Shown: positions 1 through 64,000 of the stretch, piece after piece
Numbering within the stretch: position 1 is the first letter of the stretch
How the letters are laid out: the number at the start of each line of letters is the position of its first letter
NCBI GenBank assembly: GCA_015075305.1
Contig: JABTUS010000004.1
Coordinates: forward strand, 238,679 to 302,678
Length of the DNA stretch: 64,000 bases
Source: Opitutaceae bacterium
GTDB taxonomy: Bacteria; Verrucomicrobiota; Verrucomicrobiia; Opitutales; Opitutaceae
Direction of reading: 5' to 3'
The notes under the pieces: model-generated
The model's database searches: none
Seen by the model: the letters and a program-made list of their open reading frames with translations, nothing else
What the model was told of the DNA's origin: nothing
Program-made: the position numbers and the translations under genes

Positions 1-1738
1 GCTCGACATCGACAGCGTAGAGCCCTACGGAGTTTCTCGAAAACGCCTCACCCGACTGGGCGATGGTGCCGTCAAACGAGTAGCTGCTCATCTGGGTGTA
101 GTCCTTGACAATGGTCGCTGGATTTCCCCGCTCGTAGGTCGTGATCTTTCCCGGCACTCCATTTTGAATGTTCTCCAAGTTCACGGCCCCGGGATTGAGG
201 CGCACGGCAACCTCGGAAAAGTGGCCGTTCTGGCGGTCGCGGAAATCGCTTTCTGAAACCGAATAGCTCCCCTTTGCGGCGATTTTCCAGCCAGCGAGAT
301 TGAGATCGTAGGCGAGCTGGGTCGAGCGTGTGTTTCCCACCTTGTCGCGCGTGCGAACCACCATGGACGTCGTGCTGTTCGCCGTCGTTCCGATGGACTT
401 GGTCGCACCCCAGTCCGCGCCCGCCGCGATCGTCGGGCGGATGTCGAGATTGCGCTGGGCTTCGACGCTGTCGTAGGTGCTGTACTGGACATTGGCCCTG
501 ATGGACTGCGAGGGGGACGGCTTCCAGTCGACGCGCAGGTTGCCGGACATCTTGTCGACCATCATCGGCGTGGACTGGATCTGGAACCGCGTCAGGGCGG
601 GATTGGCGAGGGAGATCTGCTGGCCGGCCAGATTGCTGAAGGTGCCCGTGTAAGAATAGCTCGGCTGCACCCTGTAGTTGTTCTTGTATTCGCGGGCCAG
701 ATACCCGGTGAACGCGATGCCGAGTGTCTTGCTGAAGGGCTGCGTGACTGTGAACTCCAGGCCGGGGGTGGACTTGAAGGTGTCGTTCTTCACCGGACCC
801 GGTGTCTTCTTGAGATCGGCGTCCATCGAATTGAAGTTGAAGAAGACGCGTCCGGTGTAGGTCGGCCTTGCGAATTCAAACGAACTCTTGGTGATGAGAT
901 TGACCTGCCCGCCGATGGAGTTGTTCGGCATGTCGGGAGTGGCGACCTTGATGAGTTCCACCCGTGAGGCGTTGTTCACCGAGAGCTGATCGAGGGCGAC
1001 CTGACGCGACAGGCTTCCGGGAGTGGCGTTTGAAACCGGCATGCCATCGATCAGCACGGCGGTGTCCTCTGGGCCGAATCCCCTGATCGAGATTCCGGAT
1101 GCATCGGAGTCGGCATAGCCCTGGTTGTTGCCGCCGAAGGCGCCGTAGGAGACCTGCACGCCGGGCAGGAACTTGACGAACTCGCCGATGTTGCCGCTCG
1201 GGATGTCGCCGAACTGGTCGATCGCGACGACGTTCTTGATGTTGACGGAATTGCGTTCCTCGTTGATCGCGATCTCGCGGGCGTTGCGGAATCGGTCAGC
1301 GGCGACGGTGAAGGGATCCAGAACGAGGGTGCCGTCGGCATTTCGCTTGGTATCCTTTCCGACGAATGCGAAGTCCCTGGGGGTGGTCTCATTGGCGGCG
1401 ACTGTCACCGTGGCGGAGACGGGAGTCTGTCCTGTGTAGGATGCAGTCAGGCGCACCTCGCCCGTAGGTACATTGTACAGCGTGTATTCTCCAAATTCGT
1501 TCGTGAGCGTTTCGACGGTCGTGCCATCGATGATCACGAGCGCCTTGGAGAGGTAGATGCCAAGCTCCGCGTTTCGCACGCGACCCTGAATCGTGCCGGT
1601 GGCGGGTGACTGGGCGCTCGCGGTGGCGACCAGGCAGGCACATATTTGAACGAGCAGGAACCGCTGGATGGACAGGACGAGCGGCAGATGCGTGATTGCG
1701 CTGGCTTGCCAGCGAGAGACCTTCAGTCGGGGGAACAT
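1..1738 (-). CDS. TonB-dependent receptor, N-terminal ~579 codons (3' end beyond window edge)
   Basis: Minus-strand frame is open from ATG at 1738 to the window edge; it is missing from the ORF track because there is no stop in the window. Hand translation gives a signal-like N-terminus, a carboxypeptidase-regulatory-like segment (PATGTIQGRVRNAELGIYLSKALVIIDGTTVETLTNEFGEYTLYNVPTGEVRL) and plug-like LDPFTVAAD ... IRGFGPEDTAVLIDGMPV. Confidence 0.8.
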   Translation of the reverse strand, partial: MFPRLKVSRWQASAITHLPLVLSIQRFLLVQICACLVATASAQSPATGTIQGRVRNAELGIYLSKALVIIDGTTVETLTNEFGEYTLYNVPTGEVRLTASYTGQTPVSATVTVAANETTPRDFAFVGKDTKRNADGTLVLDPFTVAADRFRNAREIAINEERNSVNIKNVVAIDQFGDIPSGNIGEFVKFLPGVQVSYGAFGGNNQGYADSDASGISIRGFGPEDTAVLIDGMPVSNATPGSLSRQVALDQLSVNNASRVELIKVATPDMPNNSIGGQVNLITKSSFEFARPTYTGRVFFNFNSMDADLKKTPGPVKNDTFKSTPGLEFTVTQPFSKTLGIAFTGYLAREYKNNYRVQPSYSYTGTFSNLAGQQISLANPALTRFQIQSTPMMVDKMSGNLRVDWKPSPSQSIRANVQYSTYDSVEAQRNLDIRPTIAAGADWGATKSIGTTANSTTSMVVRTRDKVGNTRSTQLAYDLNLAGWKIAAKGSYSVSESDFRDRQNGHFSEVAVRLNPGAVNLENIQNGVPGKITTYERGNPATIVKDYTQMSSYSFDGTIAQSGEAFSRNSVGLYAVDVE

Positions 1739-2133
1739 GGGAGTGGAGGGGAGGGGTGGGGCATTTCCGGGAAATCATGCCGGGTCGCCGAAATGAGACC
1801 GGAAAGCGAGTGTGCCTCAGACTATCACATCGGAGTGAATGTTTCTTCCCGAGAAATGTGCATTTCTGACGGTTTTCTAAGGTATTGGGGAGCGGTGGAT
1901 CTCGTTCCATCGCGCCTGCATGGGGCGAAAGAGCGGCAAGAAGCGTCCCCGATCGGAAACAGGGCGCACGAGCGAGTCATGATCTTCCGCAGGCGATTTG
2001 GAGGCGTGGGACAAAGCTGCGGACAAGGCAACCGCGGTGACGAACGCTGCAAGGATCCGAATGAGAAACATGGTGGGGCAGTGGCGGCTCAGGCCGCACT
2101 TCGCGGCACGGTCCGGCGTGACTGCTTCTGGTC

Positions 2134-4944
2134 TCAGATCGTCAGGGTGCTGTGGAGCGTGTACTGGCCTGCCAGTGCATCGCAGACGGCGAAACCGCCT
2201 ATGCGCTCCGAGGCGGAGAGTCCGTCGCAAACGACTTCGGTGTCGGGATCGCTCGGCAGAAAAATGCGGGCGCGGGTGTTGGGGGGAATCACGACCTTCC
2301 ACTCAAAGGAAGACCCCGCAAGCTTCCAATGGCTGAGAATTTCACCGTGCGGACAGCGATAGTTCACGTTTGCAAAATCGAGCCCTTTGCCCGGCCAGGG
2401 TTTGAGCACGAAGCGTTCGAACCCGGGAACCTTAGGATCGAGTTCGATGCCACCCACATGGCGGAACAGCCACTCCCCGACGGAGCCGAGCGAGTAGTGG
2501 TTGAAGGAATTCATCTGAGGATTGAAGAACCCATCCTGATGCGTCCAGCCGTTCCACCTCTCCCAGATGGTGGTCGCGCCGTGCCGGATCGGATACAGCC
2601 AGGACGGATATGACTCCTGCAGCAGGAGCCGGTAGGCCACGTCTGCATGGCCGGTTTCCGTTAGCACAGGGTTGAGGTGTCCGATGCCGATGAAGCCCGT
2701 GCTGAGATGCCAGTCGAGATCGCGGATGAGACGAACCAGATGTTCGGCGGCCTTGGGTCGATCGGATTCCGGCAGGAGATTGAAGGCCAGAGCGAGGAGA
2801 TAGGCCGTCTGAGTTTCGACCGTGAGCCGGCCGTTTTCACCGAGGAACTCCTTCTGGAATGCCTCGCGGACCTTGACGAATACACGAGTGTGGCGCGCTG
2901 CGTCCTCGTCTCTTCCCAAGGCATGTGCCATCACCGCCATCTTTGCCGCGTCGTCCGCCCAGTAGGCCGTCGCGAGCAGATTCTTCATCGGCGAGTGTGT
3001 TCCAAAACTCGTGTCGGTGGGAATGCAGAGCCAGTCGCCGTAGTTGTGCCCGAGCTGGTTGACGCGCAGATATCCCGGATTGTTGTCCTCGATCCAGTCC
3101 ATCCATCCCTCCATGGCCCGCCAATGGCGCTCCATGATGCGCCGGTCGCCATAGACCCGCCAGATCGTCCAGGGGACGATGATGCCGGCGTCGCCCCAGC
3201 CAGCCGCGCCACAGAGGTTCCCGAGACCGGCATAATTTTCGCCATCGCGCAGGCGCGGTGCGATGTCAGGGAAAATGCCCTCGGGCGTCTGCGCGTCGTC
3301 GACGTCGATCATCCACTTGGTGAAAAATGCCGCGACGTCTTTGTTGTAGCTGGCGGTGCGAATGAACACCTGTGCATCGCCCGTCCATCCGAGACGCTCA
3401 TCGCGCTGGGGGCAGTCGGTGGGGACGGACAGAAAGTTGTCGCGCTGCGACCAGACGCCATTCAGCCAGAGGCGGTTCACGCCGGGGTGGGAACATTCGA
3501 AGCTGCCGCCGGGTGGAAGCACGGAGTGGATCACGCAGGCAACCGCCGCATGGGAGGGCGGTGCACTTGGCAGGCCTGTGATTTCCACGTATTGGAATCC
3601 ATGAAACGTGAAATGCGGCTCATAAACCTCATCGGCATCGCCTCCGCGGCAGGTGTACACGTCGGTCGCCTTGGCCTGTCGCAGGTTGTCGGTGTAGAGC
3701 GTGCCGTCGGGATTCAGGCGCTCGGCGTGGCGCAGTCTTACGACGGTGCCTCTGGGAGCCCTGACCGCCAGGCGGATCCATCCTGAGATGTTCTGCCCGA
3801 AGTCGAGGACGTGAACACCAGGTGCAACCTCATTGGAGGAGATGGGGACAAGTTCCTCGGTGATTCTCACGGGCCCGGCACGCTGCGCGACGAGGGGTGC
3901 AGCCGGGGCGGAAACCTCCCGGGCCTGCAGCCAGGGCAGTGACGCCAGGAGCTCGGGAGAGGGGCCCGGCGCCTGTGTTGCCGCCGCGACCGGCAGCAGA
4001 AGTGTGGTGTCCTGTTCGCGACGGGCGTCGTACACCTCGCCCATCATGAAATCGGAGGAGAGAATGGGGCCTGTGTGACACTGCCAGGTGCGATCGCTTT
4101 GGACGACGACCGTGCGGCCATCGGACAGCTCCATTTCGAGTTGCAGGAGAAAGCTGTTTTCCAGGGATCCGTACCGTGCGCGGGTTTCCTGCCAGCCCAC
4201 GTATCCGCTCCACCAGCCGTCGCCCAGCGTCACCTCCAGCCAGTTTCGGCCTGCGTGCAGCGAAGTGGAGACTGAGTAGGTGCGGAAATGAATGCGTTTG
4301 TCGTAGTCGGTCCACTCAGGAATGAAGAGATCGGGGGTGAGTGGCCTGCTGTTCACCCGAACATGGACCAGTCCGCGCGCGCTGATGTAGAGCGTCGCCC
4401 TCGTGACATCGGCGGAGAGATCGAATCCGCGGCGAAAGACTCCAGGGGTGCCCGATGCGGCCAGGGAAGGAGCGATGGCTGCGGGGTCCCGCGTGATGGT
4501 TTCGGGATCGGCGGCGATCCAGCGGGCGTTCCAGTCCCGACGGTCGAGCAGTCCCATGGTCCAACTGGCGGGCTCTGATCGTGCGGATGCGTCAGTTTCG
4601 TCCCAAATCTCCACGTGCCAGTGGCAGGCATCGCGCGACTCCAACGGCCGGCCCTGGTAAACGACATGCTGGGTCTGAGGGCTGTCGACCCGGCCTGAGT
4701 CCCATCGGTCCGCGGGCCCGGTGAGAAGCTTTTCCAGACTGCTCGCGACGCGAATCCGATACGCGCGCTGGCGGGCGCCCTGGCGGCTGGTGACGAGATT
4801 CCAGCTCAGTCGCGGCGCGCGTTCGTCAATGCCGAGCGGATCGACGAGATATTCGCAGCGGAGGTTGGCAATGCGCGTGGGCGTTTCCATGGGACGGGGA
4901 TTGAAGGCTTCCATGCGCGGACTCCCGGGTCGAGAGCGATGCAT
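2134..4944 (-). CDS. alpha-L-rhamnosidase (glycoside hydrolase family 78)
   Basis: 936-aa ORF. N-terminal IANLRCEYLVDPLGIDERAPRLSWNL and catalytic-domain DCPQRDERLGWTGDAQVF are characteristic GH78 strings. No obvious signal peptide. Alternative in-frame ATG starts lie 10 and 18 codons downstream. Confidence 0.9.
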   Translation of the reverse strand: MHRSRPGSPRMEAFNPRPMETPTRIANLRCEYLVDPLGIDERAPRLSWNLVTSRQGARQRAYRIRVASSLEKLLTGPADRWDSGRVDSPQTQHVVYQGRPLESRDACHWHVEIWDETDASARSEPASWTMGLLDRRDWNARWIAADPETITRDPAAIAPSLAASGTPGVFRRGFDLSADVTRATLYISARGLVHVRVNSRPLTPDLFIPEWTDYDKRIHFRTYSVSTSLHAGRNWLEVTLGDGWWSGYVGWQETRARYGSLENSFLLQLEMELSDGRTVVVQSDRTWQCHTGPILSSDFMMGEVYDARREQDTTLLLPVAAATQAPGPSPELLASLPWLQAREVSAPAAPLVAQRAGPVRITEELVPISSNEVAPGVHVLDFGQNISGWIRLAVRAPRGTVVRLRHAERLNPDGTLYTDNLRQAKATDVYTCRGGDADEVYEPHFTFHGFQYVEITGLPSAPPSHAAVACVIHSVLPPGGSFECSHPGVNRLWLNGVWSQRDNFLSVPTDCPQRDERLGWTGDAQVFIRTASYNKDVAAFFTKWMIDVDDAQTPEGIFPDIAPRLRDGENYAGLGNLCGAAGWGDAGIIVPWTIWRVYGDRRIMERHWRAMEGWMDWIEDNNPGYLRVNQLGHNYGDWLCIPTDTSFGTHSPMKNLLATAYWADDAAKMAVMAHALGRDEDAARHTRVFVKVREAFQKEFLGENGRLTVETQTAYLLALAFNLLPESDRPKAAEHLVRLIRDLDWHLSTGFIGIGHLNPVLTETGHADVAYRLLLQESYPSWLYPIRHGATTIWERWNGWTHQDGFFNPQMNSFNHYSLGSVGEWLFRHVGGIELDPKVPGFERFVLKPWPGKGLDFANVNYRCPHGEILSHWKLAGSSFEWKVVIPPNTRARIFLPSDPDTEVVCDGLSASERIGGFAVCDALAGQYTLHSTLTI

Positions 4945-5121
4945 CCGGATGCGAATTCATGTGTCGAAGCTTTCGGCGAAGGTCCGCCTGCCTTGGGACC
5001 GAGCCGGGACGTATCGTTGAGCAGATTCAGTGTGAGAAGAAGCAACGCGTGCATGTTAGCGCGATTATCCGTTTGATTCTCCCTAATTTTGCGTGCGTAC
5101 TTGCGGAATCCTAAGGCAGTG

Positions 5122-5997
5122 ATGGTTACGTTCGACCCCAACCGGCCTGACTTCACACCGTACGGCTTGACGTGTGTGCGCTGGACGCCGTCGCCGATGC
5201 GTCGTCCAGACCATCACAATGAGATCGAGCTGAATTTCCTGACCTCGGGTTCAGTCACGTATTTGCTGGGTGGGCGCGTGGTAAAGGTGGAGGCGGATGA
5301 ACTGGCGGTCTTCTGGGCAAGCATTCCGCATCAGATCAAGGAGTTTGATCACGACACCCGGTATTTTGCGGCGACCATTCCGCTTTCCTGGTTCCTGCAG
5401 TGCCGCTTTCCGGAGCGCTTCGTGCAGCCATTGCTGCGGGGTGAGGTCATTTCGGAAAATGTGTCCTGCCGTGTGCAGCAGGACCGTGATCTGTTCTCGC
5501 AATGGGAAAGCGACCTGGCCAACGCGGATGAGGACGTGCGCCACCTGGTCATGCTTGAAATGGAGGCCAGGCTTCGACGCCTGCTCCGGTCGCTTCCGGC
5601 ATCGTCCGACGCCGCTGGCAGCGCGAGATCCCGCAGGCGCGCCGCTCCGCTTCATTGCGGGGAGCTCAACAAGGTCGAGCAGATGGCGTGTCTGATTGCG
5701 CAACGCTACACCGAGGCGCTGACGGTGGAGGAGATCGGCAGGTGTGTCGGCCTGCATCCGAATTACGCGATGGGACTTTTCAAGAAGGCCTTCGGCACGA
5801 CCCTGATCGACTATCTCACCAGGCACCGGGTGTCCCACGCGCAGCGTCTGCTTGCGACGACCGATGAGAAGATTCTGGAGATTGCGATGACTTCGGGCTT
5901 CAATTCTCTCAGCCGCTTCAACGAGGCTTTCCGCCGTGTGTGCGGCTGCACCCCGAGAGAGTATCGGATTGAGCATCCTTTTGGCTCACCGGCGTAG
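5122..5997 (+). CDS. AraC family transcriptional regulator
   Basis: C-terminal HTH strings (IAQRYTEALTVEEIGRCVGLHPNYAMGLFKKAFG ... SGFNSLSRFNEAFRRVCGCTPREYR). Divergent from the rhamnosidase. The track ORF starts at TTG 5089; the first ATG is at 5122. Confidence 0.85.
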   Translation: MVTFDPNRPDFTPYGLTCVRWTPSPMRRPDHHNEIELNFLTSGSVTYLLGGRVVKVEADELAVFWASIPHQIKEFDHDTRYFAATIPLSWFLQCRFPERFVQPLLRGEVISENVSCRVQQDRDLFSQWESDLANADEDVRHLVMLEMEARLRRLLRSLPASSDAAGSARSRRRAAPLHCGELNKVEQMACLIAQRYTEALTVEEIGRCVGLHPNYAMGLFKKAFGTTLIDYLTRHRVSHAQRLLATTDEKILEIAMTSGFNSLSRFNEAFRRVCGCTPREYRIEHPFGSPA

Positions 5998-6081
5998 CAG
6001 GCGTCTCTGGTGACTTTAACTCCGTTCGGATTGCTGGGGATGTGCGCCGACAATCCCCGGAATCCGCGGCGAACATCGTGC

Positions 6082-6690
6082 TCAGGCGAGCCTGAACATG
6101 CGGGGAATGTCTGCGGCGTTGATCAGGGCGAGCGCGCGCTTTTCCGCCGCCCGCATGCGGCGCTTTCTGTCAGGGCGCAGGTCATCGTAGCCGGCGAGGT
6201 GCAGCCAGCCGTGAACCACGTAGAGGAGAAGTTCCCGGGAAAAATCCGTTTGCCGATCGCTGGAATAGCGGGCCGCTGTGTCGACGGAAACGCAGATCTC
6301 GCCGGCCGTGCCCATTTCGGCGTGTCCTTCAAACGTGATCACATCGGTGGTCGAAAAGTCGTTCAGGAACCGCCCGTGAAGATCGGCCAGGGCGGCGTCC
6401 GTGAGAAAGGCAAGGGAAAGTTCTCCCGACGGCAGCGCGGGGCAGGGGCGGACGATGCCTGACTTCAAGCTTTCCACGCCCGGGGCTCGTGCGCGTTTCC
6501 GTGCGGATGGCGTCAGTTCGGGCAGGTCGGACGCTGTGTGAAAAAACTGCTGATCCAGTGCTGCCAGGGCCTTGAGGAGTCCGCGCCGATTCACGCGCAG
6601 GCGGCGGTGGAGCACGCGGATTGACACCTTGCGCGCCGGTGCGGCCTCGCTGGCCGCGGCGCGCGGCGGACGGGCGCGAGATCGTGTCAC
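6082..6690 (-). CDS. ybeY: rRNA maturation endoribonuclease YbeY
   Basis: Zinc-binding motif HGWLHLAGYDD. 4-nt overlap with the upstream HD hydrolase gene. The N-terminal region is longer than typical YbeY, so the true start may be internal. Confidence 0.88.
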   Translation of the reverse strand: MTRSRARPPRAAASEAAPARKVSIRVLHRRLRVNRRGLLKALAALDQQFFHTASDLPELTPSARKRARAPGVESLKSGIVRPCPALPSGELSLAFLTDAALADLHGRFLNDFSTTDVITFEGHAEMGTAGEICVSVDTAARYSSDRQTDFSRELLLYVVHGWLHLAGYDDLRPDRKRRMRAAEKRALALINAADIPRMFRLA

Positions 6691-9098
6691 GACGAGTGGG
6701 CGGAGTGCGGCTGGCCGCTCCTGGATTCGGTCGCCCCGCTTTCGGCAGGAGGATACGCGACGCGGCTGTGCAGCATGTTCAGCAGCGTGAAATTGAAGCT
6801 GCTCTTGATCTTGCTGATCTCCTCAAACGTCAGGGGTGACTCCTCGAGCTGACCGTCCGCAACGCTGGCGCGGACGATCTGTTCGATGAGCTCGGCAAGG
6901 TGCTGCGGTGTGACTCTGCGCATGGAGCGTGACGCCGCTTCACACATGTCGGCGAGATGGATGATCGCGCTTTCCTTGAACTGGGGTCTGGGGCCGTCGT
7001 AGCGATAGGTCGTTTCACAGACCCTGGAGGGGTCGGCGCGGATGACATTGTGCTCGCGGAGGTCGCCCGCGCCCGGCTTGGAGAACGCGGGTTTCGCCAG
7101 TTCCTGGACGGCCCGCTGGAAAAAGTAGCGGATCAGGGTTGTGCCGTGGTGCTGCTGGATGACTTCAATGACCATGCGGGGCAGCTTGTACTTCAGCGCC
7201 AGGTCAACGCCGTCCTTCACGTGGGCCTTGATGATCAGCGCGGAAAGCGACGGGTTGGCATCGTCGTGGGGGTTCACGCCCTCGCGCTGATTTTCGCTGA
7301 AGTATTCGGGTTTGACGATCTTGCCGATGTCGTGGAAGAGGGCGCATACGCGGGCAACGAGCGGATTGGCGCCGATGGCGTTTGCCGCGTTCTCGGCGAG
7401 CTGGGCGACGACCAGCGAGTGATGGTAGGACCCAGGAGCCTCGAGCTGCATGCGACGCAGCAGCGGGTGGTTGAAGTCGGTGAGCTCGAGCAGCGTGATG
7501 TCCGTCGTTCGCCGGAAGAGTCCCTCGAGCACGGGAAGCAGTCCGACAACCACAATGCCCGTGAGCAGCCCGGTGACCAGGCCCGCGCTCATCTGCTGGA
7601 GCACTGCGCGAACCGGCAGCTGGTCGACAACGCCGAACAGCAGGACAAACCCCGCCACTGTCATGCCGCCGAGCAGCCCCGCCCGGACGACGCGCCCGCG
7701 CTTGCGGCTCGAGCGCGAGGCAAAAATCGCAACCATCGAGGAAAGGAACGTCAGCACGAGGAGGTCGAGGCGGTTGCCGTAGATCACGCTCGTGAAAATC
7801 GAGATGAGCAGCGCCATGAAGATGGCGGAGCCGGTGTTGAGAAGAATGGCGACAATCAGCGGAGCGAGCGCCGCAGGGGCGACCAGCGGGAGGATCGATG
7901 CGGCTGTGGAGTCGTCGACGAAGAAGGGAAGGCCGCCCAGCGAGTAGGTTGCCCGCACGAGCGCCAGATTGACGACAACCGTCAGCGCGAGCAGGGCGAG
8001 GCGGGTGTTGCTGCGAAGGGTTTCCCGGTCCTCAAGCCGGATGTAGATGACGCTGGCGAGGACCATCGCGAGGACCAGCAGGATGCGGCCGAACAACTGC
8101 AGTCCCTCGTTCAACTGCAGGTTGTGATCGCGGAGGACGACCTTGCGGTAGGCCTGCAGCATTTCGTACTGCTCCGGGGTGACACGCGTGCCCGCTTCGA
8201 CGAGGGTCTGTCCGCGCTCGATCTTGACGACGACGGGATGCAGGTTCTTCAGCGCGTTTTCCTGGAGGTTCTTGGTTGCCTGAAGGTCATAGATCAGGTT
8301 GGGAGTGAGTCCGTTTCTGAAGATGCGGTAGAGGGCGACCTCCGTGCTGCGGCCCATGCCCTCCGCGGCGATGTTGATGCGCAGGTAGGCGTGGGCTTCG
8401 TCCATGGACTGGACGGGTCGCTGGGCAACTTCGCCCGTCGACTTGAGAATCTTGAACACCGTGACGCGCCCATCGCTCCCAGCCGGCAGAACCGAGCCGT
8501 CGTGCACGCCTTCGGTGTAGATTTCGCGAAGGACCGCCAGTCCATTTTCCACCAGTGCAAAACGCACCTTCGCGTCTCCGGCGTCGAGCAGCGCAGACAC
8601 GTCGTCAACACTGACGCGATACGGCCCCTTGGCATTGAAAGCGTCGACAACCGGCGCCAGGGCGGCTGTGCGGTCCTGCCCCTGCTTGGTTTTTCCTCCT
8701 TCCTCCTTCTCAAGTTTGTCCAGGGAGGCGAGGAGTTCGCGAACATTCGTCTCGAACAGGCGCAGCGGCTCGAACTCGAGCCGGTACACGGGGGGAGTGC
8801 GATCGCGGAGCTGCTCGGCCATCTGCCGCGTCTTCTCGGTGCTCTGATAGGAAAAGGGCGCACCGGCGACGATGCGAACATTGGCCAGCTGATTGGGAAG
8901 CAGCAGGAGGTTGGCCGTGGTCACTCCGACGAAGCTGACGAGCACGATCGCGGCAACCGTCGCCACAAACACGAGCGATGCGATCAGCCGGCTGTTTTCC
9001 AGGAACCCGAGCAGTTCCGAATCAGGAACACTTTTTCGGACGCGACGATGGGCTCCCGCCCCGCCGCGCAGGAGCTTGAACTTGTTGATTAGTGCCAT
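6687..9098 (-). CDS. 7TM-receptor-type HD-domain phosphohydrolase (PgpH/YqfF-like)
   Basis: 803 aa. Large N-terminal extracytoplasmic region, multiple hydrophobic helices, then an HD domain (HHSLVVAQLAE ... LFHDIGK ... QQHHGT). Canonical phoH-HD-ybeY gene order. Confidence 0.85.
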   Translation of the reverse strand: MALINKFKLLRGGAGAHRRVRKSVPDSELLGFLENSRLIASLVFVATVAAIVLVSFVGVTTANLLLLPNQLANVRIVAGAPFSYQSTEKTRQMAEQLRDRTPPVYRLEFEPLRLFETNVRELLASLDKLEKEEGGKTKQGQDRTAALAPVVDAFNAKGPYRVSVDDVSALLDAGDAKVRFALVENGLAVLREIYTEGVHDGSVLPAGSDGRVTVFKILKSTGEVAQRPVQSMDEAHAYLRINIAAEGMGRSTEVALYRIFRNGLTPNLIYDLQATKNLQENALKNLHPVVVKIERGQTLVEAGTRVTPEQYEMLQAYRKVVLRDHNLQLNEGLQLFGRILLVLAMVLASVIYIRLEDRETLRSNTRLALLALTVVVNLALVRATYSLGGLPFFVDDSTAASILPLVAPAALAPLIVAILLNTGSAIFMALLISIFTSVIYGNRLDLLVLTFLSSMVAIFASRSSRKRGRVVRAGLLGGMTVAGFVLLFGVVDQLPVRAVLQQMSAGLVTGLLTGIVVVGLLPVLEGLFRRTTDITLLELTDFNHPLLRRMQLEAPGSYHHSLVVAQLAENAANAIGANPLVARVCALFHDIGKIVKPEYFSENQREGVNPHDDANPSLSALIIKAHVKDGVDLALKYKLPRMVIEVIQQHHGTTLIRYFFQRAVQELAKPAFSKPGAGDLREHNVIRADPSRVCETTYRYDGPRPQFKESAIIHLADMCEAASRSMRRVTPQHLAELIEQIVRASVADGQLEESPLTFEEISKIKSSFNFTLLNMLHSRVAYPPAESGATESRSGQPHSAHSS

Positions 9099-9188
9099 CG
9101 CTGGAACGAGGGACTGAAAACCGAAACTATCGCCATGCTGGGCTGGCTTTGATGCAAGGTAATATCTGTTGTCGGGAAAAGCGAGCGA

Positions 9189-10172
9189 TTATTGACTCTC
9201 ATTTTCCTCCGCCTGGCCAATGGGATTTTTGTAACGCTCATAGGCGTCTATGATCTTCAGGACCAACGGGTGCCGGACAACGTCGGATCCGCTGAAATAG
9301 TGGAAGTCGATGCCGGGAATATCCCTCAGGATCCGACTCACTTCGATGAGGCCGCTCTGCTTGTTTCTGGGGAGGTCGACCTGCGTGATGTCGCCCGTGA
9401 CCACCATGCGCGAATCCTCTCCGAGTCGCGTGAGGAACATCATCATCTGTTCCGGCGTGGTGTTCTGCGCCTCGTCGAGGATGATGAACGCGTGTGAGAG
9501 GGTGCGTCCGCGCATGTAGGCGAGCGGAGCGATCTCGATCACACCTTTTTCCGTCAGGGTCTGGACATCCTTCGCGTCCAGCATGTCGTGCATGGCGTCG
9601 TAGAGCGGACGCAGGTAGGGAAGGATCTTCTCGCGCAGGTCCCCGGGCAGGAAGCCGAGCTGTTCGCCGGCCTCGACTGCGGGTCGTGTGAGAATGATGC
9701 GCTGGACCTGGTTCTTGAGCAGAAGGCTGATGGCGTGCGCAACGGCGAGGTAGGTTTTTCCCGTGCCCGCCGGCCCGATGCCGAAGACGATCGGACTGCT
9801 CAGGAGCGCCTGCAGGTAGAGCTTCTGCCCAAGTGTCTTGGGGACGATGCTCCTGCGCTGCGTGGCGATGACAAGCGGTTCCCCGAAAAGCTGCTTGAGC
9901 GACTCCGCCTCCCCGCGCGCAATGGTCTCCACAATGCGCGTGAAGTCGTTGGTGCGGATGGACACGCCGTGATTGCGAACGTCGTTCAGGAAGCCAAAAA
10001 GAATTTCCACCCTGGCCACCGCATCCTCCGCGCCCTCCACCTTCAACCAGTCATCGCGGGCGGCGAGTTTCACGCCGAGTGCGCGTTCGACGAGCGCCAG
10101 GTTCTCCTCCCGACCTGCGTAGAGCTGATTCAGATGCCGGGGCGATGGAAAGCGCAGAGTCTGTGATGCCAT
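9189..10172 (-). CDS. phoH: PhoH family ATPase (YbeZ-like)
   Basis: Walker A GPAGTGKTYLAVA, FIILDEAQN, VVTGDITQVDLP; 327 aa. Confidence 0.9.
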   Translation of the reverse strand: MASQTLRFPSPRHLNQLYAGREENLALVERALGVKLAARDDWLKVEGAEDAVARVEILFGFLNDVRNHGVSIRTNDFTRIVETIARGEAESLKQLFGEPLVIATQRRSIVPKTLGQKLYLQALLSSPIVFGIGPAGTGKTYLAVAHAISLLLKNQVQRIILTRPAVEAGEQLGFLPGDLREKILPYLRPLYDAMHDMLDAKDVQTLTEKGVIEIAPLAYMRGRTLSHAFIILDEAQNTTPEQMMMFLTRLGEDSRMVVTGDITQVDLPRNKQSGLIEVSRILRDIPGIDFHYFSGSDVVRHPLVLKIIDAYERYKNPIGQAEENESQ

Positions 10173-10181
10173 GGATTGGGA

Positions 10182-10691
10182 TCAGCGCACTGCGGAAAGC
10201 CTGGCGGCCGCGGACGAAAGTTTCTCCCAGGTGGCTTCGAGCGACTCTGGCAGCACCCGCGTCTGTCCGATGACGGGCATGAAATTGTTGTCGCCGGACC
10301 AGCGGGGCACGATGTGCCCGTGAAGATGGTCGATGCTTCCTCCGGCGGTTCGGCCGAGGTTGAAGCCGATGTTGAAACCGTCCGGCGACATCACGGCGGT
10401 CAGCACTTTCTTGCCGAATGTGGTCGTCGCGAAGAGGTCGGCGCTTTCCCCGGTGTTCAAGTCCTCAAGGTCGGAAACCTCGCGAAACGGAATGACGAGA
10501 AGATGCCCGGGGTTGTAGGGGAAACGGTTGAGCATCAGGTAGCACAATGCGGATCGATGAACGATCAGGGCCTTGCGGTCGTCGCCCATGCCCGGCAGCT
10601 GAGAAAACGGCTTGCCCTCGGTGGGAGGGCGCGGTGCCGAAATGTACTCCATTCGCCAGTAGGCGTGTAAGGAAGCGAAGGGAGAGTCCAT
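10182..10691 (-). CDS. HIT family protein (Ap4A phosphorylase-like)
   Basis: Last 169 codons of the 473-aa track ORF, starting at MDSPFASL. Contains LNRFPYNPGHLLVIP and the histidine triad HLHGHIVPRW. The upstream part of the track ORF is antisense to fabF and is rejected. Confidence 0.85.
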   Translation of the reverse strand: MDSPFASLHAYWRMEYISAPRPPTEGKPFSQLPGMGDDRKALIVHRSALCYLMLNRFPYNPGHLLVIPFREVSDLEDLNTGESADLFATTTFGKKVLTAVMSPDGFNIGFNLGRTAGGSIDHLHGHIVPRWSGDNNFMPVIGQTRVLPESLEATWEKLSSAAARLSAVR

Positions 10692-10865
10692 GCGTGCGGG
10701 AAGGCAAGAGGAACGTCGCGCGGGTGTGAAGTCAAAGCCCCGTGCATGGTACTGATGACAACAGGCGGCATCTTGAGCCTGCAACTGTGGCTTGCACCCC
10801 CCGGGTGAACAGGCTTTCTCGCGGGTTGCGCGGTGTCCGCACGGCATCAATTCCATACCGAAAAC

Positions 10866-12206
10866 ATGAGTTCCTTCCCGCTTCCTCCCCCGCCGCTTCC
10901 GTTGCGTCGTCGCGTGGTGATCACCGGCCTTGGCGCGGTGACACCGCTCGGGCTGAATGCCGCGGACACCTGGAGCGGTCTGGTGGCCGGACGGTCCGGG
11001 ATCGGGCCGATCACGCGATTTGATGCATCGGCGTGCAATGTCCGCATCGCGGGCGAGGTGAGGGGATTTGATCCGACAACGCCATTGGGGGCGCCGTTGT
11101 ATCCACGCGGCAAGGACAGTGAACCCGTTCTCGCGCCGTTCACGCCCAAGGATCTCAAGAAGTTCGGACGCTTCACCTTTCTCGGCGGCGCCGCCGCGCT
11201 TGAGGCGTATGCCGATTCCGGCCTTGACGCCCATCGCACGGCGCTCGACTCCGATCGCATGGGTGTGAACCTTGGCGTGGGCATCGGCGGTCTGCCCGAG
11301 ATCGAGGCCATGCACGATGTCTACAAGACGGGAGGCTATCGCCGGATATCGCCCTTTTTCATCATCCAGATCGCTCCGAACCTTCTGGCCGGCCAGGTGA
11401 GCCTGATGCTGAACTTCCGGGGTCCGAACATGGCGGTGGCCTCCGCTTGTGCAACGAGCGGCCATTCCCTGGGTGAGTCGGCGGCGGCGATTGCGAGAGG
11501 GGATGCCGATGTGATGATTGCCGGCGGCGCCGAATCCACGGTGACGCCGCTGGCGATCGGAGCGTTTGCGCAGATGCGGGCGCTGTCCTCCCGCAATGAC
11601 CATCCGGAGGCGGCCTCACGCCCCTACGATGTCGGTCGCGACGGCTTTGTTCTTTCCGAGGGATCCATCGTGTTTCTTCTGGAGGAGCGCGAGCAGGCGC
11701 TGAAGCGGGGCGCCAGGATCTATGCCGAGGTGCGAGGATACGGAGCGTCGGCGGATGCCTGGCATCTTTCATCGCTGGCCGAATCGGCCGAAGGTTCGCA
11801 GCGTTCGATGCGGAGGGCGCTGGTTACCTCCGGTCTGGAGGCGCGGGACATCGACTTCGTGTCAGCCCATGCGACCTCGACGCCGGGTGGCGACGGTGAG
11901 GAGGCGGCGGCCATAGCCGCTGTATTTGCCGACAACAGGCATGCGCTGCATGTCAGCGCCACCAAGTCCATGGTGGGCCATCTCCTTGGTGGAGCAGGCG
12001 CCATGGGCGCCTTTGCAGCCGTCCTCGCCATCCGCGACGGCGTGATACCGCCGACAATCAATCTGAAGGACCTGGATCCTGCGATTGCATCGCTCGGCCT
12101 GCAGATCGCCGCCAACGCCGCAGTACGGAAACCGGTGCGCGCAGCGCTCGCAAACAGCTTTGGTTTCGGGGGAACGAATGCGTCGCTGGTTGTCGCTGCA
12201 CCGTAG
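10866..12206 (+). CDS. fabF: beta-ketoacyl-ACP synthase II
   Basis: RRVVITGLGAVTPLG, active-site ASACATSGHS, HATSTPGGD, ATKSMVGHLLGGAG, NSFGFGGTNASLV. Start taken at the second ATG (MSSFPLPP). Confidence 0.92.
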   Translation: MSSFPLPPPPLPLRRRVVITGLGAVTPLGLNAADTWSGLVAGRSGIGPITRFDASACNVRIAGEVRGFDPTTPLGAPLYPRGKDSEPVLAPFTPKDLKKFGRFTFLGGAAALEAYADSGLDAHRTALDSDRMGVNLGVGIGGLPEIEAMHDVYKTGGYRRISPFFIIQIAPNLLAGQVSLMLNFRGPNMAVASACATSGHSLGESAAAIARGDADVMIAGGAESTVTPLAIGAFAQMRALSSRNDHPEAASRPYDVGRDGFVLSEGSIVFLLEEREQALKRGARIYAEVRGYGASADAWHLSSLAESAEGSQRSMRRALVTSGLEARDIDFVSAHATSTPGGDGEEAAAIAAVFADNRHALHVSATKSMVGHLLGGAGAMGAFAAVLAIRDGVIPPTINLKDLDPAIASLGLQIAANAAVRKPVRAALANSFGFGGTNASLVVAAP

Positions 12207-12237
12207 CTGCGGTTCAGGTCAAAGCGCGGAATTGCCA

Positions 12238-13722
12238 ATGTTCCGATTTGCGGCCTCTATGCAGGCCATGAAACGTCCTCCCCTGATTGTCCTGAGTGTG
12301 TTCCTGCTTGCGGTAGTCCTGGTGCAGACCGGGGCAGAGGCCGGTCCGTTGAATGTTCTATTCATCTCGGTTGATGACATGAACAACGATCTCGGGACCT
12401 ACGGCCATCCGCTGGTGAAGTCCCCGAGCATCGACCGTCTGGCCAGGGAGGGCGTGCGCTTTGATCGCGCCTACTGCCAGTTTCCGCTTTGTTCACCAAG
12501 CCGGTCCTCGGTGATGACCGGGCTGCGGCCGGATGTGACGCGGGTGTTTGATCTCAGCTATCATTTCCGGCAGGGCCTGCCGGATGTCATCACGCTGCCG
12601 CAGTTGTTCATGAAGCACGGCTATTTTGCGGCGCGCGTCGGGAAGATCTACCACTACGGCAATCCCGGTCAGATTGGCACCAGCGGACTCGACGATCCGG
12701 CATCCTGGGACAAGGTCGTGAATCCGAGCGGGCGCGACAAGACACTTGAATCGAAGGTGATCAACTTCACGCCCAAGCGCGGACTGGGATCATCGCTTTC
12801 GATGTATGCGGATCCGGAGGGCAGGGATGAGGACTACACGGATGGAAAGGTGGCGACCGAGGCGATCCGGCTTCTGGAGGAGAACAAGGACCGGCCGTTC
12901 TTTCTGGCGGTGGGTTTCTACAAGCCGCACTGCCCTTATATTGTTCCGAAGAAATATTTCGATCTCTATCCGCTTTCGGAGATCAAGCTGCCTGTGGTTC
13001 CACCAGGGTATGAGCGGACCGTTCCTGAAGCTGCGCTTGATTCGAACAATCCCTGGCCGATGTTAGGAGCGACTCATCAACAGGCACTGGAGACGGTGCG
13101 TGCCTACTATGCCACACTCTCCTTCGTTGATGCGCAGGTTGGGCGCGTCATGGATGCACTTGATCGCCTGAATCTGCGCGAGAACACGCTCGTGGTGTTC
13201 TGGAGCGATCATGGCTACCTCATGGGTGAACACGGCCTGTTCATGAAACAGAGTCTGTTTGAAGGATCGGCTCGAGTCCCGATGATCATTGTGCCTCCGA
13301 AGCCCAGTCATCCAGGAGTTGCGAGTCCGCGCACTGTCGAACTGCTCGACATGTACCCGACGATCGCGGATCTCGCGGGAATTCCCGTGCCCGCCGCAGT
13401 CGAGGGGCGAAGCCTGCGTCCTTTGCTGGAGGATCCGAGCGCGAAGTGGAATCACCCGGCGTTCATCCAGACGCAGCGCGCGGGGTTTCCGGGCCACAGT
13501 GTGCGCACGGAGCGCTGGTGCTATGTGGAGTGGGACCGGGGGGCCAGGGGCAGGGAATTGTATGACTTGAAGGCGGATCCCGGAGAGATGACCAATCTCG
13601 CCGACAACCCGGCCCATGCGAAGACCATCGCGAGACTGCAGAAACTTCTGCATGAGGTGCACCCGCATCCCGTCGAGGGAGGAAAGGCTCCGGCGGCGAA
13701 TGGAAAGGGAAAGAAGAAATAG
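12238..13722 (+). CDS. formylglycine-dependent sulfatase (iduronate-2-sulfatase-like), secreted
   Basis: Signal peptide, NVLFISVDDMNNDLG, FGly motif LCSPSRSSVMTG, FWSDHGYLMGEHG. Start at ATG 12238, just after the fabF stop. Confidence 0.9.
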   Translation: MFRFAASMQAMKRPPLIVLSVFLLAVVLVQTGAEAGPLNVLFISVDDMNNDLGTYGHPLVKSPSIDRLAREGVRFDRAYCQFPLCSPSRSSVMTGLRPDVTRVFDLSYHFRQGLPDVITLPQLFMKHGYFAARVGKIYHYGNPGQIGTSGLDDPASWDKVVNPSGRDKTLESKVINFTPKRGLGSSLSMYADPEGRDEDYTDGKVATEAIRLLEENKDRPFFLAVGFYKPHCPYIVPKKYFDLYPLSEIKLPVVPPGYERTVPEAALDSNNPWPMLGATHQQALETVRAYYATLSFVDAQVGRVMDALDRLNLRENTLVVFWSDHGYLMGEHGLFMKQSLFEGSARVPMIIVPPKPSHPGVASPRTVELLDMYPTIADLAGIPVPAAVEGRSLRPLLEDPSAKWNHPAFIQTQRAGFPGHSVRTERWCYVEWDRGARGRELYDLKADPGEMTNLADNPAHAKTIARLQKLLHEVHPHPVEGGKAPAANGKGKKK

Positions 13723-13755
13723 CCCCACGTCATTCTGTCCCCGGCAATCCGAAGC

Positions 13756-14511
13756 CTATTGGCTCAGGAACCTGTCCAGGGCGGCGTCGACGGCGAGGAC
13801 ATGCATCCGCATCCTCTCGTCGAGTGGAAATGCCGACGGTGACTCAAGCGTGTAGGAAAGCGTGGTGTGGTGGAGGCTCAGATAGAAGGCCTCGGGCCAG
13901 CGTTCTCTCCTGGCAGGATCAGCATCGGGTCGGATGATGCCGCCGATGGACGGGCGTCCATCGATTTCGGGGGCCATGTCAATCGGGTGGGCGGCGGCGA
14001 CCTGGTCGATGATTGTCCGGGCGAGCGATGGGCGCGCGTTGGGATTCAGCTCATAGAGGTAGTATCCCTTGGATTCCCAGTCCTCGTGCAGGCAGATCGA
14101 GAGGTCAAAGCTCGGCTGGTACTCGAGCCATTTCACATGGGCCGCAACTTCAGGGGTGACCCTGTGGCGATAGTCTCGATTCAAGTCGATTCCGGCGCGA
14201 TTCTCGCGCTTCCCCTGCAGGAAGCCGGAGGGATTGAGCATGGGTACAAGAAACCACACCGCCCGTGAATCAAACCGGCCGCGCTCGAGCAGATTCAACA
14301 GTGCAAGCGGGGCTGCCGGCTCATCGCCGTGCACGCCGCTGGAAAGGTAGATGCGGGGCCGCGGACCCGTCGTCCGTTTTGTCATCGCGATCAACGGACA
14401 TCCCTCGATGACGGCCATGGTCTGCGCCCGGAATCCCTGGCGTCCTCCCGCGTCGGCAAAGCGTTCGAGCAATTCCTTCGGTTCAAATGGTGCGGCTTTG
14501 ACAGGATCCAT
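13756..14511 (-). CDS. M14-family zinc carboxypeptidase-like protein
   Basis: 251 aa with [12 protein letters not shown] (HxxE zinc site), MLNPSG, DLNRDY and CLHED, as in M14/succinylglutamate-desuccinylase-type enzymes. Confidence 0.7.
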
Positions 14512-14562
14512 CGACTGCTTCTTGCTCTTCCTTTCCCGTCATCTCAAGCGCAACTCTTCACC

Positions 14563-15879
14563 ATGGCACCCGTCCGCGTTCGTTTCGCACCCAGTCCCAC
14601 CGGTTTTTTTCACATCGGCAGCGCCAGGACCGCCCTGTTCAACTGGCTCTACGCGCGTCATGCGGGAGGAACCTTCGTGCTTCGGATAGAGGACACCGAC
14701 AAGGAAAGGAACAGCGATGCGTTCCTGCAGGTGATCTATGACAGCCTGCGCTGGCTCGGATTGAACTGGGACGAGGGGCCGCTTGTGGGCGGCGATCATG
14801 GTCCCTACCGGCAGAGTGAACGCGCGCACATCTATCGCGCCTACCTCGACAGGCTGAAGGAAGCCGGGCGCACGTATGAGCGTGAGGGGGCTACATTCTT
14901 CCGGATCTCCGGAAAACCGCAGGTCATCGAGGACGCGATTCGGGGGCGGGTGGAACGAACCGAGGAGAAGGATTTTGTGATTTTCCGTTCTGATGGGAAT
15001 CCCGTCTTTCACTTTGTGAACGTGGTCGATGACATTGCGATGAAGATCACCCACGTGATTCGCGGTGAGGATCATCTCTCGAACACCAGCAAGCACACCG
15101 AATTGTTCGCGGCGTTTGAGGCACCGCTTCCCATTTACGCGCACATTCCCCTGATCCTGAAGCAGCATGGCCCGGGCAAGATGTCTAAACGCGATCAAGG
15201 CGCATTGATCGAGGAGTACCAGCGCCGGGGTTTCCAGCCTGAGGCGCTGGTGAACTTCCTGTGCCTGCTTGGCTGGTCGCCGAAGGACGATCGGGAGAAG
15301 ATGCCGATTGAGGAGATCATCCGGCTCTTCGACCTGCCCGCCGTTCATCAGGGTAATGCGCGCTTCGATGAGAAGAAGCTGGCGCACATGAACATGGCGT
15401 ACCTGCATGCGATGTCTCCGGAGCGTTACTTTGAAGTCGCGTCGGAATACCTCGGCAGGATCGGATTTCTTGCGGTTCACAAGCCGGATGAAGCGTACCT
15501 GCGAGCGGTGCTCTCGCTTTGTCAGGTGAAAGTGCGCTCGCTCGAGGAACTGCCGGCGGCCATCGCCTATTTCCTCACGGAGGACTATCCCTTCGATGCT
15601 AAATCCAGGGAGAAGATCCTGGCGAAAGGGGACCCCAGGGTGCGTTTGCAGGAATTCAGGGAGGCATTGCCGGCTGCGGACTTTTCGTCCGATGCCTCGC
15701 TGGAAACCTGGCTGCAGGCCCTGGCTGCGGCCAAAGGTGCAACGACTTCCGACTACATTCATCCGGGGCGCCTGGCGTTTTCAGGAGGAAGCGCGGGTCC
15801 GACATTCTATGGGCTGCTGCGCGTCCTTGGACGGGAGCGCGCGGAGAGGCGCATCGACCGCTTTCTGGCGGCGTTTTGA
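14563..15879 (+). CDS. gltX: glutamate--tRNA ligase
   Basis: [28 protein letters not shown] (HIGH motif) and KMSKR. The upstream part of the track ORF is antisense to the M14 gene. Confidence 0.93.
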
Positions 15880-15913
15880 TTGGCATGATTCGGACAGGGG
15901 ATGCCGGTGGCCG

Positions 15914-16264
15914 TCAGGGTCGTTTCCGCCTGTTTCTCTTGTCCAGCAGCACCACGACGGGTTTGTGCCGCCTCGCCTCGTCCGGCTCAAAGTCGGCATA
16001 GGCCGCGATGATCACCTCGTCTCCCGGCTGCACGAGCCGGGCCGCGGCACCGTTGATCATGATCTCGCCGCGCCTGCGCCCGCCGATGACGTACGTGGCG
16101 AAGCGCTGGCCGTTGGTCACGTTGTAGATTTCCACGCGCTCGTGGAGGAGAAAACCGGCGGCGCGGCGCAGTTCGGGCGCGATGGCGATCGAGCCCTCGT
16201 AGTTGATGTCCGCGGCGGTCACGGTTGCGCGGTGGAGCTTGGACTTCAGCAGTGTCAGACGCAT
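15914..16264 (-). CDS. panD: aspartate 1-decarboxylase
   Basis: MRLTLLKSKLHRATVTAADINYEGSIAI (pyruvoyl-forming GS site). 116 aa from the internal ATG at 16264. Confidence 0.92.
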   Translation of the reverse strand: MRLTLLKSKLHRATVTAADINYEGSIAIAPELRRAAGFLLHERVEIYNVTNGQRFATYVIGGRRRGEIMINGAAARLVQPGDEVIIAAYADFEPDEARRHKPVVVLLDKRNRRKRP

Positions 16265-16271
16265 GGCGGGT

Positions 16272-17054
16272 TCACCCGGCGGATTCGCGGTTGATGAACT
16301 CGGCGTGTTTGAGGCCGTACAGCACAAGTTCGGGCACGATCTCGTCGAACAGGCTCTCGGACTCGAACATCCTCGCAAAGCCGCCGGTGCCGATGACGTG
16401 CGGACGCGTGCCGTTGAACGCCTCGATCATGAGCACGGATATGAGGTTGTGGATCGCACCGACATGACCGTGATAAAGGCCCGCCTGGATGCTTTCGACC
16501 GTGCTGCGGCCGAGCGCAGCCTCCGGACGGGCGATTTCAACCGAGGGGAGGCGAGCAGTGCGGTTCGACAGCACCTCGGCCGAAATGCCGAGCCCGGGCA
16601 GGATCGCGCCGCCAAGGTAGTCACCGCGGCCCGAAACCACATCAAAGGTCGTGGCCGTGCCGCAGTCCACCACGAGGCAGTTTTCGCCGGGGCGTCGCAG
16701 CGTGGCCGCAATGGCGTTCGCGACCCTGTCGGCCCCGACTTCGGCGGGATTGCGGTACTTGATCTTCAATCCGGTTTTCACGCCGGCCTGGAGAAGGAAG
16801 GGCTCGCACTCAAAGTATTTCACGCAGGCCGCGCGCAGCGGATAGGCCACGGGCGGCACAACCGAGCAGATGGCGACGCGTTTCACGTCGACGGGGTCGA
16901 TCCTGTTCTCACGCAGCACCGCGCGGAGAAATAGGCCGACCTCGTCGGATGAGCCGATGGGGTGGGTGGTTTTTCGAAACTGCACGCGCAGCGCGTCTCC
17001 GTCGAAGACACCGCCGTGGATCTGGGAATTGCCGACATCAAGGGTCAATAGCAT
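16272..17054 (-). CDS. coaX: type III pantothenate kinase
   Basis: [28 protein letters not shown], 260 aa. Confidence 0.92.
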
Positions 17055-17517
17055 GGTAAGGGAAGGTTGAAAGGTTGAGCCGGTGCGTCAGTTCCGGAGC
17101 CAGTGCATCGCGGGCCGCGTAGCGTGCGACGATCGATATGGCATGCCGGCGGATGTCGGCGGGAAACGCTCCGTCAGCGCGCTGTTGAGACCGATCGTTG
17201 GGCACAACGTGCTCCACGCCATCGCAGGCGGTGAGCATCACCAGGGGCTGCCGCTCCTGGCGGGCCCATTTGAATGCAGGGATGCTTTTCATTCCGCCCC
17301 GGCAGTTGTCCGTGAACGGAGAACCTGCTGGCGGCGGAGTCGGGTCAGAAGTGCTTGTCGCATGGCGATCAGGCCTGAAAGTTTCGGAAACGGTGATTTA
17401 ACGGTGCGGTCCGGTCGCGCACGAGTTCGCGCCGGACGCTGACAAACATTGCAGCCCGGCCATCCCGCGCAACGAAAATTCGCCGTGCGCTTACGGGCCG
17501 CGGCGCTCCCACCCGGC

Positions 17518-17585
17518 GTGGCACAGGCGTCCCGCCCGTCTGAAAGTCCGCGCCCGACTCCGATGTGGCACGGGCGTCCCGCCCG
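17518..17585. repeat. two copies of a 21-nt GC-rich direct repeat (GTGGCACRGGCGTCCCGCCCG), each with a GGGCG-TCC-CGCCC mini-hairpin
   Basis: Copies at 17518-17538 and 17565-17585 differ at one position. They lie in the non-coding stretch downstream of the intI stub. Confidence 0.6.
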
Positions 17586-17632
17586 CGAGTCCTGCACACC
17601 AGCGCCCCCCCCATGTCGCGAAATCACCCTGC

Positions 17633-17812
17633 TCATGCGTCCAGCGGACTCCGCACACCCAGCCCCAGTTTTTGCATCACAGGGGTGTAGATCCGCATGG
17701 TTTCCAGCCGCTCGTGCCCGAGCGGTTCCTGCACTGTGCGATGCGTCGCGATGGACGCTGTTGTCGAGGTGGACAAGAAGACCGCCTTCCATTCCGGAAA
17801 GTGAACGGGAGA
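17633..17812 (-). pseudogene. intI: integron-integrase (IntI) C-terminal stub, N-terminal ~260 codons missing
   Basis: Hand translation: [59 protein letters not shown]. This matches the IntI tail pattern SFATH..RTVQ.LLGH...TTMIYTHV....GVRSPLDA, with an internal deletion and no start codon or N-terminal domains. Confidence 0.6.
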
Positions 17813-17868
17813 GGAAGAATCCTTCCTCCCGCAAAGCCAAACCGACTCGAGCTTTTTGCCGCGGCTTC

Positions 17869-17929
17869 GTTCAACCAGCCGCCCGAGCCAACGGCCCCAA
17901 GCGGCCGTGGCTCATCTTGAACGTTGGGC
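17869..17929 (+). repeat. attC-like repeat A (61 bp)
   Basis: Begins GTTCAAC (fits RYYYAAC) and ends GTTGGGC (fits GTTRRRY). Imperfect dyad GTTCAA/TTGAAC, AGCC/GGCT, ACGGCC/GGCCGT. Shares an 18-nt identical block CGTGGCTCATCTTGAACG with repeat C. Confidence 0.45.
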
Positions 17930-17972
17930 AAGTCCAAGTTGCCATTTACGGCACTGGGATCATTTTGAGCAC

Positions 17973-18188
17973 ATGATCGAGTTGGATCATTCACCAGTAT
18001 CTTCCTCGCCAGAAATTTTGGGCGGGACGCTAGTTTTCGCCCGTACGCGTGTTCCCGTGCAGTCGCTGATCGATTATCTTCAAGACGGATTTACCGTGAA
18101 CCAGTTTTTGGAGTTTTTTCCGTCGGTTCGCAAAGCCGATACGGAGAGCTTCTTGCGAGGATTGATGGTCGGTTTGATGTGTTTGTGA
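17973..18188 (+). CDS. DUF433-family antitoxin-like protein (C-terminal tail read out of frame through a toxin remnant)
   Basis: MIELDHSPVSSSPEILGGTLVFARTRVPVQSLIDYLQDGFTVNQFLEFFPSVRKADTESFL matches the DUF433 pattern (GG.pv..gTRvPV..l...l..G.s..eil..yP.l). ATG at 17973. Confidence 0.65.
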   Translation: MIELDHSPVSSSPEILGGTLVFARTRVPVQSLIDYLQDGFTVNQFLEFFPSVRKADTESFLRGLMVGLMCL

Positions 18189-18352
18189 TCGCCGACAAGA
18201 ACATGCGCTACCAGCAGAGCCTTTCGGGGCGTACTATCGCCATCGTCGAGCTGCCGACAAATCGTTGGCCAATCCTGCAATCGATCACCCAGAAGATAGT
18301 GGCGGCGGTCGATTCCGCACAGCCGGGCGGTTATGTTGTCGTTGAGGAGTGA
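18143..18352 (+). pseudogene. C-terminal half of a PIN-like (DUF5615-type) toxin, N-terminal half deleted
   Basis: Frame +2 reads GELLARIDGRFDVFVIADKNMRYQQSLSGRTIAIVELPTNRWPILQSITQKIVAAVDSAQPGGYVVVEE*. As I recall, the F.V..T.DKN.RYQQNL.GR.IAIV.L motif belongs to the toxin normally encoded downstream of DUF433. There is no N-terminal domain or start codon, and it overlaps the DUF433 ORF. Confidence 0.5.
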
Positions 18353-18356
18353 AACG

Positions 18357-18442
18357 GCCCAACCTCCAGTGAAGCAGGCAGCGAGGAAGTGAGGCGGTGG
18401 CGGGAAAGAGGCTGATACGAGCCGTCCAAATCACCGTTGGAC
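18357..18442 (+). repeat. attC-like repeat B (86 bp)
   Basis: Begins GCCCAAC (RYYYAAC) 5 nt after the toxin-remnant stop and ends GTTGGAC (GTTRRRY). The two cores are near-complementary. The 3' part GAGGCTGAT...GTTGGACGAAG resembles GTGGCTCAT...GTTGGGCAAG of repeat A. Confidence 0.35.
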
Positions 18443-18758
18443 GAAGTCGTCGGGGGGTGAGGCATCGATCTACAGGGAGAAACCTGCCGCTGGGCACTGG
18501 GGAGCGGACGGTCGAAAAGGTCCGGGGAAATTTGCGCGAGCTCGGGTTAAGCATGTTCATCGCGGGAAATTTTCACTGACAGGCCGGGAAGCGGAGCGTT
18601 TGGGTTTTTATGGGAGTGAAGGAGATGGAATGCGTGAGCGGTTCCGCAGGCGATGCCAGAGTGGACGCGAGTCGCATATGGAATCATTTCCGAGTATAGG
18701 AAGACAGAGCGTTGGGTTGTAACCATAGTCCACTTCAAGGATCACCTGACGAACAATC

Positions 18759-18821
18759 CGCCAACCAGAGCCGCCAGAGCCGGCACCGCCAACGCGTCGT
18801 GGCTCATCTTGAACGATTGGC
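18759..18821 (+). repeat. attC-like repeat C (63 bp)
   Basis: CGCCAACCAG... at the 5' side and ...CGTGGCTCATCTTGAACGATTGGC at the 3' side. It is clearly homologous to repeat A (shared CAACCAG and identical 18-mer). Core sites are degenerate (GATTGGC instead of GTTRRRY). Confidence 0.4.
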
Positions 18822-18899
18822 AAGAAGCATGAAGAGGTTCCATTTTGCGACCGCTTGGTTCCTGACGGTGGATTTTCCAGTCAATTCAGCAACAGCACA

Positions 18900-19388
18900 C
18901 TAGCGTTGGAAACGATAGGTCGTGTTGAATATCAATTCGATCCTGGGGGTCACAAAGACGCGGACCTTGATCTTGCCGGCGAGGGAATCGGCTGGGACGG
19001 CCCGGCCTTCGATTCGCCGGGGTTCGCCCTTGGTGTTTTGTGCTCGACCTGAAAATGGGACGGTTTCGCCGGCCGCGAGGCGTGCAAAGGTGTTCTCGGG
19101 AAGATCGATCGTCAGGCTGCCTTTTTCGTTGTAGAAAAAGTAGGGGAAAACCTTGGTGACATAGGTTCCCTGAAGCGTCCTGCCATCGCAGGCGAGCGGC
19201 GGCATGCTGAGCGAGACGGATCCGATATAGATCGATGTGCGCGCCTTCTCCACGATCACCGTGCGCGGCAGAGTGACTGCGGCGGATGCGGAGTCTGTCG
19301 CGGACGGTTGCCCGGCCGATCGAGCATTGTCCGGCTGGATTAACAGGAGCAGGCAGGCTGATCCGAAGAGGGCGGTCCGACGAGGCAT
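18900..19388 (-). CDS. hypothetical secreted protein (162 aa)
   Basis: Internal ATG at 19388 gives [25 protein letters not shown] (signal-peptide-like) followed by a beta-rich sequence with host-like codon usage. I recognise no family. The longer 370-aa track ORF is antisense to argH. Confidence 0.5.
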
Positions 19389-19499
19389 CGGGTGATGCTG
19401 GAGGGGTGGGCAGGCTTTCGCAAATGCCATCTCCACGCTGTTCCGCACGCGAGATTTCGCGTTGCGCATCGGGACCCTGCAATTTCTGCTGTCATCCTT

Positions 19500-20903
19500 A
19501 TGGCCAAGCAATCTCAGGCGACATGGGGTGGGCGGTTTTCGGCAGCGCCGGCGGAGCTCATGCTCCGCTTCAGCGAAAGCGTGTCGTTTGACGCGCGCCT
19601 CGCTCCCTATGACATTGCCGGAAGCCGGGCGCATTCCGCAATGCTTGCCCATGTGGGCCTGATTTCTGAGGCGGAACGCAACGAAATCCATCGCGGTTTG
19701 GATGAAATTGAAAAGGAGATCGCCGACGGAAAGTTTACCTGGAGCATTCAACTCGAGGATGTTCACATGAACATCGAGCAGGCCCTGACCCGCCGGGCGC
19801 CCGCGGCCGCAAAGCTTCACACGGCGCGCAGCCGGAATGACCAGGTGGCCACCGACATGCGGCTTTGGTTCAAACATGCCTGCATGGTGCTCGTGGAGAA
19901 GCTGCGCGGCGCCCAGAGAGCGCTGCTGACGGTGGCCGAGCGGGACGGAGGCGTGCTCATTCCGGGCTACACCCACCTTCAGCGCGCGCAGCCTGTTCCT
20001 TTCGCGCACCATCTTCTGGCCTGGATGGAGATGCTCGACCGCGACGTGGAGAAGTTTGAATCCGTGCGCTCGCAGGCAAACTGGTGTCCCCTTGGATCAG
20101 GGGCCATCGCGGGCACCACGCTGCCCATTGACCGCGAGTACACCGCGAAAGCGCTCGGGTTTGTTGACGAAAAGGGGCGTCCCCGGGTGACGCGCAACTC
20201 GATGGACACAGTGGCGGATCGCGATGTTTTCATTGCGTTTGCCGGCGCCTGCGCGATGGCGGGCGTGCACTTCTCACGCATCGCCGAGGACCTGATCATT
20301 TGGTCGAGCATTGAATTCAAGTTCATTGAACTGCCTGACGCCTTTTGCACCGGCTCCTCGCTGATGCCCCAAAAGAAGAACCCCGACTCCTGCGAACTGC
20401 TTCGCGGAAAAGCTGCACGCCTGCAGGGGAATCTTCACACCCTGCTGACTCTGGCCAAGGGGCTTCCGCTTACCTACAACCGCGATCTTCAGGAGGACAA
20501 ACCACCCGTGTTTGACAGCTTTGACCAGACGGCAATGTGCACGGATGTGCTGGCAGGCACCCTGGGCGGAATGCAGTTGGTCAGGATGCGCTGTGAGGAG
20601 GCGGTGAAGGACCCGCTCCTGCTCGCCACGGACCTTGCGGACTATCTCGTGATGCAGGGGGTGCCGTTTCGCGAGGCGCATCACGCGGTCGGCGCCGTCG
20701 TCAAACTGGCGGAGGAGAACAATGTCCGCCTCGATCAGCTTTCAACGGAGTCGGTGCAGGGCATTCATCCGAAATTTGGCAGGGACTGGGCGGATGTCTT
20801 TGACCTGAAGCGCGCGATGGCGATGCGCGGCGGTACTGGCATGCCAGGGCCGAGTCAGGTGAGGAAGCAGCTCCTCCGGTGGAAGAATTTGCTGGGCGGA
20901 TAG
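19500..20903 (+). CDS. argH: argininosuccinate lyase
   Basis: [46 protein letters not shown], signature [12 protein letters not shown]. Confidence 0.93.
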
Positions 20904-20926
20904 CAGGGAGATCCTCCGTCGCCGAC

Positions 20927-22771
20927 ATGGCCAAGGTCCGCATTCTCCCAGATCGTGTTGCCAATCAGATCGCCGCCGGCGAGGTGATCGAGCGTCCCGC
21001 AGCGGTCGTAAAGGAGCTCGTCGAAAACGCCCTGGATGCCGGTGCCAGCAGGATTGAGGTGGAGTTCAGGGTGGGTGGGCGTGCAGTCATGGTCGTCGAG
21101 GACAACGGCGCGGGCATGGTTCGCGACGATGCCCTGCTCGCCCTTGAGCGGCATGCCACGAGCAAGATCAAGGAGGCGAATGATCTTGATCGTCTGGTCA
21201 GCTATGGTTTTCGGGGCGAGGCCCTGCCTTCAATCGCAAGCGTATCCCGGTTCACACTTCAAACCCGAGCTCAGGGCGAGGAAGCTGGCACGGAAATACT
21301 CGTCAACGGCGGAAGGATGCTTCATGTGCGGGATTGTGGACGACCAGTTGGGACGCGAATGGAGGTGTCGCAACTCTTCAACTCGGTGCCGGCGAGGAGG
21401 AAGTTCCTGAAGAGCGATCAGACAGAAGCAGCACACATCGTTCAATGCGTCAGACTGTATGCCCTGGCGCGACCCGACGTGGCGTTTGTGCTCGTGGAGG
21501 ACGGACGCACCATATTCCGGTCGCCTGAATGCTCCCTGCTGGCCGAACGCGTGACCGAGATTTTTGGAAGGCAGATCGCGGAGTCGGTGGTTGGCATCGA
21601 TGCGCGTGAAGGGGGACTGCATCTTCAGGGGCTGATCGGCAAGCCGGGCGTCGGCCGGGCGACGCGCCATGAAATGATCACGTTCGTCAATCAAAGGCCC
21701 GTGGACAGCAGGACATTGAACTATGCGTTGATTGAGAGCTATCAGGAGTTGATGCCCAAGGGCCGCTACCCGCTCGCCTTTGTTTTCCTTGATCTCGATC
21801 CGGCCTCTGTCGATGTGAATGTGCATCCCGCAAAGCGCGAGGTTCGGTTTCGAGGTGAGTCGGCGGTTCGCAGCTTCGTGATTCGCAGCGTGCTGCAGCG
21901 CCTGAGGGAACTCGGTTCGCAGCAACCGCCGCTGGCGGCGCCAGCCACATTGAGCAATCCTCCGATGCCGCCGCCACCAGTTTCGATTCATGGAGTGAAT
22001 CCCGCTGCGGCGGCGGCTGCACCGATCGATCGAAATGAATCCAGTGCAATCCCGCGCATGCCGATGATGTCCACCTCTGGACGAGCCGCGAATCCAGCTC
22101 AGCCCGCTGCCGGTCGGGCGCCGGCGGGACCGGTGTCGCAATCCACGAATCAGGCCGGGACGGTGCCTGTCGAGACCTCCGGCCAGCGACCGACGGCACC
22201 GGCCTGGAGATATGTTGGATTGGCGCATGGAGCGTATGCCTTGTTTGAAACATCCGCGGGACTGGTGCTGCTCGATCGACGGGCGTCGAATGAACGCATC
22301 TGGTTCGAGCGATTGCAGGCGCAGTTCCGTGCGCAGCATGTGCCGAGTCAGCGCCTGCTGCTGGCTGTGCCAATTGAGCTCGATGCGGTTTCCTCGGCAT
22401 TGCTGCTCGATCGGCTGGAGTTCCTCAACCAGCATGGTTTTGAGATCGTGGAGTTTGGCAGAAATTTTTTCAGGATGGAGGCGCTGCCGGGTTGGATGGA
22501 GCCCGGAGACGCGGAGTCCTTCCTTCGAGACCTCCTGGGGTTGATGCGCGAGGGGAGGCTGCAGGAAGCGGATGTCAATCTCGCGAGGGATGAACTGGCG
22601 CGACTCGCGGCATCGAAGGCGATTCGTCTGCCCGCTGTGCAATCGGAGGCGGAAATCGCCTCGCTTGTTGCGCAGTTGTTTGCGACACGCGCGCCATTGA
22701 CCAGTCCCGCGGGAAAGCCGACCTACATCGAGCTGAACCACGGCGAACTTGCCCGGCGCTTTCAGAAGTAG
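20927..22771 (+). CDS. mutL: DNA mismatch repair protein MutL
   Basis: [53 protein letters not shown]-terminal dimerisation region. Confidence 0.93.
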
Positions 22772-22874
22772 GCGAATTTCAGTCCCGGAGTGCAGCAAGC
22801 TGGCAGCTTGTACTTCCTGTTGGGCTTGCCAGTGTGCCCGGGGCCATTTCCTGTTTCCGATTCGAATCCAAATC

Positions 22875-25394
22875 ATGCCTGCAGTCACACGATCCTCCGT
22901 TGCACCGAACGCCAAATCCAAGAAGAAGAGTCCGGATCAGCCAACTGATGAGGAAATGACGAAGGTGCATTTCAAGCAGTCGATCCTGAGGCATCTGACG
23001 TCGACGCTGGCGCGTGATCGCGTGACAGCCGGACCGCGAGACTGGTGGATTGCCACGGCAATGGCCACCCGGGAAACCATCCTGGCCCGGCTGATCGCGA
23101 CGCAGCGGGTGCACAATGAACAGAATGTTCGGCGTCTCTATTACTTCTCGCTTGAGTACCTCATGGGGCGCCTTCTGGAGAACAATCTCTACAACACCGG
23201 TCTCATGGCCGCGGCAAGGGAGGCGCTGAAGGAACTGGGCGTTGATTTCGAGACGGTTCGAGAGGCCGAGGTTGACATGGGTTTGGGCAATGGCGGCCTG
23301 GGCCGTCTGGCGGCCTGTTTTCTGGACTCGCTGGCCACGCTCGATCTCCCTGCGATCGGATACGGGATCCACTATGAATTCGGACTCTTCAAGCAGGAGT
23401 TCGTCAATGGCCACCAGGTGGAGCACCCGGATGGCTGGATGCTCTTCGGCACGCCATGGGAAATCATTCGTCCGGAATACACAACGGAGGTCCAGGTTTA
23501 CGGCGAGGTGGAGAATGTCTTCAACGATCATGGAGACTACCGGCCACGGTGGGTGAAGACCCGCACCATCCTGGGCGTGCCTTATGACATACCCATCGCG
23601 GGCTATTGCACAATGACCGTCAATTTCCTGCGACTGTGGGCTTCGAAGTCCACCGAGGAGTTCGACCTGGCGGCGTTCAACTCCGGCGGATACGTTGAGG
23701 CGGTCCGGGAGAAGGCGATGGGTGAAACCATCTCGAAGGTTCTATATCCAAACGACAAGACCGAGAATGGAAAGGAACTCCGCCTGGTTCAGCAGTATTT
23801 CTTCGTCGCGTGCTCGCTTCGGGACATAATCAGGCGCCACGTGCGCGCCCCCGGGAACACCTGGAGGAACTTTCCGGAAAAAGTCGCGATTCAGCTGAAT
23901 GACACCCATCCGGCCGTCGCCGTGGCCGAGTTGATGCGGTTGCTGCTGGATGAGCATGACTTCGAATGGGAGGCCGCCTGGAAGATCGTGACGGCAACAT
24001 TTGGATACACCAATCACACGCTGCTCCCCGAGGCGCTCGAGAAGTGGGGCGTTCCGCTGTTTGCGCGCGTGCTGCCCCGGCATCTTCAGATCATCTACGA
24101 GATCAACGGTCGACTGATGCGGCAGGTGGAGGCCAAATGGCCTGGCGACGATGAAAAGAAGCGTGATTGTTCGTTGATAGAGGAGGGTGGAGCAAAGCAG
24201 ATACGCATGGCCAACCTTGCCGTTGTCGGTTCGCATGCCGTCAACGGCGTCGCGGCGCTGCACACCCGGCTGCTCAAGAAGGATCTGTTCCCTTTCTTTG
24301 ACGCGCTCTATCCTGGAAAATTCCAGAATAAGACAAACGGAATAACGCCGCGCCGCTGGCTCCTGGACTGCAATCCACGGCTGTCCTCGCTGATCTCAGG
24401 CAGGCTCAAGTCGACGGATTGGGTCAGGGACCTCAACGACCTGAGGAAGCTTGAAGCCTTTGCCGACGATGCGAAGTTTCAGCGTGAGTTCCTTTCCATC
24501 AAGCGCGAGAACAAGACGGAGCTGGCGGCAATAATCAAAGCCGAGTGTGGCATCGATGTGTCGCCTGACGCGCTGTTCGACGTTCAAATCAAGCGCCTGC
24601 ACGAGTACAAGCGCCAGCACCTCAACCTGCTGCACATACTTGCCCTCTATCGCAGGCTCCTGCGCGACCCTTCACTGGCAATCGTTCCCCGGGTCTTCAT
24701 CTTTGCGGCCAAGGCCGCACCGGGATACGATCTGGCCAAGAACATCATCCGCGCGATCAACGTGGTTGGAGCGCGGATCAACAGCGACGAGCGGATTGGC
24801 GGCAGGCTGAAGGTGGCATTCCTTCCAAACTACCGTGTGTCGCTGGCCGAGCGCATCATACCGGCGGCCGACTTGTCGGAGCAGATTTCCACTGCGGGAA
24901 AAGAGGCCTCGGGAACCGGAAACATGAAGCTGGCCCTGAACGGCGCCTTGACCATCGGCACGCTGGATGGGGCCAATGTTGAGATCCGGGAAGAGGTGGG
25001 TGACGAGAACATCTTCATTTTTGGCCTCACCGTGGAGGAGGTGGCCGAACTCCACGCCAGGGGCTACAACCCGCGGAGCATCTATGAAAATGATGAGGAG
25101 CTTCGCGCGGTCGTGGACTGGCTGGGTTCCAACTATTTCACGCCTGATGAGCAAAGCGCATTTGGAGCGGTGCATCACAGTCTGCTTGACGGAGGAGACC
25201 CTTACCTGGTGCTCGCCGACTTTCGGGCCTACTCGAATGCCCATGCAAGGGTCGACGCCGCCTATCGCGATCCCGTGAAATGGGCGCGGATGGCAATCCT
25301 CAACACCGCCCGTGTGGGGAAGTTTTCGAGTGATCGTACGATCCTCGAATATGCCAAGGACATCTGGAGTCTGCCGCCGGCGCGGGTTCCCTGA
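22875..25394 (+). CDS. glgP: glycogen/alpha-glucan phosphorylase
   Basis: [34 protein letters not shown]-lysine motif [28 protein letters not shown]. Confidence 0.93.
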
Positions 25395-25491
25395 GGCGGA
25401 CTGGCGCATTGGCAGCGACCCAGGGAGACGCAATGCAGGCCGGCGTACGTTTTCAGTTGCGCGCTCCGGAGGCGTGCTTGGAGTAGCGGTT

Positions 25492-26643
25492 GTGTCCTCC
25501 GGTTATCAGGTTATCGCGCGCAAGTGGCGTCCCCAGACATTCGACGATGTGGTGGGGCAGGATCATGTCGTGCGCACGCTGCGCAATGCAATCGATCGGG
25601 GAAGGATCGCGCATGCCTACCTCCTGGTCGGGCCGCGCGGCACGGGCAAGACGTCGACCGCCCGCATTTTTGCGAAGGCGCTCAACTGCACCGGCGGGCC
25701 CCGGGCGGATTTCGACCCCGCCGATCCCGCGGTCAAATCGATCGCAGACGGCACATCGATGGATGTGATTGAAATCGACGGTGCGTCCAACAACTCGGTC
25801 GATCAGATTCGCGATCTGCGCGACGATGTCCGCTACGCCCCGGCGCAGGGCCGGTTCAAGATCTACATCATCGACGAGGTTCACATGCTTTCGAACCAGG
25901 CGTTCAACGCCCTGTTGAAGACGCTCGAGGAGCCGCCGCCGCATGTGAAGTTCATCTTTGCGACCACCGATGTGCAGAAGGTGCTGCCAACCATCCTGTC
26001 ACGATGCCAGCGATTCGATCTCAAGCCGATTCCCAGCGAACTTATCGTCGGCCGGCTCAGGAAGATTGCGGTTGATGAGAAGGTGAAGGTTTCGGATGCC
26101 GCATTGTCGAGCATTGCGCGCATGGCGGACGGCGGCATGCGCGACGCCCAGTCGATCTTCGACCAGATGATATCCTTCTGCGGGGATGAGATCTCCGAGA
26201 GCGATGTGCTCGACGTGTACGGTCTGGTGTCGGCAAAGCAGGTTGCGGAGCTTGCCGGGGCTCTTGCCGCGGGTGATCACGGCCGAATCATCGGGATCGT
26301 CGATGCCTGTGATCAGAACGGGCGCGATCTCGTGCGACTGCTGAACGACCTTCAGTCGCTGGTCCGCGAGGCCCTTCTGGACGCGATTGCCAGGGGAGGG
26401 GCGACGGAGACGCTCGGTGTCAGCCTGACGACCGAACAGGTCACGCGCCTGCTCGATGCGCTCCGCGAGGGCGAAAGCAGCGTCAAACTGGGGCTGGCTG
26501 AGCGCATCAATTTCGAGATAGCGCTCCTGAAGGCGGTGGAGGCAAGCCGTGCACGGGCGATCGACAGCCTTATCCGGGAGTTGAGTGCACTCACAGACGA
26601 AGTGCCTGACGACCAGGAGAGCGGCTCAAAAAAAAAGCCCTGA
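25492..26643 (+). CDS. dnaX: DNA polymerase III subunit gamma/tau, zero-frame product (~383 aa)
   Basis: GTG 25492 gives (M)[26 protein letters not shown], Walker [28 protein letters not shown]. The frame stops one codon after an A9G run. Confidence 0.9.
26628..26637 (+). promoter_or_regulatory. A9G homopolymer containing the heptamer A AAA AAG (candidate frameshift or transcriptional-slippage site)
   Basis: Zero-frame reading is TCA AAA AAA AAG CCC TGA. The heptamer A AAA AAG at 26631-26637 is identical to the E. coli dnaX slippery site. The -1 frame stays open from here to 27134. Confidence 0.5.
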
Positions 26644-27134
26644 CACCGCTGGATAGGATTGCCGAACGGCTGCCCGCCTTGCCGGTCGATCCGCCTTTGC
26701 CCAGGATGCCTGCGCGGTCACCGCAGGAGGCCCGGGAAGTGGCCGCGGGGGGTGAATCGAGAAATTCAGAAACGATACCGTCAGGCAATGTGCCCGCAGA
26801 TGCGGGAGTAGGTGGCGGAGACGTGATGGCATCGCAGGATTCAGATCAGACGGGTGGAGGCGAGGATGGACCGCCACTTGAAGTGATCATGGGTGCCGAG
26901 GATGAAGTGTCGGGTGAAATGGATCTGCGTTTTCCGTCCGATGGGCGAAGTGCGGGAGAGGAGAACACGGCTGGCGAAAAGCCGCTGCCCGGCATGGATG
27001 ATCTTGTCTCCCGCATCCCCGCAGAAGTTCGAGATGCGCTCGATGCACTGTTTCGCGGTCGGTTTGTCAGGGTCACGCGCGTACCGCCATCCGTGCTGAC
27101 GAAAGGCTCCGCACATGGACCCAAAGCCTTGTGA
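26628..27134 (+). CDS. -1-frame continuation of dnaX (putative tau-specific C-terminal extension), or an independent acidic protein from TTG 26679
   Basis: The -1 frame reads [25 protein letters not shown]... to a stop at 27134 with no intervening stop. The sequence is acidic and low-complexity with a helical tail ([26 protein letters not shown]). I recognise no family. Confidence 0.4.
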
Positions 27135-27180
27135 TGACCGATCAAATTGCAGGGAGAGCGGCGCTTCAATCTGATCGGGT

Positions 27181-27534
27181 CTACTCGGCCCAATCCCCAT
27201 CGAGGAGCGCCTTCCCCTCAATTCCACCGAGGAAAAGATACATGTATGCTGCCGGGTGGGGATGCTCCAGTTGCACCAACTCCCGATTGTAGAGCCCTTC
27301 AGAAACACCCTCAAAGTCGTCGAGAGCGCGAAGGCACGAGTCGTCGACAAGAAAGACTTCTCCGCCTATCGATGATGGTCGATCCGGAGCTCGAACGACG
27401 CCGGGAAACCGCCCCAGGTGAAACATCTGAAAGCCCGCTGCCGTCCTGGCTTCGCCGAGAAACTTCTGATTCGCCAGCAGACGATGAGAACGGCAGCCAC
27501 GCTTCAACGTTCCGTAGACGAAAAGCCGGGTCAT
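27181..27534 (-). CDS. gamma-glutamylcyclotransferase-like (AIG2/GGACT family) protein
   Basis: MTRLFVYGTLKRG start motif and GEVF further on. 4-nt ATGA overlap with the upstream PP2C gene. Confidence 0.82.
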   Translation of the reverse strand: MTRLFVYGTLKRGCRSHRLLANQKFLGEARTAAGFQMFHLGRFPGVVRAPDRPSSIGGEVFLVDDSCLRALDDFEGVSEGLYNRELVQLEHPHPAAYMYLFLGGIEGKALLDGDWAE

Positions 27535-28397
27535 AGGGGAGGCCCGGCTGGCGGACAAATCTGAACAACCAACGCCGTCGCGTTGTCTCGTCCCGACTTT
27601 TCAACTGCCTCCTCGACGATGCGTTGCGCGACTGATTTGGCCGGGGGGGCCGGCGAATCGCGAATCAACTCCTCCAGGTTGCGATCCCAAAGCCCGTCCG
27701 TGACGCCATCGGTGCAAAGCAGAAATTGATCACCAATTCCGAATGGGGTGAAGCCGAGCTGGGGGTCCAGGCTTCGGACGCCGGCGCCCATGGCTTGATG
27801 CAGGGAATGCCGCATCGGGTGGGAGCGCGCCTCGCGTTCGTTGATCTTTCCTTTGCGCCTAAGCCAGCCCACATGGTTGTGATCGTCCGTGATCTGACGG
27901 TATCCGCCCGCTGCCGGATAGTGGTAGATTCGACTGTCTCCCACATGGGCAAAATGGATCCGGTCGCTCGTGACCCAGCAAAGACTCAGGGTGGCCCCCA
28001 TTCCGGCGCATTCCTCATAACTGCGGCCGAGGAATGTCAGGTCCTTGTGTATCGACATGAAGAGTTTGCCAAGCACCTCCATGCGAATCTCCGGTTGTAT
28101 CAATCTTGACCGGTGCACGGTGGGGGGAAGCAACTGGGTGATTCTGTCAACCGCTAGCTTGCTCGCGATTTCGCCAGCCTTGGCGCCTCCCATGCCGTCG
28201 CTCACGGCAAAAACAAAATCGTTGGCCGACAAGGATGCCTCCCCCGTCTTTCCAAGATAGCGAACTTCCTTCGCATCAATGGCGAGGGCCAGGAAGGCGT
28301 CTTCATTGTTCTCGCGCACGCGTCCGCGGTCGGTGATGCCGGACCACCGGACAACCGGGGTGGGAGGAATCGTTGTATCGATTGGGGGCGAATTCAT
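27531..28397 (-). CDS. PP2C-family Ser/Thr protein phosphatase
   Basis: GITDRGRVRENNEDAF, VSDGMGGAKAGEIAS, HVGDSRIY, LLCTDGVTD. Confidence 0.9.
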   Translation of the reverse strand: MNSPPIDTTIPPTPVVRWSGITDRGRVRENNEDAFLALAIDAKEVRYLGKTGEASLSANDFVFAVSDGMGGAKAGEIASKLAVDRITQLLPPTVHRSRLIQPEIRMEVLGKLFMSIHKDLTFLGRSYEECAGMGATLSLCWVTSDRIHFAHVGDSRIYHYPAAGGYRQITDDHNHVGWLRRKGKINEREARSHPMRHSLHQAMGAGVRSLDPQLGFTPFGIGDQFLLCTDGVTDGLWDRNLEELIRDSPAPPAKSVAQRIVEEAVEKSGRDNATALVVQICPPAGPPL

Positions 28398-28843
28398 TGT
28401 GGCGGCAGGGAGCCACTAGTCGAGTCATCCACGGTGGGCGAGGGCGAGACCGATATGGGGTTCCCTTGACTGTCCAGCAGGACTGCAAACTCAAAATCAA
28501 TGATGCAAAACCGTCCATCCGACGTCCGGTAGGTGACATTCCGCATGAACTGGTCCTCGTGTCTAACGCCATAACTCTCGAGTTCAGCGAAGAGTTCCGC
28601 CATTCGGACGGGATCAAGGTGTTCCACGATTCGACCGCAATTGGTTGTAACTATCTTCAGAAGCTCCGGGTCTGAATCCAGCAGGCGCGGAACGAAGTTG
28701 CATCCGCGTTCCTCCAGATGCCTGAGCACCTTGACCTCCGTTTCGAACCTTTCCCTGGCCAAGGGCCCCCGAAAGGTTTTGTGCACCCGGCCATCGTAGC
28801 CGATCCTCACAATGGCTCGCTGGGTGTCTTTGACTTCATGCAT
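28394..28843 (-). CDS. minimal protein-kinase-like protein (Bud32/RIO/Kdo-kinase-like, 149 aa)
   Basis: Candidate beta3 Lys (GRVHKTF), alphaC Glu (FETEVKVLRHL), catalytic loop GVRHEDQFMRNV (HxD....N) and metal-binding IIDFEFA. 4-nt overlap with the PP2C gene. An in-frame stop lies 10 codons upstream of the ATG, so the short length is real in this sequence. Confidence 0.55.
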   Translation of the reverse strand: MHEVKDTQRAIVRIGYDGRVHKTFRGPLARERFETEVKVLRHLEERGCNFVPRLLDSDPELLKIVTTNCGRIVEHLDPVRMAELFAELESYGVRHEDQFMRNVTYRTSDGRFCIIDFEFAVLLDSQGNPISVSPSPTVDDSTSGSLPPQ

Positions 28844-28961
28844 TTGCGGATTCGAGAGTCGCGAACCACGTCAGTCGAAGCAAGGGGGGAAATGGACTGT
28901 GAGAGATCAAGAATGAGCAATTTGCCAAATACTTAACCCAAAAGTTGCCTCACGCAATCCT

Positions 28962-28977
28962 TGGCATGCAAGGTGCT
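28962..28977 (+). promoter_or_regulatory. candidate sigma-54 (-24/-12) promoter upstream of glutamine synthetase
   Basis: TGGCATGCAAGGTGCT has GG and GC at the consensus spacing of TGGCACG-N4-TTGCW (two mismatches). It lies about 85 nt upstream of the glnII ATG. Confidence 0.4.
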
Positions 28978-29061
28978 TGGCTGCTTAACACTGGCGTTCC
29001 CGCCATCAATTGCTCTTCAAAGAGCGCATCCATTCACACAATTTCCTGAAACCGATCCATT

Positions 29062-30096
29062 ATGGCGAAAATCAAATTGGAATACATCTGGCTCGACGGT
29101 TACACCCCGCTGGCCGGTTTGCGAAGCAAGACGAAGATCATCGACGGCAATGTCTCGTCTCTAAAGCTCGAGGATCTGCCCGTTTGGGGGTTTGACGGGA
29201 GCTCGACCCAGCAGGCCGAGGGCAAAAGTTCGGATTGCCAGCTGAAACCAGTGGCCATCTTTCCGGATGTCACGAGGAAAAATGCCTTTCTGGTGATGAC
29301 CGAGGTGCTGCTTCCGAATGGAGAGCCGCATCCGAGCAACTCCCGCGCAACAATTCCGGATGATCCTGACACTTGGTTCGGTTTCGAACAGGAGTACTTT
29401 TTCTTCCAAAACGGGCGGCCGCTGGGTTTCCCCTCGGAAGGCTATCCGGCTCCTCAGGGAACCTACTACACGGGTGTGGGATACCGCAATGTTGGCAGCC
29501 TGGCACGCAAACTCGTTGAAGAGCACATTGATCTCTGTGTCGCAGCCGGCATCAATATCGAAGGCATCAATGCGGAGGTCGCCAAGGGTCAGTGGGAGTT
29601 CCAGATTTTTGGCAAGGGTTCGAAGAACGCGGCGGACCAGGTCTGGGTGGCCCGTTACATCCTGAGCCGTTTGTGTGAATGTCACGGCATCGACATTGAA
29701 TGGAGCTGCAAACCGATCCGCGGTGAATGGGGGCGCATGCTCGACTGGAACGGATCGGGCATGCACTGCAATTTTTCAACGAAGTATATGCGCGAGATCG
29801 GCGGCAAGGCGTACTTCGAGAAACTCATGGCCGCGTTCGACAAGCACCGCGACGAGCACATCGCGGTTTATGGCCCCGACAACCACCTGCGCCTCACGGG
29901 ACTGCATGAGACACAGTCGATCGACAAGTTCTCGTACGGACTGGCCGATCGGGGAGCTTCCATCCGTATTCCGCACAGTTTTGTAAACAATGGCTATCGG
30001 GGCTATCTGGAGGACCGCCGACCCAACTCCGCCGCCGATCCGTATCTTGTCGCCGGAAGGATCATTCGGACGATCCTGACAGTCCCCACGAGCTGA
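29062..30096 (+). CDS. glnII: glutamine synthetase type II (eukaryote-like GSII)
   Basis: MAKIKLEYIWLDG, FGFEQEYFF, EVAKGQWEFQI, NGSGMHCNFS, ASIRIP; 344 aa. Confidence 0.9.
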   Translation: MAKIKLEYIWLDGYTPLAGLRSKTKIIDGNVSSLKLEDLPVWGFDGSSTQQAEGKSSDCQLKPVAIFPDVTRKNAFLVMTEVLLPNGEPHPSNSRATIPDDPDTWFGFEQEYFFFQNGRPLGFPSEGYPAPQGTYYTGVGYRNVGSLARKLVEEHIDLCVAAGINIEGINAEVAKGQWEFQIFGKGSKNAADQVWVARYILSRLCECHGIDIEWSCKPIRGEWGRMLDWNGSGMHCNFSTKYMREIGGKAYFEKLMAAFDKHRDEHIAVYGPDNHLRLTGLHETQSIDKFSYGLADRGASIRIPHSFVNNGYRGYLEDRRPNSAADPYLVAGRIIRTILTVPTS

Positions 30097-30166
30097 GTCC
30101 GTTTTTTTTTCGACTTCAGCGAGATCTGACTTCAGTCCCGGCGAAGGCAGGGACTGACACTGCAGA

Positions 30167-30190
30167 CCGAGGGCAGACGCCCTCGGTTTT
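30167..30190 (+). terminator. Rho-independent terminator after glnII
   Basis: CCGAGGGC-AGAC-GCCCTCGG followed by TTTTGTGTTGTT. A second hairpin CAGTCCC...GGGACTG lies at 30133-30156, and a T9 run at 30102-30110. Confidence 0.6.
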
Positions 30191-30282
30191 GTGTTGTTGG
30201 GATTCTTCGCCGCATGCGGCGATGCCCCGGGGGCCGGATTGCCGCGGCTCCTGGTCCTGGCAGGCAAAACCCAAGTGGGAAA

Positions 30283-31020
30283 TCAACCGCTGTAGGAAAG
30301 CTCCTGCTCGCTCAGCTCCTGTGGCGAAATTGCGTCAGAATCCGCAATCAGCCGTATGGATTTCTCAACAATGTCCTCGATATGCCGCTCCATGGCATCG
30401 CGTGCGGCGCGCGCATCGCGCCGTGCGATGGCGTCATGGATTTCCTCGTGGCTCGCCAGCACCTTCCTGCGGTTTGAATCGGAGATTTCCTTTCCGGCCT
30501 GCTTTGGCATGCTCGGGCCGATCATGACGCGGTTGATCATGTTCAGTCTCAATATTTCAGCCTTCATCAGCGCATTGTGAGCAGCTGCCATGATGGCAAT
30601 GTGAAAACGCACATCCTCGCGGAGCAGGTCACCGATGAATGGGGCCTCGTCGCTTGAAGAGAGGATGCTTGATGTAAGATTCCGCATCGCATCCAGCGCA
30701 TATTGAATTTCCCGGAGATCAGATTGGCTGTGATTTACCGCGGCGAGTGCGGCCGCGTGCCCTTCCAGCGCAAGGCGCAACTCGCACAACTCCCGGAATT
30801 CCTTGCGGCCCATCTTGGTCACGTTGGCACCCAAGTGTGGCCGGATGACAACGAGACCATCGGCTTCCAACTGTCGAAGCGCATCGCGAACCGGAGTCCG
30901 GCTGACGCCAATCTCAGATGACAAATCCTTGGTCATCAACGGGCTGCCCGGAGGATATTCGCCGCTGAGTATCCGCTTCCGAATATGGTCGTATGCGAGG
31001 TCGGAGTTTACGCTCTTCAC
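30283..31020 (-). CDS. GntR family transcriptional regulator (FadR/FCD subfamily)
   Basis: N-terminal wHTH (LAYDHIRKRILSGEYPPGSPLMTKDLSSEIGVSRTPVRDALRQLEADGLV) plus an all-helical FCD-type C-terminal domain. Divergent from the heparinase-like gene. Confidence 0.88.
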   Translation of the reverse strand: MKSVNSDLAYDHIRKRILSGEYPPGSPLMTKDLSSEIGVSRTPVRDALRQLEADGLVVIRPHLGANVTKMGRKEFRELCELRLALEGHAAALAAVNHSQSDLREIQYALDAMRNLTSSILSSSDEAPFIGDLLREDVRFHIAIMAAAHNALMKAEILRLNMINRVMIGPSMPKQAGKEISDSNRRKVLASHEEIHDAIARRDARAARDAMERHIEDIVEKSIRLIADSDAISPQELSEQELSYSG

Positions 31021-31168
31021 GCTTGCGATGATATGCCCGTGTATACCTTGCTTTCAACAAGATTTTCTGGTCGTGGCGCATCTGTTCTCAAAAGCCGTAG
31101 AAGCCCGCGGTTTGAGATTTGTCACGCATTGCAGCGTGCACGAAGATTTCAATGCTGCCCTGGTTGCG

Positions 31169-33037
31169 ATGCGTATTCTCTCGATCGTTCTCTTGTTTGC
31201 TTCCCAGGCATTCGCCGCCACGGGGAGCGCGCCGGATTCTCTTGCCGGGCTTCGGTCCGGCCATCCCCGGCTGCTGTTCACAAATGAGCAGTTGAACGCC
31301 GCCGTCGCCGCCGCACGGATCGATCCTCTGCGTGCGAAGCTTCATGAGCGCATTCTCGCGCTTGCTGAAGATCAGATTGGCACACAGCCGGTCAGGCATG
31401 AGCTCATCGGTCCCCGGCTTCTGGACAAGTCTCGCACGGCGCTGGGGCGAATCCTCACGTGCGCGATGGCCTTTCGACTCAGCGGCGACATGCGCTATGC
31501 GCTTCGAGCGAAGAAGGAGTTGTTCGCCACGGCAGGCTTCCCCGATTGGAATCCGTCTCATTTTCTTGATGTGGCGGAAATGAGTCTGGCCTTCGCCATT
31601 GGCTACGACTGGCTTTATGAGCAGTTGCAGCCCGCGGAGCGTGAGCGGCTGAAGGCCGCGTTGATGAAACACAGCCTGTCGTTTGCGTCCGCCGCCTATG
31701 CAGGATTGAAGCCGACCGACAAGCGGCTCCGGTTCGTTACAGCGGTCAACAACTGGAATCAGGTCTGCAACGCCGGTCTCCTGGCTGCGGCATTGGCGAT
31801 TGCCGATGAAGAGCCGGAGGTCGCACGACTCGTTGTGAATGGTGCGCTGCGTTCGCTTCCTGTCGCGATGAAGGCTTCCTACTGGCCCGACGGAGCCTAT
31901 CCGGAAGGTCCCGCCTATTGGGATTACGGGACCGGCTACAATGTTGTCGCGATCGCAGTGCTCGAAAGCGCACTCGGGACGGACTTCGGGCTGAGTCGAT
32001 CGCCAGGACTGGATCGAACCGCGCTTTATCGGCTCAATGTCGAGGGTCCGAGCGGGTACGCATTCAATTACGCCGACGGTCGTCCGGCGATCGGTGCCCA
32101 GCCTGAATTCACATGGCTGGGCCGGCGGTTCAACCTGCCCTCAGTCTTGCAGCATTGTCGCGATGCGCTGGAATCCGAGCTATCGAAGCCGACATCGATG
32201 AATCGCATGATGGCTATGCACGCGGTGTGGTTTCCGGCGCCCGTGGGCGCGCCTGTTCCGGAGCCGGCGCTTGACAGGTACTTTCGGGGCCCGGCCGAAC
32301 TCGTGATGCTTCGCAGCGCCTGGAATGATCCGCGCGCCCTGTTTGTCGGATTCAAGGCGGGTCGGAATGATGTCAGCCACGCACATCTTGATCTGGGGTC
32401 ATTCATCCTCGACGCCGATGGTGTGCGCTGGGCGCACGATCTCGGACCGGACAACTACAATCTGCCCGGATACTTCGGGGCTGAGCGATGGAGCTACTAT
32501 CGGTTGAACAACCGCAGTCACAACACCCTTACGCCGGGAAATCATCTTCAGTCCGCCGTGGCTGTCGCGCCGGTAGTCGCCTTCAGTTCGCAGGTCACGA
32601 AAAGCTTCGCGATAACCGACCTCACTGGAGTCTACGCGGGAGTGGCGCAAAGCATCCGGCGGGGAGTGGCGCTTCTGGATCGCGCGCGGGTGCTCGTTCA
32701 GGATGAATTGAGCGCCGTGAAATTGGGAACGGTGCTCAAGTCGCGGGTCGTGACGGGAGCGCGGGTGACGCTTGAGGACGCGCGACATGCGACCTTGCGG
32801 CAGATGGATCGCATGCTTCGCGCGGAGATTCTCGCGCCCGAGGACGGTCGATTCCGCGTGGCGCCGGCCCGCCCGGACACTTCGAGGGAGAATGCCAACA
32901 AGGGATTGACCGCGCTGACGGCGGAGGCCACCGCCAATTCGCCCGACATGCGGATCGTGATCCTGCTCACACCCGTCGGGGAGCGCTGGCATAACTTCCC
33001 CGGACAGCCGGCCGTCACTCCTCTGGCCGATTGGTGA
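31169..33037 (+). CDS. heparinase II/III-like polysaccharide lyase family protein, secreted
   Basis: MRILSIVLLFASQAFA signal. N-terminal alpha/alpha toroid-like region (HPRLLFTNEQL, NWNQVCNAG) and C-terminal HAHLDLGSFILDADGVRWAHDLG, typical of the Hepar_II_III domain. Confidence 0.78.
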   Translation: MRILSIVLLFASQAFAATGSAPDSLAGLRSGHPRLLFTNEQLNAAVAAARIDPLRAKLHERILALAEDQIGTQPVRHELIGPRLLDKSRTALGRILTCAMAFRLSGDMRYALRAKKELFATAGFPDWNPSHFLDVAEMSLAFAIGYDWLYEQLQPAERERLKAALMKHSLSFASAAYAGLKPTDKRLRFVTAVNNWNQVCNAGLLAAALAIADEEPEVARLVVNGALRSLPVAMKASYWPDGAYPEGPAYWDYGTGYNVVAIAVLESALGTDFGLSRSPGLDRTALYRLNVEGPSGYAFNYADGRPAIGAQPEFTWLGRRFNLPSVLQHCRDALESELSKPTSMNRMMAMHAVWFPAPVGAPVPEPALDRYFRGPAELVMLRSAWNDPRALFVGFKAGRNDVSHAHLDLGSFILDADGVRWAHDLGPDNYNLPGYFGAERWSYYRLNNRSHNTLTPGNHLQSAVAVAPVVAFSSQVTKSFAITDLTGVYAGVAQSIRRGVALLDRARVLVQDELSAVKLGTVLKSRVVTGARVTLEDARHATLRQMDRMLRAEILAPEDGRFRVAPARPDTSRENANKGLTALTAEATANSPDMRIVILLTPVGERWHNFPGQPAVTPLADW

Positions 33038-33051
33038 ATGGAAAACTGACC

Positions 33052-34257
33052 ATGGAAAGCACACATGCGGCCGTGCAATCGCCAGCGCAGCGTCCACCGG
33101 GGCGTCTGGTGTCGCTCGATGCATTTCGTGGAGCAATCATGATTTTTCTGCTTTCGGCGGGATTCGGTTTCCGCGAGGTGGCGCGCAAGCATCCGGATTC
33201 AGAATTCTGGCAGTTTCTCAGTTACAACACGGATCATGCAATATGGCTGGGGGGAGGTGCGTGGGACATGATCCAGCCCGCGTTCATGTTCATGGTTGGA
33301 GTGGCGATGCCTTTCAGCTACGGTAGGCGTCGCGAGGAAGGGCAGGGATTGGGACCGCAGTTTCGGCATGTGATGTGGCGCACGTTTGTTCTCCTTCTGA
33401 TCGCCCTGCTGATCGTGACGAAGGCTGGCGAATCGCGGACGAACTTCATTTTCACGAACGTGCTCGCGCAGATTGCGCTCGGGTATCCGTTTCTGTTCCT
33501 CCTTTCGCGAACAAGCGAAAGGGCGCAGTGGATCACGATCGGCGTGCTTGCCGTCGGGACCTGGGCCGTTTTTGCCGCGCATCCGGCGCCCCCGGCGGAT
33601 TTCGATTACGCGAGCGTCGGAGTGCGGCCTGCGATTGCGGGCGCAGTGACGCTTCCCGGATTCTTCTCGCACTGGAACATGGGGACCAATGGGGGAGCCG
33701 ACTTTGACCGGTGGTTCCTGAATCTCTTTCCCCGGGACAAACCCTTTGAGTACAATCCAGGAGGCTACGTGACGCTCAATTTTGTGCCATCTCTGATCAC
33801 AATGACCCTGGGACTGATGGCCGGCTCGCGACTGAGGGGAAATGCTGCGGCGGCTTCCAAACTGCGCTGGCTGCTGGCCGCCGCGCTTGCCTGCCTGCTC
33901 GCCGGACTTCTTGCCGGGGGAACCGTGTGCCCGATCGTGAAGCGCATCTGGACGCCATCCTGGGCACTGTACAGCGGCGGGATCGTGCTTCTGCTGCTTG
34001 CCGGATTCCACTATGTCATCGACATGCGCGGATGGAACCGCTGGTCGTATCCATTCGTGATTGTCGGAGTCAACGCCATAGCCGCGTATCTGATGGACAT
34101 GTTCTTTCGCGAATGGGTGATGGAAAAACTGCGGTCGCACCTCGGCTTTGCAGTAAAAGGAGACTTTGCCATCATCTGGTTCCGGGTCCTCGCGCTGCTG
34201 GTCATGTGGGTGGTTTGCTGGTGGATGTACCGCAGGAAAATTTTTCTCAAAATCTGA
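33052..34257 (+). CDS. DUF5009/HGSNAT-like polytopic membrane acyltransferase
   Basis: RLVSLDAFRGAIMIFLL near the N-terminus and about 10 hydrophobic helices, as in heparan-alpha-glucosaminide N-acetyltransferase-like (DUF1624/DUF5009) proteins. ATG at 33052, 15 nt after the heparinase-like stop. Confidence 0.72.
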   Translation: MESTHAAVQSPAQRPPGRLVSLDAFRGAIMIFLLSAGFGFREVARKHPDSEFWQFLSYNTDHAIWLGGGAWDMIQPAFMFMVGVAMPFSYGRRREEGQGLGPQFRHVMWRTFVLLLIALLIVTKAGESRTNFIFTNVLAQIALGYPFLFLLSRTSERAQWITIGVLAVGTWAVFAAHPAPPADFDYASVGVRPAIAGAVTLPGFFSHWNMGTNGGADFDRWFLNLFPRDKPFEYNPGGYVTLNFVPSLITMTLGLMAGSRLRGNAAAASKLRWLLAAALACLLAGLLAGGTVCPIVKRIWTPSWALYSGGIVLLLLAGFHYVIDMRGWNRWSYPFVIVGVNAIAAYLMDMFFREWVMEKLRSHLGFAVKGDFAIIWFRVLALLVMWVVCWWMYRRKIFLKI

Positions 34258-34270
34258 TCTCCATTCGATC

Positions 34271-34816
34271 ATGAAAATCCCACGGATACTCCGCCCGGTC
34301 CTTGCCGTGATCGCTTCCGCCCTTGCAGCCGGAGCCGCCTCCGTCGAAATCGTTCGCGACCATTACGGCGTGCCTCACATCTTTGGAGCGACACTGGCCG
34401 ACGCGCTCTACGGCCAGGGCTACTGTCACGCCCAGGACAATCTCCCACTTGTGCTGTCGGGAATTTGCGCGGCGCGCGGAGAGAGCTCGCTGAATGGTGA
34501 GGAGCGCCGGGGAAGCGCAGTGGAGTCGGATTTTTCAGTGAGGATTTTCCATCTCAGCGAAATTGCGCTGCGGAACTATGAGTCGCTCCCGTCGCAGGAT
34601 CGGCGCCTGCTTGATGCCTATGCGCTCGGCGTCGAGAAGTTTCTTGCCGATCATCCCGCCAAGCGCCCGGCCTGGCTCGGAAGGATCAGTGGAGCGGACA
34701 TCATTGCCGTGACGAAACTCCGTCAGATGCAGCAATCGCTTGAGTGGCGAAGGACGATTTGTCCGGCAAGGCGGCGGGGCGCCGCGAGCGTGAGCTGGCC
34801 ATGGCGCTGGACCTAA
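34271..34816 (+). CDS. penicillin/AHL-acylase family (Ntn hydrolase S45), alpha-subunit part, terminated by a frame break
   Basis: Signal peptide, then VEIVRDHYGVPHIFGATLADALYGQGYCHAQDN (classic S45 N-terminus). The last ~23 codons (WRRTICPARRRG...) look out of frame. Confidence 0.7.
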   Translation: MKIPRILRPVLAVIASALAAGAASVEIVRDHYGVPHIFGATLADALYGQGYCHAQDNLPLVLSGICAARGESSLNGEERRGSAVESDFSVRIFHLSEIALRNYESLPSQDRRLLDAYALGVEKFLADHPAKRPAWLGRISGADIIAVTKLRQMQQSLEWRRTICPARRRGAASVSWPWRWT

Positions 34817-36399
34817 ACGGTGCTTCGAACATGTGGGCGCTGCGGCCGGAACGCACGAGCGACGGATCCACCCGCCTGATGTCGGATCCGCATCTTCCGT
34901 GGGATGGAGCGACAAAGTGGCATGAGTCACACCTGGTCGCGGGGGACCGCTGGATCTACGGAGCGGTTTTCCCGGGCAGCCCCGGCGTGGGAATCGGGTT
35001 TACGGCAAATGTGGCCTGGGGCTTCACCAACAATGGGGCGGATATCGCCGATGTCTTCCGCCTGAAAATCAACCCAAAGAACCGCAACCAGTACCTCTAT
35101 GAAGGGGCCTGGCGCGAATTGAGAAGTGAAACGCATGTTGTTGAAGCGCGAGAAGCGGGCGGCGCTGTCCGACGCCTGGAGCGGGTGGTGCGCTACAGCC
35201 ATCAGGGCCCGATCATGCAGGAGAATGGAAAAGGGAATGAGGCCTTTGCCGTGCGCCTCGCTGCATTTGACGCGCAATCGGAGACTCTTGACTGGGTTGG
35301 AAAGCTTGAAGCCGGATCGCTTGCGGAATTTGAGGCCTCGATGGATCGCTCGCATGGCTACAAGTGGAACTGCATTGCGGCCGACAATGCGGGAAACATC
35401 GGTTACTACTACATTTGCGCGGCCCGGGAACGCGATGAGTCGCTGGCATGGAATGCACCCGTGGACGGTTCCTCTGCAAAGACGGAGTGGGGCCGGCAGC
35501 TCACCTGGCGCGATCTCCCGCACATCGTCAATCCCCGCGCCGGCTATCTTGTGAACTGCAACAACAACGCGTTCACAGTCACCCGGGACGGTGAACTCAA
35601 GCCGGGTCGGTATCCGCGGAGCTACGGCAGCCAGGGCACGACGCTGGGCAGGGACACGCGTGCGTATCGCGCCATTGAACTCATTGAGGCAAGGCCGAAG
35701 CACGATGACGCGGACATCTCCGCAATCACTTTCGACGTCAAAACCCTCACCGCCGGACCTCTGGTGAAACAGATCCTCGATGCAGCCAAGACCGCGGGTT
35801 CAGGCGAAGGCGGTGAGTCCGCGAGGCGTTCGGCCGCGCTGGAATTGCTGCGAACCTGGGATGGATTTGCCACGATTGAGAATCAGGCGCTTCCCATTCT
35901 GGCGGGTTATCTGCAGGCGGCGGAGGAGAAGGAGATACCGCTCCGGCAGTTGGAGCGAAAATCACCCAGGGAAGTGATCGCGCTTCTTGACGAGGGCCTG
36001 AAGCTCCTCGGAAAACGCTGGGGCGATGGGCCGGTCACCTGGGGGCAGCTGCATGTGATTCGACGCGGGGATCTTGAAATTCCGGTCCCGGGCGCCGGCT
36101 CCGAGCGGGGCAGGGATCCTTTTTCAACGCTTTTCATGGTGGGGGCGAAGACATCCCACAATGGCCAGTACTACGCGGACAGCGGTTCGTCCTGGCTGCA
36201 GTCAATTGCGTACAAGAGTGGGGAGGTGGCCGCTGAAACGGTTCTTCCCTTCGGAAACAGCAATGATCCGGCATCGCGGCACTACAACGACCAGTCAGCG
36301 CTTTTCGCTGCGCGGAGAATGAAGACCGCTTTGCTGACGCGATCCGCTGTGGAGGCGGACGCCGAGTCGCGCTTCACGCTCGAGAGTCCGTTCGAATGA
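34744..36399 (+). CDS. penicillin/AHL-acylase family, spacer plus beta-subunit part (-1 frame relative to the alpha part)
   Basis: LNGASNMWALRP carries the N-terminal nucleophile Ser (SNxW). Further strings: SDPHLPWDG, NCNNN, GNSNDPASRHYNDQ. The frame is preceded directly by a TGA. Confidence 0.75.
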   Translation: MAKDDLSGKAAGRRERELAMALDLNGASNMWALRPERTSDGSTRLMSDPHLPWDGATKWHESHLVAGDRWIYGAVFPGSPGVGIGFTANVAWGFTNNGADIADVFRLKINPKNRNQYLYEGAWRELRSETHVVEAREAGGAVRRLERVVRYSHQGPIMQENGKGNEAFAVRLAAFDAQSETLDWVGKLEAGSLAEFEASMDRSHGYKWNCIAADNAGNIGYYYICAARERDESLAWNAPVDGSSAKTEWGRQLTWRDLPHIVNPRAGYLVNCNNNAFTVTRDGELKPGRYPRSYGSQGTTLGRDTRAYRAIELIEARPKHDDADISAITFDVKTLTAGPLVKQILDAAKTAGSGEGGESARRSAALELLRTWDGFATIENQALPILAGYLQAAEEKEIPLRQLERKSPREVIALLDEGLKLLGKRWGDGPVTWGQLHVIRRGDLEIPVPGAGSERGRDPFSTLFMVGAKTSHNGQYYADSGSSWLQSIAYKSGEVAAETVLPFGNSNDPASRHYNDQSALFAARRMKTALLTRSAVEADAESRFTLESPFE

Positions 36400-36405
36400 T
36401 TTCGC

Positions 36406-37905
36406 TCATCGGATCCTGGCGTCCGGAAGCTCCTGCTTGATGCCTTCGTCGACGGGCATCTTGTCCGTCGCTTCGCTGAGACCTGTTTCCAGCATGCGGT
36501 CCCGCAGGAGCGTCCGAAGTTCGGCAATCACCGGAGCATATTTTGGATTGGCGATGAGATTGTGGCGCTCCTCGGGATCGAACTCGACGTTGTAAAGCTC
36601 GGACATGTGGCGGTCGGGTTTTCCGTCGCCGTGGGGATAGTGGATGTATTTCCAACTGTCAGTGCGCACGCCGCGCACATTCGGAGTGTAGGGAAACTGC
36701 TTCTCGTAGTTGTAATAGTAGAACCATGAGGTGCGCCAGGCTGGGTCGCCGTGTTGGATCAGACCGGCCCAAGACCTTCCCTGTACGCGGGGGAGAGGTG
36801 GGACGCCGCACAGTTCCAGCAGGCTCGGCGCGATGTCGATGGTCAGAACCTGCTGGGGAACCACCTTCGGACGGTTCGGCGGGGTGAGGCCGGGGTATCT
36901 CACAAGCAGCGGAATGCGAATGCTTGGCTCATGCATCGTGCGCTTGTCCACCATGCCATCCTCGCCATTTAGCAGCCCGTTGTCGCCCATGAAGACAATG
37001 ATGGTGTTGTCGAGTTCGCCCTGCTGCTGGAGGAATGAGTAGAGCCGTCCAACGCTGTCATCGACTGAACGCAGGGTTCCCCAATAGGCGTGAGTCATAG
37101 CCTCGAAGTCCTTCACCGCTTCCGGCCGGTCATCGGGAAACTTCTTTCGCCAGTCAAAGAGGGGGCCATAGATGCCGTGCCAGGTGTACAGCCGCTCCCG
37201 AATCCAGGCCGGCTTGTCATCGAGCATGAACGCGGTTTCGGGATAGTAGACCCTCACGCCCGAGAAGGTGTTTTCATATTTGGGCTCATCGATGTAGAAG
37301 CTGTGCGCCGCCTTGTGTCCGATCATGAGGCACCAGGGCTGGTCGCCGCGGGGGCGCTTGAGCCAGTCGAGCGCGAGGTCGGTGACGATGTGGGTGTAGT
37401 AGCCCTTCTCAACTTCCCTGCGCTCTCCGTTGAAGCAGAATTCCGTGTCGTAATACTTCCCCTGGCCCTTGTGCGTCACAAACCAGTTGAAGCCGGGCCG
37501 CGGCATGTCGTTGTCCTCACCCATGTGCCACTTGCCAATATAGGCTGTGTCATAACCAGCTGATTGCAGAGCCATGGGGAAACTCTTCAGGCTGGTCGGG
37601 TACTCCGTGAAGTTGTTGGTGACACCATGTGTGTGAGCGTAGACGCCGCTCAGGATGCTTGCGCGACTGGGGGAGCAGAGCGACGTGGTGCAAAAGGCAT
37701 TCTTGAAATACACGCCCTCGCGACCGATGCGATCCATGTTCGGCGTTTGCAGGTGCTTGTTTCCAGCGATGCTCATCGCATCCCATCGCTGATCGTCGGT
37801 CAGAATGAAGAGAATGTTGGGATGCCTGGCGTGCGTCATTCGAACGCCGAGAACGAGAAGCAGCAGGCAGGCGGGCAGATGGCTTAGTGTGACTCCGAGT
37901 TTCAT
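36406..37905 (-). CDS. formylglycine-dependent sulfatase (N-acetylglucosamine-6-sulfatase-like), secreted
   Basis: [32 protein letters not shown]; signal peptide. Confidence 0.9.
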
Positions 37906-37986
37906 GGGATATGTTTGTGATTGTTGAAGCGGCTGCGCGTTTCAGCCATTCCACGCCTGGTGGCATTCGGACGGACGGCTGTCCGC

Positions 37987-40086
37987 TTATTCCGGCGTGG
38001 CGTGGCTCAATGCGTTCGCCGGGATCGGCTGCATGCTGAATTCGGGACCGCTCCATCGAACGTCCAGCGATGGCTTGGCTCCGGTCCTCGTCCGGTAGGC
38101 GAGATGGATGGGGTGAAGGCCCGCCTTCAGCCGGATCGTCGCTGTTCGAACGGCCCCGCCCGCATAGCCAAAATCGGCGTCGATGACTGTGGCGTCGTGC
38201 AGGCGCATGACTGCGCCCGTGTCGGTGCTCAGCGTGAAGGTGTATTCACCATCCGTCGGCACCTGGATGTATCCGGTCAGGAGGAGACCCGCGTCCTTCG
38301 CGATCGATTGCCTTTCGAGTCCCAGGCTCCGCTGCACACCGGTCTTGCGGCTCTGCATGCCGTCAAAGGCCGGCACCCAGGGGAAGTTGCCCTCAAAGTA
38401 GCCTCGCGAAAGCCCCGGTTTGACGGGGGAGGCCGGCGTGGTCGCCGGCACCAGTTCGTTGTCATAGGGGCGCGACGCGGTTTTCTCCGGGCGCCGGGAC
38501 TGCAGCGCGAGCGCCTTGAACTCGCGCTGGCGGGCCGCGAATGCCGGATCCATCGCGAGATTGCGGGCCTGCTTTGGATCCGTGACGACATTGTAGATCT
38601 CAAAGTCGTCATCGGCACTCTTGATGTCATAGCGTACGGCGGCGTAGTCACCGACACGGAGCACCTGCATCTGTCCGCGTTTCCTGCCGCGGTGGCCGGG
38701 CTCGAATTCGGGGAAATCCGGCGTGCGGGTTGCATTCTCGTACTCGATATAGATGCCGCTCCGATCACGGAGCCTGCCCTGACCGGTCAGCAGAGGCACG
38801 AGGGAGATGCCATCCGCGCGGGCTGGAGCAGGCAGTCCGGCAAGATCGGCAAACGTCGGGAGCCAGTCGTACGTAGCGGATGGAGTTGCGAGAACCTGGC
38901 CGGGCTTGATGCCGGACGGCCAGCGCACGATGGCGGGTGTGCGCGTGCCCCCTTCCCAGCAGTCGCGCTTGATGCCGTCGAAGGGGCCGTAGCCATCGAA
39001 GAACTGCGGGCTGTAGTCCTCGGGCAGATACGATTCGACTGAGGGGCCGTTGTCGGAGCAGAAGACGACGAGGGTGTTGTCGTCGATGCTGAGATCCTTC
39101 AGAAGCTGGAACAGGTCGCCGATGGCGGCATCGATTCGGCTCACGCAGGTTGCGTACCGGCGATAGACGTCCGGCCAGGCCTTTTCAGGTGTGGACGGGT
39201 TGTTGTCGTCATCGTAGGTGGCGGAGGCGTAGTTCGGGTCCATCCAGGAGTCGGGCACGCCCGAGGCCGTGGTGATGGCATGCCCAGGCGTGCCGAGCCA
39301 CTGCACGCCTCCCTTGATGCCGCCGCCGGCTGGATAGGGCTGCGCGGGGAGTTCGAGGACCGCGTGCGGGGTGTCGTAGGCGAGATACAGGAAAAACGGC
39401 TTCGCCGGATTCGCTGCGTTCTGTTCGGTGATCCACTTCTTGGCACGTGCCGTCCACAAATCCGTGGTGTAGCATTTGTCGAGGGGAGCTGTGGCATCAG
39501 TCCGGTTCTCCCAAACAAAGATTGGCCCGCGTTCCCTGGCCTTTTCCTTGAAGTACAGCATTTCCTTTGGGTAGTGCTCGTGGCCGTCGATGTGTCGGAT
39601 GTAGCCGTAGTAGTAGTCAAACCCGCGATTGAGCGGGTGCGCGGGCCAGTTGGGGGGAGGTGCGTCGTTGGCTCCCTGGAGCCCCCACTTGCCGATCGCA
39701 GCAGTCGAATAGCCAGCCGCTTGAAGCACCGTCGCAAGCGTGTGATTTTCGTCGATGGCCTCGTCGAACTGGTTGTTCCGCACGTTTGCATGGCCCTGCG
39801 TCACACCTTGGAGGAGGGATGATCGCGAGGAGACGCACACCGGCGCGGCAACGTAGTGGTGTGTGAAACGCGCGCCATCCGCCGCCATGCGATCGAGCGC
39901 GGGCGTCGTGAACCAGGGGCGGGCGCGATCGCCTGACTCTCTGCGCTGGTTCTGATTGAAAACGCCGACGTCGCCGTAGCCGAGGTCGTCAACGAGAATG
40001 AATACTATGTTCGGTTTCGGTGCGGCAAACGCGACGAAACCAGCCGCCATCGACAGGGCGGCAGTGAGCACGGGTTTCAGATTCAT
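37987..40086 (-). CDS. sulfatase fused to a C-terminal PA14 domain, secreted
   Basis: PNIVFILVDDLGYGDVG, then VCVSSRSSLLQG (CxSxR instead of CxPxR or CxAxR). The C-terminal ~140 aa (GYIQVPTDGEYTFTLSTDTGAVMRLHD...LDVRWSGP) is PA14-like. Start at MNLKPVL (ATG 40086). Confidence 0.87.
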   Translation of the reverse strand: MNLKPVLTAALSMAAGFVAFAAPKPNIVFILVDDLGYGDVGVFNQNQRRESGDRARPWFTTPALDRMAADGARFTHHYVAAPVCVSSRSSLLQGVTQGHANVRNNQFDEAIDENHTLATVLQAAGYSTAAIGKWGLQGANDAPPPNWPAHPLNRGFDYYYGYIRHIDGHEHYPKEMLYFKEKARERGPIFVWENRTDATAPLDKCYTTDLWTARAKKWITEQNAANPAKPFFLYLAYDTPHAVLELPAQPYPAGGGIKGGVQWLGTPGHAITTASGVPDSWMDPNYASATYDDDNNPSTPEKAWPDVYRRYATCVSRIDAAIGDLFQLLKDLSIDDNTLVVFCSDNGPSVESYLPEDYSPQFFDGYGPFDGIKRDCWEGGTRTPAIVRWPSGIKPGQVLATPSATYDWLPTFADLAGLPAPARADGISLVPLLTGQGRLRDRSGIYIEYENATRTPDFPEFEPGHRGRKRGQMQVLRVGDYAAVRYDIKSADDDFEIYNVVTDPKQARNLAMDPAFAARQREFKALALQSRRPEKTASRPYDNELVPATTPASPVKPGLSRGYFEGNFPWVPAFDGMQSRKTGVQRSLGLERQSIAKDAGLLLTGYIQVPTDGEYTFTLSTDTGAVMRLHDATVIDADFGYAGGAVRTATIRLKAGLHPIHLAYRTRTGAKPSLDVRWSGPEFSMQPIPANALSHATPE

Positions 40087-40141
40087 GGCATGGGAATGGA
40101 AGACTGAGCGGCTGGTCACTGCAATTTCGTTTGCGGGAATT

Positions 40142-41758
40142 TCAGCGCGCCTGGCGAAGCAGCAGCGCGGCGTCCGCCGAGGCAAGCGTTACGGATTCAA
40201 CTGGCTGGCGGGTGATGGCGTCCACATAGCCTTGCGGGACTCTCACTGCAGGCGCGGTGGCCGAGGAGGGGTTGACGATGACGAGGCCGTGTTCGAATTC
40301 CCGCGAGTAGCAGGGGGAATCGGCGAGCTTCAGCGCGGTGATGTTGTTGGGCTGGATGGGATCTCCGATCGGAGCGAAGAGCATTGCGGGCCATGCAATC
40401 GCTCCCCGGTCCGTTTCAAGCAGGGGCAGCCCAAAGGAGGTTGAACGTGCAGCGGTGACTGTGAGCAGGTAGGAGCCGTAGGAAAAACGCAGCAACTGCT
40501 CGTAGTCCGGCTGCGCGGCGTTCAGGAATGCGGCGAGATATCCGGCCGGACCGGCCATGCAGATGCCGCTGAGTCCCGAGCTCGCTGCATCGGCGTGATT
40601 GATAAGATTCGTCTCCCACTTCTCCCCGGTGATCGGAACAAAGGCGGCTTTGACAGCGATGCCATTGGATTTGGCCCGTTTGGCTTCAACGCGGATGTAG
40701 GAGTCCTCAAAGCAATAGCCGTCGAGCAGATCATGCTGAGTGGCGTTGTTGAACAGCGTCTTGACGCCGATGGCATAGGTGCCGCTCGCCGAGTTTGCAT
40801 AGAGCACGGGCTGTCTGCCGGTCGAGGCGAGCACGATCCTCCGGATGTTGCGCACATACGTTCCGATAGCAGCGAGGTACGATTCAATGCTGTAGACTCG
40901 TTTCGTCCCGAAGTCCCAGAAATACGCGACTGGCCGTCCAAGCGCGTCGCAGAGATTGTACGGGCGGGGCTGAAAGGTGTCGAACCAGGCTCCGTCGTAG
41001 CCCGCCTTCATCATGCGAATGACGAGATCCGCCTTGAATTGCGCGGCGGACAACTGCCCGGGATTCACCGCATAACGCAGGTAGTCGGGCCCGTCCGGCC
41101 AGCTGTTGGTGTGCCGGGCGTGGTCAAGCTGCTTCCGATTGCCAAGATAAACGGGGGTGAGCACCGGAACACCCTTTTGATGCGGCATCGCCTTGGTTCC
41201 CGCGAAACCTCTTTCGACGGTGATTCGGCGCGATGATGCGTCCACGGCGGTCACTTTCACGAATTCGTCGTCGAGCCGGATCCAGAAGCAGAACCTTGTC
41301 GGATCCTTTGCATCGGAGACACTGGCGGTGGACGCCTTGATCGCGAGTTCCCTGCCGAGCAGATTGTCGACCAAAAATTCGGTTGCGCTTTCATCGATGG
41401 CCGTCGCGAGATTCGCCACGGGCGTCATGGCTATGCCGTCACGATGGTGCCGTTCGAGGCGGGGAACATCGTCTCCGTTGGTCGTGAAGCCTCCCATGTA
41501 GACAATCACGGGCGGTGTTGTCATGCCTGCGTCATTGCGGGCCTTGAGTGTCGCCCGCAGGTTGGGTGAATCAGTCGAGTAGAGCAGGCGGGTGGCCGCT
41601 GCCGCGTCGGCGAGTCGCGTGAGTTCGGGATTGGATGGAGAAGTGCTCGCGGGCACGCCCTGGACGATGCCGCTCAAGGCGTAGGTTGGTGCGGTTGCCG
41701 CTCCGGCCATGCTGCTGGCGAGGATGAAGGCGGCGGAGAAAAGCGGGGAGGTCTTCAT
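40142..41758 (-). CDS. uncharacterised secreted protein (538 aa), possible TIM-barrel glycoside-hydrolase-like fold
   Basis: MKTSPLFSAAFILASSMAGA signal. I recognise no catalytic motif. The segment MMKAGYDGAWFDTFQPRPYN loosely resembles the G(F/Y)DG.flD strand of GH114/GHL-type barrels; this is weak and inferred. Confidence 0.6.
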   Translation of the reverse strand: MKTSPLFSAAFILASSMAGAATAPTYALSGIVQGVPASTSPSNPELTRLADAAAATRLLYSTDSPNLRATLKARNDAGMTTPPVIVYMGGFTTNGDDVPRLERHHRDGIAMTPVANLATAIDESATEFLVDNLLGRELAIKASTASVSDAKDPTRFCFWIRLDDEFVKVTAVDASSRRITVERGFAGTKAMPHQKGVPVLTPVYLGNRKQLDHARHTNSWPDGPDYLRYAVNPGQLSAAQFKADLVIRMMKAGYDGAWFDTFQPRPYNLCDALGRPVAYFWDFGTKRVYSIESYLAAIGTYVRNIRRIVLASTGRQPVLYANSASGTYAIGVKTLFNNATQHDLLDGYCFEDSYIRVEAKRAKSNGIAVKAAFVPITGEKWETNLINHADAASSGLSGICMAGPAGYLAAFLNAAQPDYEQLLRFSYGSYLLTVTAARSTSFGLPLLETDRGAIAWPAMLFAPIGDPIQPNNITALKLADSPCYSREFEHGLVIVNPSSATAPAVRVPQGYVDAITRQPVESVTLASADAALLLRQAR

Positions 41759-41810
41759 GGCATGCTGGAGTTTGAACTGCGCGGACGTCATTCCGGTGAC
41801 TTTGCTTCAG

Positions 41811-43682
41811 CTACTTCCTGAGATGCCCATTGAGCCACGTGAGAAGTGCATTCTTGTAAGGGAGGCCGAGCTTGTCCCAGGACGCCATGCCGTGTCCGCC
41901 GTCGGGGATGGTGATCAGATCACAGGAGTCGCCGGCCTCGCGGAGTGCGGCCTGAAACTTGACCGATTGATCGTAGGCGACGAGTTTGTCGGCCGTACCG
42001 TGGATGAGAAGGAAGGGAGGCAGGCCGGCGCGGACATGAAGCAGGGGTGAGGCTTCGCCAAGGAGCGCCCGCGACTCGGGGTTCATCTTGGTGATTCCAA
42101 AATAGGAGGCGATGGCGGCGGCCACCGCCTGGGTCTCGTCCATCAGAAGGTTTGTCGGTGCGTAAAAGGGCACAACGGCGGCGACCTCGCAGCCTGGAGT
42201 TCGACGGGTCGCCACCAGAGCGACCAAATGGCCGCCTGCGGACTCGCCGATCAATGCGACTCGACCGGCATCCAGGCGATATTCGCCCGCGTGTTCCTTC
42301 ACCCAGCGAATGGCCGTTTCCAGATCCTCGACGCTTCCCGGGTAGCGATGCTCCGGGGCGAGGCGATAGTTGATGGACACCCAGGCATAGCCCGCACTTG
42401 CGAGCGGTTCGAACAGCGGTGCCACGAGCCGTGCCTTGTCGCCCTTGCTCCAACCTCCGCCGTGCACGAGGAGCGCGACGGGGAACGGGCCGGCACCGGC
42501 GGGCACGGCGATGTCGCACTTCAGCGTGACGCCCGCCGCGCTGCCGTAAGTGACATCAGTCTGGCGGATCGCCGGGGACGCGGAGGGGAGCGGGCCCTTG
42601 ACATGACTGATGAGGAATTTCCTGAGGGCGTCGGTGGTGTCTCCCGAGTATTTCGGCTCAGCCTGGACAAGCAGCAAGGTCGCGGAAACGCCCTCTTCGG
42701 CGCACCGTTTCGCGATCGCCCGGGAATGGTCGGGATGGTGGACGTAGTGCTGACGATCATTGGCGGGGCCGTCGGGCATGCTGTTGATGAGGAGAACAGG
42801 AGGATCGTCCGGTGTGATGAGCCCGAGCATGTCGACGTCGGCCAGAACCGCCTTTCCGGCCGCGGACTTCAGCTCCGCCTCCGACTTGAAGTGGTAGAAG
42901 TCGGTTGTCTCAGTCCGGGGAATCCATTCGCCCCTGGGCTTGCCAAGAAACTCCTCCCATTTTGTGACGTCATAAGTGGCCTGTGTGTTGTTTGCGCCGG
43001 CAGCGATGATGCGGGAGGATTCGCGCAGCACGGGATCGGGATTCTTCGGATCGGCGAGATCGGGATGAAAGGCGAGCCAGAGGGAGGTGCCGGCGCCGGC
43101 GGATCCGCCGAAGGACGCTATGCGGGCGGGATCCACGTTGTATTTGCCGGCGTTTGCCCGGATGAATTGAATGGACCGCGCGCAGTCGCGCAGGATGTCC
43201 TGAATGGGCGCGCTGGCCCGGAAGCGATAGTTGATCGCCATGAAGGAGACGCCGGCATCCAGGCAGGCCTGAATGATCGCGGGGTTGGCGCCGTCCTTGC
43301 TGCCATTGACGAATCCGCCCCCATGGATGAACACGACAAGAGGCGTGGGCTGACCCGACTTGGCTGCCCAGAAGTCAAACACGTTTCGCTCGTAGGGCCC
43401 GTAGGCGACATTCCTGTAGGTGGGCGCGGGTTTCTTCGAGGAAACGGTCTCATTGTCCTTGGCCGCCCCTTCACTGTTGGAGGCCTTCGTGCGCCTGGCG
43501 CGGAGCACACGGCGATACGCGGAGGCCTCCTCCACCGTGAGACGGCCATCCTTGTTGGCATCCGCGTCGGGGTATCGTTTGAGGAGCTGGGCCAGTTGGT
43601 CGTCAGACTGCGCCAGTGCGGCAGTCGAAAAGGCGACGATTGAGAATCCGAAAAGGACTCGACGGAGGTGATTCATGTTCAT
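41811..43682 (-). CDS. tandem alpha/beta-hydrolase (two esterase modules) with an N-terminal EF-hand-like loop, secreted
   Basis: Signal peptide and DADANKDGRLTVEEA. Module 1 has VVFIHGGGFVNG and GGSAGAG. Module 2 has LLVHGGGWSKGD, GESAGGH and IHGTADKLV. Confidence 0.85.
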   Translation of the reverse strand: MNMNHLRRVLFGFSIVAFSTAALAQSDDQLAQLLKRYPDADANKDGRLTVEEASAYRRVLRARRTKASNSEGAAKDNETVSSKKPAPTYRNVAYGPYERNVFDFWAAKSGQPTPLVVFIHGGGFVNGSKDGANPAIIQACLDAGVSFMAINYRFRASAPIQDILRDCARSIQFIRANAGKYNVDPARIASFGGSAGAGTSLWLAFHPDLADPKNPDPVLRESSRIIAAGANNTQATYDVTKWEEFLGKPRGEWIPRTETTDFYHFKSEAELKSAAGKAVLADVDMLGLITPDDPPVLLINSMPDGPANDRQHYVHHPDHSRAIAKRCAEEGVSATLLLVQAEPKYSGDTTDALRKFLISHVKGPLPSASPAIRQTDVTYGSAAGVTLKCDIAVPAGAGPFPVALLVHGGGWSKGDKARLVAPLFEPLASAGYAWVSINYRLAPEHRYPGSVEDLETAIRWVKEHAGEYRLDAGRVALIGESAGGHLVALVATRRTPGCEVAAVVPFYAPTNLLMDETQAVAAAIASYFGITKMNPESRALLGEASPLLHVRAGLPPFLLIHGTADKLVAYDQSVKFQAALREAGDSCDLITIPDGGHGMASWDKLGLPYKNALLTWLNGHLRK

Positions 43683-43739
43683 GTGGGACTGATGTGAAAA
43701 GTTGTTTTGAAAAGCGCGCGAAGGGATGCCGCCGCCAAG

Positions 43740-45293
43740 CTAGTTTCCAGGCGCCCGCGGCGGTTTCACCAATGCGCCTGAGTCGACGCGTCGATAGACG
43801 CCGTCAAGAGGCGCCCCGCTTTCCTTCAAGGCTTCGAGGAGTTCAAGCTTTGTGGATGCGAGTGCACCTTCTCCAGCGAGATTGGTGAACTCACCCGGAT
43901 CGGCGTTCAGGTCGTAGAGTTCTTCAAATCCGTCAAAGTAGCGGATGTAGTGCCACCGTTCGTTCGTGACGGAATGCCCGCTCTGCAGGCCCATCGACTG
44001 CGTGGTGATGGCGGGCGTGCGGCGTGGCTGGGTCGGATTCATGAGTTGTGGATCGAGGCTTGTTCCCTCGCACTGGTCCGGGATCGGAAGGCCGGCGAGT
44101 TCGCAGAGTGTCGGATAGAGGTCGATGAGACTGGCGGGCGCGGGGACGCTGGCTCCATGGTTCCTTCCGTCAGGCAGTGCAATGATGAGCGGCACATGCG
44201 TCGAACGGTTCCAGAGGGTGAATTTTTCCCAGTTCTGCTTCTCTCCAAGATGCATGCCGTGGTCGCCCCAGAGGACGATGATGGTGCTGTCCGCCAGCGG
44301 ACTCGTGCTCAATCCGTCGAGGAGGCGCCCGATTTGTGCGTCGGCGAAGGTGATGCTCGCCTGATATCCCTGGATAAGGCGCTCCCACATCTGAAACTTT
44401 TCCTCGTTGGCGAGCACCCACTGGTGCCATGAAACGCGGTTGTGGCCATGGGTGTCGGCGAGATCGTCCTCTCGAACCTCGGGGCGCTGAACGTCACCGA
44501 GAGGATAGAGGTCAAAGTAGGCCTGTGGCACCTCCCACGGAATGTGCGGGCGGAAGAGGCCGACGGCCAGGAAGAGCGGCTTGTCCTGGGGCGATGCGAG
44601 TTGCTTGAGGGCCCAGTCGACGACCTGATAGTCGGACATCCTTTCATCGGGCACTTTCAATGGATGAGCGCCAAAAACCTGTCCCCGTCGGCCGGTGTCG
44701 CCGCCAATGGGCCGCTTGCCGATGATGCCGGCTTCTCTGTCGTCGACCAGGTCGGCCGGGCGCGGTTGAAAAGGAATCTGATCGCTGGCGCTCGGGAAGT
44801 AGTCATCCCAGTCGCCTGGCTCGTTTTCGCTTCCGTCCACCCATTGCAGGCCGTGGAATATTTTTCCGGTGCCGATGGCGCGGTAGCCGTGGTTGCGAAA
44901 GTGCTGGGATAGGACGACTGCATTTTCGAGGGCGCCTGTTCCGCTGTCAGGACCCGCCCGCCAGCTCGGCGTTGTCCTCCCATAGACATTGTGGTCGATG
45001 CCGGAAGTCGATGGACGCACGCCCGTCATGACTGCGACGCGCGAGGGATGACAGGACGGGGATGCGCAGTGGGCGTTGGTGAAGGTGATGCCCCTGGCCC
45101 GCAATCGGTCGAGGTTTGGAGTCCGGACTTGCGGCCGTCCACCGACGGCCCAGTCATTCATGTCGTCAACGGCTATGAAAAGAATGTTGGGTCTCCTGGC
45201 GGAGAGCGCGGCTGCTTGGTTTGACCCGGCGGGGGAGGCCCCGAGCAGCGAAAGCGGAAGCAGCGCCGCAAGAAGCGGAGGTATGGCGCGCAT
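43740..45293 (-). CDS. formylglycine-dependent sulfatase (iduronate-2-sulfatase-like), secreted
   Basis: PNILFIAVDDMNDW, SCHPSRVAVMTG, LWGDHGMHLGEK. Start at MRAIPPLL (ATG 45293), 4 nt after the upstream gene's stop. Confidence 0.9.
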   Translation of the reverse strand: MRAIPPLLAALLPLSLLGASPAGSNQAAALSARRPNILFIAVDDMNDWAVGGRPQVRTPNLDRLRARGITFTNAHCASPSCHPSRVAVMTGVRPSTSGIDHNVYGRTTPSWRAGPDSGTGALENAVVLSQHFRNHGYRAIGTGKIFHGLQWVDGSENEPGDWDDYFPSASDQIPFQPRPADLVDDREAGIIGKRPIGGDTGRRGQVFGAHPLKVPDERMSDYQVVDWALKQLASPQDKPLFLAVGLFRPHIPWEVPQAYFDLYPLGDVQRPEVREDDLADTHGHNRVSWHQWVLANEEKFQMWERLIQGYQASITFADAQIGRLLDGLSTSPLADSTIIVLWGDHGMHLGEKQNWEKFTLWNRSTHVPLIIALPDGRNHGASVPAPASLIDLYPTLCELAGLPIPDQCEGTSLDPQLMNPTQPRRTPAITTQSMGLQSGHSVTNERWHYIRYFDGFEELYDLNADPGEFTNLAGEGALASTKLELLEALKESGAPLDGVYRRVDSGALVKPPRAPGN

Positions 45294-45297
45294 GGAA

Positions 45298-46815
45298 CTA
45301 TCTTGTCGTCTCGGAGCGCTGTTTTCGGCGCTCGGCACGGCGCTCCAGCACAGGCTGCCCGTTCATGGGAGGCTTGTCGGTTTTTGGAAGCCATCCGGCC
45401 AGGCTGGTTTTCACCGAGGCATGTTTGGGGTCACCGGCGAGATTGTTCCATTCATGGGGATCTGCGTTTTCATCGTAGAGCTCCTCATCACCATTCGCGT
45501 ACCGAATGTAGCGCCAATTTTCGGTTCGTATGGCGTGATTCTTGTAGCCGTAGGTTGTGAGCGCCGGATGGTTCCATTCCCGGGACGGATCCTTGAGCAG
45601 GGGTTGAATGCTGACGCCTTCCAGGTACGCGGGCTTGGGCAGTCCGGCGAGATCGCAAAGGGTGGGGAAAAAACTCAGGAAATCGACCGTGCGCTCGCAG
45701 TTGACTCCGGCGGGCGCCACCTGCGGTGCAACCCAGATCAGCGGAGCGCGTGCGGCCTCCTCCCACACCGTGGACTTGCCGAACCGTTCCTTTTCACCGA
45801 CGTGCCAGCCATGGTCGCCGAGGAAAACGACGACGGTGTTGCCTGAGTTGGGTCCCTTGTCCAGCGCATCGATCACGATGCCCAGTTGAGCGTCCATGTA
45901 GGCAATCGATGCGAGGTAGGCCTGCACCACCTGCTTCCAGGCATTTTCGCCGCCCTGCTTCATCACCAGTTCCCATCGTGAATTGTGGGCGAAACGCATT
46001 GCGGCGGGAGGAAGGTCCTTCGTGTCGTCAGCGATGTGAGGGGGAAGCTGGATCGTCTCCAGCGGAAACAGGTCGAAATACTTTTTCGGAACGATCCAGG
46101 GCAGGTGCGGCTTGTGAAAGCCCACGGACAGAAAGAACGGCCGATCGTGCCTTCTTGCCAGTTGAGCGGCTCCCCATTCGGCGATTTTGTAGTCCTCAGT
46201 TTCGCTGTCCGGAATGGATGGCTGCCCGATCTCGAATTCGCCGATGCGCCTGTTTCCAGGAAGCACGTCGGTCTCCATGGCGGCCTTGCCGCTTGTTGGC
46301 CGCCGATTGCGCCCGCGCCGCCCGTCTCCGTCGTCGCCGTCATCGTCGTCGCCGAGCTGGCGTCCGAAGCCCACCACGTATTCGTCCCAGTGTGTGCCCT
46401 CCGTGTGTGCGCCCGGCCCGCCCTTGTGGTAGAGCTTGCCGACGCCGAGTGTCTCGTAGCCGTTGCTCCGCAGGTAGCCATTGATGCATTCGGCCTCGTT
46501 GATGTAGTTGGACCAGGGCATGTAGGCGTTTCCATAAACGCCTATCGTCGCCGTGCGCCTGCCGGACATGAAAGCCGAGCGCGAGGCATTGCACACGGAT
46601 GAAGCGCAGTAGGCGTGCGTGAAATTCACGCCGCGTTTCGCCAGACGGTCGATGTTGGGCGTCTGAGTCTGCGGGTTTCTATGAAGGGTCCCGACCCAAT
46701 GGTTCAAGTCATCAGAGACGATGAAGAGAATGTTGGGCTTGCTGGACGCCGCCGCCGCCAGTGCGGCGGAAATAATGAGGAAGGACAGGCAGCCGGAGAT
46801 CTGGCGCGAGGTCAT
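45298..46815 (-). CDS. formylglycine-dependent sulfatase, secreted
   Basis: PNILFIVSDDLNHW, VCNASRSAFMSG (CxAxR), FLGDHGWHVGEK. Start at MTSRQISG (ATG 46815). Confidence 0.9.
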   Translation of the reverse strand: MTSRQISGCLSFLIISAALAAAASSKPNILFIVSDDLNHWVGTLHRNPQTQTPNIDRLAKRGVNFTHAYCASSVCNASRSAFMSGRRTATIGVYGNAYMPWSNYINEAECINGYLRSNGYETLGVGKLYHKGGPGAHTEGTHWDEYVVGFGRQLGDDDDGDDGDGRRGRNRRPTSGKAAMETDVLPGNRRIGEFEIGQPSIPDSETEDYKIAEWGAAQLARRHDRPFFLSVGFHKPHLPWIVPKKYFDLFPLETIQLPPHIADDTKDLPPAAMRFAHNSRWELVMKQGGENAWKQVVQAYLASIAYMDAQLGIVIDALDKGPNSGNTVVVFLGDHGWHVGEKERFGKSTVWEEAARAPLIWVAPQVAPAGVNCERTVDFLSFFPTLCDLAGLPKPAYLEGVSIQPLLKDPSREWNHPALTTYGYKNHAIRTENWRYIRYANGDEELYDENADPHEWNNLAGDPKHASVKTSLAGWLPKTDKPPMNGQPVLERRAERRKQRSETTR

Positions 46816-47288
46816 GGGAAAAGCGGAGGGGGCAGAGCGATCGGGAACGTGGGCTGGGAGACGGTAACGCTGCGAGCTGTCTGGCAACATGGACAAAGCC
46901 GGACAATGGCTGGATTTTGTGCACATCCAGCCGTGGTCACTTCGCATAGACGCCGCACGCCCGGTCTGGTTACCGATGGTGGCTTGAATTCCTGATCGCT
47001 GCGGAAATCACGGCTCACCACATGCAAGTGTGACAGCGGATGATTTTGGTGCTGCCGGACCACATTGAGGCCGCAGCTCGTGGAAAAGTCCAGTTTCCCG
47101 ACCGGTTTGTCCATGGTTCGATGATGCCCTATCCCATAGCCTTCATCTCCGGTGCGCACGTTCAGACGTGCGATCAAAGTGCGCGCCGACCGACGACAGA
47201 TTGAAATTTCACCATGAACCCACGGATCATCGCATCTCGAATAATGCGTTGATCATCCCCGCTTGCTGCGTTAAACAGTCAGTCCACC

Positions 47289-50216
47289 ATGAACCCAAAG
47301 ATACCCAATATCCCCAGTGCAGGCCGTCGTTGCTTGTTTGCCCTGCTCGCGTTGCTTGCAACCGGCCAGCTGTCGGCGCAAGTCCCGGTTCCGGCGGGAA
47401 CGAATGGTTCCGAGCTGGATCGCAAACCGCCCCCCGTTGTCACATCCGACGCCGTGGATGATGACGTGGTCGAGCTCTCGCCCTTCACGGTGACGAGTGC
47501 GGGTGACCGCGGCTACCAGGTCCAGAGCTCCCTCGGCGGCAGTCGTGTCAGGGCGAGCCTGAAGGACATTGCGTCGCCGACGACCGCGTTCACCTCGCAG
47601 TTTTTCGAGGACACCGCTATCACCAATGTGGATGACCTGATGCAGTACATGCTGAGCACGGAGTATGACTACGGCGAGGATTCGGGAGGACAGAACCGCT
47701 TGAACAGCCTGAACCGGAGCACGCGCATGCGCGGGCTCAAGGGCGGCTCCTACTCGGTGAATTTTTTCCGATCGGATGTGCGGTTCGACACTTTCAGCAT
47801 AGATCGCGTTGACCAGGCGCGCGGCCCCAATTCTGTCCTTTTTGGAGTGGGTGAGCCGGGAGGCATCACGAATGTCTCGACCAAGCGCGCGATGCTGAAC
47901 GGTCGAAAAGGCTATGTTTCGCTCCAGGGGAAATCGCACGACGGACTTCGGGCGGAGATCGACTTCAACGAGGCGGTGATCGAAGGCAAACTCGCGTTTC
48001 GCGTGGCCGCGATGGACACCCGCGCCGACACCTGGAGGAACTTTGAGTTCAATGATGAGACCCGGTACTACGCGACGGGCAAGTGGCGGATCACTCCGAA
48101 GGCGGAGGTGAATCTGGAGTTTGAAAAGGGAGACATCAGCAAGCAGACGAAGCGCACGGTCATTGGCTACGACGCCTACACGAACTGGGTCGCGGCGGGG
48201 CGCAACCTCGGGACCGCGGCCAATGCGGCCCAGCAGATCCAGCGCATCGTCGCGGCGAATCGCGCATGGATTTCCTATGACACCGCGGCTGGCAGCATTG
48301 AGAACTGGGTCACGCGGTTTTCATCGCAGCTTCGCCAGTCCGTCGACGGAGAACCCCTTCCGATCACCGATTTTGGAGTGCTTCCGAAGGAAACGACGTT
48401 CACCGGGCCCGGCTACGACCAGAACACGTCCTATGTTCGTTCCTCCGCGTTCCTGACCTACGCGATCACAAGGGACTGGAGCGTTGAACTCGCCGCGATG
48501 CGCCTCGACAGGCACAATATCATTTTTGACGCGCAGGGTGCGCCGAACCACTACCTGAAGGTGGATGTGAATCCGCTGCTTCCCAGCGGGAAACCGAACC
48601 CGAACGCAGGAAAAACCTACCTTGAGTCCGTAACGCAGTTCAACGACGTCGACAATCGCAACGACTCCCTCCGTTTGCAGACCAGCTACCGCCTGGACCT
48701 GGGACGGTTTGGCAAGCACACGCTTGCCGGCGTGCATGAACGCACCTGGGGAACGGATACGCAGAATATTGCACGTGAGTTCGTCGTGTCCGCCAACGCC
48801 CCCTTCAAGACTAGACCGGAGGATGCGCGAAACTCCTTTTACCGCCGCACCTATGTCGACATCTCCGGTCCCTCCGACAAAGTCGTGATGAGCGATTTCT
48901 GGCAGTATCCGGTCAACAACCTCAACGGCTACACAACAGCGTTCCTGCCGTTCAATCAGAACAGCCAGTTGAACCGCAACGAGGGTTCGACCACGATTGG
49001 GATGATCCAGAGCTCCTTCTGGAAGGATCGAATCAAGACAGTTGTGGGAGGCAGCTACGATCAGCGGCGCGATTTTCTTGGCGGACAGGTGCGGGCTCCG
49101 CTTCAGAATTTCACTGAAGGAGTGATTGCGCCCGTTCGCAGCCACACTCCGTTCAAGTCGCATGCCAACAGCATTTCGTTCAGCGGAGTTTTTCAGGCCA
49201 CCGACTGGCTGGGCCTCACCTACAGCCAGGCGGAGAACAGCGCGCTGCCGAACTTTACGGGACGCCTTCGCTCGCCCGACGGCACGGATCCGTACGCCAG
49301 GCCGCCCACGCCGCGCGGAAAGTCGAAGGACTATGGCATCAAGCTCGATCTCTTCGATCACAGGCTGTTTCTCACCGTCCTGCGTTTCGACACCTCGGAC
49401 GTGAACGACTTCGACTTTTCTCCGACACTCACATCCCAGATCAATCCGATCTGGACGACGCTGGAGACCGCCGGCGTGCCAGTCCCCGCGGGCTACACGT
49501 ATGAGCAGATTATCAGCAGTGTTGGCGGCACTCCCACGATCCTCGATACCTCGACGGGTGCGACGTTCTCCGGAAAATCCCAGGGCTATGAAGTTGAATT
49601 GACAGCCAATCCCACCCCCAACTGGCGCATCTTTGCGAACTACAGCCATGAGACGACCGTGAAGACGAACATTGGTCCGGAGCTGCGCGCCTATGTTGCC
49701 TTGTGGCGGCCGCTCTGGCTGCAGAACGGATCTTTGCCGCTTTCAAGCGGACTCGGCACGGTGGCGAGTCAGGTGACCGCGGTCGACAACGGGCTTCTGG
49801 CAAATTACATTCTTGCGGACGGCAAGGAGCCCTACGGTCAGATGAAGGACAAGATGACCGCCCGGACGACCTATGATTTTGCGCAGGGTCCGCTCAAGGG
49901 CTATTCGATCGGCGGGGGAGTGCGTTATCAATCGGCCCCCGTCGTGGGCTTTTTTTCAACCCAGGATTCCACCGGCAATCGCGTGAACCAGGTCTACAAG
50001 GGCGCTGAGCAGATTTTTGTGGATCTGAATGCCGGGTACCGTCGCAAGATCAATCTCGGAGGGCGATCGATCCTGTGGAGCCTTCAGTTGAACGTGAACA
50101 ATGTGTTCAACAATGACGCCTATCAACGCCTGCGGGTGTCAGTGGCGAATGAGGTGCTGCTCTACCGGTTCAATCCGCCGATCGAATGGATCCTGACGAG
50201 CAAGTTTGCATTCTGA
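47289..50216 (+). CDS. TonB-dependent receptor
   Basis: Signal peptide, plug (VELSPFTVTSAGDRGYQV, IDRVDQARGPNSVLFGVGEPGG), long beta-barrel, terminal aromatic ...LTSKFAF. 975 aa. No SusD-like gene follows. Confidence 0.9.
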   Translation: MNPKIPNIPSAGRRCLFALLALLATGQLSAQVPVPAGTNGSELDRKPPPVVTSDAVDDDVVELSPFTVTSAGDRGYQVQSSLGGSRVRASLKDIASPTTAFTSQFFEDTAITNVDDLMQYMLSTEYDYGEDSGGQNRLNSLNRSTRMRGLKGGSYSVNFFRSDVRFDTFSIDRVDQARGPNSVLFGVGEPGGITNVSTKRAMLNGRKGYVSLQGKSHDGLRAEIDFNEAVIEGKLAFRVAAMDTRADTWRNFEFNDETRYYATGKWRITPKAEVNLEFEKGDISKQTKRTVIGYDAYTNWVAAGRNLGTAANAAQQIQRIVAANRAWISYDTAAGSIENWVTRFSSQLRQSVDGEPLPITDFGVLPKETTFTGPGYDQNTSYVRSSAFLTYAITRDWSVELAAMRLDRHNIIFDAQGAPNHYLKVDVNPLLPSGKPNPNAGKTYLESVTQFNDVDNRNDSLRLQTSYRLDLGRFGKHTLAGVHERTWGTDTQNIAREFVVSANAPFKTRPEDARNSFYRRTYVDISGPSDKVVMSDFWQYPVNNLNGYTTAFLPFNQNSQLNRNEGSTTIGMIQSSFWKDRIKTVVGGSYDQRRDFLGGQVRAPLQNFTEGVIAPVRSHTPFKSHANSISFSGVFQATDWLGLTYSQAENSALPNFTGRLRSPDGTDPYARPPTPRGKSKDYGIKLDLFDHRLFLTVLRFDTSDVNDFDFSPTLTSQINPIWTTLETAGVPVPAGYTYEQIISSVGGTPTILDTSTGATFSGKSQGYEVELTANPTPNWRIFANYSHETTVKTNIGPELRAYVALWRPLWLQNGSLPLSSGLGTVASQVTAVDNGLLANYILADGKEPYGQMKDKMTARTTYDFAQGPLKGYSIGGGVRYQSAPVVGFFSTQDSTGNRVNQVYKGAEQIFVDLNAGYRRKINLGGRSILWSLQLNVNNVFNNDAYQRLRVSVANEVLLYRFNPPIEWILTSKFAF

Positions 50217-50280
50217 GGAGTTGTTGGTCCCGCGCTGACGCACGATCCGCCGCAGGCACCCGTCTCGCTATTCGTCATTC

Positions 50281-51930
50281 ATGCACCTGCCGCTTGCCCT
50301 AGCCTCCTTCCTCCTTGTGACGGCGGCGGTGGCGCTCGTTTCCTGGTGGCGAACGCGTGGTCTCGACAACAAGGAGGCAAAGACCTACTTCCTTGCGGGC
50401 AGGCGCCTCCCGTGGATCCAGGTCGCCGGTGCTCTGCTGCTCACGAATCTTTCCACCGAGCAGTTGATCGGCCTGAATGGCGCCGCGTCCATCCATGGCG
50501 CCGTCGTGATGGCCTGGGAGGTTGTGCCGGTCTTTGCCTTGATCGCCATGGCGTGGTATTTCCTGCCGCAATACTGGTCGGGCAACATCACGACGGTCCC
50601 GCAGTTCCTCGAGCAGCGCTTCGACGCGACTGCGCGGCGCGTCATGGGTATCGTCTTCATCATGGCGATCGTCCTGAACATCCTGCCGTTTGTGCTCTTT
50701 TCGGGCGGACTGGCGATGAGCACGATCTTCCATGTTCATGAACACCTCGGCATATCCCAGGAGGCGTCATTCAAGGTGATGGCCTGGGCGATCGGAATCA
50801 TCGGTACGTGTTATGTGGTGTTCGGCGGAATGAAGGCGGTGGCGCTTTCCGACACGCTGTATGGCGCAGGACTGCTTGTGTGCGGCCTGCTCATTCCGAT
50901 CCTCGCCGTCTACAAGCTCGGCGACGGTCAATTTCTCGACGGACTCCAGCGTGTGATCGAGCACCAGCCTGCGAAAATCAACCCGGTCGGAGGGCCGAAG
51001 TCGAACGTGCCCTTCTCGACACTCTTCACGGGCATGCTCTTCATCAACCTGTTCTACTGGTGCACCAACCAGATGATCGTGCAGCGGTCGTTTGGTGCGA
51101 AGAGTTTTGCCGAGGCGCAGAAGGGGATTCTTGCCACGGCGGCGCTGAAGCTTGTCGGCCCGTTCTTTCTCGTGTTTCCGGGAGTCATCGCGCTCGAAAT
51201 GTTCGGACCCGAACGGATCGGCAATGGCGACCTCGCCTACGCCCTGCTCGTTGATGCGGTGCTTCCGCCCTACCTGATCGGAATTTTTGCGGCGGTTTTC
51301 CTGGGTTCGGTCATCAGCGCCTTCAACGGGGGGCTGCACAGCATCTCCACGATGTTCAGCGTCGACCTTTACCGGAGCTGGCTGAAGCCGGGCGCCTCGG
51401 ATGCAGAGATGGTGAGGGCGGGAAAGATTTTCTCTGTCGTCATGGTTCTGCTCGCCATCCTGACGAGCGGGCTGCTCGGGGGTTCGTCGGAGGGGATCTT
51501 CACGATGATGAAGCAGGTGATGGCGGCCTTCAAGCTGCCGCTGCTGGCGGTCGTGGTGATGGGGATGTTGAGTCACAAGGTGCCCGCCTGGGCGGCCAAT
51601 GCGTCGATGATTCTCGGGGTCCTCACCTCGACCCTGCTCAACTGCCTCTGGGGCGATGGATTTCTCGGATTCCGCTTCAACGTCTCGGACATCCACATCC
51701 ACTGGCTGCATCTCGCGGCGCTGAACACGGTGCTTCTCTGCCTGTTCATGGCGGTGATCGGGGCGGTTGCACCGGCCGCGCCCCGCGTGCCGAACTCCGA
51801 GCGGCGCGGCGCGTCAGATTCCGCGGGCGCGATGGATATGACGCCATGGAGCGGAGTCAGGGTCGCGTCTGTTGGCGTTGCCGCGGCCGCCATCCTGCTC
51901 TACTACGCATTCTGGCGCCTCTCACGCTAG
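50281..51930 (+). CDS. sodium:solute symporter family (SSF/SGLT-like) transporter
   Basis: 549 aa, about 13-14 helices. YFLAGRRLPW..GALLLTNLSTEQLIGLNGAA is typical of SSF sugar symporters. Confidence 0.9.
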   Translation: MHLPLALASFLLVTAAVALVSWWRTRGLDNKEAKTYFLAGRRLPWIQVAGALLLTNLSTEQLIGLNGAASIHGAVVMAWEVVPVFALIAMAWYFLPQYWSGNITTVPQFLEQRFDATARRVMGIVFIMAIVLNILPFVLFSGGLAMSTIFHVHEHLGISQEASFKVMAWAIGIIGTCYVVFGGMKAVALSDTLYGAGLLVCGLLIPILAVYKLGDGQFLDGLQRVIEHQPAKINPVGGPKSNVPFSTLFTGMLFINLFYWCTNQMIVQRSFGAKSFAEAQKGILATAALKLVGPFFLVFPGVIALEMFGPERIGNGDLAYALLVDAVLPPYLIGIFAAVFLGSVISAFNGGLHSISTMFSVDLYRSWLKPGASDAEMVRAGKIFSVVMVLLAILTSGLLGGSSEGIFTMMKQVMAAFKLPLLAVVVMGMLSHKVPAWAANASMILGVLTSTLLNCLWGDGFLGFRFNVSDIHIHWLHLAALNTVLLCLFMAVIGAVAPAAPRVPNSERRGASDSAGAMDMTPWSGVRVASVGVAAAAILLYYAFWRLSR

Positions 51931-51946
51931 GCCCGGATTGTTCGAG

Positions 51947-53029
51947 ATGAAATTCGCCGGCAGAAAAAAATCCAGGAGCAATGACCCGGACCGGGAGATC
52001 ATGTCGCTTCAAATGTACATGCCGGACGAGAATACGCGTGTCTTCAACTTCAACGGGCGCAAGCTCGTCTCGATTCTTGGACGCGATTCGTTTCCCGGGG
52101 AGCGGTTCCTGAAGCTGGAAACCAAGGCGATCGAGTATGCGAGCCGCCAGCCCCTGACATCGGCGCTGCTGCCATGCCGGCTCGGCTACTATCCCAACGC
52201 GCGAGGGCAGAAGGTTTCCCGGCCGGATGGAGACTGGGCCTTCACGCTCCTGTACTGCCTCGATGGGGCGGGTGATTTGCAGCTCAGGGACGCAAGGTAT
52301 CGCCTGACGCGCGGCATGATCGCCCTGCTGCGTCCGTTCGAGTTTCATTCCTACGAGGCGGACGCGACCAACCCGTGGTCGTACTATTGGATTCATTTCA
52401 ACGGCAGCATGGCCCAGCAGTACTATGACCTGCTCTGCGCCAGCGGCAGGCGCTGCTGCCTGAGCCTCGAGCCCGGAGTCAGCTTCGTCCAGACATTCGA
52501 GAAGATTCTCGGCATCCTCCACGGCGGCCAGGCGTACAAGGACCTGGTGCAGGCTTCGTGCGCGCTGCATCACCTCCTCGGCGACATCCATGGCCTTGTC
52601 AGCCACAGGAACTGTGAACAGGAAACCGTTGAAACCCGGGTTGGAAGGACGATTGAGGTCATGCGCAACAATCTCGGGATGCAGGTCAGCATTCAGGAGC
52701 TGGCTGCGGTTGCCAGGATGTCGCATGCGTACTACGCGATGCAGTTCCGGCGTCAGACCGGCGAAAGCCCGCGCAGCTTCATCAACAGGCTGAAGGTTGA
52801 GAAAGCCTGCGAGTACCTTCGCACAAGCAACGCGAAGATCGAAACGATCGCCCATCTTCTCGGATGTGACGATCCCTTTTACTTCTGCCGCCTCTTCAAG
52901 CGGCGGACCGGAACAACTCCCTCGGCCTATCGCCAGAATTCCGGGAAGAGTCCGACACTGGCGCTTCCTGACAGAAACGATCAGCGGGCGTCCGCTCAGA
53001 ACGTTTCCCAGTCCCGCCATGCGCGCTAG
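51947..53029 (+). CDS. AraC family transcriptional regulator (cupin-type sensor plus HTH)
   Basis: C-terminal SIQELAAVARMSHAYYAMQFRRQTGESPRSFINRLKVEKACEYL ... DPFYFCRLFKRRTGTTPSAYR. Embedded inside the co-directional transporter/sulfatase gene string. Confidence 0.88.
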   Translation: MKFAGRKKSRSNDPDREIMSLQMYMPDENTRVFNFNGRKLVSILGRDSFPGERFLKLETKAIEYASRQPLTSALLPCRLGYYPNARGQKVSRPDGDWAFTLLYCLDGAGDLQLRDARYRLTRGMIALLRPFEFHSYEADATNPWSYYWIHFNGSMAQQYYDLLCASGRRCCLSLEPGVSFVQTFEKILGILHGGQAYKDLVQASCALHHLLGDIHGLVSHRNCEQETVETRVGRTIEVMRNNLGMQVSIQELAAVARMSHAYYAMQFRRQTGESPRSFINRLKVEKACEYLRTSNAKIETIAHLLGCDDPFYFCRLFKRRTGTTPSAYRQNSGKSPTLALPDRNDQRASAQNVSQSRHAR

Positions 53030-54671
53030 TCCCTGGTTCCTGTCCCGGCCCGCATTTTCCCGATGTGCGCTGCTTGTCTGGGCCTTGTGCCGCGTGCTGA
53101 CACCGGACGCTTCGGCAGCCCGGCCCAATGTCCTTTTCATCGCGGTGGATGATCTTCGCCCCGAGCTGAGGTGCTATGGCGCTGAGTATGTCAAATCTCC
53201 GAACATTGATCGCCTTGCCGCCCGGGGAATACTGTTCGAGCGGGCGTACTGCCAGTACGCCATCTGCGGACCCAGCCGCGCGAGTCTGCTCACGGGATTG
53301 CGGCCGGACACGCTGAAGATCGAGGATATCGACACCTATTTCCGCAATACGGTGCCCGATGTCGTGACGCTGCCGCAGCACTTCAAGGCCAATGGCTACA
53401 CTGCCGTCTATTACGGCAAGGTCTTTCATGCGCGTCAGGAGGATCAGGCCAGGTCCTGGAATCAACGACCGGCGGGCACCGAGCCGGTCCACGATGCCGG
53501 CGGCGAGTACCAGCTTCCCGAAAATCGTGCACTGGTCCGGGAGCGACGCGAGGCGGCGTTGAAGCAGTTTGGATCGACCGGCATCGACGGGCTCGCCTCA
53601 GGTCCGGCATGGGAGGCTGCTGATCGTCCCGACAGCGATTATGGCGACGGACGAACCACGGACGCCGCCCTGCTGGCCATGAAGAAGCTGAGCGACGCCG
53701 GCAAACCCTTCTTTCTGGCCGTGGGCTACCGCAAGCCCCATCTGCCCTTCATTGCGCCAAAGCGGTATTTTGACCTATACGACGCGGCGCGCATGCCGCT
53801 CGCATCCCCCGCGCACCCGCCGGAGGGGGCGCCCGGGGTGGCATTGCATCAGTCATTCGAGCTCCGAACACGGTCGAACATTCCAAGCAACGGGCCAATC
53901 AGCGACGAACTTGCACGCGAGCTCCGCCGGGCCTATGCCGCCTGCACGAGCTTTGTGGACGCCCAGGTCGGACGGCTGCTTTCCCGGCTTGATGAACTTG
54001 GCCTGGCTGGAAACACGATCATCGTCTTCTGGGGCGATCATGGGTGGCATCTCGGTGAGCAGGGCATGTGGGGCAAGGCGACGGACTATGAAGCCGCCAC
54101 ACGCGCGCCCCTGATCGTTGCCGCACCCGGTGCAGAGGGAAACGGGCGGAAGAGCCCGGCACTCGTCGAGTTCGTTGACGTGTATCCGACACTCTGCGAA
54201 CTGGCCGGGCTCCCGATTCCCGCCTCCCTCGAGGGCACCAGTTTTGCTCCCCTGCTGAATGCACCGGCACGGTCCTGGAAGAAGGCTGCCTTCAGCCAGT
54301 TTCCTGCTCCGGCGCTTCGCGAGTGGGCGGCGCGACCGCTTTCGACGGGAATGCGCAGGACATTTTTTGGTCCGCTGATCTCAGCGGTCGAGACGCAATT
54401 GAGGCATGAATATGGTGCGCGCCATGACCAGGCGGCGTTTGACCATGACGTGATGGGATACACGATGCGTACGGATCGTTATCGTTTCACGGTGTGGGTG
54501 GACCGGCGTCAGCCGACCGGGGAGCCTTACTCGATTGAGCTTTACGACCATCGGGTCGATCCCGGTGAAACGAGGAATATCACCGCCGCCCCGGAGAATG
54601 CCGCTCTGGCAGCCGACCTTCGGGCGCAATGGCTGCAAGGCTGGCGGATGGCGGGTCCGGAAAGGCCTTGA
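53019..54671 (+). CDS. formylglycine-dependent sulfatase (iduronate-2-sulfatase-like), secreted
   Basis: PNVLFIAVDDLRPEL, ICGPSRASLLTG, FWGDHGWHLGEQG. ATG 53019 overlaps the AraC stop by 11 nt. Confidence 0.9.
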   Translation: MRASPWFLSRPAFSRCALLVWALCRVLTPDASAARPNVLFIAVDDLRPELRCYGAEYVKSPNIDRLAARGILFERAYCQYAICGPSRASLLTGLRPDTLKIEDIDTYFRNTVPDVVTLPQHFKANGYTAVYYGKVFHARQEDQARSWNQRPAGTEPVHDAGGEYQLPENRALVRERREAALKQFGSTGIDGLASGPAWEAADRPDSDYGDGRTTDAALLAMKKLSDAGKPFFLAVGYRKPHLPFIAPKRYFDLYDAARMPLASPAHPPEGAPGVALHQSFELRTRSNIPSNGPISDELARELRRAYAACTSFVDAQVGRLLSRLDELGLAGNTIIVFWGDHGWHLGEQGMWGKATDYEAATRAPLIVAAPGAEGNGRKSPALVEFVDVYPTLCELAGLPIPASLEGTSFAPLLNAPARSWKKAAFSQFPAPALREWAARPLSTGMRRTFFGPLISAVETQLRHEYGARHDQAAFDHDVMGYTMRTDRYRFTVWVDRRQPTGEPYSIELYDHRVDPGETRNITAAPENAALAADLRAQWLQGWRMAGPERP

Positions 54672-54679
54672 ATTTGATT

Positions 54680-56203
54680 ATGTCCAGAAAACAAGCGGTC
54701 TTTTTTCTCATAGATACACAGGGAGTGAATTGTGTCGGATGTTATCATCCGCAGCTGGCTTTGCGGACTCCCAACATCGATCGCCTGGCTGCGGACGGGC
54801 TCCGTTTCGAGCGGGCCTACAGTTGTTCGCCGGTGTGCGGCCCGGCGCGCTCCGCGATATTCACAGGTCTCTATCCGCACAGCAACGGCGTGCTCGCCAA
54901 CGACATGGCGCCACACCTCGATCTGCCGACACTCGGACAGCGCCTGCAGTCCGCGGGATTCTCAACCGGATATGTGGGCAAATGGCACCTCGATGGCACC
55001 GACTACTTCGGCAACGGCCGCTGTCCACCGGGCTGGGAGCCGGAGACCTGGATGGACGGACGCAACTACCTCGACTCCCTGCCCGATGACGAGGCGCGGG
55101 CGCTGTCCCGCCAGGTGCTCGGCCCGAAGGAAGTGAGGGAGCACGGCATTTCCTCGGAGTTCACCCATGCCCATCGCATCGCCGACAAGGCGATCGACTT
55201 CATTCGCAGGCATCAGCATGAGGACTTCTTCCTCGTCGTCTCCATTGATGAGCCGCATCACCCGTTCATTGCGCCCGAGCCGTTTGCCAGCGCGTTTGAG
55301 GATTTTCTCTTTCCGGTTCCCAATGCCGATGACCCGCTCACCGACAAACCCCGGAGTCAGCGTGAATGGGCCGCGCACACGGGGAAGGCCTTCGAGGCGA
55401 GCTTGGTGAGGCGGAATGGCATGATCCACCTTCGGCACCCACGACACTTCGCCTGCAACAGTTTTTCCGACCACCAGGTGGGGCGGGTCATTGCAGCGAT
55501 CGAAGAGAGGACCCCTGGCGCATTTGTCACCTACACCAGCGATCACGGCGACATGTTTGGCAGCCACCGGCTGCACGGCAAGGGGCCCTGCATGTACGAT
55601 GAGATTGCAAGGATCCCCTTGATCGTGAAATGGCCGGGGCATGTCGCACCGGGCGGCACATCGTCCGGTCCGGTGTCACACATCGATCTCGTTCCCACCT
55701 GGCTCGACTTCTTCGGCCTTGCGCCAGTCGACCTGCTTCAGGGGAAGTCCCTGCTTCCGCAGATTCGCCGGCCGGAAAGCGCCGTCAACGACAGCGTCTT
55801 TCTCGAGTTCAACCGCTTTGAAATTGATCACGATGGCTTTGGTGCGTTCGCTCCGATTCGCGCGGTGTTCGACGGGCGCTACAAGCTTGTGATCAACCTG
55901 CTCGACACGGACGAACTTTACGATCACGCGACCGATTCGCTTGAGCTGCGAAATTTGATAAACGATTCGGCTGTCTCTGAAGTGCGCACGAGGCTCCACA
56001 AGGAAATCCTGGGCTGGAGGAACCGCACTCGAGATCCCCTCAGGGGGCCGCACTGGATGCGGCGCCCCTGTAGCACCCTTGAGTCCGGATCGACCTGGGG
56101 AGGACCGACACGGCCGAGGCCCTTCGATGAGACGTTTGAACCGAAGCCACTGCTCTACGATACCGCTGAGGTGATCGACCGCTATGAATATGCAAAGTAT
56201 TGA
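54680..56203 (+). CDS. formylglycine-dependent sulfatase without a signal peptide (predicted cytoplasmic)
   Basis: MSRKQAVFFLIDTQGVN goes directly into the sulfatase core. VCGPARSAIFTG, TSDHGDMFGSH. Confidence 0.87.
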   Translation: MSRKQAVFFLIDTQGVNCVGCYHPQLALRTPNIDRLAADGLRFERAYSCSPVCGPARSAIFTGLYPHSNGVLANDMAPHLDLPTLGQRLQSAGFSTGYVGKWHLDGTDYFGNGRCPPGWEPETWMDGRNYLDSLPDDEARALSRQVLGPKEVREHGISSEFTHAHRIADKAIDFIRRHQHEDFFLVVSIDEPHHPFIAPEPFASAFEDFLFPVPNADDPLTDKPRSQREWAAHTGKAFEASLVRRNGMIHLRHPRHFACNSFSDHQVGRVIAAIEERTPGAFVTYTSDHGDMFGSHRLHGKGPCMYDEIARIPLIVKWPGHVAPGGTSSGPVSHIDLVPTWLDFFGLAPVDLLQGKSLLPQIRRPESAVNDSVFLEFNRFEIDHDGFGAFAPIRAVFDGRYKLVINLLDTDELYDHATDSLELRNLINDSAVSEVRTRLHKEILGWRNRTRDPLRGPHWMRRPCSTLESGSTWGGPTRPRPFDETFEPKPLLYDTAEVIDRYEYAKY

Positions 56204-57827
56204 GTCGCTGGCTGTGCTGGTCGCGGCGTGCACCCTGTGCGGTGGGGGCAGTCAGGCGCTTGGCAATGAGCCGGTGGTCGATCGCCTGCAGACGGAGGCC
56301 CGGGGGATCCATCTGCTCTGGGCGGATGACAAGCCGGACCAGACGGATATCATGAGGCTGCCATTTGTGCATGGCGGTCAGGTCGTCGTGCAGTGGGCGG
56401 ACATCGAGCCCCAGCCCGGACGGTACGACTTCAAGTCCATGGACTCCAAACTTGCCTATTTGGCGGGCCTGAACGCATGGGCGACGGTTCAGATCAATGG
56501 CAATCTGAAACCTGGCTGGCTTTTCAGGGAGGTGCCCTCGGTCTCCGCGCGTTTTCACCAGCAGGTCCAGGACGAGCAGGGCACGCTCATGTTCTGGCAT
56601 CCGCGATTCATTGAGGCGCACCTCGCGATGCTCCGGTCCGTGGCGGCGCATCTGCGCACGAGCTCCTGGCGCGAAAGGCTCCTTGGCATCCGCATGAATT
56701 TCAATGCGGTAGGCACGGAGCAGCTGCACATCCCCGAGGAGTATTGCGATCCGAGGGCATGGAGGATTCCGGCCGGAGTCTCGGTGGACGGCGTCCCTGT
56801 TTACGATGAGACGGTGCGACAGCGCTACGTTTCACGGACAGTCGAAACCTACGAGAAGGAGTTCTCCCAATGGGCAGTTGTGTTTGTGCGCAATCTTGTG
56901 GACGGCGAAGTGCTGGCCCGGATTGCGCCCGACCTGCGGGCGGGAAGACTCGGACTCTTTCACACGTCGAGCGAAGTCGAACCGCGCACGGGGATGACGG
57001 AGCGCCGCTACGGCATGTTTTATGACTACGCGCGTTCAGGGGAAACCGTTGCCTATGCGGAACCCTGGGCCTCCGCTTGGGGGGAGCATGGGGGCAAGAA
57101 TGATGTGCGCTGGTGCAGCCCCTGCCAGTGGAACTACTGGACCCTGCTATTTAATCTGCATTGCGGCGTCTCGTTCATCGGAGAGTACTACATCAATCTT
57201 CATTTTGCCCTCACCGGGGACCATCCGCGGCGGCTAAAGGACACCGTGCATCCGAAGGAGCAGGCCGGGGAGTTTCTGGCCGCCTACCGATGGGTGGACA
57301 CCTATGCGGGCAGGCACAATCGTCCGCTTGAAACCCCCGGTGCATGGGTCGCCTTCCGTCAGAATTCAGAGATCAAGGCGAAGAACTCGATAGGACCGAG
57401 GGATGGATGGACACTCCGGCGATTTTCGGGCGACTACAATTTCCTGATGGAGCGGCTGGATGGGGATGATTCCGTCGGTGTCGGCCCGGTGGGTCCTCCG
57501 GAACAGCGTTATGGCGCCTTTGCCCGAAAATATCCCGCGCAGCGCAGCGCCAGGCTCAGACTGGATTCGGACTTCCTGCGCGTACTCTCACAGCATGGTG
57601 GAAGCGTGAGGGTCATCTATCTCGACGACGCACGGCGCCCCGATGCGCTGGTGCGAATCGGAGATGATGTTGTCGGACAACTCAGATTTTCCTCGGGAGG
57701 ACGCTGGCAGATCGCCGAGTTCGCAGTTCCGAAGGAAAGCTGGAAGCGAACGACCAGCGAGTGGCAGATCGAAGTTGCCAGCGGGGCGGCTCCCGTGACG
57801 CTGCATCTTGTGGAGGCGCGCCGTTAA
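56184..57827 (+). CDS. uncharacterised exported protein, candidate (beta/alpha)8 glycoside hydrolase
   Basis: Signal/lipoprotein-like N-terminus (LAVLVAACTLCGG). VVQWADIEPQPGRYDF...LAYLAGLNAWATVQI...KPGWL resembles the W..lEP..G.YDF opening of GH42/GH35-type barrels. The rest is unrecognised. Overlaps the upstream sulfatase by 20 nt. Confidence 0.55.
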   Translation: MNMQSIESLAVLVAACTLCGGGSQALGNEPVVDRLQTEARGIHLLWADDKPDQTDIMRLPFVHGGQVVVQWADIEPQPGRYDFKSMDSKLAYLAGLNAWATVQINGNLKPGWLFREVPSVSARFHQQVQDEQGTLMFWHPRFIEAHLAMLRSVAAHLRTSSWRERLLGIRMNFNAVGTEQLHIPEEYCDPRAWRIPAGVSVDGVPVYDETVRQRYVSRTVETYEKEFSQWAVVFVRNLVDGEVLARIAPDLRAGRLGLFHTSSEVEPRTGMTERRYGMFYDYARSGETVAYAEPWASAWGEHGGKNDVRWCSPCQWNYWTLLFNLHCGVSFIGEYYINLHFALTGDHPRRLKDTVHPKEQAGEFLAAYRWVDTYAGRHNRPLETPGAWVAFRQNSEIKAKNSIGPRDGWTLRRFSGDYNFLMERLDGDDSVGVGPVGPPEQRYGAFARKYPAQRSARLRLDSDFLRVLSQHGGSVRVIYLDDARRPDALVRIGDDVVGQLRFSSGGRWQIAEFAVPKESWKRTTSEWQIEVASGAAPVTLHLVEARR

Positions 57828-57831
57828 GAAT

Positions 57832-59448
57832 ATGAAAGTGATCCAATCGATTCGTCTGATTCTGCTGTCTGTCGCTGCGATCGCCGCTCAATGCGTCGCA
57901 GCGACAAATCGTCCGAACATACTTTTCTGCATCGCTGATGATGCATCGTATGCGCACTTCTCGGCGAACGGATGCCGATGGGTGAACACCCCGGCGTTTG
58001 ACCGGATTGCCCGCGAGGGACTCCTGTTCAGCCGCGCCTACACTCCAAACTCCAAGTGTGCGCCGTCGCGCGCGGTGGTGCTCACCGGGCGAAACAGCTG
58101 GCAGCTGGAATCCGCCGCCAATCATGGCGGCTACTGGCCGGAGGGAAAGTATCGAACGTTTGTTGAGACGCTCGGTGAAAACGGGTACCACACCGGCATG
58201 ACTGGAAAAGGCTGGGGTCCGGGGGATCCCGGGCATCTCAATGGCCGGGCACGCCAGCTGGCGGGGCGGCCGTACAATGACAAACGGAAGACTCCCCTGA
58301 CGGACAAGATTTCGCCGGTCGACTACGCCGGAAACTTTGCGGCCTTTCTCCAGGATCGTCCGGCGGGCAAGCCATTCTGCTTCTGGTTTGGGGCCCATGA
58401 GCCTCACCGCGACTACAGCCGTGGATCAGGCATCAGGCTGGGAGGGAAATCCCCGGGTCAGATAGATCGCGTTCCGCTCTATCTGCCGGACACGCCCGCG
58501 GTTCGCAGTGACATGCTGGACTACGCGCTCGAGATTGAATACTTCGATGCCCAACTCGGGCTCGTCCTCGATGTGCTGGAAAAGACCGGCGAACTGGAGA
58601 ATACAATCGTCGTCGTCACATCCGACAACGCGATGCCGTTTCCCCGCCTGAAGGGCACCACGTACGAGGCCGCCCTGCACCTGCCCCTGGCTATTCGCTG
58701 GGGACGAGGCATTGCCCACCCCGGTCGCACGGTGAACGATCTCGTGAGTTTCATCGATTTTGCACCCACGTTTCTCGATGCAGCGGACATTGATCCGGTG
58801 AAGACATCGATGGAGTCCATTCAGGGCGGAAGCCTGCTCGATATTTTCCGGAATACAGACGATGGAAAAATTCAGCCTGGCCGTGAATCGCTCTTCACCG
58901 GCCAGGAACGCCACGACCTTGGGCGACCGAACGATGTCGGGTATCCCGTCCGGGGCATGCTGACGGAGCGTTTTCTCTATCTGCACAACTTCGAACCGGC
59001 GCGATGGCCCATGTGTGATCCGATCACCGGCTACCTCAATACGGACGGCGGGCCGAGCAAGACTGCTGTGCTTGAGGAGAATCGAAAGGGGATAAACCAC
59101 TGGCGCTGGGAGCTGGATTTCGGCCGTCGACCGGCTGAGGAACTTTATGACCTTCAGAGCGACCCCGACTGCATTGTCAACCTTGCGGCCGATCCTGATT
59201 TTGATTCCACGAGAGTTCAAATGAAGGAGCGACTTTTCTCCGCGCTTCGAGAGCAGCGCGATCCGCGCATGGAAGGGAAGGGCGAGGTGTTTGACAGGTA
59301 TCCGCATGCATCGGCCCTGCGAAACTTCTACGAACGGTACCTAAAGGGAGAACGCCTGAGGACACCCTGGGTGGAGGAGTCGGACTATGAGTCACACGAC
59401 TTTGACGCCGAACGGCCCCTTGCGCCAAGGCATCCGGTCGGCCGCTGA
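57832..59448 (+). CDS. formylglycine-dependent sulfatase (N-sulfoglucosamine sulfohydrolase/sulfamidase-like), secreted
   Basis: PNILFCIADDASYAHFSANG, KCAPSRAVVLTG, VTSDNAMPFPRLKG. The ADD..(not VDD) opening recalls SGSH-type enzymes; the subfamily call is tentative. Confidence 0.88.
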   Translation: MKVIQSIRLILLSVAAIAAQCVAATNRPNILFCIADDASYAHFSANGCRWVNTPAFDRIAREGLLFSRAYTPNSKCAPSRAVVLTGRNSWQLESAANHGGYWPEGKYRTFVETLGENGYHTGMTGKGWGPGDPGHLNGRARQLAGRPYNDKRKTPLTDKISPVDYAGNFAAFLQDRPAGKPFCFWFGAHEPHRDYSRGSGIRLGGKSPGQIDRVPLYLPDTPAVRSDMLDYALEIEYFDAQLGLVLDVLEKTGELENTIVVVTSDNAMPFPRLKGTTYEAALHLPLAIRWGRGIAHPGRTVNDLVSFIDFAPTFLDAADIDPVKTSMESIQGGSLLDIFRNTDDGKIQPGRESLFTGQERHDLGRPNDVGYPVRGMLTERFLYLHNFEPARWPMCDPITGYLNTDGGPSKTAVLEENRKGINHWRWELDFGRRPAEELYDLQSDPDCIVNLAADPDFDSTRVQMKERLFSALREQRDPRMEGKGEVFDRYPHASALRNFYERYLKGERLRTPWVEESDYESHDFDAERPLAPRHPVGR

Positions 59449-59532
59449 TGGATGCCCGGTGGTCCGCCACATCCATGGGGTCTGCGGGAAGATGGCACCA
59501 TCGAATCTGGAGGCCGCGGGGGAGCCGCGCCC

Positions 59533-61134
59533 TTATTTGAGTTTAGACAGATCCCGCTTTATGTCCGGGCTGGGAAGCGGCGGCAGATTGCTGCGCACCT
59601 GCTTTTTTGGAGGATTGCGGGGAAGATCGGGTGCAAAGTGCGAGGGGTAGAGTGCGGCGAGGCTTCGTTTTGCCGCAACGACCTCCGGGTCCGAGGACCG
59701 AGCCAGATTCTTCCACTGCATGGGGTCCGTCCGCATGTCATAGAACTCCTCCGTGCCGTCTTGGTAGCGGATATAGTACCAGCGCTCATCACGAATCGAC
59801 GCGTTGCCAAGCCCGTTTATGGTCATCGTTGGATACTGCCAGGACCGCGCGGGCTCCTTGAGCAGTGGAACAAAGCTGCGCCCGTCGATCTCCGCCTTTG
59901 GAGGAAGACCGCAGAGTTCAATGAGCGTCTTGTAAAGATCCATGAGGTTGACGAGTCGGGGGCTCTCGGCCCGCCCGCTGGTGATGCCAGGCGCGCGCAC
60001 CATCAGCGGCAGACGTGTCGCCTCCTGCCAGAGCGTCGCTTTGCGGAATCGCAGTTTTTCTCCGAGGTGCCAGCCATGATCACCGAATATCATGACGATC
60101 GTGTTGTCCTTGTAGGCGCTTTTCGCGAGACCGTCCAAAACGACACCCACGCACTCATCGGAGTATGCCGCGGCGGCAAGGTAGGCCTGCACGGCCCGCT
60201 TGAAAAGGTCGGCGTGGTCCTTCCGGGTGACCCACTTGAAGTCCGCGGACTCACTGAATTTCCTTTTCCCATCAGGTGTCAGAATGTCATCCAGATCATC
60301 GAGTTTGTATTCCGGAATCACGATGCCATCGAGAGGAAAGCGGTCAAAGTACTCCTGCGGCACATACCAGGGAAGATGCGGCTTGCTGATGCCGACCACC
60401 ATGAAGAAGGGCTTGTCGTGCTGTTTGGACAATTCGTCCGCCGCCCACTGGGAGGTAAGGTAGTCAGGAGTGCCCTCTTTCCCTTCCCTTGTGGGCCCCC
60501 AGGCGAACTCAGTGCCTTCATCATCCCGCGAGAAGACCGCATCGTCCTTGGTGGGCGCGCCCTTCGTCCCATCATACACGCCTTTCAAGCGCGAGTAGAG
60601 GTGGGAGGGATTCACTCCCCAGGCACCTTCAGTGCTGCTCCAGTCGGTGAAGGCCCACTGCCCCTCATCAAGCCCGTCGGCTGTCGCATGCTTGTGGAAG
60701 AACTTGCCGCGGTTGATCGTCTGATAGCCGTTTTGGGCAAAATACTCAGGCAGGGTGGCGTGAGTCTGCACCAGCGGAGATCGCCGCATGTTCTGGCTGT
60801 TGCCATAGATACCGGTGCGATAGGGCATGAATCCCGAGAGAAATGCGGAGCGCGAAGGACCGCAGACGGGGCCAGGACAGTAGGCATTTTGAAAAGTGAC
60901 GGCCCCTTCTGCGCAGAACCGGTCCATGTTCGGCGTGCGAGTCTGGGGATTGCCTCCGAAGGTGCCGACCCAGTCGTTAAGGTCATCGATCGAGATAATG
61001 AGCACGTTGGGTCTGGAAGCCTCCGGGGCTGGAGCAGCCGAGACGGACAGTTGCATCACAATGGCGATTGCCGCAAGCCAAGCGGCAGAGGAGAGTTTCC
61101 CGATAAGACGGGAACAATGCGGTGATGGATTCAT
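59533..61134 (-). CDS. formylglycine-dependent sulfatase, secreted
   Basis: PNVLIISIDDLNDW, VCGPSRSAFLSG, IFGDHGWHLGEK. Confidence 0.9.
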   Translation of the reverse strand: MNPSPHCSRLIGKLSSAAWLAAIAIVMQLSVSAAPAPEASRPNVLIISIDDLNDWVGTFGGNPQTRTPNMDRFCAEGAVTFQNAYCPGPVCGPSRSAFLSGFMPYRTGIYGNSQNMRRSPLVQTHATLPEYFAQNGYQTINRGKFFHKHATADGLDEGQWAFTDWSSTEGAWGVNPSHLYSRLKGVYDGTKGAPTKDDAVFSRDDEGTEFAWGPTREGKEGTPDYLTSQWAADELSKQHDKPFFMVVGISKPHLPWYVPQEYFDRFPLDGIVIPEYKLDDLDDILTPDGKRKFSESADFKWVTRKDHADLFKRAVQAYLAAAAYSDECVGVVLDGLAKSAYKDNTIVMIFGDHGWHLGEKLRFRKATLWQEATRLPLMVRAPGITSGRAESPRLVNLMDLYKTLIELCGLPPKAEIDGRSFVPLLKEPARSWQYPTMTINGLGNASIRDERWYYIRYQDGTEEFYDMRTDPMQWKNLARSSDPEVVAAKRSLAALYPSHFAPDLPRNPPKKQVRSNLPPLPSPDIKRDLSKLK

Positions 61135-61332
61135 GTTGCGATGATGACGCGCGAAAGGGGCGGGCGGTTGCGGACAGTCTACGCGCAGGCCGCCCGATGC
61201 GACATGGAGAATTTACGGATGAAGCAGGATTTTTTGCAATGATCCCGATGCTCGCGGGAGACGCGGCCGGGCTTGACCTGTAACCGGAGCGCGCGCATCG
61301 CCGTCTTCTCCGGGGAATACCTGTTATCTCAC

Positions 61333-61638
61333 ATGAAAAATCGCATTGTCATCACTGCCGCAGTCGCGGCGGTTTCGCTTCTCACAACGTTTTCGGCGCA
61401 CGCCGCGGACGCTAATGCCAGGAAAGAAAAGGCTGCAGCCGCATTTGCGGCCGCGGACAAGGATGGCGACGGGAAGCTCAATCCGGCGGAATTCGCCGCC
61501 TTCAACAAGAACAAGTTGGACGCGGCGGCAGCCAAGGCCAAGTTCGCCGAGACCGACACGAACAAGGACGGATATGTCACGCGTGAGGAGCTGCGCGCTG
61601 CAATGGGCAATCATGGCGGGAAGAAGCCGAAGCAATAA
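61333..61638 (+). CDS. secreted EF-hand calcium-binding protein (101 aa)
   Basis: Signal peptide MKNRIVITAAVAAVSLLTTFSAHA. Two EF loops, DKDGDGKLNPAEF and DTNKDGYVTREEL. Confidence 0.8.
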   Translation: MKNRIVITAAVAAVSLLTTFSAHAADANARKEKAAAAFAAADKDGDGKLNPAEFAAFNKNKLDAAAAKAKFAETDTNKDGYVTREELRAAMGNHGGKKPKQ

Positions 61639-61710
61639 CCCCCAGGAGTTGAATCAGCCCGGCTGAACCGGCCGGGTGATGTTCATCGCCCGACGGGCAT
61701 TGACCGACTT

Positions 61711-61741
61711 GGCCGATCCACTGGGATCGGCCTTTGTTTTT
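61711..61741 (+). terminator. Rho-independent terminator after the EF-hand gene
   Basis: GGCCGATCC-ACTG-GGATCGGCC (9-bp perfect stem) followed by TTTGTTTTTG. Confidence 0.7.
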
Positions 61742-61780
61742 GCTTCCCAGATCCGGCCGCGGGTGGATTGTCATTCGCAC

Positions 61781-62470
61781 ATGCGAACCTCCGAATTTCT
61801 CGAACGACTTTCCGCGTTTCTGCCGCGCTTCCTGGGCGCACTGCCTCTCGCTCTTGGGATTGTGGCGGTGACCTTTCTGGTCAGCCTTGTCGTGGGTCGG
61901 GCGCTGCACCTGTTTGCACGGCGCGCAGCCCTCACTGAACTGGACGTGCTGCCCATCCGCCGGATTGCACGCTGGCTGATCTGGCTCATAGGAGCAGTGC
62001 TGATCGTGAACGTTTTTGGCTTTGAGATGGGCGGCGTCTGGGCCGTGCTTTCCACGATCTTTGGCCTGGTGGCGATCGGGTTTGTAGCGGTCTGGAGCAT
62101 CATCAGTCACACCTCGGCAACGATGATCATCCTCCTGTTGCAGCCTTTTGAGATCGGGGATGACCTTGAGTTTCCAGGGGAATCGGTGCGCGGGCGCGTG
62201 GCGAACCTCAATTTCTTTTTCACCACCCTGGTCGACCATGAGGGCGCGCTTTACCAGATACCCAACAATCTTTTCTTCCAGAAGACCGTTCGACGGAGAA
62301 TGAACCGGCGTGTCGTCAGCCTGGCTGCGCAGCTCCATTCGAAACAGTCGGCGTCCGTGGAACTGCCGCCTCCCCCGAGGGACACCGGGTCCGCGGGCAG
62401 GCGCGTGAGTGTGGATGCCGTGGTCAACACCCCTGATCCCGCGAGCATTTCCCCTGATCCCCGGCGTTGA
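61781..62470 (+). CDS. small mechanosensitive channel (MscS family)
   Basis: Three N-terminal helices, then LLLQPFEIGDDLEFPGESVRGRVANLNFFFTTLVDHEGALYQIPNNLFF (MscS beta-domain pattern). Start at ATG 61781, after the terminator. Confidence 0.78.
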   Translation: MRTSEFLERLSAFLPRFLGALPLALGIVAVTFLVSLVVGRALHLFARRAALTELDVLPIRRIARWLIWLIGAVLIVNVFGFEMGGVWAVLSTIFGLVAIGFVAVWSIISHTSATMIILLLQPFEIGDDLEFPGESVRGRVANLNFFFTTLVDHEGALYQIPNNLFFQKTVRRRMNRRVVSLAAQLHSKQSASVELPPPPRDTGSAGRRVSVDAVVNTPDPASISPDPRR

Positions 62471-62490
62471 GCAGCCGGAGGATTGCAAGG

Positions 62491-63690
62491 TCAGCCGCCT
62501 CCCCTGGCGGCTGCAGGATCAGTCGTGGAGGGCGGGCTCCAATGGGAAAGATATTTCCGCTTGGCCAGGCGCCAGGCAGTGACGAAAAATGCCGTCAGCG
62601 GGATGGCAAGGATCATTCCCAGAAGTCCATCCAACGCTGTTCCCCAGAAAAAGATGGCGAATATGACCGCGACGGGATGGAGGCCGGTGCGGTCCGACAT
62701 GATCTTCGGCGTGAGAATCCAGCCCTCAATGTTCTGCACGATCACCTGAACCGTGAGCACGAGGGCCACCAGTTTCCATCCTCCGCCGGGTTGGAACAGG
62801 GCCAGCGGCACGGTGACAACAAAACCCATGATCGAGCCGAGGTAGGGGATGATATTCAGGAATCCCAGCGCCATGCCGACCACCGCGCCGAACTTGAGTC
62901 CCACAATGCTGAACCCGATGGCGTAGAGCACCCCCATGATCAATCCGATGAGGAGCTGTCCGCGAAAAAAGGAGATCACTATCGAGACGAACTCGCGAAA
63001 CAGGAAGACGACATCCTCACGGACCGCTGGTGACAGGAACGGCAGGTGCTCCGGAAGCCTGTCCGCCGGTTGCGCGCGCGAGAGCAGAAAGAAGAACAGA
63101 TAGATCGGCACGACCGCAAGGTGTGTGGCGAAGCCGGCGATTCCCAGCAGCCCCGTTCCCGCCGCCTTGAGCGATGGCACCGCATGCTTGAAAAGGGTCT
63201 GAAGCTCCTGGGAGAGCTGGTCGACAATTGATCGCACGGTTGGATTCTGAAGCTGCTTTTGCGTGAGCTCGATCCAGTTGGGGTAGTGTTGCCCGATGTA
63301 TTCCAAGCTGTCCTTCCACAGTTTCGGCACGAATGCGATCAGATCCAGGATCTGGTCAATCGCTGGTGGAACAACCATCAGGAGGATGAGGGCGAAGACC
63401 GCGAGCATGAGGCCCACGACGATGAGGACCGCGGCGAGCCTGCGACCATTGAGCCGCTCCTCGAAAAGCTCCACCAGCGGTCGGAGCATGAGTGCGATGA
63501 TTCCGGCGACGGCGATTGGCCAGAGGACTCCAGCGAAGCGGGAAACCAGGATGCCGAGCACCCGGATCCCGCCAACGAGCAGGGCGAGAATCAATGCAAA
63601 CGCCAGGAATGAAAGCGCCGCCGTTATCATGCGCCGTTGGGCCGGCGAGAAAAAATCTTTTGGGGCGGATTGGAACTCTCGGTCGGGCAT
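62491..63690 (-). CDS. AI-2E family transporter (PerM/UPF0118)
   Basis: LGFLNIIPYLGSIMGFV ... VQNIEGWILTPKIMSDRTGLHPVAVIFAIFFWG ... GMILAIPLTA. Start at MPDREFQ (ATG 63690); the track start 63741 is also possible. Confidence 0.87.
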   Translation of the reverse strand: MPDREFQSAPKDFFSPAQRRMITAALSFLAFALILALLVGGIRVLGILVSRFAGVLWPIAVAGIIALMLRPLVELFEERLNGRRLAAVLIVVGLMLAVFALILLMVVPPAIDQILDLIAFVPKLWKDSLEYIGQHYPNWIELTQKQLQNPTVRSIVDQLSQELQTLFKHAVPSLKAAGTGLLGIAGFATHLAVVPIYLFFFLLSRAQPADRLPEHLPFLSPAVREDVVFLFREFVSIVISFFRGQLLIGLIMGVLYAIGFSIVGLKFGAVVGMALGFLNIIPYLGSIMGFVVTVPLALFQPGGGWKLVALVLTVQVIVQNIEGWILTPKIMSDRTGLHPVAVIFAIFFWGTALDGLLGMILAIPLTAFFVTAWRLAKRKYLSHWSPPSTTDPAAARGGG

Positions 63691-63862
63691 GAGGCTACGT
63701 GATCCGGAAGCGGTGTGAACGGCCAGCCGCATTTTCAGCAAATCCGCAGGACAACCGCATGGTCAACGTCATCTCGAACGGAACGCGGCGTCGAATCAGA
63801 AGTCTAATCGCCTCTGATTAGCAGACTCGACACTGGGCCTCCGATCCCGCTTTCCTATTCAC

Positions 63863-64000
63863 ATGCCTCCAAGCCAGACCATTGACCTCCGTTCACAAAC
63901 CGCCAGCCACGCCCGTGCGACCGCGTTGCGCTCGCGAACCGGGTTCACGCTCATGGAGATTCTTGTCGTGCTCGCGATCATCGGCCTTCTGGTGGGCCTG
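63863..64000 (+). CDS. prepilin-type N-terminal cleavage/methylation domain protein (pseudopilin-like), 5' part only
   Basis: Hand translation MPPSQTIDLRSQTASHARATALRSRTGFTLMEILVVLAIIGLLVGL. The G/FTLxE plus hydrophobic helix is the type IV prepilin signature. The ORF runs off the window. Confidence 0.75.
   Translation, partial: MPPSQTIDLRSQTASHARATALRSRTGFTLMEILVVLAIIGLLVGL

Follow-up and report, generated by a model that had tools for sequence, protein, structure and literature searches.

A decayed chromosomal integron between coaX and argH in an Opitutaceae genome

Positions 17633-18899 of the window (the whole 64-kb stretch of Opitutaceae DNA that was analysed) very probably hold the fossil of an Opitutaceae-type chromosomal integron that has lost autonomous action. 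The catalytic core of the integrase gene intI is lost, attI is gone, two damaged attC sites are left, and the cargo consists of toxin-antitoxin (TA) remnants. These results support the core of the first-pass annotation, which had described the wreck of a chromosomal integron: an intI remnant, attC sites and, divergent from intI, a TA cassette. Because intI is gutted and the lineage attI motif is absent, the locus is classed as a CALIN (a cluster of attC sites lacking an integron integrase; Cury et al., 2016, PMC4889954) with an intI pseudogene; the combination of functional intI, attI and at least one attC that makes up a complete integron was not found at 17633-18899. The wreck is real, but it belongs to a known element type, and the unannotated 1.3-kb gap between coaX and argH is junk from a lost gene-capture system. 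The features of the island are listed below.

17633..17812, minus strand: intI pseudogene
17813..17868, minus strand: remnant of the region upstream of the intI 5' end
17859-17875: 17 nt from the terminus of an IS91-family element (CCGCGGCTTCGTTCAAC), ending the preceding remnant at the left edge of site A
17868..17931, plus strand: attC site A
17973..18188, plus strand: cassette 1 cargo, DUF433 (antitoxin-type) ORF of 71 aa
18179..18352, plus strand: cassette 1 cargo, 57-codon ORF fragment overlapping the end of the DUF433 ORF
18357..18442, plus strand: repeat B, attC-like in its end boxes only
18677..18748, plus strand: cassette 2 cargo, C-terminal relic of a ParE-family toxin, YGIISEYRKTERWVVTIVHFKDHL
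18759..18823, plus strand: attC site C, degenerate
18824..18899, plus strand: third cassette stub

Sites A and C, repeat B and the cassette cargo

Membership of attC was judged by R1, a lineage-specific covariance model built without window sequences, and IntI membership by TIGR02249, in place of the generic attC model and intI_Cterm of IntegronFinder. The further marks of attC were an R'' box RYYYAAC, an R' box GTTRRRY, a hairpin, and same-strand arrays 3' of promoterless ORFs; those of a cassette were crossover at G/TT and carriage of the complement of its own R''. Since site A scored 86.6 bits (E 2e-25) and site C 46.0 bits (E 4e-12) with the window-free model, both belong to an Opitutaceae-wide attC family. 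An Rfam scan of 15-22 kb (E≤10) returned chance matches only and no attC model. Three attC-like repeats had originally been proposed; A and C are demonstrable attC sites, whereas B was not detected by R1 at E≤10 with filters off.

The end boxes reported for A (GTTCAAC at 17869-17875, GTTGGGC at 17923-17929) and for B (GCCCAAC at 18357-18363, GTTGGAC at 18436-18442) are in place. The boxes of C are CGCCAAC and GATTGGC, the R' being without canonical GTT. A and C share 79% identity over 56 nt, and the 18-mer CGTGGCTCATCTTGAACG that they had been noted to share occurs at 17906 and 18798 as the only 2 copies in 64 kb (chance expectation 0.01). In site A the L stem, bulged base, unpaired spacers and R' closely follow the family consensus; R'' has had its 5' half replaced (GTTCAAC, not GCCNAAC), leaving 5/7 of the R stem. 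Site C keeps the family core, with a weakened L stem, a spacer 1-2 nt longer and a fold z-score of -1.3. Folds of A, B and C with their flanks gave minimum-energy structures lacking the R stem because flanking bases compete; upon refolding of the exact sites, the expected shape appeared for a typical family member and for the L stem of A, not for B. The imperfect dyad symmetry ascribed to all three repeats holds for A and weakly for C, but not for B (z-scores +0.3 and +0.6, no fold signal).

Repeat B fits attC by its end boxes alone, showing neither the hairpin nor the family resemblance, and no homologues were found among 161 loci. Box pairs of this type are expected by chance at ∼3.3 per 64 kb, or ∼0.02-0.04 within the A-C interval. 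The GCCCAAC of B, which begins at 18357, is the exact complement of the R' of A and follows the stop codon of the cargo by 4 nt; B may be a relic of the cassette 1 attC. The cassette count is uncertain because B is not recognisable as attC.

The A-B interval had been read as a DUF433/PIN-like TA remnant. Its DUF433 half stands (PF04255, E 2.4e-12, 46.9 bits), but PIN is unsupported: in a DUF433-type TA cassette the DUF433 ORF is followed by a PIN-like or DUF5615 partner, and the ORF fragment at 18179..18352 matched no family in Pfam, NCBIfam or PADLOC. This fragment may be the truncated toxin partner. The ORFs of cassette 2 had no match in Pfam or PADLOC; its ParE relic was recognised by likeness to a protein of locus L033 (58% identity over 24 aa, pairwise E 3e-6), which itself matches PF05016 ParE_toxin at E 4.2e-14. 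Upstream of the relic there are in-frame stops, and the remaining room is too small for an antitoxin gene. Sequence, ORFs and comparison with typical cassette starts define the third cassette stub, which begins in the family-typical manner (...GGCAAGAAGCATG), contains an ORF of 24 codons and extends as far as the stop of a convergent 189-aa gene beside argH, which it overruns. No significant homologues of cassette 1 or of the stretch after C were found in 161 loci.

Could the array still be alive, with an intact IntI from elsewhere in the genome acting in trans on site A and perhaps on C, and the locus serving as a small cassette reservoir? In site A the L stem is complete, the bulged base is kept and R' is canonical, and the site might still be recombinable if IntI is encoded elsewhere in the genome. 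The R' of C need not be fatal, as in locus L032 an R' GATCGCC is matched by the next R'', GGCGATC. Many CALINs are accompanied by integrases and thus open to possible mobilisation (Cury et al., 2016, PMC4889954). Against this, all cargo is pseudogenised, the stems of A and C are reduced as described above, the 64-kb window has no intact intI, and the locus is identical in three assemblies, so that no cassette turnover is visible. We therefore consider a living array unlikely and a fossil the better description.

The integrase remnant and its junction with site A

The minus-strand translation of 17812 to 17633 matches exactly the one first quoted. The stub matched the integron integrase model TIGR02249 at E 4.9e-8 and 32.7 bits over profile positions 277-314 of 315; the score is far under the full-length cutoff of 265 because only those positions remain. 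Bases 17637-17740 show 70-80% DNA identity to the intI 3' ends of six relatives (L009, L058, L038, L018, L032, and L074). The C-terminal part amounts to ∼35-40 codons (17636-17740) plus the stop at 17633-17635. Compared with the relatives' intI, the stub lacks ∼330 internal codons; another 8 (LLxxGxDI) are missing as well and show as an 8-residue gap in the tblastn alignments, and the HxxR catalytic box is gone. The catalytic residues are reduced to the LGH histidine and the tyrosine region (RIYTP), everything upstream of SIATH having been deleted; the complete catalytic set (R, K, HxxR, H/W, Y) with the IntI-specific extra helix is not present. We concluded that the stub gene is a pseudogene. 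A protein search with the 59-aa stub gave as sole match the same ORF in an NCBI Opitutaceae metagenome-assembled genome (MAG).

The C-terminal codons are probably fused in frame to an N-terminal relic at about 17777-17809. By N-terminal motif comparison, the lineage-specific IntI N-terminus has probably kept ∼12 codons, and some of the sequence upstream of intI has probably survived too. The relic consists of about 11 residues; it ranked 3 with E 0.28 in a window-wide HMM search for the IntI N-terminus, and its DNA alignment gave p values of 0.016 and 0.08 with two relatives and was non-significant with two others. The first-pass annotation had seen a C-terminal stub only. The C-terminus is indeed that of IntI, but since the N-terminal codons are probably kept, the lesion would be an internal deletion.

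A second explanation, which we regard as very improbable, is that the stub is a fragment of a generic XerC/D, phage or IS91-borne recombinase, and that an integrase encoded elsewhere placed the attC sites at a secondary site as a CALIN. The diagnostic residues number only ∼38, the match to Pfam Phage_integrase is weak (E 0.038), and in L016 and L069 an IS91-borne IntI-like recombinase lies beside a GTTCAAC-type attC in the orientation of the stub. However, the integron integrase model scored above every Xer model (17.7 bits for XerC), which bears out the proposal that the stub fits IntI rather than XerC/D, and the C-terminal 10-residue motif and the 70-80% DNA identity are common to true IntI genes. 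Origin from the IS91-borne recombinase was rejected: that protein ends differently (...VIYTHLTAVSEDKAF...) and aligns to the stub at E 6.7 only.

The adjoining stretch 17813..17868 was compared with the intI-attI intergenic regions of L032, L074, L038, and L009. Within it lies the left arm of the intI-proximal inverted repeat, GAGCTTTTTGCCG, and its end is formed by the IS91-family terminus, a scar of just 17 nt that matches L043 at 17/17 positions (BLAST E 0.08). The motif GCGGCTTNGTTCAAC is elsewhere found only at attC sites abutting the IS91 element. Insertion sequences in L016, L043, and L069 all occupy one attC position, the R'' box, and the junction at site A is the same as theirs. The element, an IS91-family transposon, carries an IntI-like tyrosine recombinase and swaps the GCC of R'' for GTT. 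The lineage attI in relatives reads GAATAACACTG/TTnGGC (also written as GAATAACACTGTT attI); its motif AATAACACTGTT is absent between the stub and site A. We also considered the left border of A as attI and rejected it, since the lineage attI (GAATAACACTG/TT) is absent at the locus.

In the intact system, as shown in relatives, a divergently transcribed IntI recombines the folded attC strand with attI, and cassettes stack behind it. For the window we propose that an IS91-family element targeting the attC R'' box would first have inserted at A. A deletion may then have taken attI, almost the whole IS and whatever cassettes there were upstream, and further deletions would have hollowed out both intI and the cargo. 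A separate deletion appears to have removed the nearby panB-panC-coaBC genes as well, in which case the locus would show a general deletion bias.

The attC family and the integrons of relatives

R1 detected 217 further attC sites in 68 loci, lying on one strand within the locus in all of them (68/68), with a median spacing of 491 nt and up to 16 sites per 8 kb. The commonest R'' boxes (GCCTAAC, GCCGAAC, and GCCCAAC) and R' boxes (GTTCGGC, GTTAGGC, and GTTGGGC) are those expected at attC termini. The hairpin has an R stem of 7 bp and an L stem of 11 bp, the latter with one bulged base, with unpaired spacers of 9/9 nt between them; because of the variable loop, whole sites range from 54 to 141 nt. 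In the model-fitted alignment, 90.9% of cells were paired and both-side (compensatory) changes occurred in 12 of 18 pairs, values reached by none of 500 shuffles. Scored at the variable base, the R' of one site complemented the R'' of the next in 95/120 cases; within single sites the count was 50/162, and in the reverse control 42/110. Complementarity was perfect (6/6) in 91/149 of the neighbour comparisons, 31/217 of those within a site and 32/149 of the reverse ones. This complementarity between neighbours is the crossover signature of integron cassettes, and the sites have both the array location and the crossover of attC.

A search for the 18-mer found matches in 75 genome loci, mostly from Opitutaceae, Opitutales or other Verrucomicrobiota; 72 of 81 occurrences fall inside model-recognised attC sites. 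The 18-nt core is shared, at 100% identity, by MAGs and isolates bearing the labels Oleiharenicola, Lacunisphaera, Ereboglobus, Didemnitutus, Horticoccus, Nibricoccus, and Opitutus. A wide distribution is also what a dispersed repeat unrelated to integrons would show, whether REP/MITE-like or the 5' end of a small gene family on the minus strand (ATGAGCCAC); that strand does carry an ATG, and several A/C differences are synonymous in one of its frames. The ATG ORF, however, has only ∼14-21 codons and ends within R'', the copies form single-strand arrays beside TIGR02249-positive IntI genes, the variation tracks base pairing rather than codons, and neighbouring sites carry the cassette crossover signature. 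This explanation, foreseen at the outset, is highly improbable: the repeats lie at cassette boundaries and not at conserved gene 5' ends. A protein-coding reading of the A/C similarity (minus strand, LPxVQDEPR...) was ruled out by the structure-driven variation in the 217 copies.

The integron reading of the family is accompanied by complete integrons in at least seven Opitutales genomes, including cultured Oleiharenicola lentus, whose IntI (L074) scored 367.7 bits with TIGR02249 (cutoff 265). Seven genes for full-length IntI are divergent from attC arrays. The relatives' cassettes are ∼0.5 kb, each ending in a 61-nt or ∼100-nt attC, and their integrases carry an extra N-terminal region of ∼100 aa. 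A protein search with the N-terminal 140 aa of the L038 IntI found 19 proteins, mostly fragmentary. It is conceivable, at somewhat less than even confidence, that Opitutaceae and some other Verrucomicrobiota share a near-uniform attC type, that is, a common and actively exchanged cassette pool served by integrases with the unusual ∼100-aa N-terminal extension, and parasitised by an R''-inserting IS91-family element, equipped with an IntI-like recombinase, that drives integron decay; the window would be one casualty. The large and very uniform attC family with its long arrays and the attC-targeting IS91-family element with an integrase-like gene both aid the annotation of verrucomicrobial MAGs and studies of the build-up and destruction of sedentary integrons.

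Genomic setting and comparison with known systems

As first annotated, the island lies between coaX and argH, the flanks matching the domains Pan_kinase and Lyase_1/ASL_C2, respectively. Its GC content is 0.53-0.55, vs. 0.60-0.66 in the flanks. The suggested synteny comparison found attC, intI or argH within 10 kb in none of 80 coaX relatives (0/80), and no conserved coaX-argH gene order among relatives. The island is confined to this lineage, and the gap marks a lineage-specific breakpoint of gene order. The ENA assembly and two Logan runs, three independent assemblies, are 100% identical to the window across the locus, which is therefore not an assembly artefact. That the intI N::C fusion, the panB::coaBC fusion and the position of coaX beside argH are chimeric has a negligible probability: metagenome contigs do break in or near the region (L003 at ∼17344, L004 at ∼18429, also L005 and L006), but over 16000-20000 the window is matched at 100% identity by L001 (a 324-kb ENA contig) and L002 (87 kb, Logan), and by L004 as far as that contig reaches; the same stub ORF, of 47 aa, is annotated on a 430-kb contig of the NCBI MAG.

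The Vibrio cholerae superintegron with its VCR repeats exemplifies sedentary chromosomal integrons whose attC sites form a homogeneous family. The relatives' arrays (L015, L028, L070, and L044) resemble it in having many small cassettes with very similar attC, TA cargo, a divergent intI and an attI ending in GTT. In contrast, the window is a remnant only, the attC family spans many Opitutaceae genera and not one species, and the Opitutaceae integrases have their additional N-terminal region. In Xanthomonas, degenerate integrons at ilvD have reportedly had intI inactivated by frameshifts, deletions and IS elements. They share with the window a fixed chromosomal integron site between housekeeping genes, a decayed integrase and remaining cassettes, but differ in phylum, attC family and insertion site, no integron being found at coaX in the 80 relatives. 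Elements known to invade attC sites are the IS1111-attC group and the group IIC-attC introns, and ISCR1 (IS91-like) is found beside class 1 integrons. Insertion at one R'' position in L016, L043, and L069, with the same junction at site A, is alike, yet the Opitutaceae element is of the IS91 family with an IntI-like recombinase, and neither an IS110/IS1111 element nor a retro-intron.

We found almost nothing in the literature on integrons in Opitutaceae. The remark that integrons are poorly documented in the lineage was only partly fair: Verrucomicrobia are already listed among the phyla bearing integrons (Cury et al., 2016, PMC4889954), and complete ones exist in the Opitutales genomes described above. 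Both verrucomicrobial integrons and CALINs beside intI pseudogenes have already been published, and our findings do not overturn the current understanding of integrons. In that survey an intI pseudogene lay near 15 of 279 CALINs (Cury et al., 2016, PMC4889954). Such CALINs and the window have in common at least two same-strand attC sites, no functional integrase and an intI C-terminal remnant within a few hundred bases, read as intI loss from a once-complete integron. Unlike them, the window has its intI remnant directly adjoining the first attC, an IS91-family end scar at the junction in place of attI, and just two demonstrable sites, both damaged.

The locus and its setting

The island between coaX and argH is very probably a decayed integron, with the following features in the window:

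17633-17812 (-), intI remnant (the stub), adjoining repeat A
17868-17931, repeat A, attC site
18357-18442, repeat B
18759-18823, repeat C, attC site

Minus-strand re-translation (17812 to 17633) gave exactly the protein quoted in the first-pass annotation; the boxes of A, B and C and the two flanking genes were also as reported there. The 18-mer CGTGGCTCATCTTGAACG is present exactly twice in the 64 kb (0.01 expected by chance), and A aligns with C over 56 nt at 79% identity. The locus sequence is 100% identical across three independent assemblies and the same 47-aa stub ORF is annotated in an NCBI Opitutaceae MAG; it is therefore real sequence of an Opitutaceae (Verrucomicrobiota) genome. The GC content is 0.53-0.55 in the island vs. 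0.60-0.66 in the flanks. None of 80 metagenomic relatives (CoaX 65-90% identical) carries attC, intI or argH less than 10 kb from coaX, which marks the island and the coaX-argH adjacency as lineage-specific.

The locus no longer works by itself: integrase and attI are both missing, and of the cargo genes none is intact, with the possible exception of the DUF433 ORF. This ORF, previously noted in the A-B interval (cassette 1), was confirmed, but the accompanying "PIN-like" fragment matched no family. Cassette 2 holds the C-terminal 24 residues of a ParE-family toxin (58% identity to a PF05016 protein in locus L033), with in-frame stop codons upstream of the relic. No cassette promoter was identified at the locus. 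In site A the consensus L stem (the inner stem), the bulged base and an R' box of canonical sequence are preserved; judged by sequence, this site could serve as a substrate if an IntI is encoded elsewhere in the genome.

The locus fits a published category, the CALIN (attC cluster without integrase) with a neighbouring intI pseudogene, to which 15 of 279 CALINs belong (Cury et al., 2016, PMC4889954). The same work lists Verrucomicrobia among the phyla with integrons, and the earlier remark that integrons are poorly documented in this lineage was overstated. In the literature on integrons with Opitutaceae or Verrucomicrobiota we found no description of this attC family, so the family-level picture of Opitutaceae attC may be new. 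The core of the decayed-integron reading was right; repeat B, the shape of the intI lesion and the "PIN-like" ORF were not.

The Opitutaceae attC family

Scanning 185,579 species genomes for the 18-mer returned 75 loci, mostly labelled Opitutaceae, Opitutales or Verrucomicrobiota. Alignment of the flanks gave a 61-nt element, GCCNAAC-CAGRCGCC-AGAGCCAACGGCC-loop-GGCCGTGGCTC-ATCTTGAAC-GTTNGGC, and a ~100-nt variant whose sole difference is a longer terminal hairpin; after either form, AAAG...ATG and a new ORF usually come next. A covariance model of 47 copies, none of them from the window, gave 86.6 bits for A (E 2e-25) and 46.0 bits for C (E 4e-12); no further window site rose above noise. In the fetched loci the model found 217 sites in 68 loci, 145 of which lack the exact 18-mer and are thus independent of how the loci were found. 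Site strand is uniform within every locus, the densest arrays have 16 sites per 8 kb, and neighbouring sites are spaced by a median of 491 nt. In the proposed structure 90.9% of cells are paired, 12 of 18 pairs have both-side changes and 0 of 500 shuffles were as good, the alignment itself being fitted to the model. Folded on its bottom strand, a typical member shows an R stem, then a 9/9 internal loop and an L stem that bears a single bulged T, and finally a loop.

The IntI cut falls between G and TT of R', one of the two outer core boxes (R'' and R'). A cassette start should therefore complement the R'' at its own end, and the predicted partner of R' at site i is the R'' of site i+1 rather than that of the same site. 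The counts for the family are given below.

Complementarity of outer core boxes (variable base; all six bases)
R'(i) with R''(i+1): 95/120; 91/149
R' with R'' of the same site: 50/162; 31/217
Reverse-neighbour control: 42/110; 32/149

We concluded that the family arrays are integron cassette arrays and that A and C are members of this Opitutaceae attC family; their initial designation as attC sites was borne out by the covariance model without window copies and by the crossover counts.

Seven arrays adjoin a full-length, divergently oriented IntI and a conserved attI, GAATAACACTG|TTnGGCAAA. The IntI proteins of Opitutaceae have 415-440 aa and begin with M..P(I/V)SFPxWKxAL; that of cultured Oleiharenicola lentus (L074) scores 367.7 bits against TIGR02249 (curated cutoff 265). 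They carry a ~100-aa N-terminal extension (L074 2744-3991; L007, L032, L038, L058) that is lacking in classical IntI of ~320-340 aa, and a search with 140 aa of the extension returned 19 proteins, mostly fragments.

Dense arrays (11-16 attC per 8 kb) were seen in the 8-kb loci L015, L028, L070 and L044, the first on a 928-kb contig. The same attC type occurs in loci binned as Candidatus Paceibacterota (L070), Bryobacteraceae (L037) and Dehalococcoidia (L045), which points to mis-binning or cross-phylum cassette transfer. On the minus strand of L032, a site with the non-canonical R' GATCGCC (476-577) is followed by one whose R'', GGCGATC, is the exact complement (29-101). This suggests that cassettes with a GAT-for-GTT crossover are still movable, and it bears on whether site C (R' GATTGGC) is truly dead.

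The intI remnant and repeat B

The last ~38 residues of the stub match the end of TIGR02249 (integron integrase) with E 4.9e-8 and 32.7 bits in an NCBIfam search; XerC, XerD and XerA reached just 16-18 bits, and the comparison with XerC/D thus favours IntI. At the DNA level 17637-17740 is 70-80% identical to the 3' ends of full-length intI of other Opitutales genomes, and the protein alignments run through SFATH, an 8-residue gap and RTVQELLGH. The stub is a pseudogene, since the HxxR box and all sequence 5' of it are missing. The assignment to an IntI C-terminus stands, but the lesion had been drawn as a C-terminal-only stub. An internal deletion of ~330 codons is the probable lesion, rather than a 5' truncation, because of an N-terminal motif and an inverted-repeat arm upstream. 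The motif is an in-frame 11-residue stretch upstream of the C-terminal homology, compared with the IntI N-terminus: in a six-frame search of the whole window with an N-terminus HMM it ranks third (E 0.28), and DNA alignment to two relatives falls on the same codons (p 0.016 and 0.08). About 30 nt further upstream, GAGCTTTTTGCCG resembles the left arm of an inverted repeat that L032 and L074 carry equally far from their intI start.

Just 3' of the intI stop codon, GGCAC(A/G)GGCGTCCCGCCCG is present as two local copies 47 nt apart (17513-17596, (+)); it is absent from the other fetched loci and the rest of the window.

Repeat B had also been proposed as an attC, which was not supported: it has no match to the covariance model at E<=10 with filters off, its fold is not better than that of shuffled sequence, and no similar sequence was found in 161 loci. 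Against B, too, ~3.3 box pairs of its type are expected per 64 kb by chance. In its favour, the chance of one within the A-C interval is just ~0.02-0.04, and its GCCCAAC exactly complements the R' box of A and lies 4 nt past the cargo stop codon. B may be an attC relic, although we hold this reading tentatively and slightly favour its being none.

An IS91-family element and neighbouring deletions

The R'' box of A is GTTCAAC, with GCGGCTT just before it, a variant limited among the 217 sites to L016, L043 and L069. In L016 and L069 the variant site adjoins an element of 2.5 kb with genes for an IS91-family transposase (324 bits against a cutoff of 125) and, upstream of it, an IntI-like tyrosine recombinase, whose 182 bits fall short of the cutoff (265). 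The L043 contig stops at the junction, where the matching terminal element sequence alone is seen; the window shares 17/17 bases with it.

IS91-family element
L016: 312-2802 and 3143-5633
L069: ~666-2835
L043: 1-39
Window: 17859-17875, putative scar

An IS91-family element would once have inserted at A, and a later deletion would have taken almost the whole IS along with attI and any cassettes upstream. In every case seen the element lies at an attC R'' box, with a GCC to GTT swap. Its left end is GCGGCTTNGTTCAAC, with an inverted copy near the right end, which finishes ...GGGTTCG.

Upstream of coaX, an 84-aa reading frame (orf84, 17038-17292, (-)) fuses PanB residues 1-24 to CoaBC residues 348-421. 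Compared with the gene order panB-panC-coaBC-coaX-panD in L084, the fusion indicates a ~2.7-kb deletion of most of panB, panC and coaBC; it is identical in independent assemblies. We concluded that four or five separate deletions, at the least, have affected the locus.

A ~150-nt non-coding leader lies 5' of panB (17293-17470, (-)) and was aligned with L084, L087, L088 and others. Its DNA is 70-82% identical in 38/80 relatives, with CoaX identity down to 65%, and its long invariant blocks are GUCUAGCGCGAAC.CGAUCGCGACCGGAC and GAGGCUUCAUCGCCAUGCGAAAAGCAC. The leader had no Rfam match and showed little covariation by RNAalifold. It contains a 24-codon upstream ORF, MR(Q/K)A...; in 21/31 sequences the stop of this ORF and the panB start codon overlap. 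We regard it, on sequence grounds, as a candidate regulatory leader of the pantothenate/CoA operon, and at this locus it is stranded in front of the deleted operon.

What the first reader, a model, noticed from the sequence alone, without database searches (positions are those of the whole stretch)
30283..61134. ~31-kb sulfated-glycan locus with eight sulfatases but only one recognisable backbone-cleaving enzyme
Between the GntR gene and 61134 I count eight Cys-type sulfatases; a ninth lies at 12238. Their FGly motifs are CSPSR, CVSSR, CHPSR, CNASR, CGPSR, CGPAR, CAPSR and CGPSR. The locus also holds one heparinase II/III-like protein, an HGSNAT-like membrane acetyltransferase, an S45 acylase, a double esterase, a TonB receptor, an SSS symporter and two regulators. 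There is no recognisable GH88/GH105, GH2, GH29, GH39 or GH89, no SusD, and no FGE or anSME maturase. The two large unassigned exported proteins (40142-41758 and 56184-57827) are therefore the obvious candidates for the missing glycosidic-bond cleavage steps. The substrate (heparan-like, ulvan-like, fucoidan-like or mucin-type) is not deducible from sequence alone.
Basis: partly seen in the sequence, partly recalled or inferred. Interest (0 to 1): 0.6.

Follow-up and report, generated by a model that had tools for sequence, protein, structure and literature searches.

The report
Sulfated-glycan locus with two candidate glycosidases
A soil or freshwater Opitutaceae bacterium carries its densest sulfatase gene cluster beside a glycosaminoglycan-type lyase and two uncharacterised enzymes that fold like sugar-cleaving TIM barrels, so the apparently missing cutting enzymes are probably these two proteins.

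Summary
Eight Cys-type S1 sulfatases with exactly the quoted FGly motifs lie in 30283-61134. This is the densest of 73 sulfatase loci in the 4.87-Mb genome (Poisson P ~3e-8).

The "heparinase II/III-like" gene is a PL35 glycosaminoglycan-lyase homolog (392 bits to GAGase II). All of its catalytic and Mn2+-binding residues are intact.

Both "unknowns" model confidently (pLDDT 93) as (beta/alpha)8 glycosidases.
- U1 (40142-41758) is closest to GH168 sulfated-fucan endo-fucanases. It keeps an invariant Asp, Asn and Glu on consecutive barrel strands. It has no Pfam or PDB sequence relative. Elsewhere its domain is fused to a sulfatase or to a BD-FAE esterase.
- U2 (56184-57827) is a divergent clan GH-A (GH35/GH42-like) enzyme. 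It sits in a conserved sulfatase-U2-sulfatase module.

The maturases are encoded elsewhere: one anSME and several FGE-domain genes.

The core locus (PL35, S2, U1, esterase, S3, S4, TBDR, SSS, AraC, S5, S6, U2, S7) is syntenic in three congeners. NagX, the frame-broken S45 acylase, S1, S8 and GntR are additions specific to this genome.

GH88/GH105, KduI and GH89 are absent genome-wide, so how the lyase products are processed is unexplained. The substrate is narrowed to an O-acetylated, sulfated glycan containing uronate and galactose, but it is not identified. dbCAN and SulfAtlas could not be run.

The parts
30283..31020 (-). GntR/FCD-family transcriptional regulator. Specific to this genome's version of the locus.
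   Evidence: PF00392 63.8 bits and PF07729 72.3 bits. No ortholog at 45% identity or better in the congener loci.
31169..33037 (+). PL35-family polysaccharide (glycosaminoglycan) lyase homolog with a signal peptide
   Evidence: 392 bits to 8khv GAGase II, 323 to 8khw GAGase VII and 280 to 9o3q 'PL35 chondroitinase'. The equivalents of Asn191/192, Tyr246, His401 and the Mn ligands His403, Asp405, Asp421 and His457 are all conserved (alignment, residues from PMC12088678). Single copy in the genome.
33031..34257 (+). NagX/HGSNAT-like polytopic membrane glucosamine N-acetyltransferase homolog. Genome-specific insertion.
   Evidence: NCBIfam NF046061 NagX, 115 bits, below the equivalog cut-off of 480. 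No Pfam hit. Absent from the congener loci.
34271..36399 (+). S45 (penicillin/AHL-acylase family) Ntn hydrolase split by a one-base frame break near 34741-34750. Either a pseudogene or an assembly error. Genome-specific insertion.
   Evidence: Pfam PF01804 positions 1-144 fall in ORF 34166-34816, and positions 161-675 fall in ORF 34744-36399 in another frame. Three-frame translation shows ...QQSLEW followed by a frame change, then AKDDL...GASNMW.
36406..37905 (-). Sulfatase S1 (CSPSR), closest to S1_11 GlcNAc-6-O-sulfatases. Genome-specific insertion.
   Evidence: PF00884 191 bits. 260 bits to 5g2v (BT4656 N-acetylglucosamine-6-sulfatase) and 252 bits to 7p24 (mucin-desulfating sulfatase). Absent from the congener loci.
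37987..40086 (-). Sulfatase S2 (CVSSR) with a C-terminal PA14 domain. S1_20-type, closest to terminal Gal-3-O-sulfatases.
   Evidence: PF00884 195 bits and PA14 40 bits. 567 bits to 9s8a and 508 bits to 9s8x, which I match by chain length (682 and 1263 aa) to the Akkermansia S1_20 3S-LacNAc/LNB sulfatases Amuc0451 and Amuc0953, described as having the same PA14 architecture. The CxSSR motif is conserved in four orthologs.
40142..41758 (-). U1: exported (beta/alpha)8 glycosidase candidate from a family with no Pfam or PDB sequence relative. Proposed nucleophile D271 and acid/base E362.
   Evidence: AF2 pLDDT 92.9, pTM 0.90. Foldseek top hits are GH168 endo-fucanases 8rg5, 9nhf, 9jof and 9jom (E ~1e-8, TMt 0.51-0.58), followed by GH13 and GH31. 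D271, N333 and E362 are invariant down to 19% identity. Profile against PDB sequences gives no GH hit. GHL15 scores 26.6 bits, below the cut-off of 27. Family size is 123 representatives at E<=1e-30. Sulfatase and esterase fusions exist.
41811..43682 (-). Exported tandem BD-FAE/Abhydrolase_3 carbohydrate esterase (two catalytic modules)
   Evidence: PF20434 233.9 bits in two stretches. A BD-FAE esterase is adjacent to or near U1 homologs in three contexts outside this genus, L009/L010 and L011, and is fused to the U1 domain in P0007.
43740..45293 (-). Sulfatase S3 (CHPSR), IDS/S1_7-like paralog group
   Evidence: PF00884 141.8 bits. In the paired S3+S4 search most of the best stretches fell in the S4 half, and only 7oz8 choline-sulfatase matched best in S3. 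S3 is placed in the group by 36-37% identity to S4, S5, S8 and S9.
45298..46815 (-). Sulfatase S4 (CNASR), IDS/S1_7-like paralog group
   Evidence: PF00884 137 bits. Best solved relatives are 6hhm (162 bits) and human iduronate-2-sulfatase 5fql (141 bits).
47289..50216 (+). TonB-dependent outer-membrane receptor, with no SusD partner
   Evidence: Plug domain 30 bits, 975 aa, many paralogs in the genome. Ortholog at 84-85% identity in congeners.
50281..51930 (+). Sodium:solute symporter (inner-membrane importer)
   Evidence: PF00474 155 bits. NF007790 586 bits, above the cut-off of 401. 91% identical in congeners and 78% in L016.
51947..53029 (+). AraC-family regulator with a cupin-type ligand-binding domain
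   Evidence: PF02311, PF12833 and PF00165 at 66-67 bits each. Conserved in congeners and in L016.
53019..54671 (+). Sulfatase S5 (CGPSR), IDS/S1_7-like paralog group
   Evidence: PF00884 147.5 bits. 29-37% identity to S3, S4, S8 and S9.
54680..56203 (+). Sulfatase S6 (CGPAR) with no signal peptide, so probably cytoplasmic. Closest to S1_30.
   Evidence: PF00884 185.6 bits. 168 bits to 9ihk 'Sulfatase_S1_30A'. The N-terminus MSRKQAVFFLIDTQG has no leader. 75% identical ortholog next to U2 in L016.
56184..57827 (+). U2: lipoprotein-like, exported clan GH-A (GH35/GH42-like) glycosidase candidate. Proposed acid/base E179 and nucleophile E293.
   Evidence: AF2 pLDDT 93.0, pTM 0.90. Foldseek top hits are GH35 beta-galactosidases 7kmn, 8fa4 and 4d1i, and 8z47/8z48 (which I take to be GH147), at E 1e-11 to 1e-8. 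E179, E264, E266 and E293 are invariant in 70 homologs. Pfam GH42 hits 67 of 70 members; in the window protein the hit covers only the N-terminal ~90 residues. The family profile's best PDB hit is 25 bits. The sulfatase-U2-sulfatase arrangement is conserved.
57832..59448 (+). Sulfatase S7 (CAPSR), closest to S1_8/SGSH-type
   Evidence: PF00884 130.7 bits. Best stretches to 9bb9 'S1_8A sulfatase' (114 bits) and human N-sulphoglucosamine sulphohydrolase 4mhx (90 bits). 66% identical ortholog after U2 in L016.
59533..61134 (-). Sulfatase S8 (CGPSR), IDS/S1_7-like paralog group. Genome-specific addition at the end of the locus.
   Evidence: PF00884 161 bits. 39-40% identity to S4. Absent from the congener loci. 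53% identical ortholog beside a U1 homolog in L013.

Best explanation
The region is an accessory, co-inherited glycan-utilisation island of an Opitutaceae (Verrucomicrobiota) bacterium. Its target is an O-acetylated, multiply sulfated acidic heteroglycan that contains uronate-HexNAc-type bonds and sulfated galactose. That description fits a glycosaminoglycan or proteoglycan, a mucin-like glycan, or an algal or cyanobacterial analogue. Backbone cleavage is not left to one enzyme.

Proposed sequence of steps:
1. An exported PL35 lyase cuts uronate-containing stretches by beta-elimination.
2. The tandem BD-FAE esterase removes O-acetyl groups.
3. S2 (S1_20+PA14) removes terminal Gal-3-O-sulfate, and the IDS-like sulfatases S3, S4, S5 and S8 remove other O-sulfates.
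4. U2, a retaining clan GH-A enzyme of the beta-galactosidase type, removes the exposed beta-linked residue. Its putative acid/base is E179 and its putative nucleophile is E293.
5. U1, a retaining (beta/alpha)8 enzyme with the GH168/GH29-like catalytic layout of Asp on beta4 and Glu on beta6 (D271 and E362), cuts an alpha-linked residue that is sulfated or was previously acetylated.
6. Fragments cross the outer membrane through the TonB-dependent receptor and the inner membrane through the SSS symporter.
7. The leaderless sulfatase S6 finishes desulfation in the cytoplasm, and AraC senses a product.

The sulfatases are matured by an anSME and/or FGE-type enzymes encoded on other contigs. NagX, the S45 acylase and the GlcNAc-6-sulfatase-like S1 form a later insertion, which would extend the range to GlcN(Ac)-6S-bearing substrates.

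What is shown: gene identities, folds, residue conservation, synteny, fusions and maturase locations. What is inferred: all catalytic activities, the order of steps, cellular locations and the substrate.
For: - Eight sulfatases with FGly motifs, forming the densest sulfatase cluster in the genome.
- PL35 identity with all catalytic and Mn residues conserved.
- U1 and U2 give high-confidence TIM-barrel models whose nearest structures are glycosidases.
- U1's D271, N333 and E362 stay invariant down to 19% identity. They fall in the same order, on consecutive barrel strands, as GH168's D172 (beta4), N218 and E243 (beta6) and PbFucA's D184 and E254.
- U2's E179 and E293 are invariant and are kept in its paralog and in its orthologs.
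- Fusions P0195 (sulfatase plus U1 domain) and P0007 (BD-FAE plus U1 domain).
- U1 sits beside esterases or sulfatases in unrelated contigs.
- The S6-U2-S7 module with SSS and AraC is conserved in L016, together with a distant U1-family gene, an S2-like sulfatase and a melibiase-like gene. U2 is adjacent to sulfatases in Kiritimatiellales and Novipirellula.
- The 13-gene core is syntenic in three congeners at 67-91% identity.
- S2 scores 567 bits to an Akkermansia S1_20 3S-Gal sulfatase with the same PA14 architecture. S1 scores 260 bits to BT4656.
- anSME at 523 bits, above the cut-off of 349, and FGE-domain ORFs lie elsewhere. A U2 paralog lies directly upstream of the anSME.
Against: - No activity, expression or growth data exist.
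- U2 lacks the canonical clan GH-A 'NE' dipeptide after beta4. It has N-F-N-A-x-G-T-E instead, so E179 as the acid/base is an inference.
- Foldseek TM-scores are modest (0.4-0.58) and sequence identity is only 8-13%.
- The genome has no GH88/GH105, no KduI and no GH89. The canonical fate of PL35 products is therefore missing, and the lyase's physiological role is uncertain.
- Sulfatase subfamilies were inferred from the nearest solved structures, not from SulfAtlas models. S5 and S8 were never searched.
- The neighbours of U1 homologs differ between lineages: GH2, GH20, GH27, GH38-like genes and GMC oxidoreductases. The family may therefore not have a single substrate.
Confidence: 0.6

Rival explanations
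1. A heparan-sulfate-specific, lysosome-like exo-pathway. IDS-like sulfatases remove the uronate 2-O-sulfate. S7 (SGSH-like) removes the N-sulfate. NagX re-acetylates the freed amine. U1 stands in for the missing GH89 alpha-N-acetylglucosaminidase. U2 stands in for an iduronidase or beta-glucuronidase, both of which belong to clan GH-A. S1 removes the 6-O-sulfate.
For: - NagX homolog directly after the lyase.
- S1 is closest to BT4656 of the Bacteroides heparin PUL.
- S4 is related to human iduronate-2-sulfatase and S7 to human sulfamidase.
- PL35 GAGases cleave heparan sulfate (abstracts).
- GH89 is absent genome-wide, so an analogue would be needed.
- U1's fold group acts on alpha-linkages, and U2 is in clan GH-A.
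Against: - NagX, S1 and the acylase are absent from the conserved locus in three congeners that keep U1 and U2.
- S2, the gene next to U1, is a Gal-3-O-sulfatase type with no role in heparan sulfate.
- U1 homologs travel with esterases, GH27/GH36-like genes and GH20, not with NagX.
- The similarities to IDS and SGSH are weak (90-160 bits).
Confidence: 0.12
2. A locus for fucose-containing sulfated polysaccharide (fucoidan-like). U1 is a divergent endo- or exo-alpha-L-fucanase. The esterases remove the acetyl groups typical of fucoidans. The sulfatases strip fucose and galactose sulfates. PL35 and U2 handle glucuronate and galactose side chains.
For: - U1's four best distinct structural relatives are GH168 sulfated-fucan endo-fucanases.
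- U1 shares their Asp, Asn and Glu pattern.
- It is tightly linked to esterases and to a sulfatase fusion.
- Verrucomicrobiota and Planctomycetota are known fucoidan specialists (PMC11685898, and my own knowledge).
Against: - No sequence-level similarity to GH168.
- No GH29, GH95, GH107 or GH141 in the locus.
- GH13 and GH31 score almost as well as GH168 in Foldseek.
- The nearest homologs carry names of soil or freshwater lineages (Lacunisphaera), where brown-algal fucoidan is not expected.
- The sulfatases are closest to S1_7, S1_8, S1_11, S1_20 and S1_30 rather than the fucoidan-associated S1_15, S1_16, S1_17 and S1_25 (the association is from my own knowledge).
Confidence: 0.12
3. A mucin- or keratan-type (sulfated LacNAc) O-glycan locus. 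S2 removes 3S-Gal and S1 removes 6S-GlcNAc. U2 is the beta-galactosidase. The GH36-like enzyme (present in congeners) and U1 remove alpha-Gal or alpha-GalNAc caps. The esterases remove O-acetyl groups.
For: - S2 is a close homolog (567 bits, same PA14 fusion) of the Akkermansia 3S-LacNAc/LNB sulfatases.
- S1 is close to the S1_11 mucin-desulfating enzymes.
- U2 resembles beta-galactosidases.
- GH36-like, GH27 and GH20 genes recur with U1 and U2.
Against: - There is no role for a PL35 lyase or for four IDS-like sulfatases.
- The locus has no GH20, GH33, GH29, GH95 or mucinase.
- S1 is not in the conserved core.
- The organism appears environmental, not host-associated (names).
Confidence: 0.12
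4. U1 and/or U2 are not enzymes of this pathway. They could be non-catalytic glycan-binding proteins built on a TIM-barrel scaffold, or enzymes for an unrelated substrate that happen to be embedded among sulfatase genes in a sulfatase-rich genome.
For: - No sequence-level membership in any characterised GH family.
- U2 lacks the canonical NE motif.
- The genome has 73 sulfatase loci, so some adjacency arises by chance.
Against: - Invariant acidic residues sit at the strand ends expected for catalysis across very divergent homologs.
- Physical fusions to a sulfatase and to an esterase exist.
- Adjacency to sulfatases is repeated in different phyla.
- Synteny is conserved.
Confidence: 0.08

Closest known systems
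PL35 glycosaminoglycan lyases (GAGase II 8KHV, GAGase VII 8KHW, B. caccae PL35 chondroitinase 9O3Q)
   Same: Full-length similarity of 280-392 bits. The (alpha/alpha)6 toroid plus beta-sheet family. The Tyr/His catalytic pair, the Asn-Asn neutraliser and the four Mn2+ ligands are all conserved.
   Different: The host is Verrucomicrobiota. There is no SusC/D PUL. There is no GH88/GH105 partner anywhere in the genome. Activity and substrate range are untested.
GH168 endo-alpha-1,3-L-fucanases (PbFucA 8RG5, Fun168D 9JOF, 9NHF)
   Same: They are the best structural matches to U1. Both are (beta/alpha)8 barrels followed by a C-terminal beta subdomain. Both have Asp on beta4, a conserved Asn and Glu on beta6, and both work in a sulfated-polysaccharide context.
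   Different: There is no detectable sequence similarity, by single sequence or by profile. U1 is about 190 residues longer and has an inserted ~75-residue beta-domain (residues 139-213). TM-scores are only 0.4-0.58, and GH13 and GH31 score nearly as well.
Clan GH-A beta-galactosidase families GH35, GH42, GH147 and GH167
   Same: U2 has the barrel plus C-terminal beta-sandwich architecture. GH35 and what I take to be GH147 (8z47/8z48) are the best Foldseek hits. The N-terminal strands match the GH42 and GH35 profiles. An invariant Glu after beta4 and another after beta7 fit a retaining mechanism. Like GH167, it is a GH42-like enzyme that works after a sulfatase.
   Different: Profile similarity is 25 bits or less and is confined to about 90 residues. 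U2 has no NE motif and no GH42 trimerisation domain. GH167 enzymes are ~800 aa with four domains, and BovGH167, which has a solved structure, gave no hit. NCBIfam GH35 scores 12 bits against a cut-off of 500.
Bacteroides thetaiotaomicron glycosaminoglycan PULs (heparin/HS and CS/HA loci)
   Same: Both combine a lyase, several S1 sulfatases (including a GlcNAc-6-O-sulfatase relative of BT4656), an outer-membrane TonB-dependent transporter and a dedicated regulator (PMC6994673, listed).
   Different: This locus has no SusD, no GH88, no hybrid two-component sensor and no PL8, PL12, PL13 or PL15. It has eight sulfatases instead of two to four, plus two uncharacterised TIM-barrel enzymes, a tandem esterase and an SSS symporter.
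Akkermansia muciniphila S1_20 (Amuc0451/Amuc0953) and S1_11 mucin sulfatases
   Same: S2 has the same sulfatase-plus-PA14 architecture and scores 508-567 bits against them. S1 is closest to the S1_11 6S-GlcNAc enzymes. Both organisms belong to Verrucomicrobiota.
   Different: This is an environmental Opitutaceae. The sulfatases are embedded with a PL35 lyase and IDS-like sulfatases. Specificity is untested. S2's FGly motif is CVSSR, and I could not compare it with the Akkermansia sequences.
Lysosomal heparan sulfate pathway (IDS, SGSH, HGSNAT, NAGLU, GNS)
   Same: Homologs or analogues of IDS (S3, S4, S5, S8), SGSH (S7, weak), HGSNAT (NagX) and a GlcNAc-6-sulfatase function (S1) are present.
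   Different: There is no GH89, GH39 or GH2 in the locus, and no GH89 in the genome. NagX and S1 are not conserved with the rest of the locus. A lyase is present, which lysosomes lack.

Membership tests
S1 formylglycine-dependent sulfatases (all eight) | PF00884 sulfatase domain above threshold, with the C/S-x-P/A/S-x-R FGly motif near the N-terminus of the domain | tested here: met
   130-195 bits against a cut-off of 25. The motifs are CSPSR, CVSSR, CHPSR, CNASR, CGPSR, CGPAR, CAPSR and CGPSR.
SulfAtlas subfamilies (S1_11 for S1, S1_20 for S2, S1_7-like for S3/S4/S5/S8, S1_30-like for S6, S1_8-like for S7) | Score on the subfamily-specific SulfAtlas HMM, or placement in the subfamily clade | not testable with these tools
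   Only the nearest solved structures were used as a proxy. S2 is strong (567 bits) and S1 is good (260 bits). The others are weak at 110-170 bits. S5 and S8 were assigned only by paralogy.
PL35 | Full-length sequence similarity to characterised PL35 members | tested here: met
   392, 323 and 280 bits to 8khv, 8khw and 9o3q over about 580 residues.
PL35 | Catalytic Tyr (acid), His (base), Asn-Asn neutraliser and the His/Asp/Asp/His Mn2+ site | tested here: met
   The motifs NNWNQ, AYW, SHAHLD, AHD and SHNTL align to GAGase II Asn191/192, Tyr246, His401/403, Asp405, Asp421 and His457 (alignment, residue list). The 8khv chain numbering is 22 lower than the paper's numbering.
PL35 | Beta-eliminative cleavage of HA, CS or HS | not testable with these tools
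   This needs an enzyme assay that follows A232 on GAG substrates.
GH168 | Sequence similarity to GH168 members | tested here: not met
   phmmer of U1 and hmmsearch of the 57-sequence family profile against all PDB sequences, which include several GH168 structures, returned no GH168 hit at E<=1.
GH168 | (beta/alpha)8 barrel with Asp nucleophile on beta4 and Glu acid/base on beta6 | tested here: inconclusive
   The fold is met. Invariant D271 lies at the end of strand 267-271 and E362 just after strand 358-361, with N333 between them, matching D172, N218 and E243. Strand numbering and geometry could not be verified without model coordinates.
Pfam GHL15 (PF14885) | Score at or above the gathering threshold | tested here: not met
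   26.6 bits against 27, covering only the last 62 profile positions. Only 5 of 57 close members and 6 of 45 distant members give any hit.
GH42 | Pfam PF02449 match over the catalytic domain, including the NE acid/base and the nucleophile Glu | tested here: not met
   The whole-protein score of 24.5 exceeds the cut-off of 21, but the match covers only profile positions 31-123 of 376. The family profile scores 25 bits to GH42 4ucf over 94 residues. The sequence after beta4 is NFNAxGTE, not NE.
GH35 | Sequence-profile membership | tested here: not met
   NCBIfam GH35_fam scores 12.1 bits against a cut-off of 500. The family profile scores 19.5 bits or less against GH35 structures. The similarity is structural only.
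GH167 | About 800 aa in four domains, with sequence similarity to BovGH167 | tested here: not met
   U2 is 547 aa with two domains. No hit to any such chain in the PDB sequence searches. The GH167 description comes from PMC6923384.
Any CAZy GH family (dbCAN) for U1 and U2 | Hit to a CAZy family HMM | not testable with these tools
   dbCAN and CAZy are not available here. Families that have neither a Pfam model nor a solved structure cannot be excluded.
Anaerobic sulfatase-maturating enzyme (anSME) | TIGR03942 equivalog score above the cut-off | tested here: met
   523.4 bits against 349.45 at C14:356005-357159, outside the window.
Bacteroidota-type PUL | Adjacent SusC/SusD pair | tested here: not met
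   A TonB-dependent receptor is present, but there is no SusD-like Pfam hit in any locus ORF. From my own knowledge, this is expected for Verrucomicrobiota.

The most novel reading that the evidence does not exclude
U1 founds an unclassified glycoside hydrolase family. The family has about 120-300 clusters at 50% identity and is a distant structural relative of the GH29/GH107/GH151/GH168 fucosidase-fucanase group. It would be specialised for an alpha-linked residue in O-acetylated, sulfated glycans, which would explain its natural fusions to an S1 sulfatase and to a BD-FAE esterase. In addition, this bacterium uses a PL35 lyase without any GH88/GH105 or KduI. One of the uncharacterised TIM-barrel enzymes, or another unknown protein, would then supply a non-canonical way of processing unsaturated uronate-terminated products.
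Probability: 0.35. Interest if true: 0.7.

Novelty: new variant of a known kind. Interest (0 to 1): 0.5.

Why it matters
Breakdown of sulfated glycans by Verrucomicrobiota and Planctomycetota controls the turnover of some of the most recalcitrant natural polysaccharides. It also supplies tools for analysing glycosaminoglycans and algal glycans. Many loci in these phyla look rich in sulfatases but poor in glycosidases. This locus gives two concrete candidates for the missing cleavage steps.

Both candidates come with predicted catalytic residues that can be tested directly. They also come with natural partners (sulfatase, esterase, PL35 lyase) that indicate which pre-treatments to use in assays. 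U1 is a plausible new GH family. U2 is a widespread family in the PVC bacteria (Planctomycetota, Verrucomicrobiota and their relatives) that is currently mislabelled "beta-galactosidase" on the strength of a 90-residue match.

The genome-wide lack of GH88/GH105 and KduI beside an intact PL35 lyase also raises a specific, answerable question: how are the unsaturated lyase products consumed?

Tried and rejected
1. U1 and U2 as paralogs of each other. Rejected, because BLASTP finds no similarity.
2. Direct sequence assignment of either unknown to a solved family. phmmer and family-profile hmmsearch against all PDB sequences found nothing for U1. For U2 they found only a hit of 25 bits or less at the N-terminus.
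3. U1 as a member of Pfam GHL15. Rejected, because the score is below threshold and only 5 of 57 members hit.
4. U2 as GH167 ("GH42-like" carrageenan enzymes). Rejected on size, architecture and the lack of a sequence hit.
5. U1 as a relative of the GH36-like gene found in congeners. hhalign gives a probability of 0.1%.
6. A literature route to the S1_30 function. Both searches returned only unrelated papers, because the search engine reads S1_30 as "S130".
7. A GHL15 literature search gave nothing relevant.
8. Checking the S45 frame break and locus expression in sequencing reads.
9. The U2-paralog/anSME pairing as a conserved unit. It is not conserved in 60 relatives, and only this genome has it.
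10. The sulfatase at 12085-13722 and the GH78/AraC/TBDR genes at 1-6000 as part of the locus. Rejected, because housekeeping genes (GluRS, argininosuccinate lyase, glycogen phosphorylase, PhoH and others) lie between them and the locus.
11. The long ORFs 59452-61125(+) and 51857-53140(-). They have no Pfam hit and lie antisense to S8 and AraC, so I treated them as GC-rich shadow ORFs.

Full report
**Observation.**
- Eight PF00884 sulfatases score 130-195 bits. They lie at 36406-37905(-), 37987-40185(-), 43740-45338(-), 45298-46947(-), 52797-54671(+), 54629-56203(+), 57808-59448(+) and 59533-61134(-).
- The other genes are a GntR/FCD regulator, a Hepar_II_III_C protein, a penicillin-amidase (S45) homolog, a tandem BD-FAE esterase, a TonB Plug protein, an SSF symporter and an AraC regulator.
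- The membrane protein at 33031-34257 has no Pfam hit but matches NCBIfam NagX, a transmembrane glucosamine N-acetyltransferase of the HGSNAT type, at 115 bits.
- The genome is 4.87 Mb in 17 contigs and 97.6% complete. It has 73 sulfatase loci, which predicts 0.46 per 30.85 kb. Eight are observed, giving Poisson P = 3.5e-8. This is the densest sulfatase window in the genome, and the next independent cluster has five.
- Homolog names place the organism in Opitutaceae, with Lacunisphaera-like best hits.
- Housekeeping genes bound the locus upstream. An EF-hand protein and an AI-2E transporter bound it downstream. The ninth sulfatase and a GH78/AraC/TBDR group at the window's 5' end are therefore separate.

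**The lyase.** The "heparinase II/III-like" protein is a PL35 homolog. It scores 392 bits to GAGase II (8khv), 323 bits to GAGase VII (8khw) and 280 bits to a "PL35 chondroitinase" (9o3q), against 49 bits or less to heparinases II/III and alginate lyases. The PL35 structural paper names Tyr246 and His401 as the acid and base, Asn191/192 as the neutraliser, and His403, Asp405, Asp421 and His457 as the Mn2+ site (PMC12088678). After allowing for a 22-residue numbering offset in the 8khv chain, every one of these residues is conserved in the window protein. Characterised PL35 enzymes cleave hyaluronan, chondroitin sulfate and heparan sulfate, and one also cleaves alginate. The gene is single-copy.

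**The two unknowns.**
- U1 and U2 are unrelated to each other. Neither has a sequence relative among solved structures.
- With 57- and 70-sequence alignments, AlphaFold2 gives pLDDT 92.9 and 93.0, with pTM 0.90 for both.

*U1.*
- Its best Foldseek matches are GH168 sulfated-fucan endo-fucanases (8rg5 PbFucA, 9nhf, 9jof/9joc Fun168D, 9jom). E-values run from 2e-8 to 1e-6, and TM-scores normalised to the target are 0.51-0.58. GH13 and GH31 alpha-glucosidases follow.
- In 44 further family members that are only 19-32% identical to U1, eight residues stay invariant: E176, R194, P213, D271, N333, E362, L442 and R497.
- D271 ends strand 267-271, N333 follows strand 329-332, and E362 follows strand 358-361. 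This is the same order as the GH168 nucleophile D172 (beta4), the conserved N218 and the acid/base E243 (beta6) (PMC12534559). It also matches PbFucA D184 and E254 (PMC11685898).
- The family is essentially outside Pfam. GHL15 is hit, below threshold, by only 5 of 57 close and 6 of 45 distant members.
- The family is small. An exhaustive profile search of 1.84 billion cluster representatives finds 123 at E<=1e-30 and 311 at E<=1e-10.

*U2.*
- It matches GH35 beta-galactosidases (7kmn, 8fa4, 3u7v, 4d1i) and 8z47/8z48, which I take to be GH147, at E 1e-11 to 1e-8.
- Pfam GH42 is hit by 67 of 70 family members. In the window protein the hit covers only the first ~90 residues of the barrel.
- The family profile scores at most 25 bits against any solved GH42 or GH35.
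- Invariant E179 lies in the motif NFNAxGTE after strand 166-170. Invariant E293 lies in YAEPW after strand 290-293. Both sit where clan GH-A places its acid/base and nucleophile. The canonical NE dipeptide is missing, however.
- U2 is not GH167. Those enzymes are ~800-residue, four-domain proteins with a solved structure, and they gave no hit.

**Genomic context.**
- U1 homologs in unrelated metagenomic contigs sit next to BD-FAE esterases (L009/L010, L011) or among sulfatases, GH27, GH36-like and GH20 genes (L013).
- The U1 domain occurs fused to a BD-FAE esterase (P0007) and to an S1 sulfatase (P0195).
- U2 homologs are adjacent to sulfatases in Kiritimatiellales, and sulfatases lie within 5 kb in Novipirellula.
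- Contig L016 repeats SSS (78%), AraC (67%), S6 (75%), U2 (57%) and S7 (66%). These are followed by an S2-like sulfatase, a distant U1-family gene, a melibiase-like gene and a TBDR.
- Within the genus, U1 occurs in 5 of 14 genomes, counting the window's own. It is essentially absent from the other 47 genera sampled; the single exception is a 25%-identity match.
- Three of the four congeners that carry it show the whole core order at 67-91% identity: PL35, S2, U1, esterase, S3, S4, a GH36-like gene, TBDR, SSS, AraC, S5, S6, U2, S7, EF-hand. The fourth has only a short contig and shows S2, U1, esterase, S3 and S4.
- The window's locus differs from that core. It lacks the GH36-like gene, although a 48%-identical copy lies 184 kb upstream next to a third, distant U2-like gene. 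It has also gained GntR, NagX, the S45 acylase, S1 and S8.

**Sulfatase types**, judged by nearest solved structure.
- S1 is closest to BT4656 GlcNAc-6-O-sulfatase (260 bits).
- S2 scores 567 and 508 bits to 9s8a and 9s8x, two of the structures deposited with the Akkermansia sulfatase study. By chain length (682 and 1263 aa) I match these to Amuc0451 and Amuc0953, the S1_20 3S-LacNAc/LNB sulfatases described there with a C-terminal PA14 domain.
- S4 is closest to 6hhm and to human iduronate-2-sulfatase (about 140-160 bits). S3, S5, S8 and the distant S9 are its paralogs at 29-40% identity.
- S6 is closest to an S1_30 enzyme (168 bits) and has no signal peptide. S7 is closest to S1_8 and human sulfamidase (90-114 bits).
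- These are proxies and not SulfAtlas assignments.

**Maturases and missing partners.**
- A true anSME (TIGR03942, 523 bits against a cut-off of 349) lies at C14:356005-357159. Five ORFs with FGE-sulfatase domains lie on C1, C10 and C14. The absence of a maturase is therefore only local.
- A U2 paralog (33% identity, both glutamates kept) sits directly upstream of the anSME. That pairing is unique to this genome.
- Genome-wide searches find no GH88/GH105 (PF07470), no KduI (PF04962) and no GH89 (PF05089). In each search the named control genomes gave matches. The usual route for unsaturated lyase products, and the usual partner of an HGSNAT-like enzyme, are both absent.

**Interpretation.**
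- The best-supported reading is a co-inherited island for an O-acetylated, heavily sulfated acidic heteroglycan. The PL35 lyase, U1 (a retaining enzyme of the alpha-acting fold group) and U2 (a retaining clan GH-A enzyme of the beta-galactosidase type) share the bond-cleaving work. The sulfatases and the esterase unmask their substrates.
- Uptake would run through the TBDR and the SSS symporter, with a cytoplasmic sulfatase (S6) finishing desulfation.
- Gene identities, folds, conserved residues, synteny and fusions are shown. Activities, order, localisation and substrate are inferred.
- Pure heparan-sulfate, fucoidan and mucin/keratan readings each explain part of the gene set but conflict with other parts (see the rival explanations).
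- The heparan-like module (NagX, S1 and the acylase) is a recent addition rather than the organising logic of the locus.

**Limits.**
- dbCAN/CAZy and SulfAtlas models were not available, so membership of U1 or U2 in a CAZy family that has neither a Pfam model nor a structure cannot be excluded.
- Model coordinates could not be inspected.

Noticed in passing
window 34271-36399 (break near 34741-34750): The S45 penicillin/AHL-acylase-family gene is split over two reading frames. The alpha-subunit part ends at ...QQSLEW. The beta-subunit part, with its GASNMW nucleophile motif, continues in another frame. This is a one-base frame shift, so the gene is either a pseudogene or an assembly error. 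The gene is absent from the syntenic loci of the congeners.
   Followed up: partly
genome C14:356005-359102 (outside the window): A U2 paralog (33% identity, both putative catalytic glutamates kept) lies about 130 bp upstream of the genome's only anSME sulfatase-maturase gene, on the same strand. The pairing was not found in 60 related genomes.
   Followed up: partly
genome C12:54480-58090 (184 kb upstream of the window): A GH36-like (melibiase) gene is 48% identical to the one that sits inside the locus in congeners. It is followed directly by a third, distant U2-like gene (27-34% identity). A matching distant U2-like gene occurs in G007, G009 and G010, but I did not check whether a GH36-like gene lies beside it there.
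   Followed up: partly
window 40142-41758, U1 residues ~139-213: A beta-domain of about 75 residues is inserted in the U1 barrel and carries the invariant E176 and R194. It matches, as tandem repeats (6-17 copies), giant proteins of 1,200-7,600 aa in the representative library. It also matches a phage tip attachment protein J chain (8rk3, E 0.0085). No Pfam model covers it.
   Followed up: partly
window 37987-40086: S2 carries CVSSR, with Ser where FGly motifs usually have Pro or Ala. The C-x-S-S-R form is conserved in all four orthologs (CVSSR in three, CISSR in one), so it is a stable feature and not an error. I could not compare it with the Akkermansia S1_20 sequences.
   Followed up: partly
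window 54680-56203: S6 is the only one of the eight locus sulfatases that clearly lacks a signal peptide. It follows an SSS symporter and an AraC regulator, which suggests cytoplasmic desulfation of an imported sulfated sugar. The SSS-AraC-S6-U2-S7 order recurs at 57-78% identity in a distant metagenomic contig (L016).
   Followed up: partly
whole genome: No GH88/GH105, KduI or GH89 domain is detectable anywhere in a 97.6%-complete genome that encodes an apparently intact PL35 GAG-type lyase and a NagX/HGSNAT-like protein.
   Followed up: yes
window 1-6000 and 12085-13722: A separate small glycan locus lies at the window's 5' end: a TonB receptor fragment, a GH78 alpha-L-rhamnosidase (403 bits) and an AraC regulator. 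An isolated IDS-like sulfatase (S9, CSPSR) sits among housekeeping genes.
   Followed up: no
window 59452-61125(+) and 51857-53140(-): Long ORFs of 557 and 427 aa with no Pfam hit lie antisense to the sulfatase S8 and to AraC. They are most likely shadow ORFs of a 60% GC genome.
   Followed up: no
window 61273-61638: A small exported protein with a pair of EF-hand domains ends the locus. It is conserved at the same position (68% identity) in two congeners, so it may belong to the unit. Sulfatases are Ca2+-dependent, but no link was tested.
   Followed up: no
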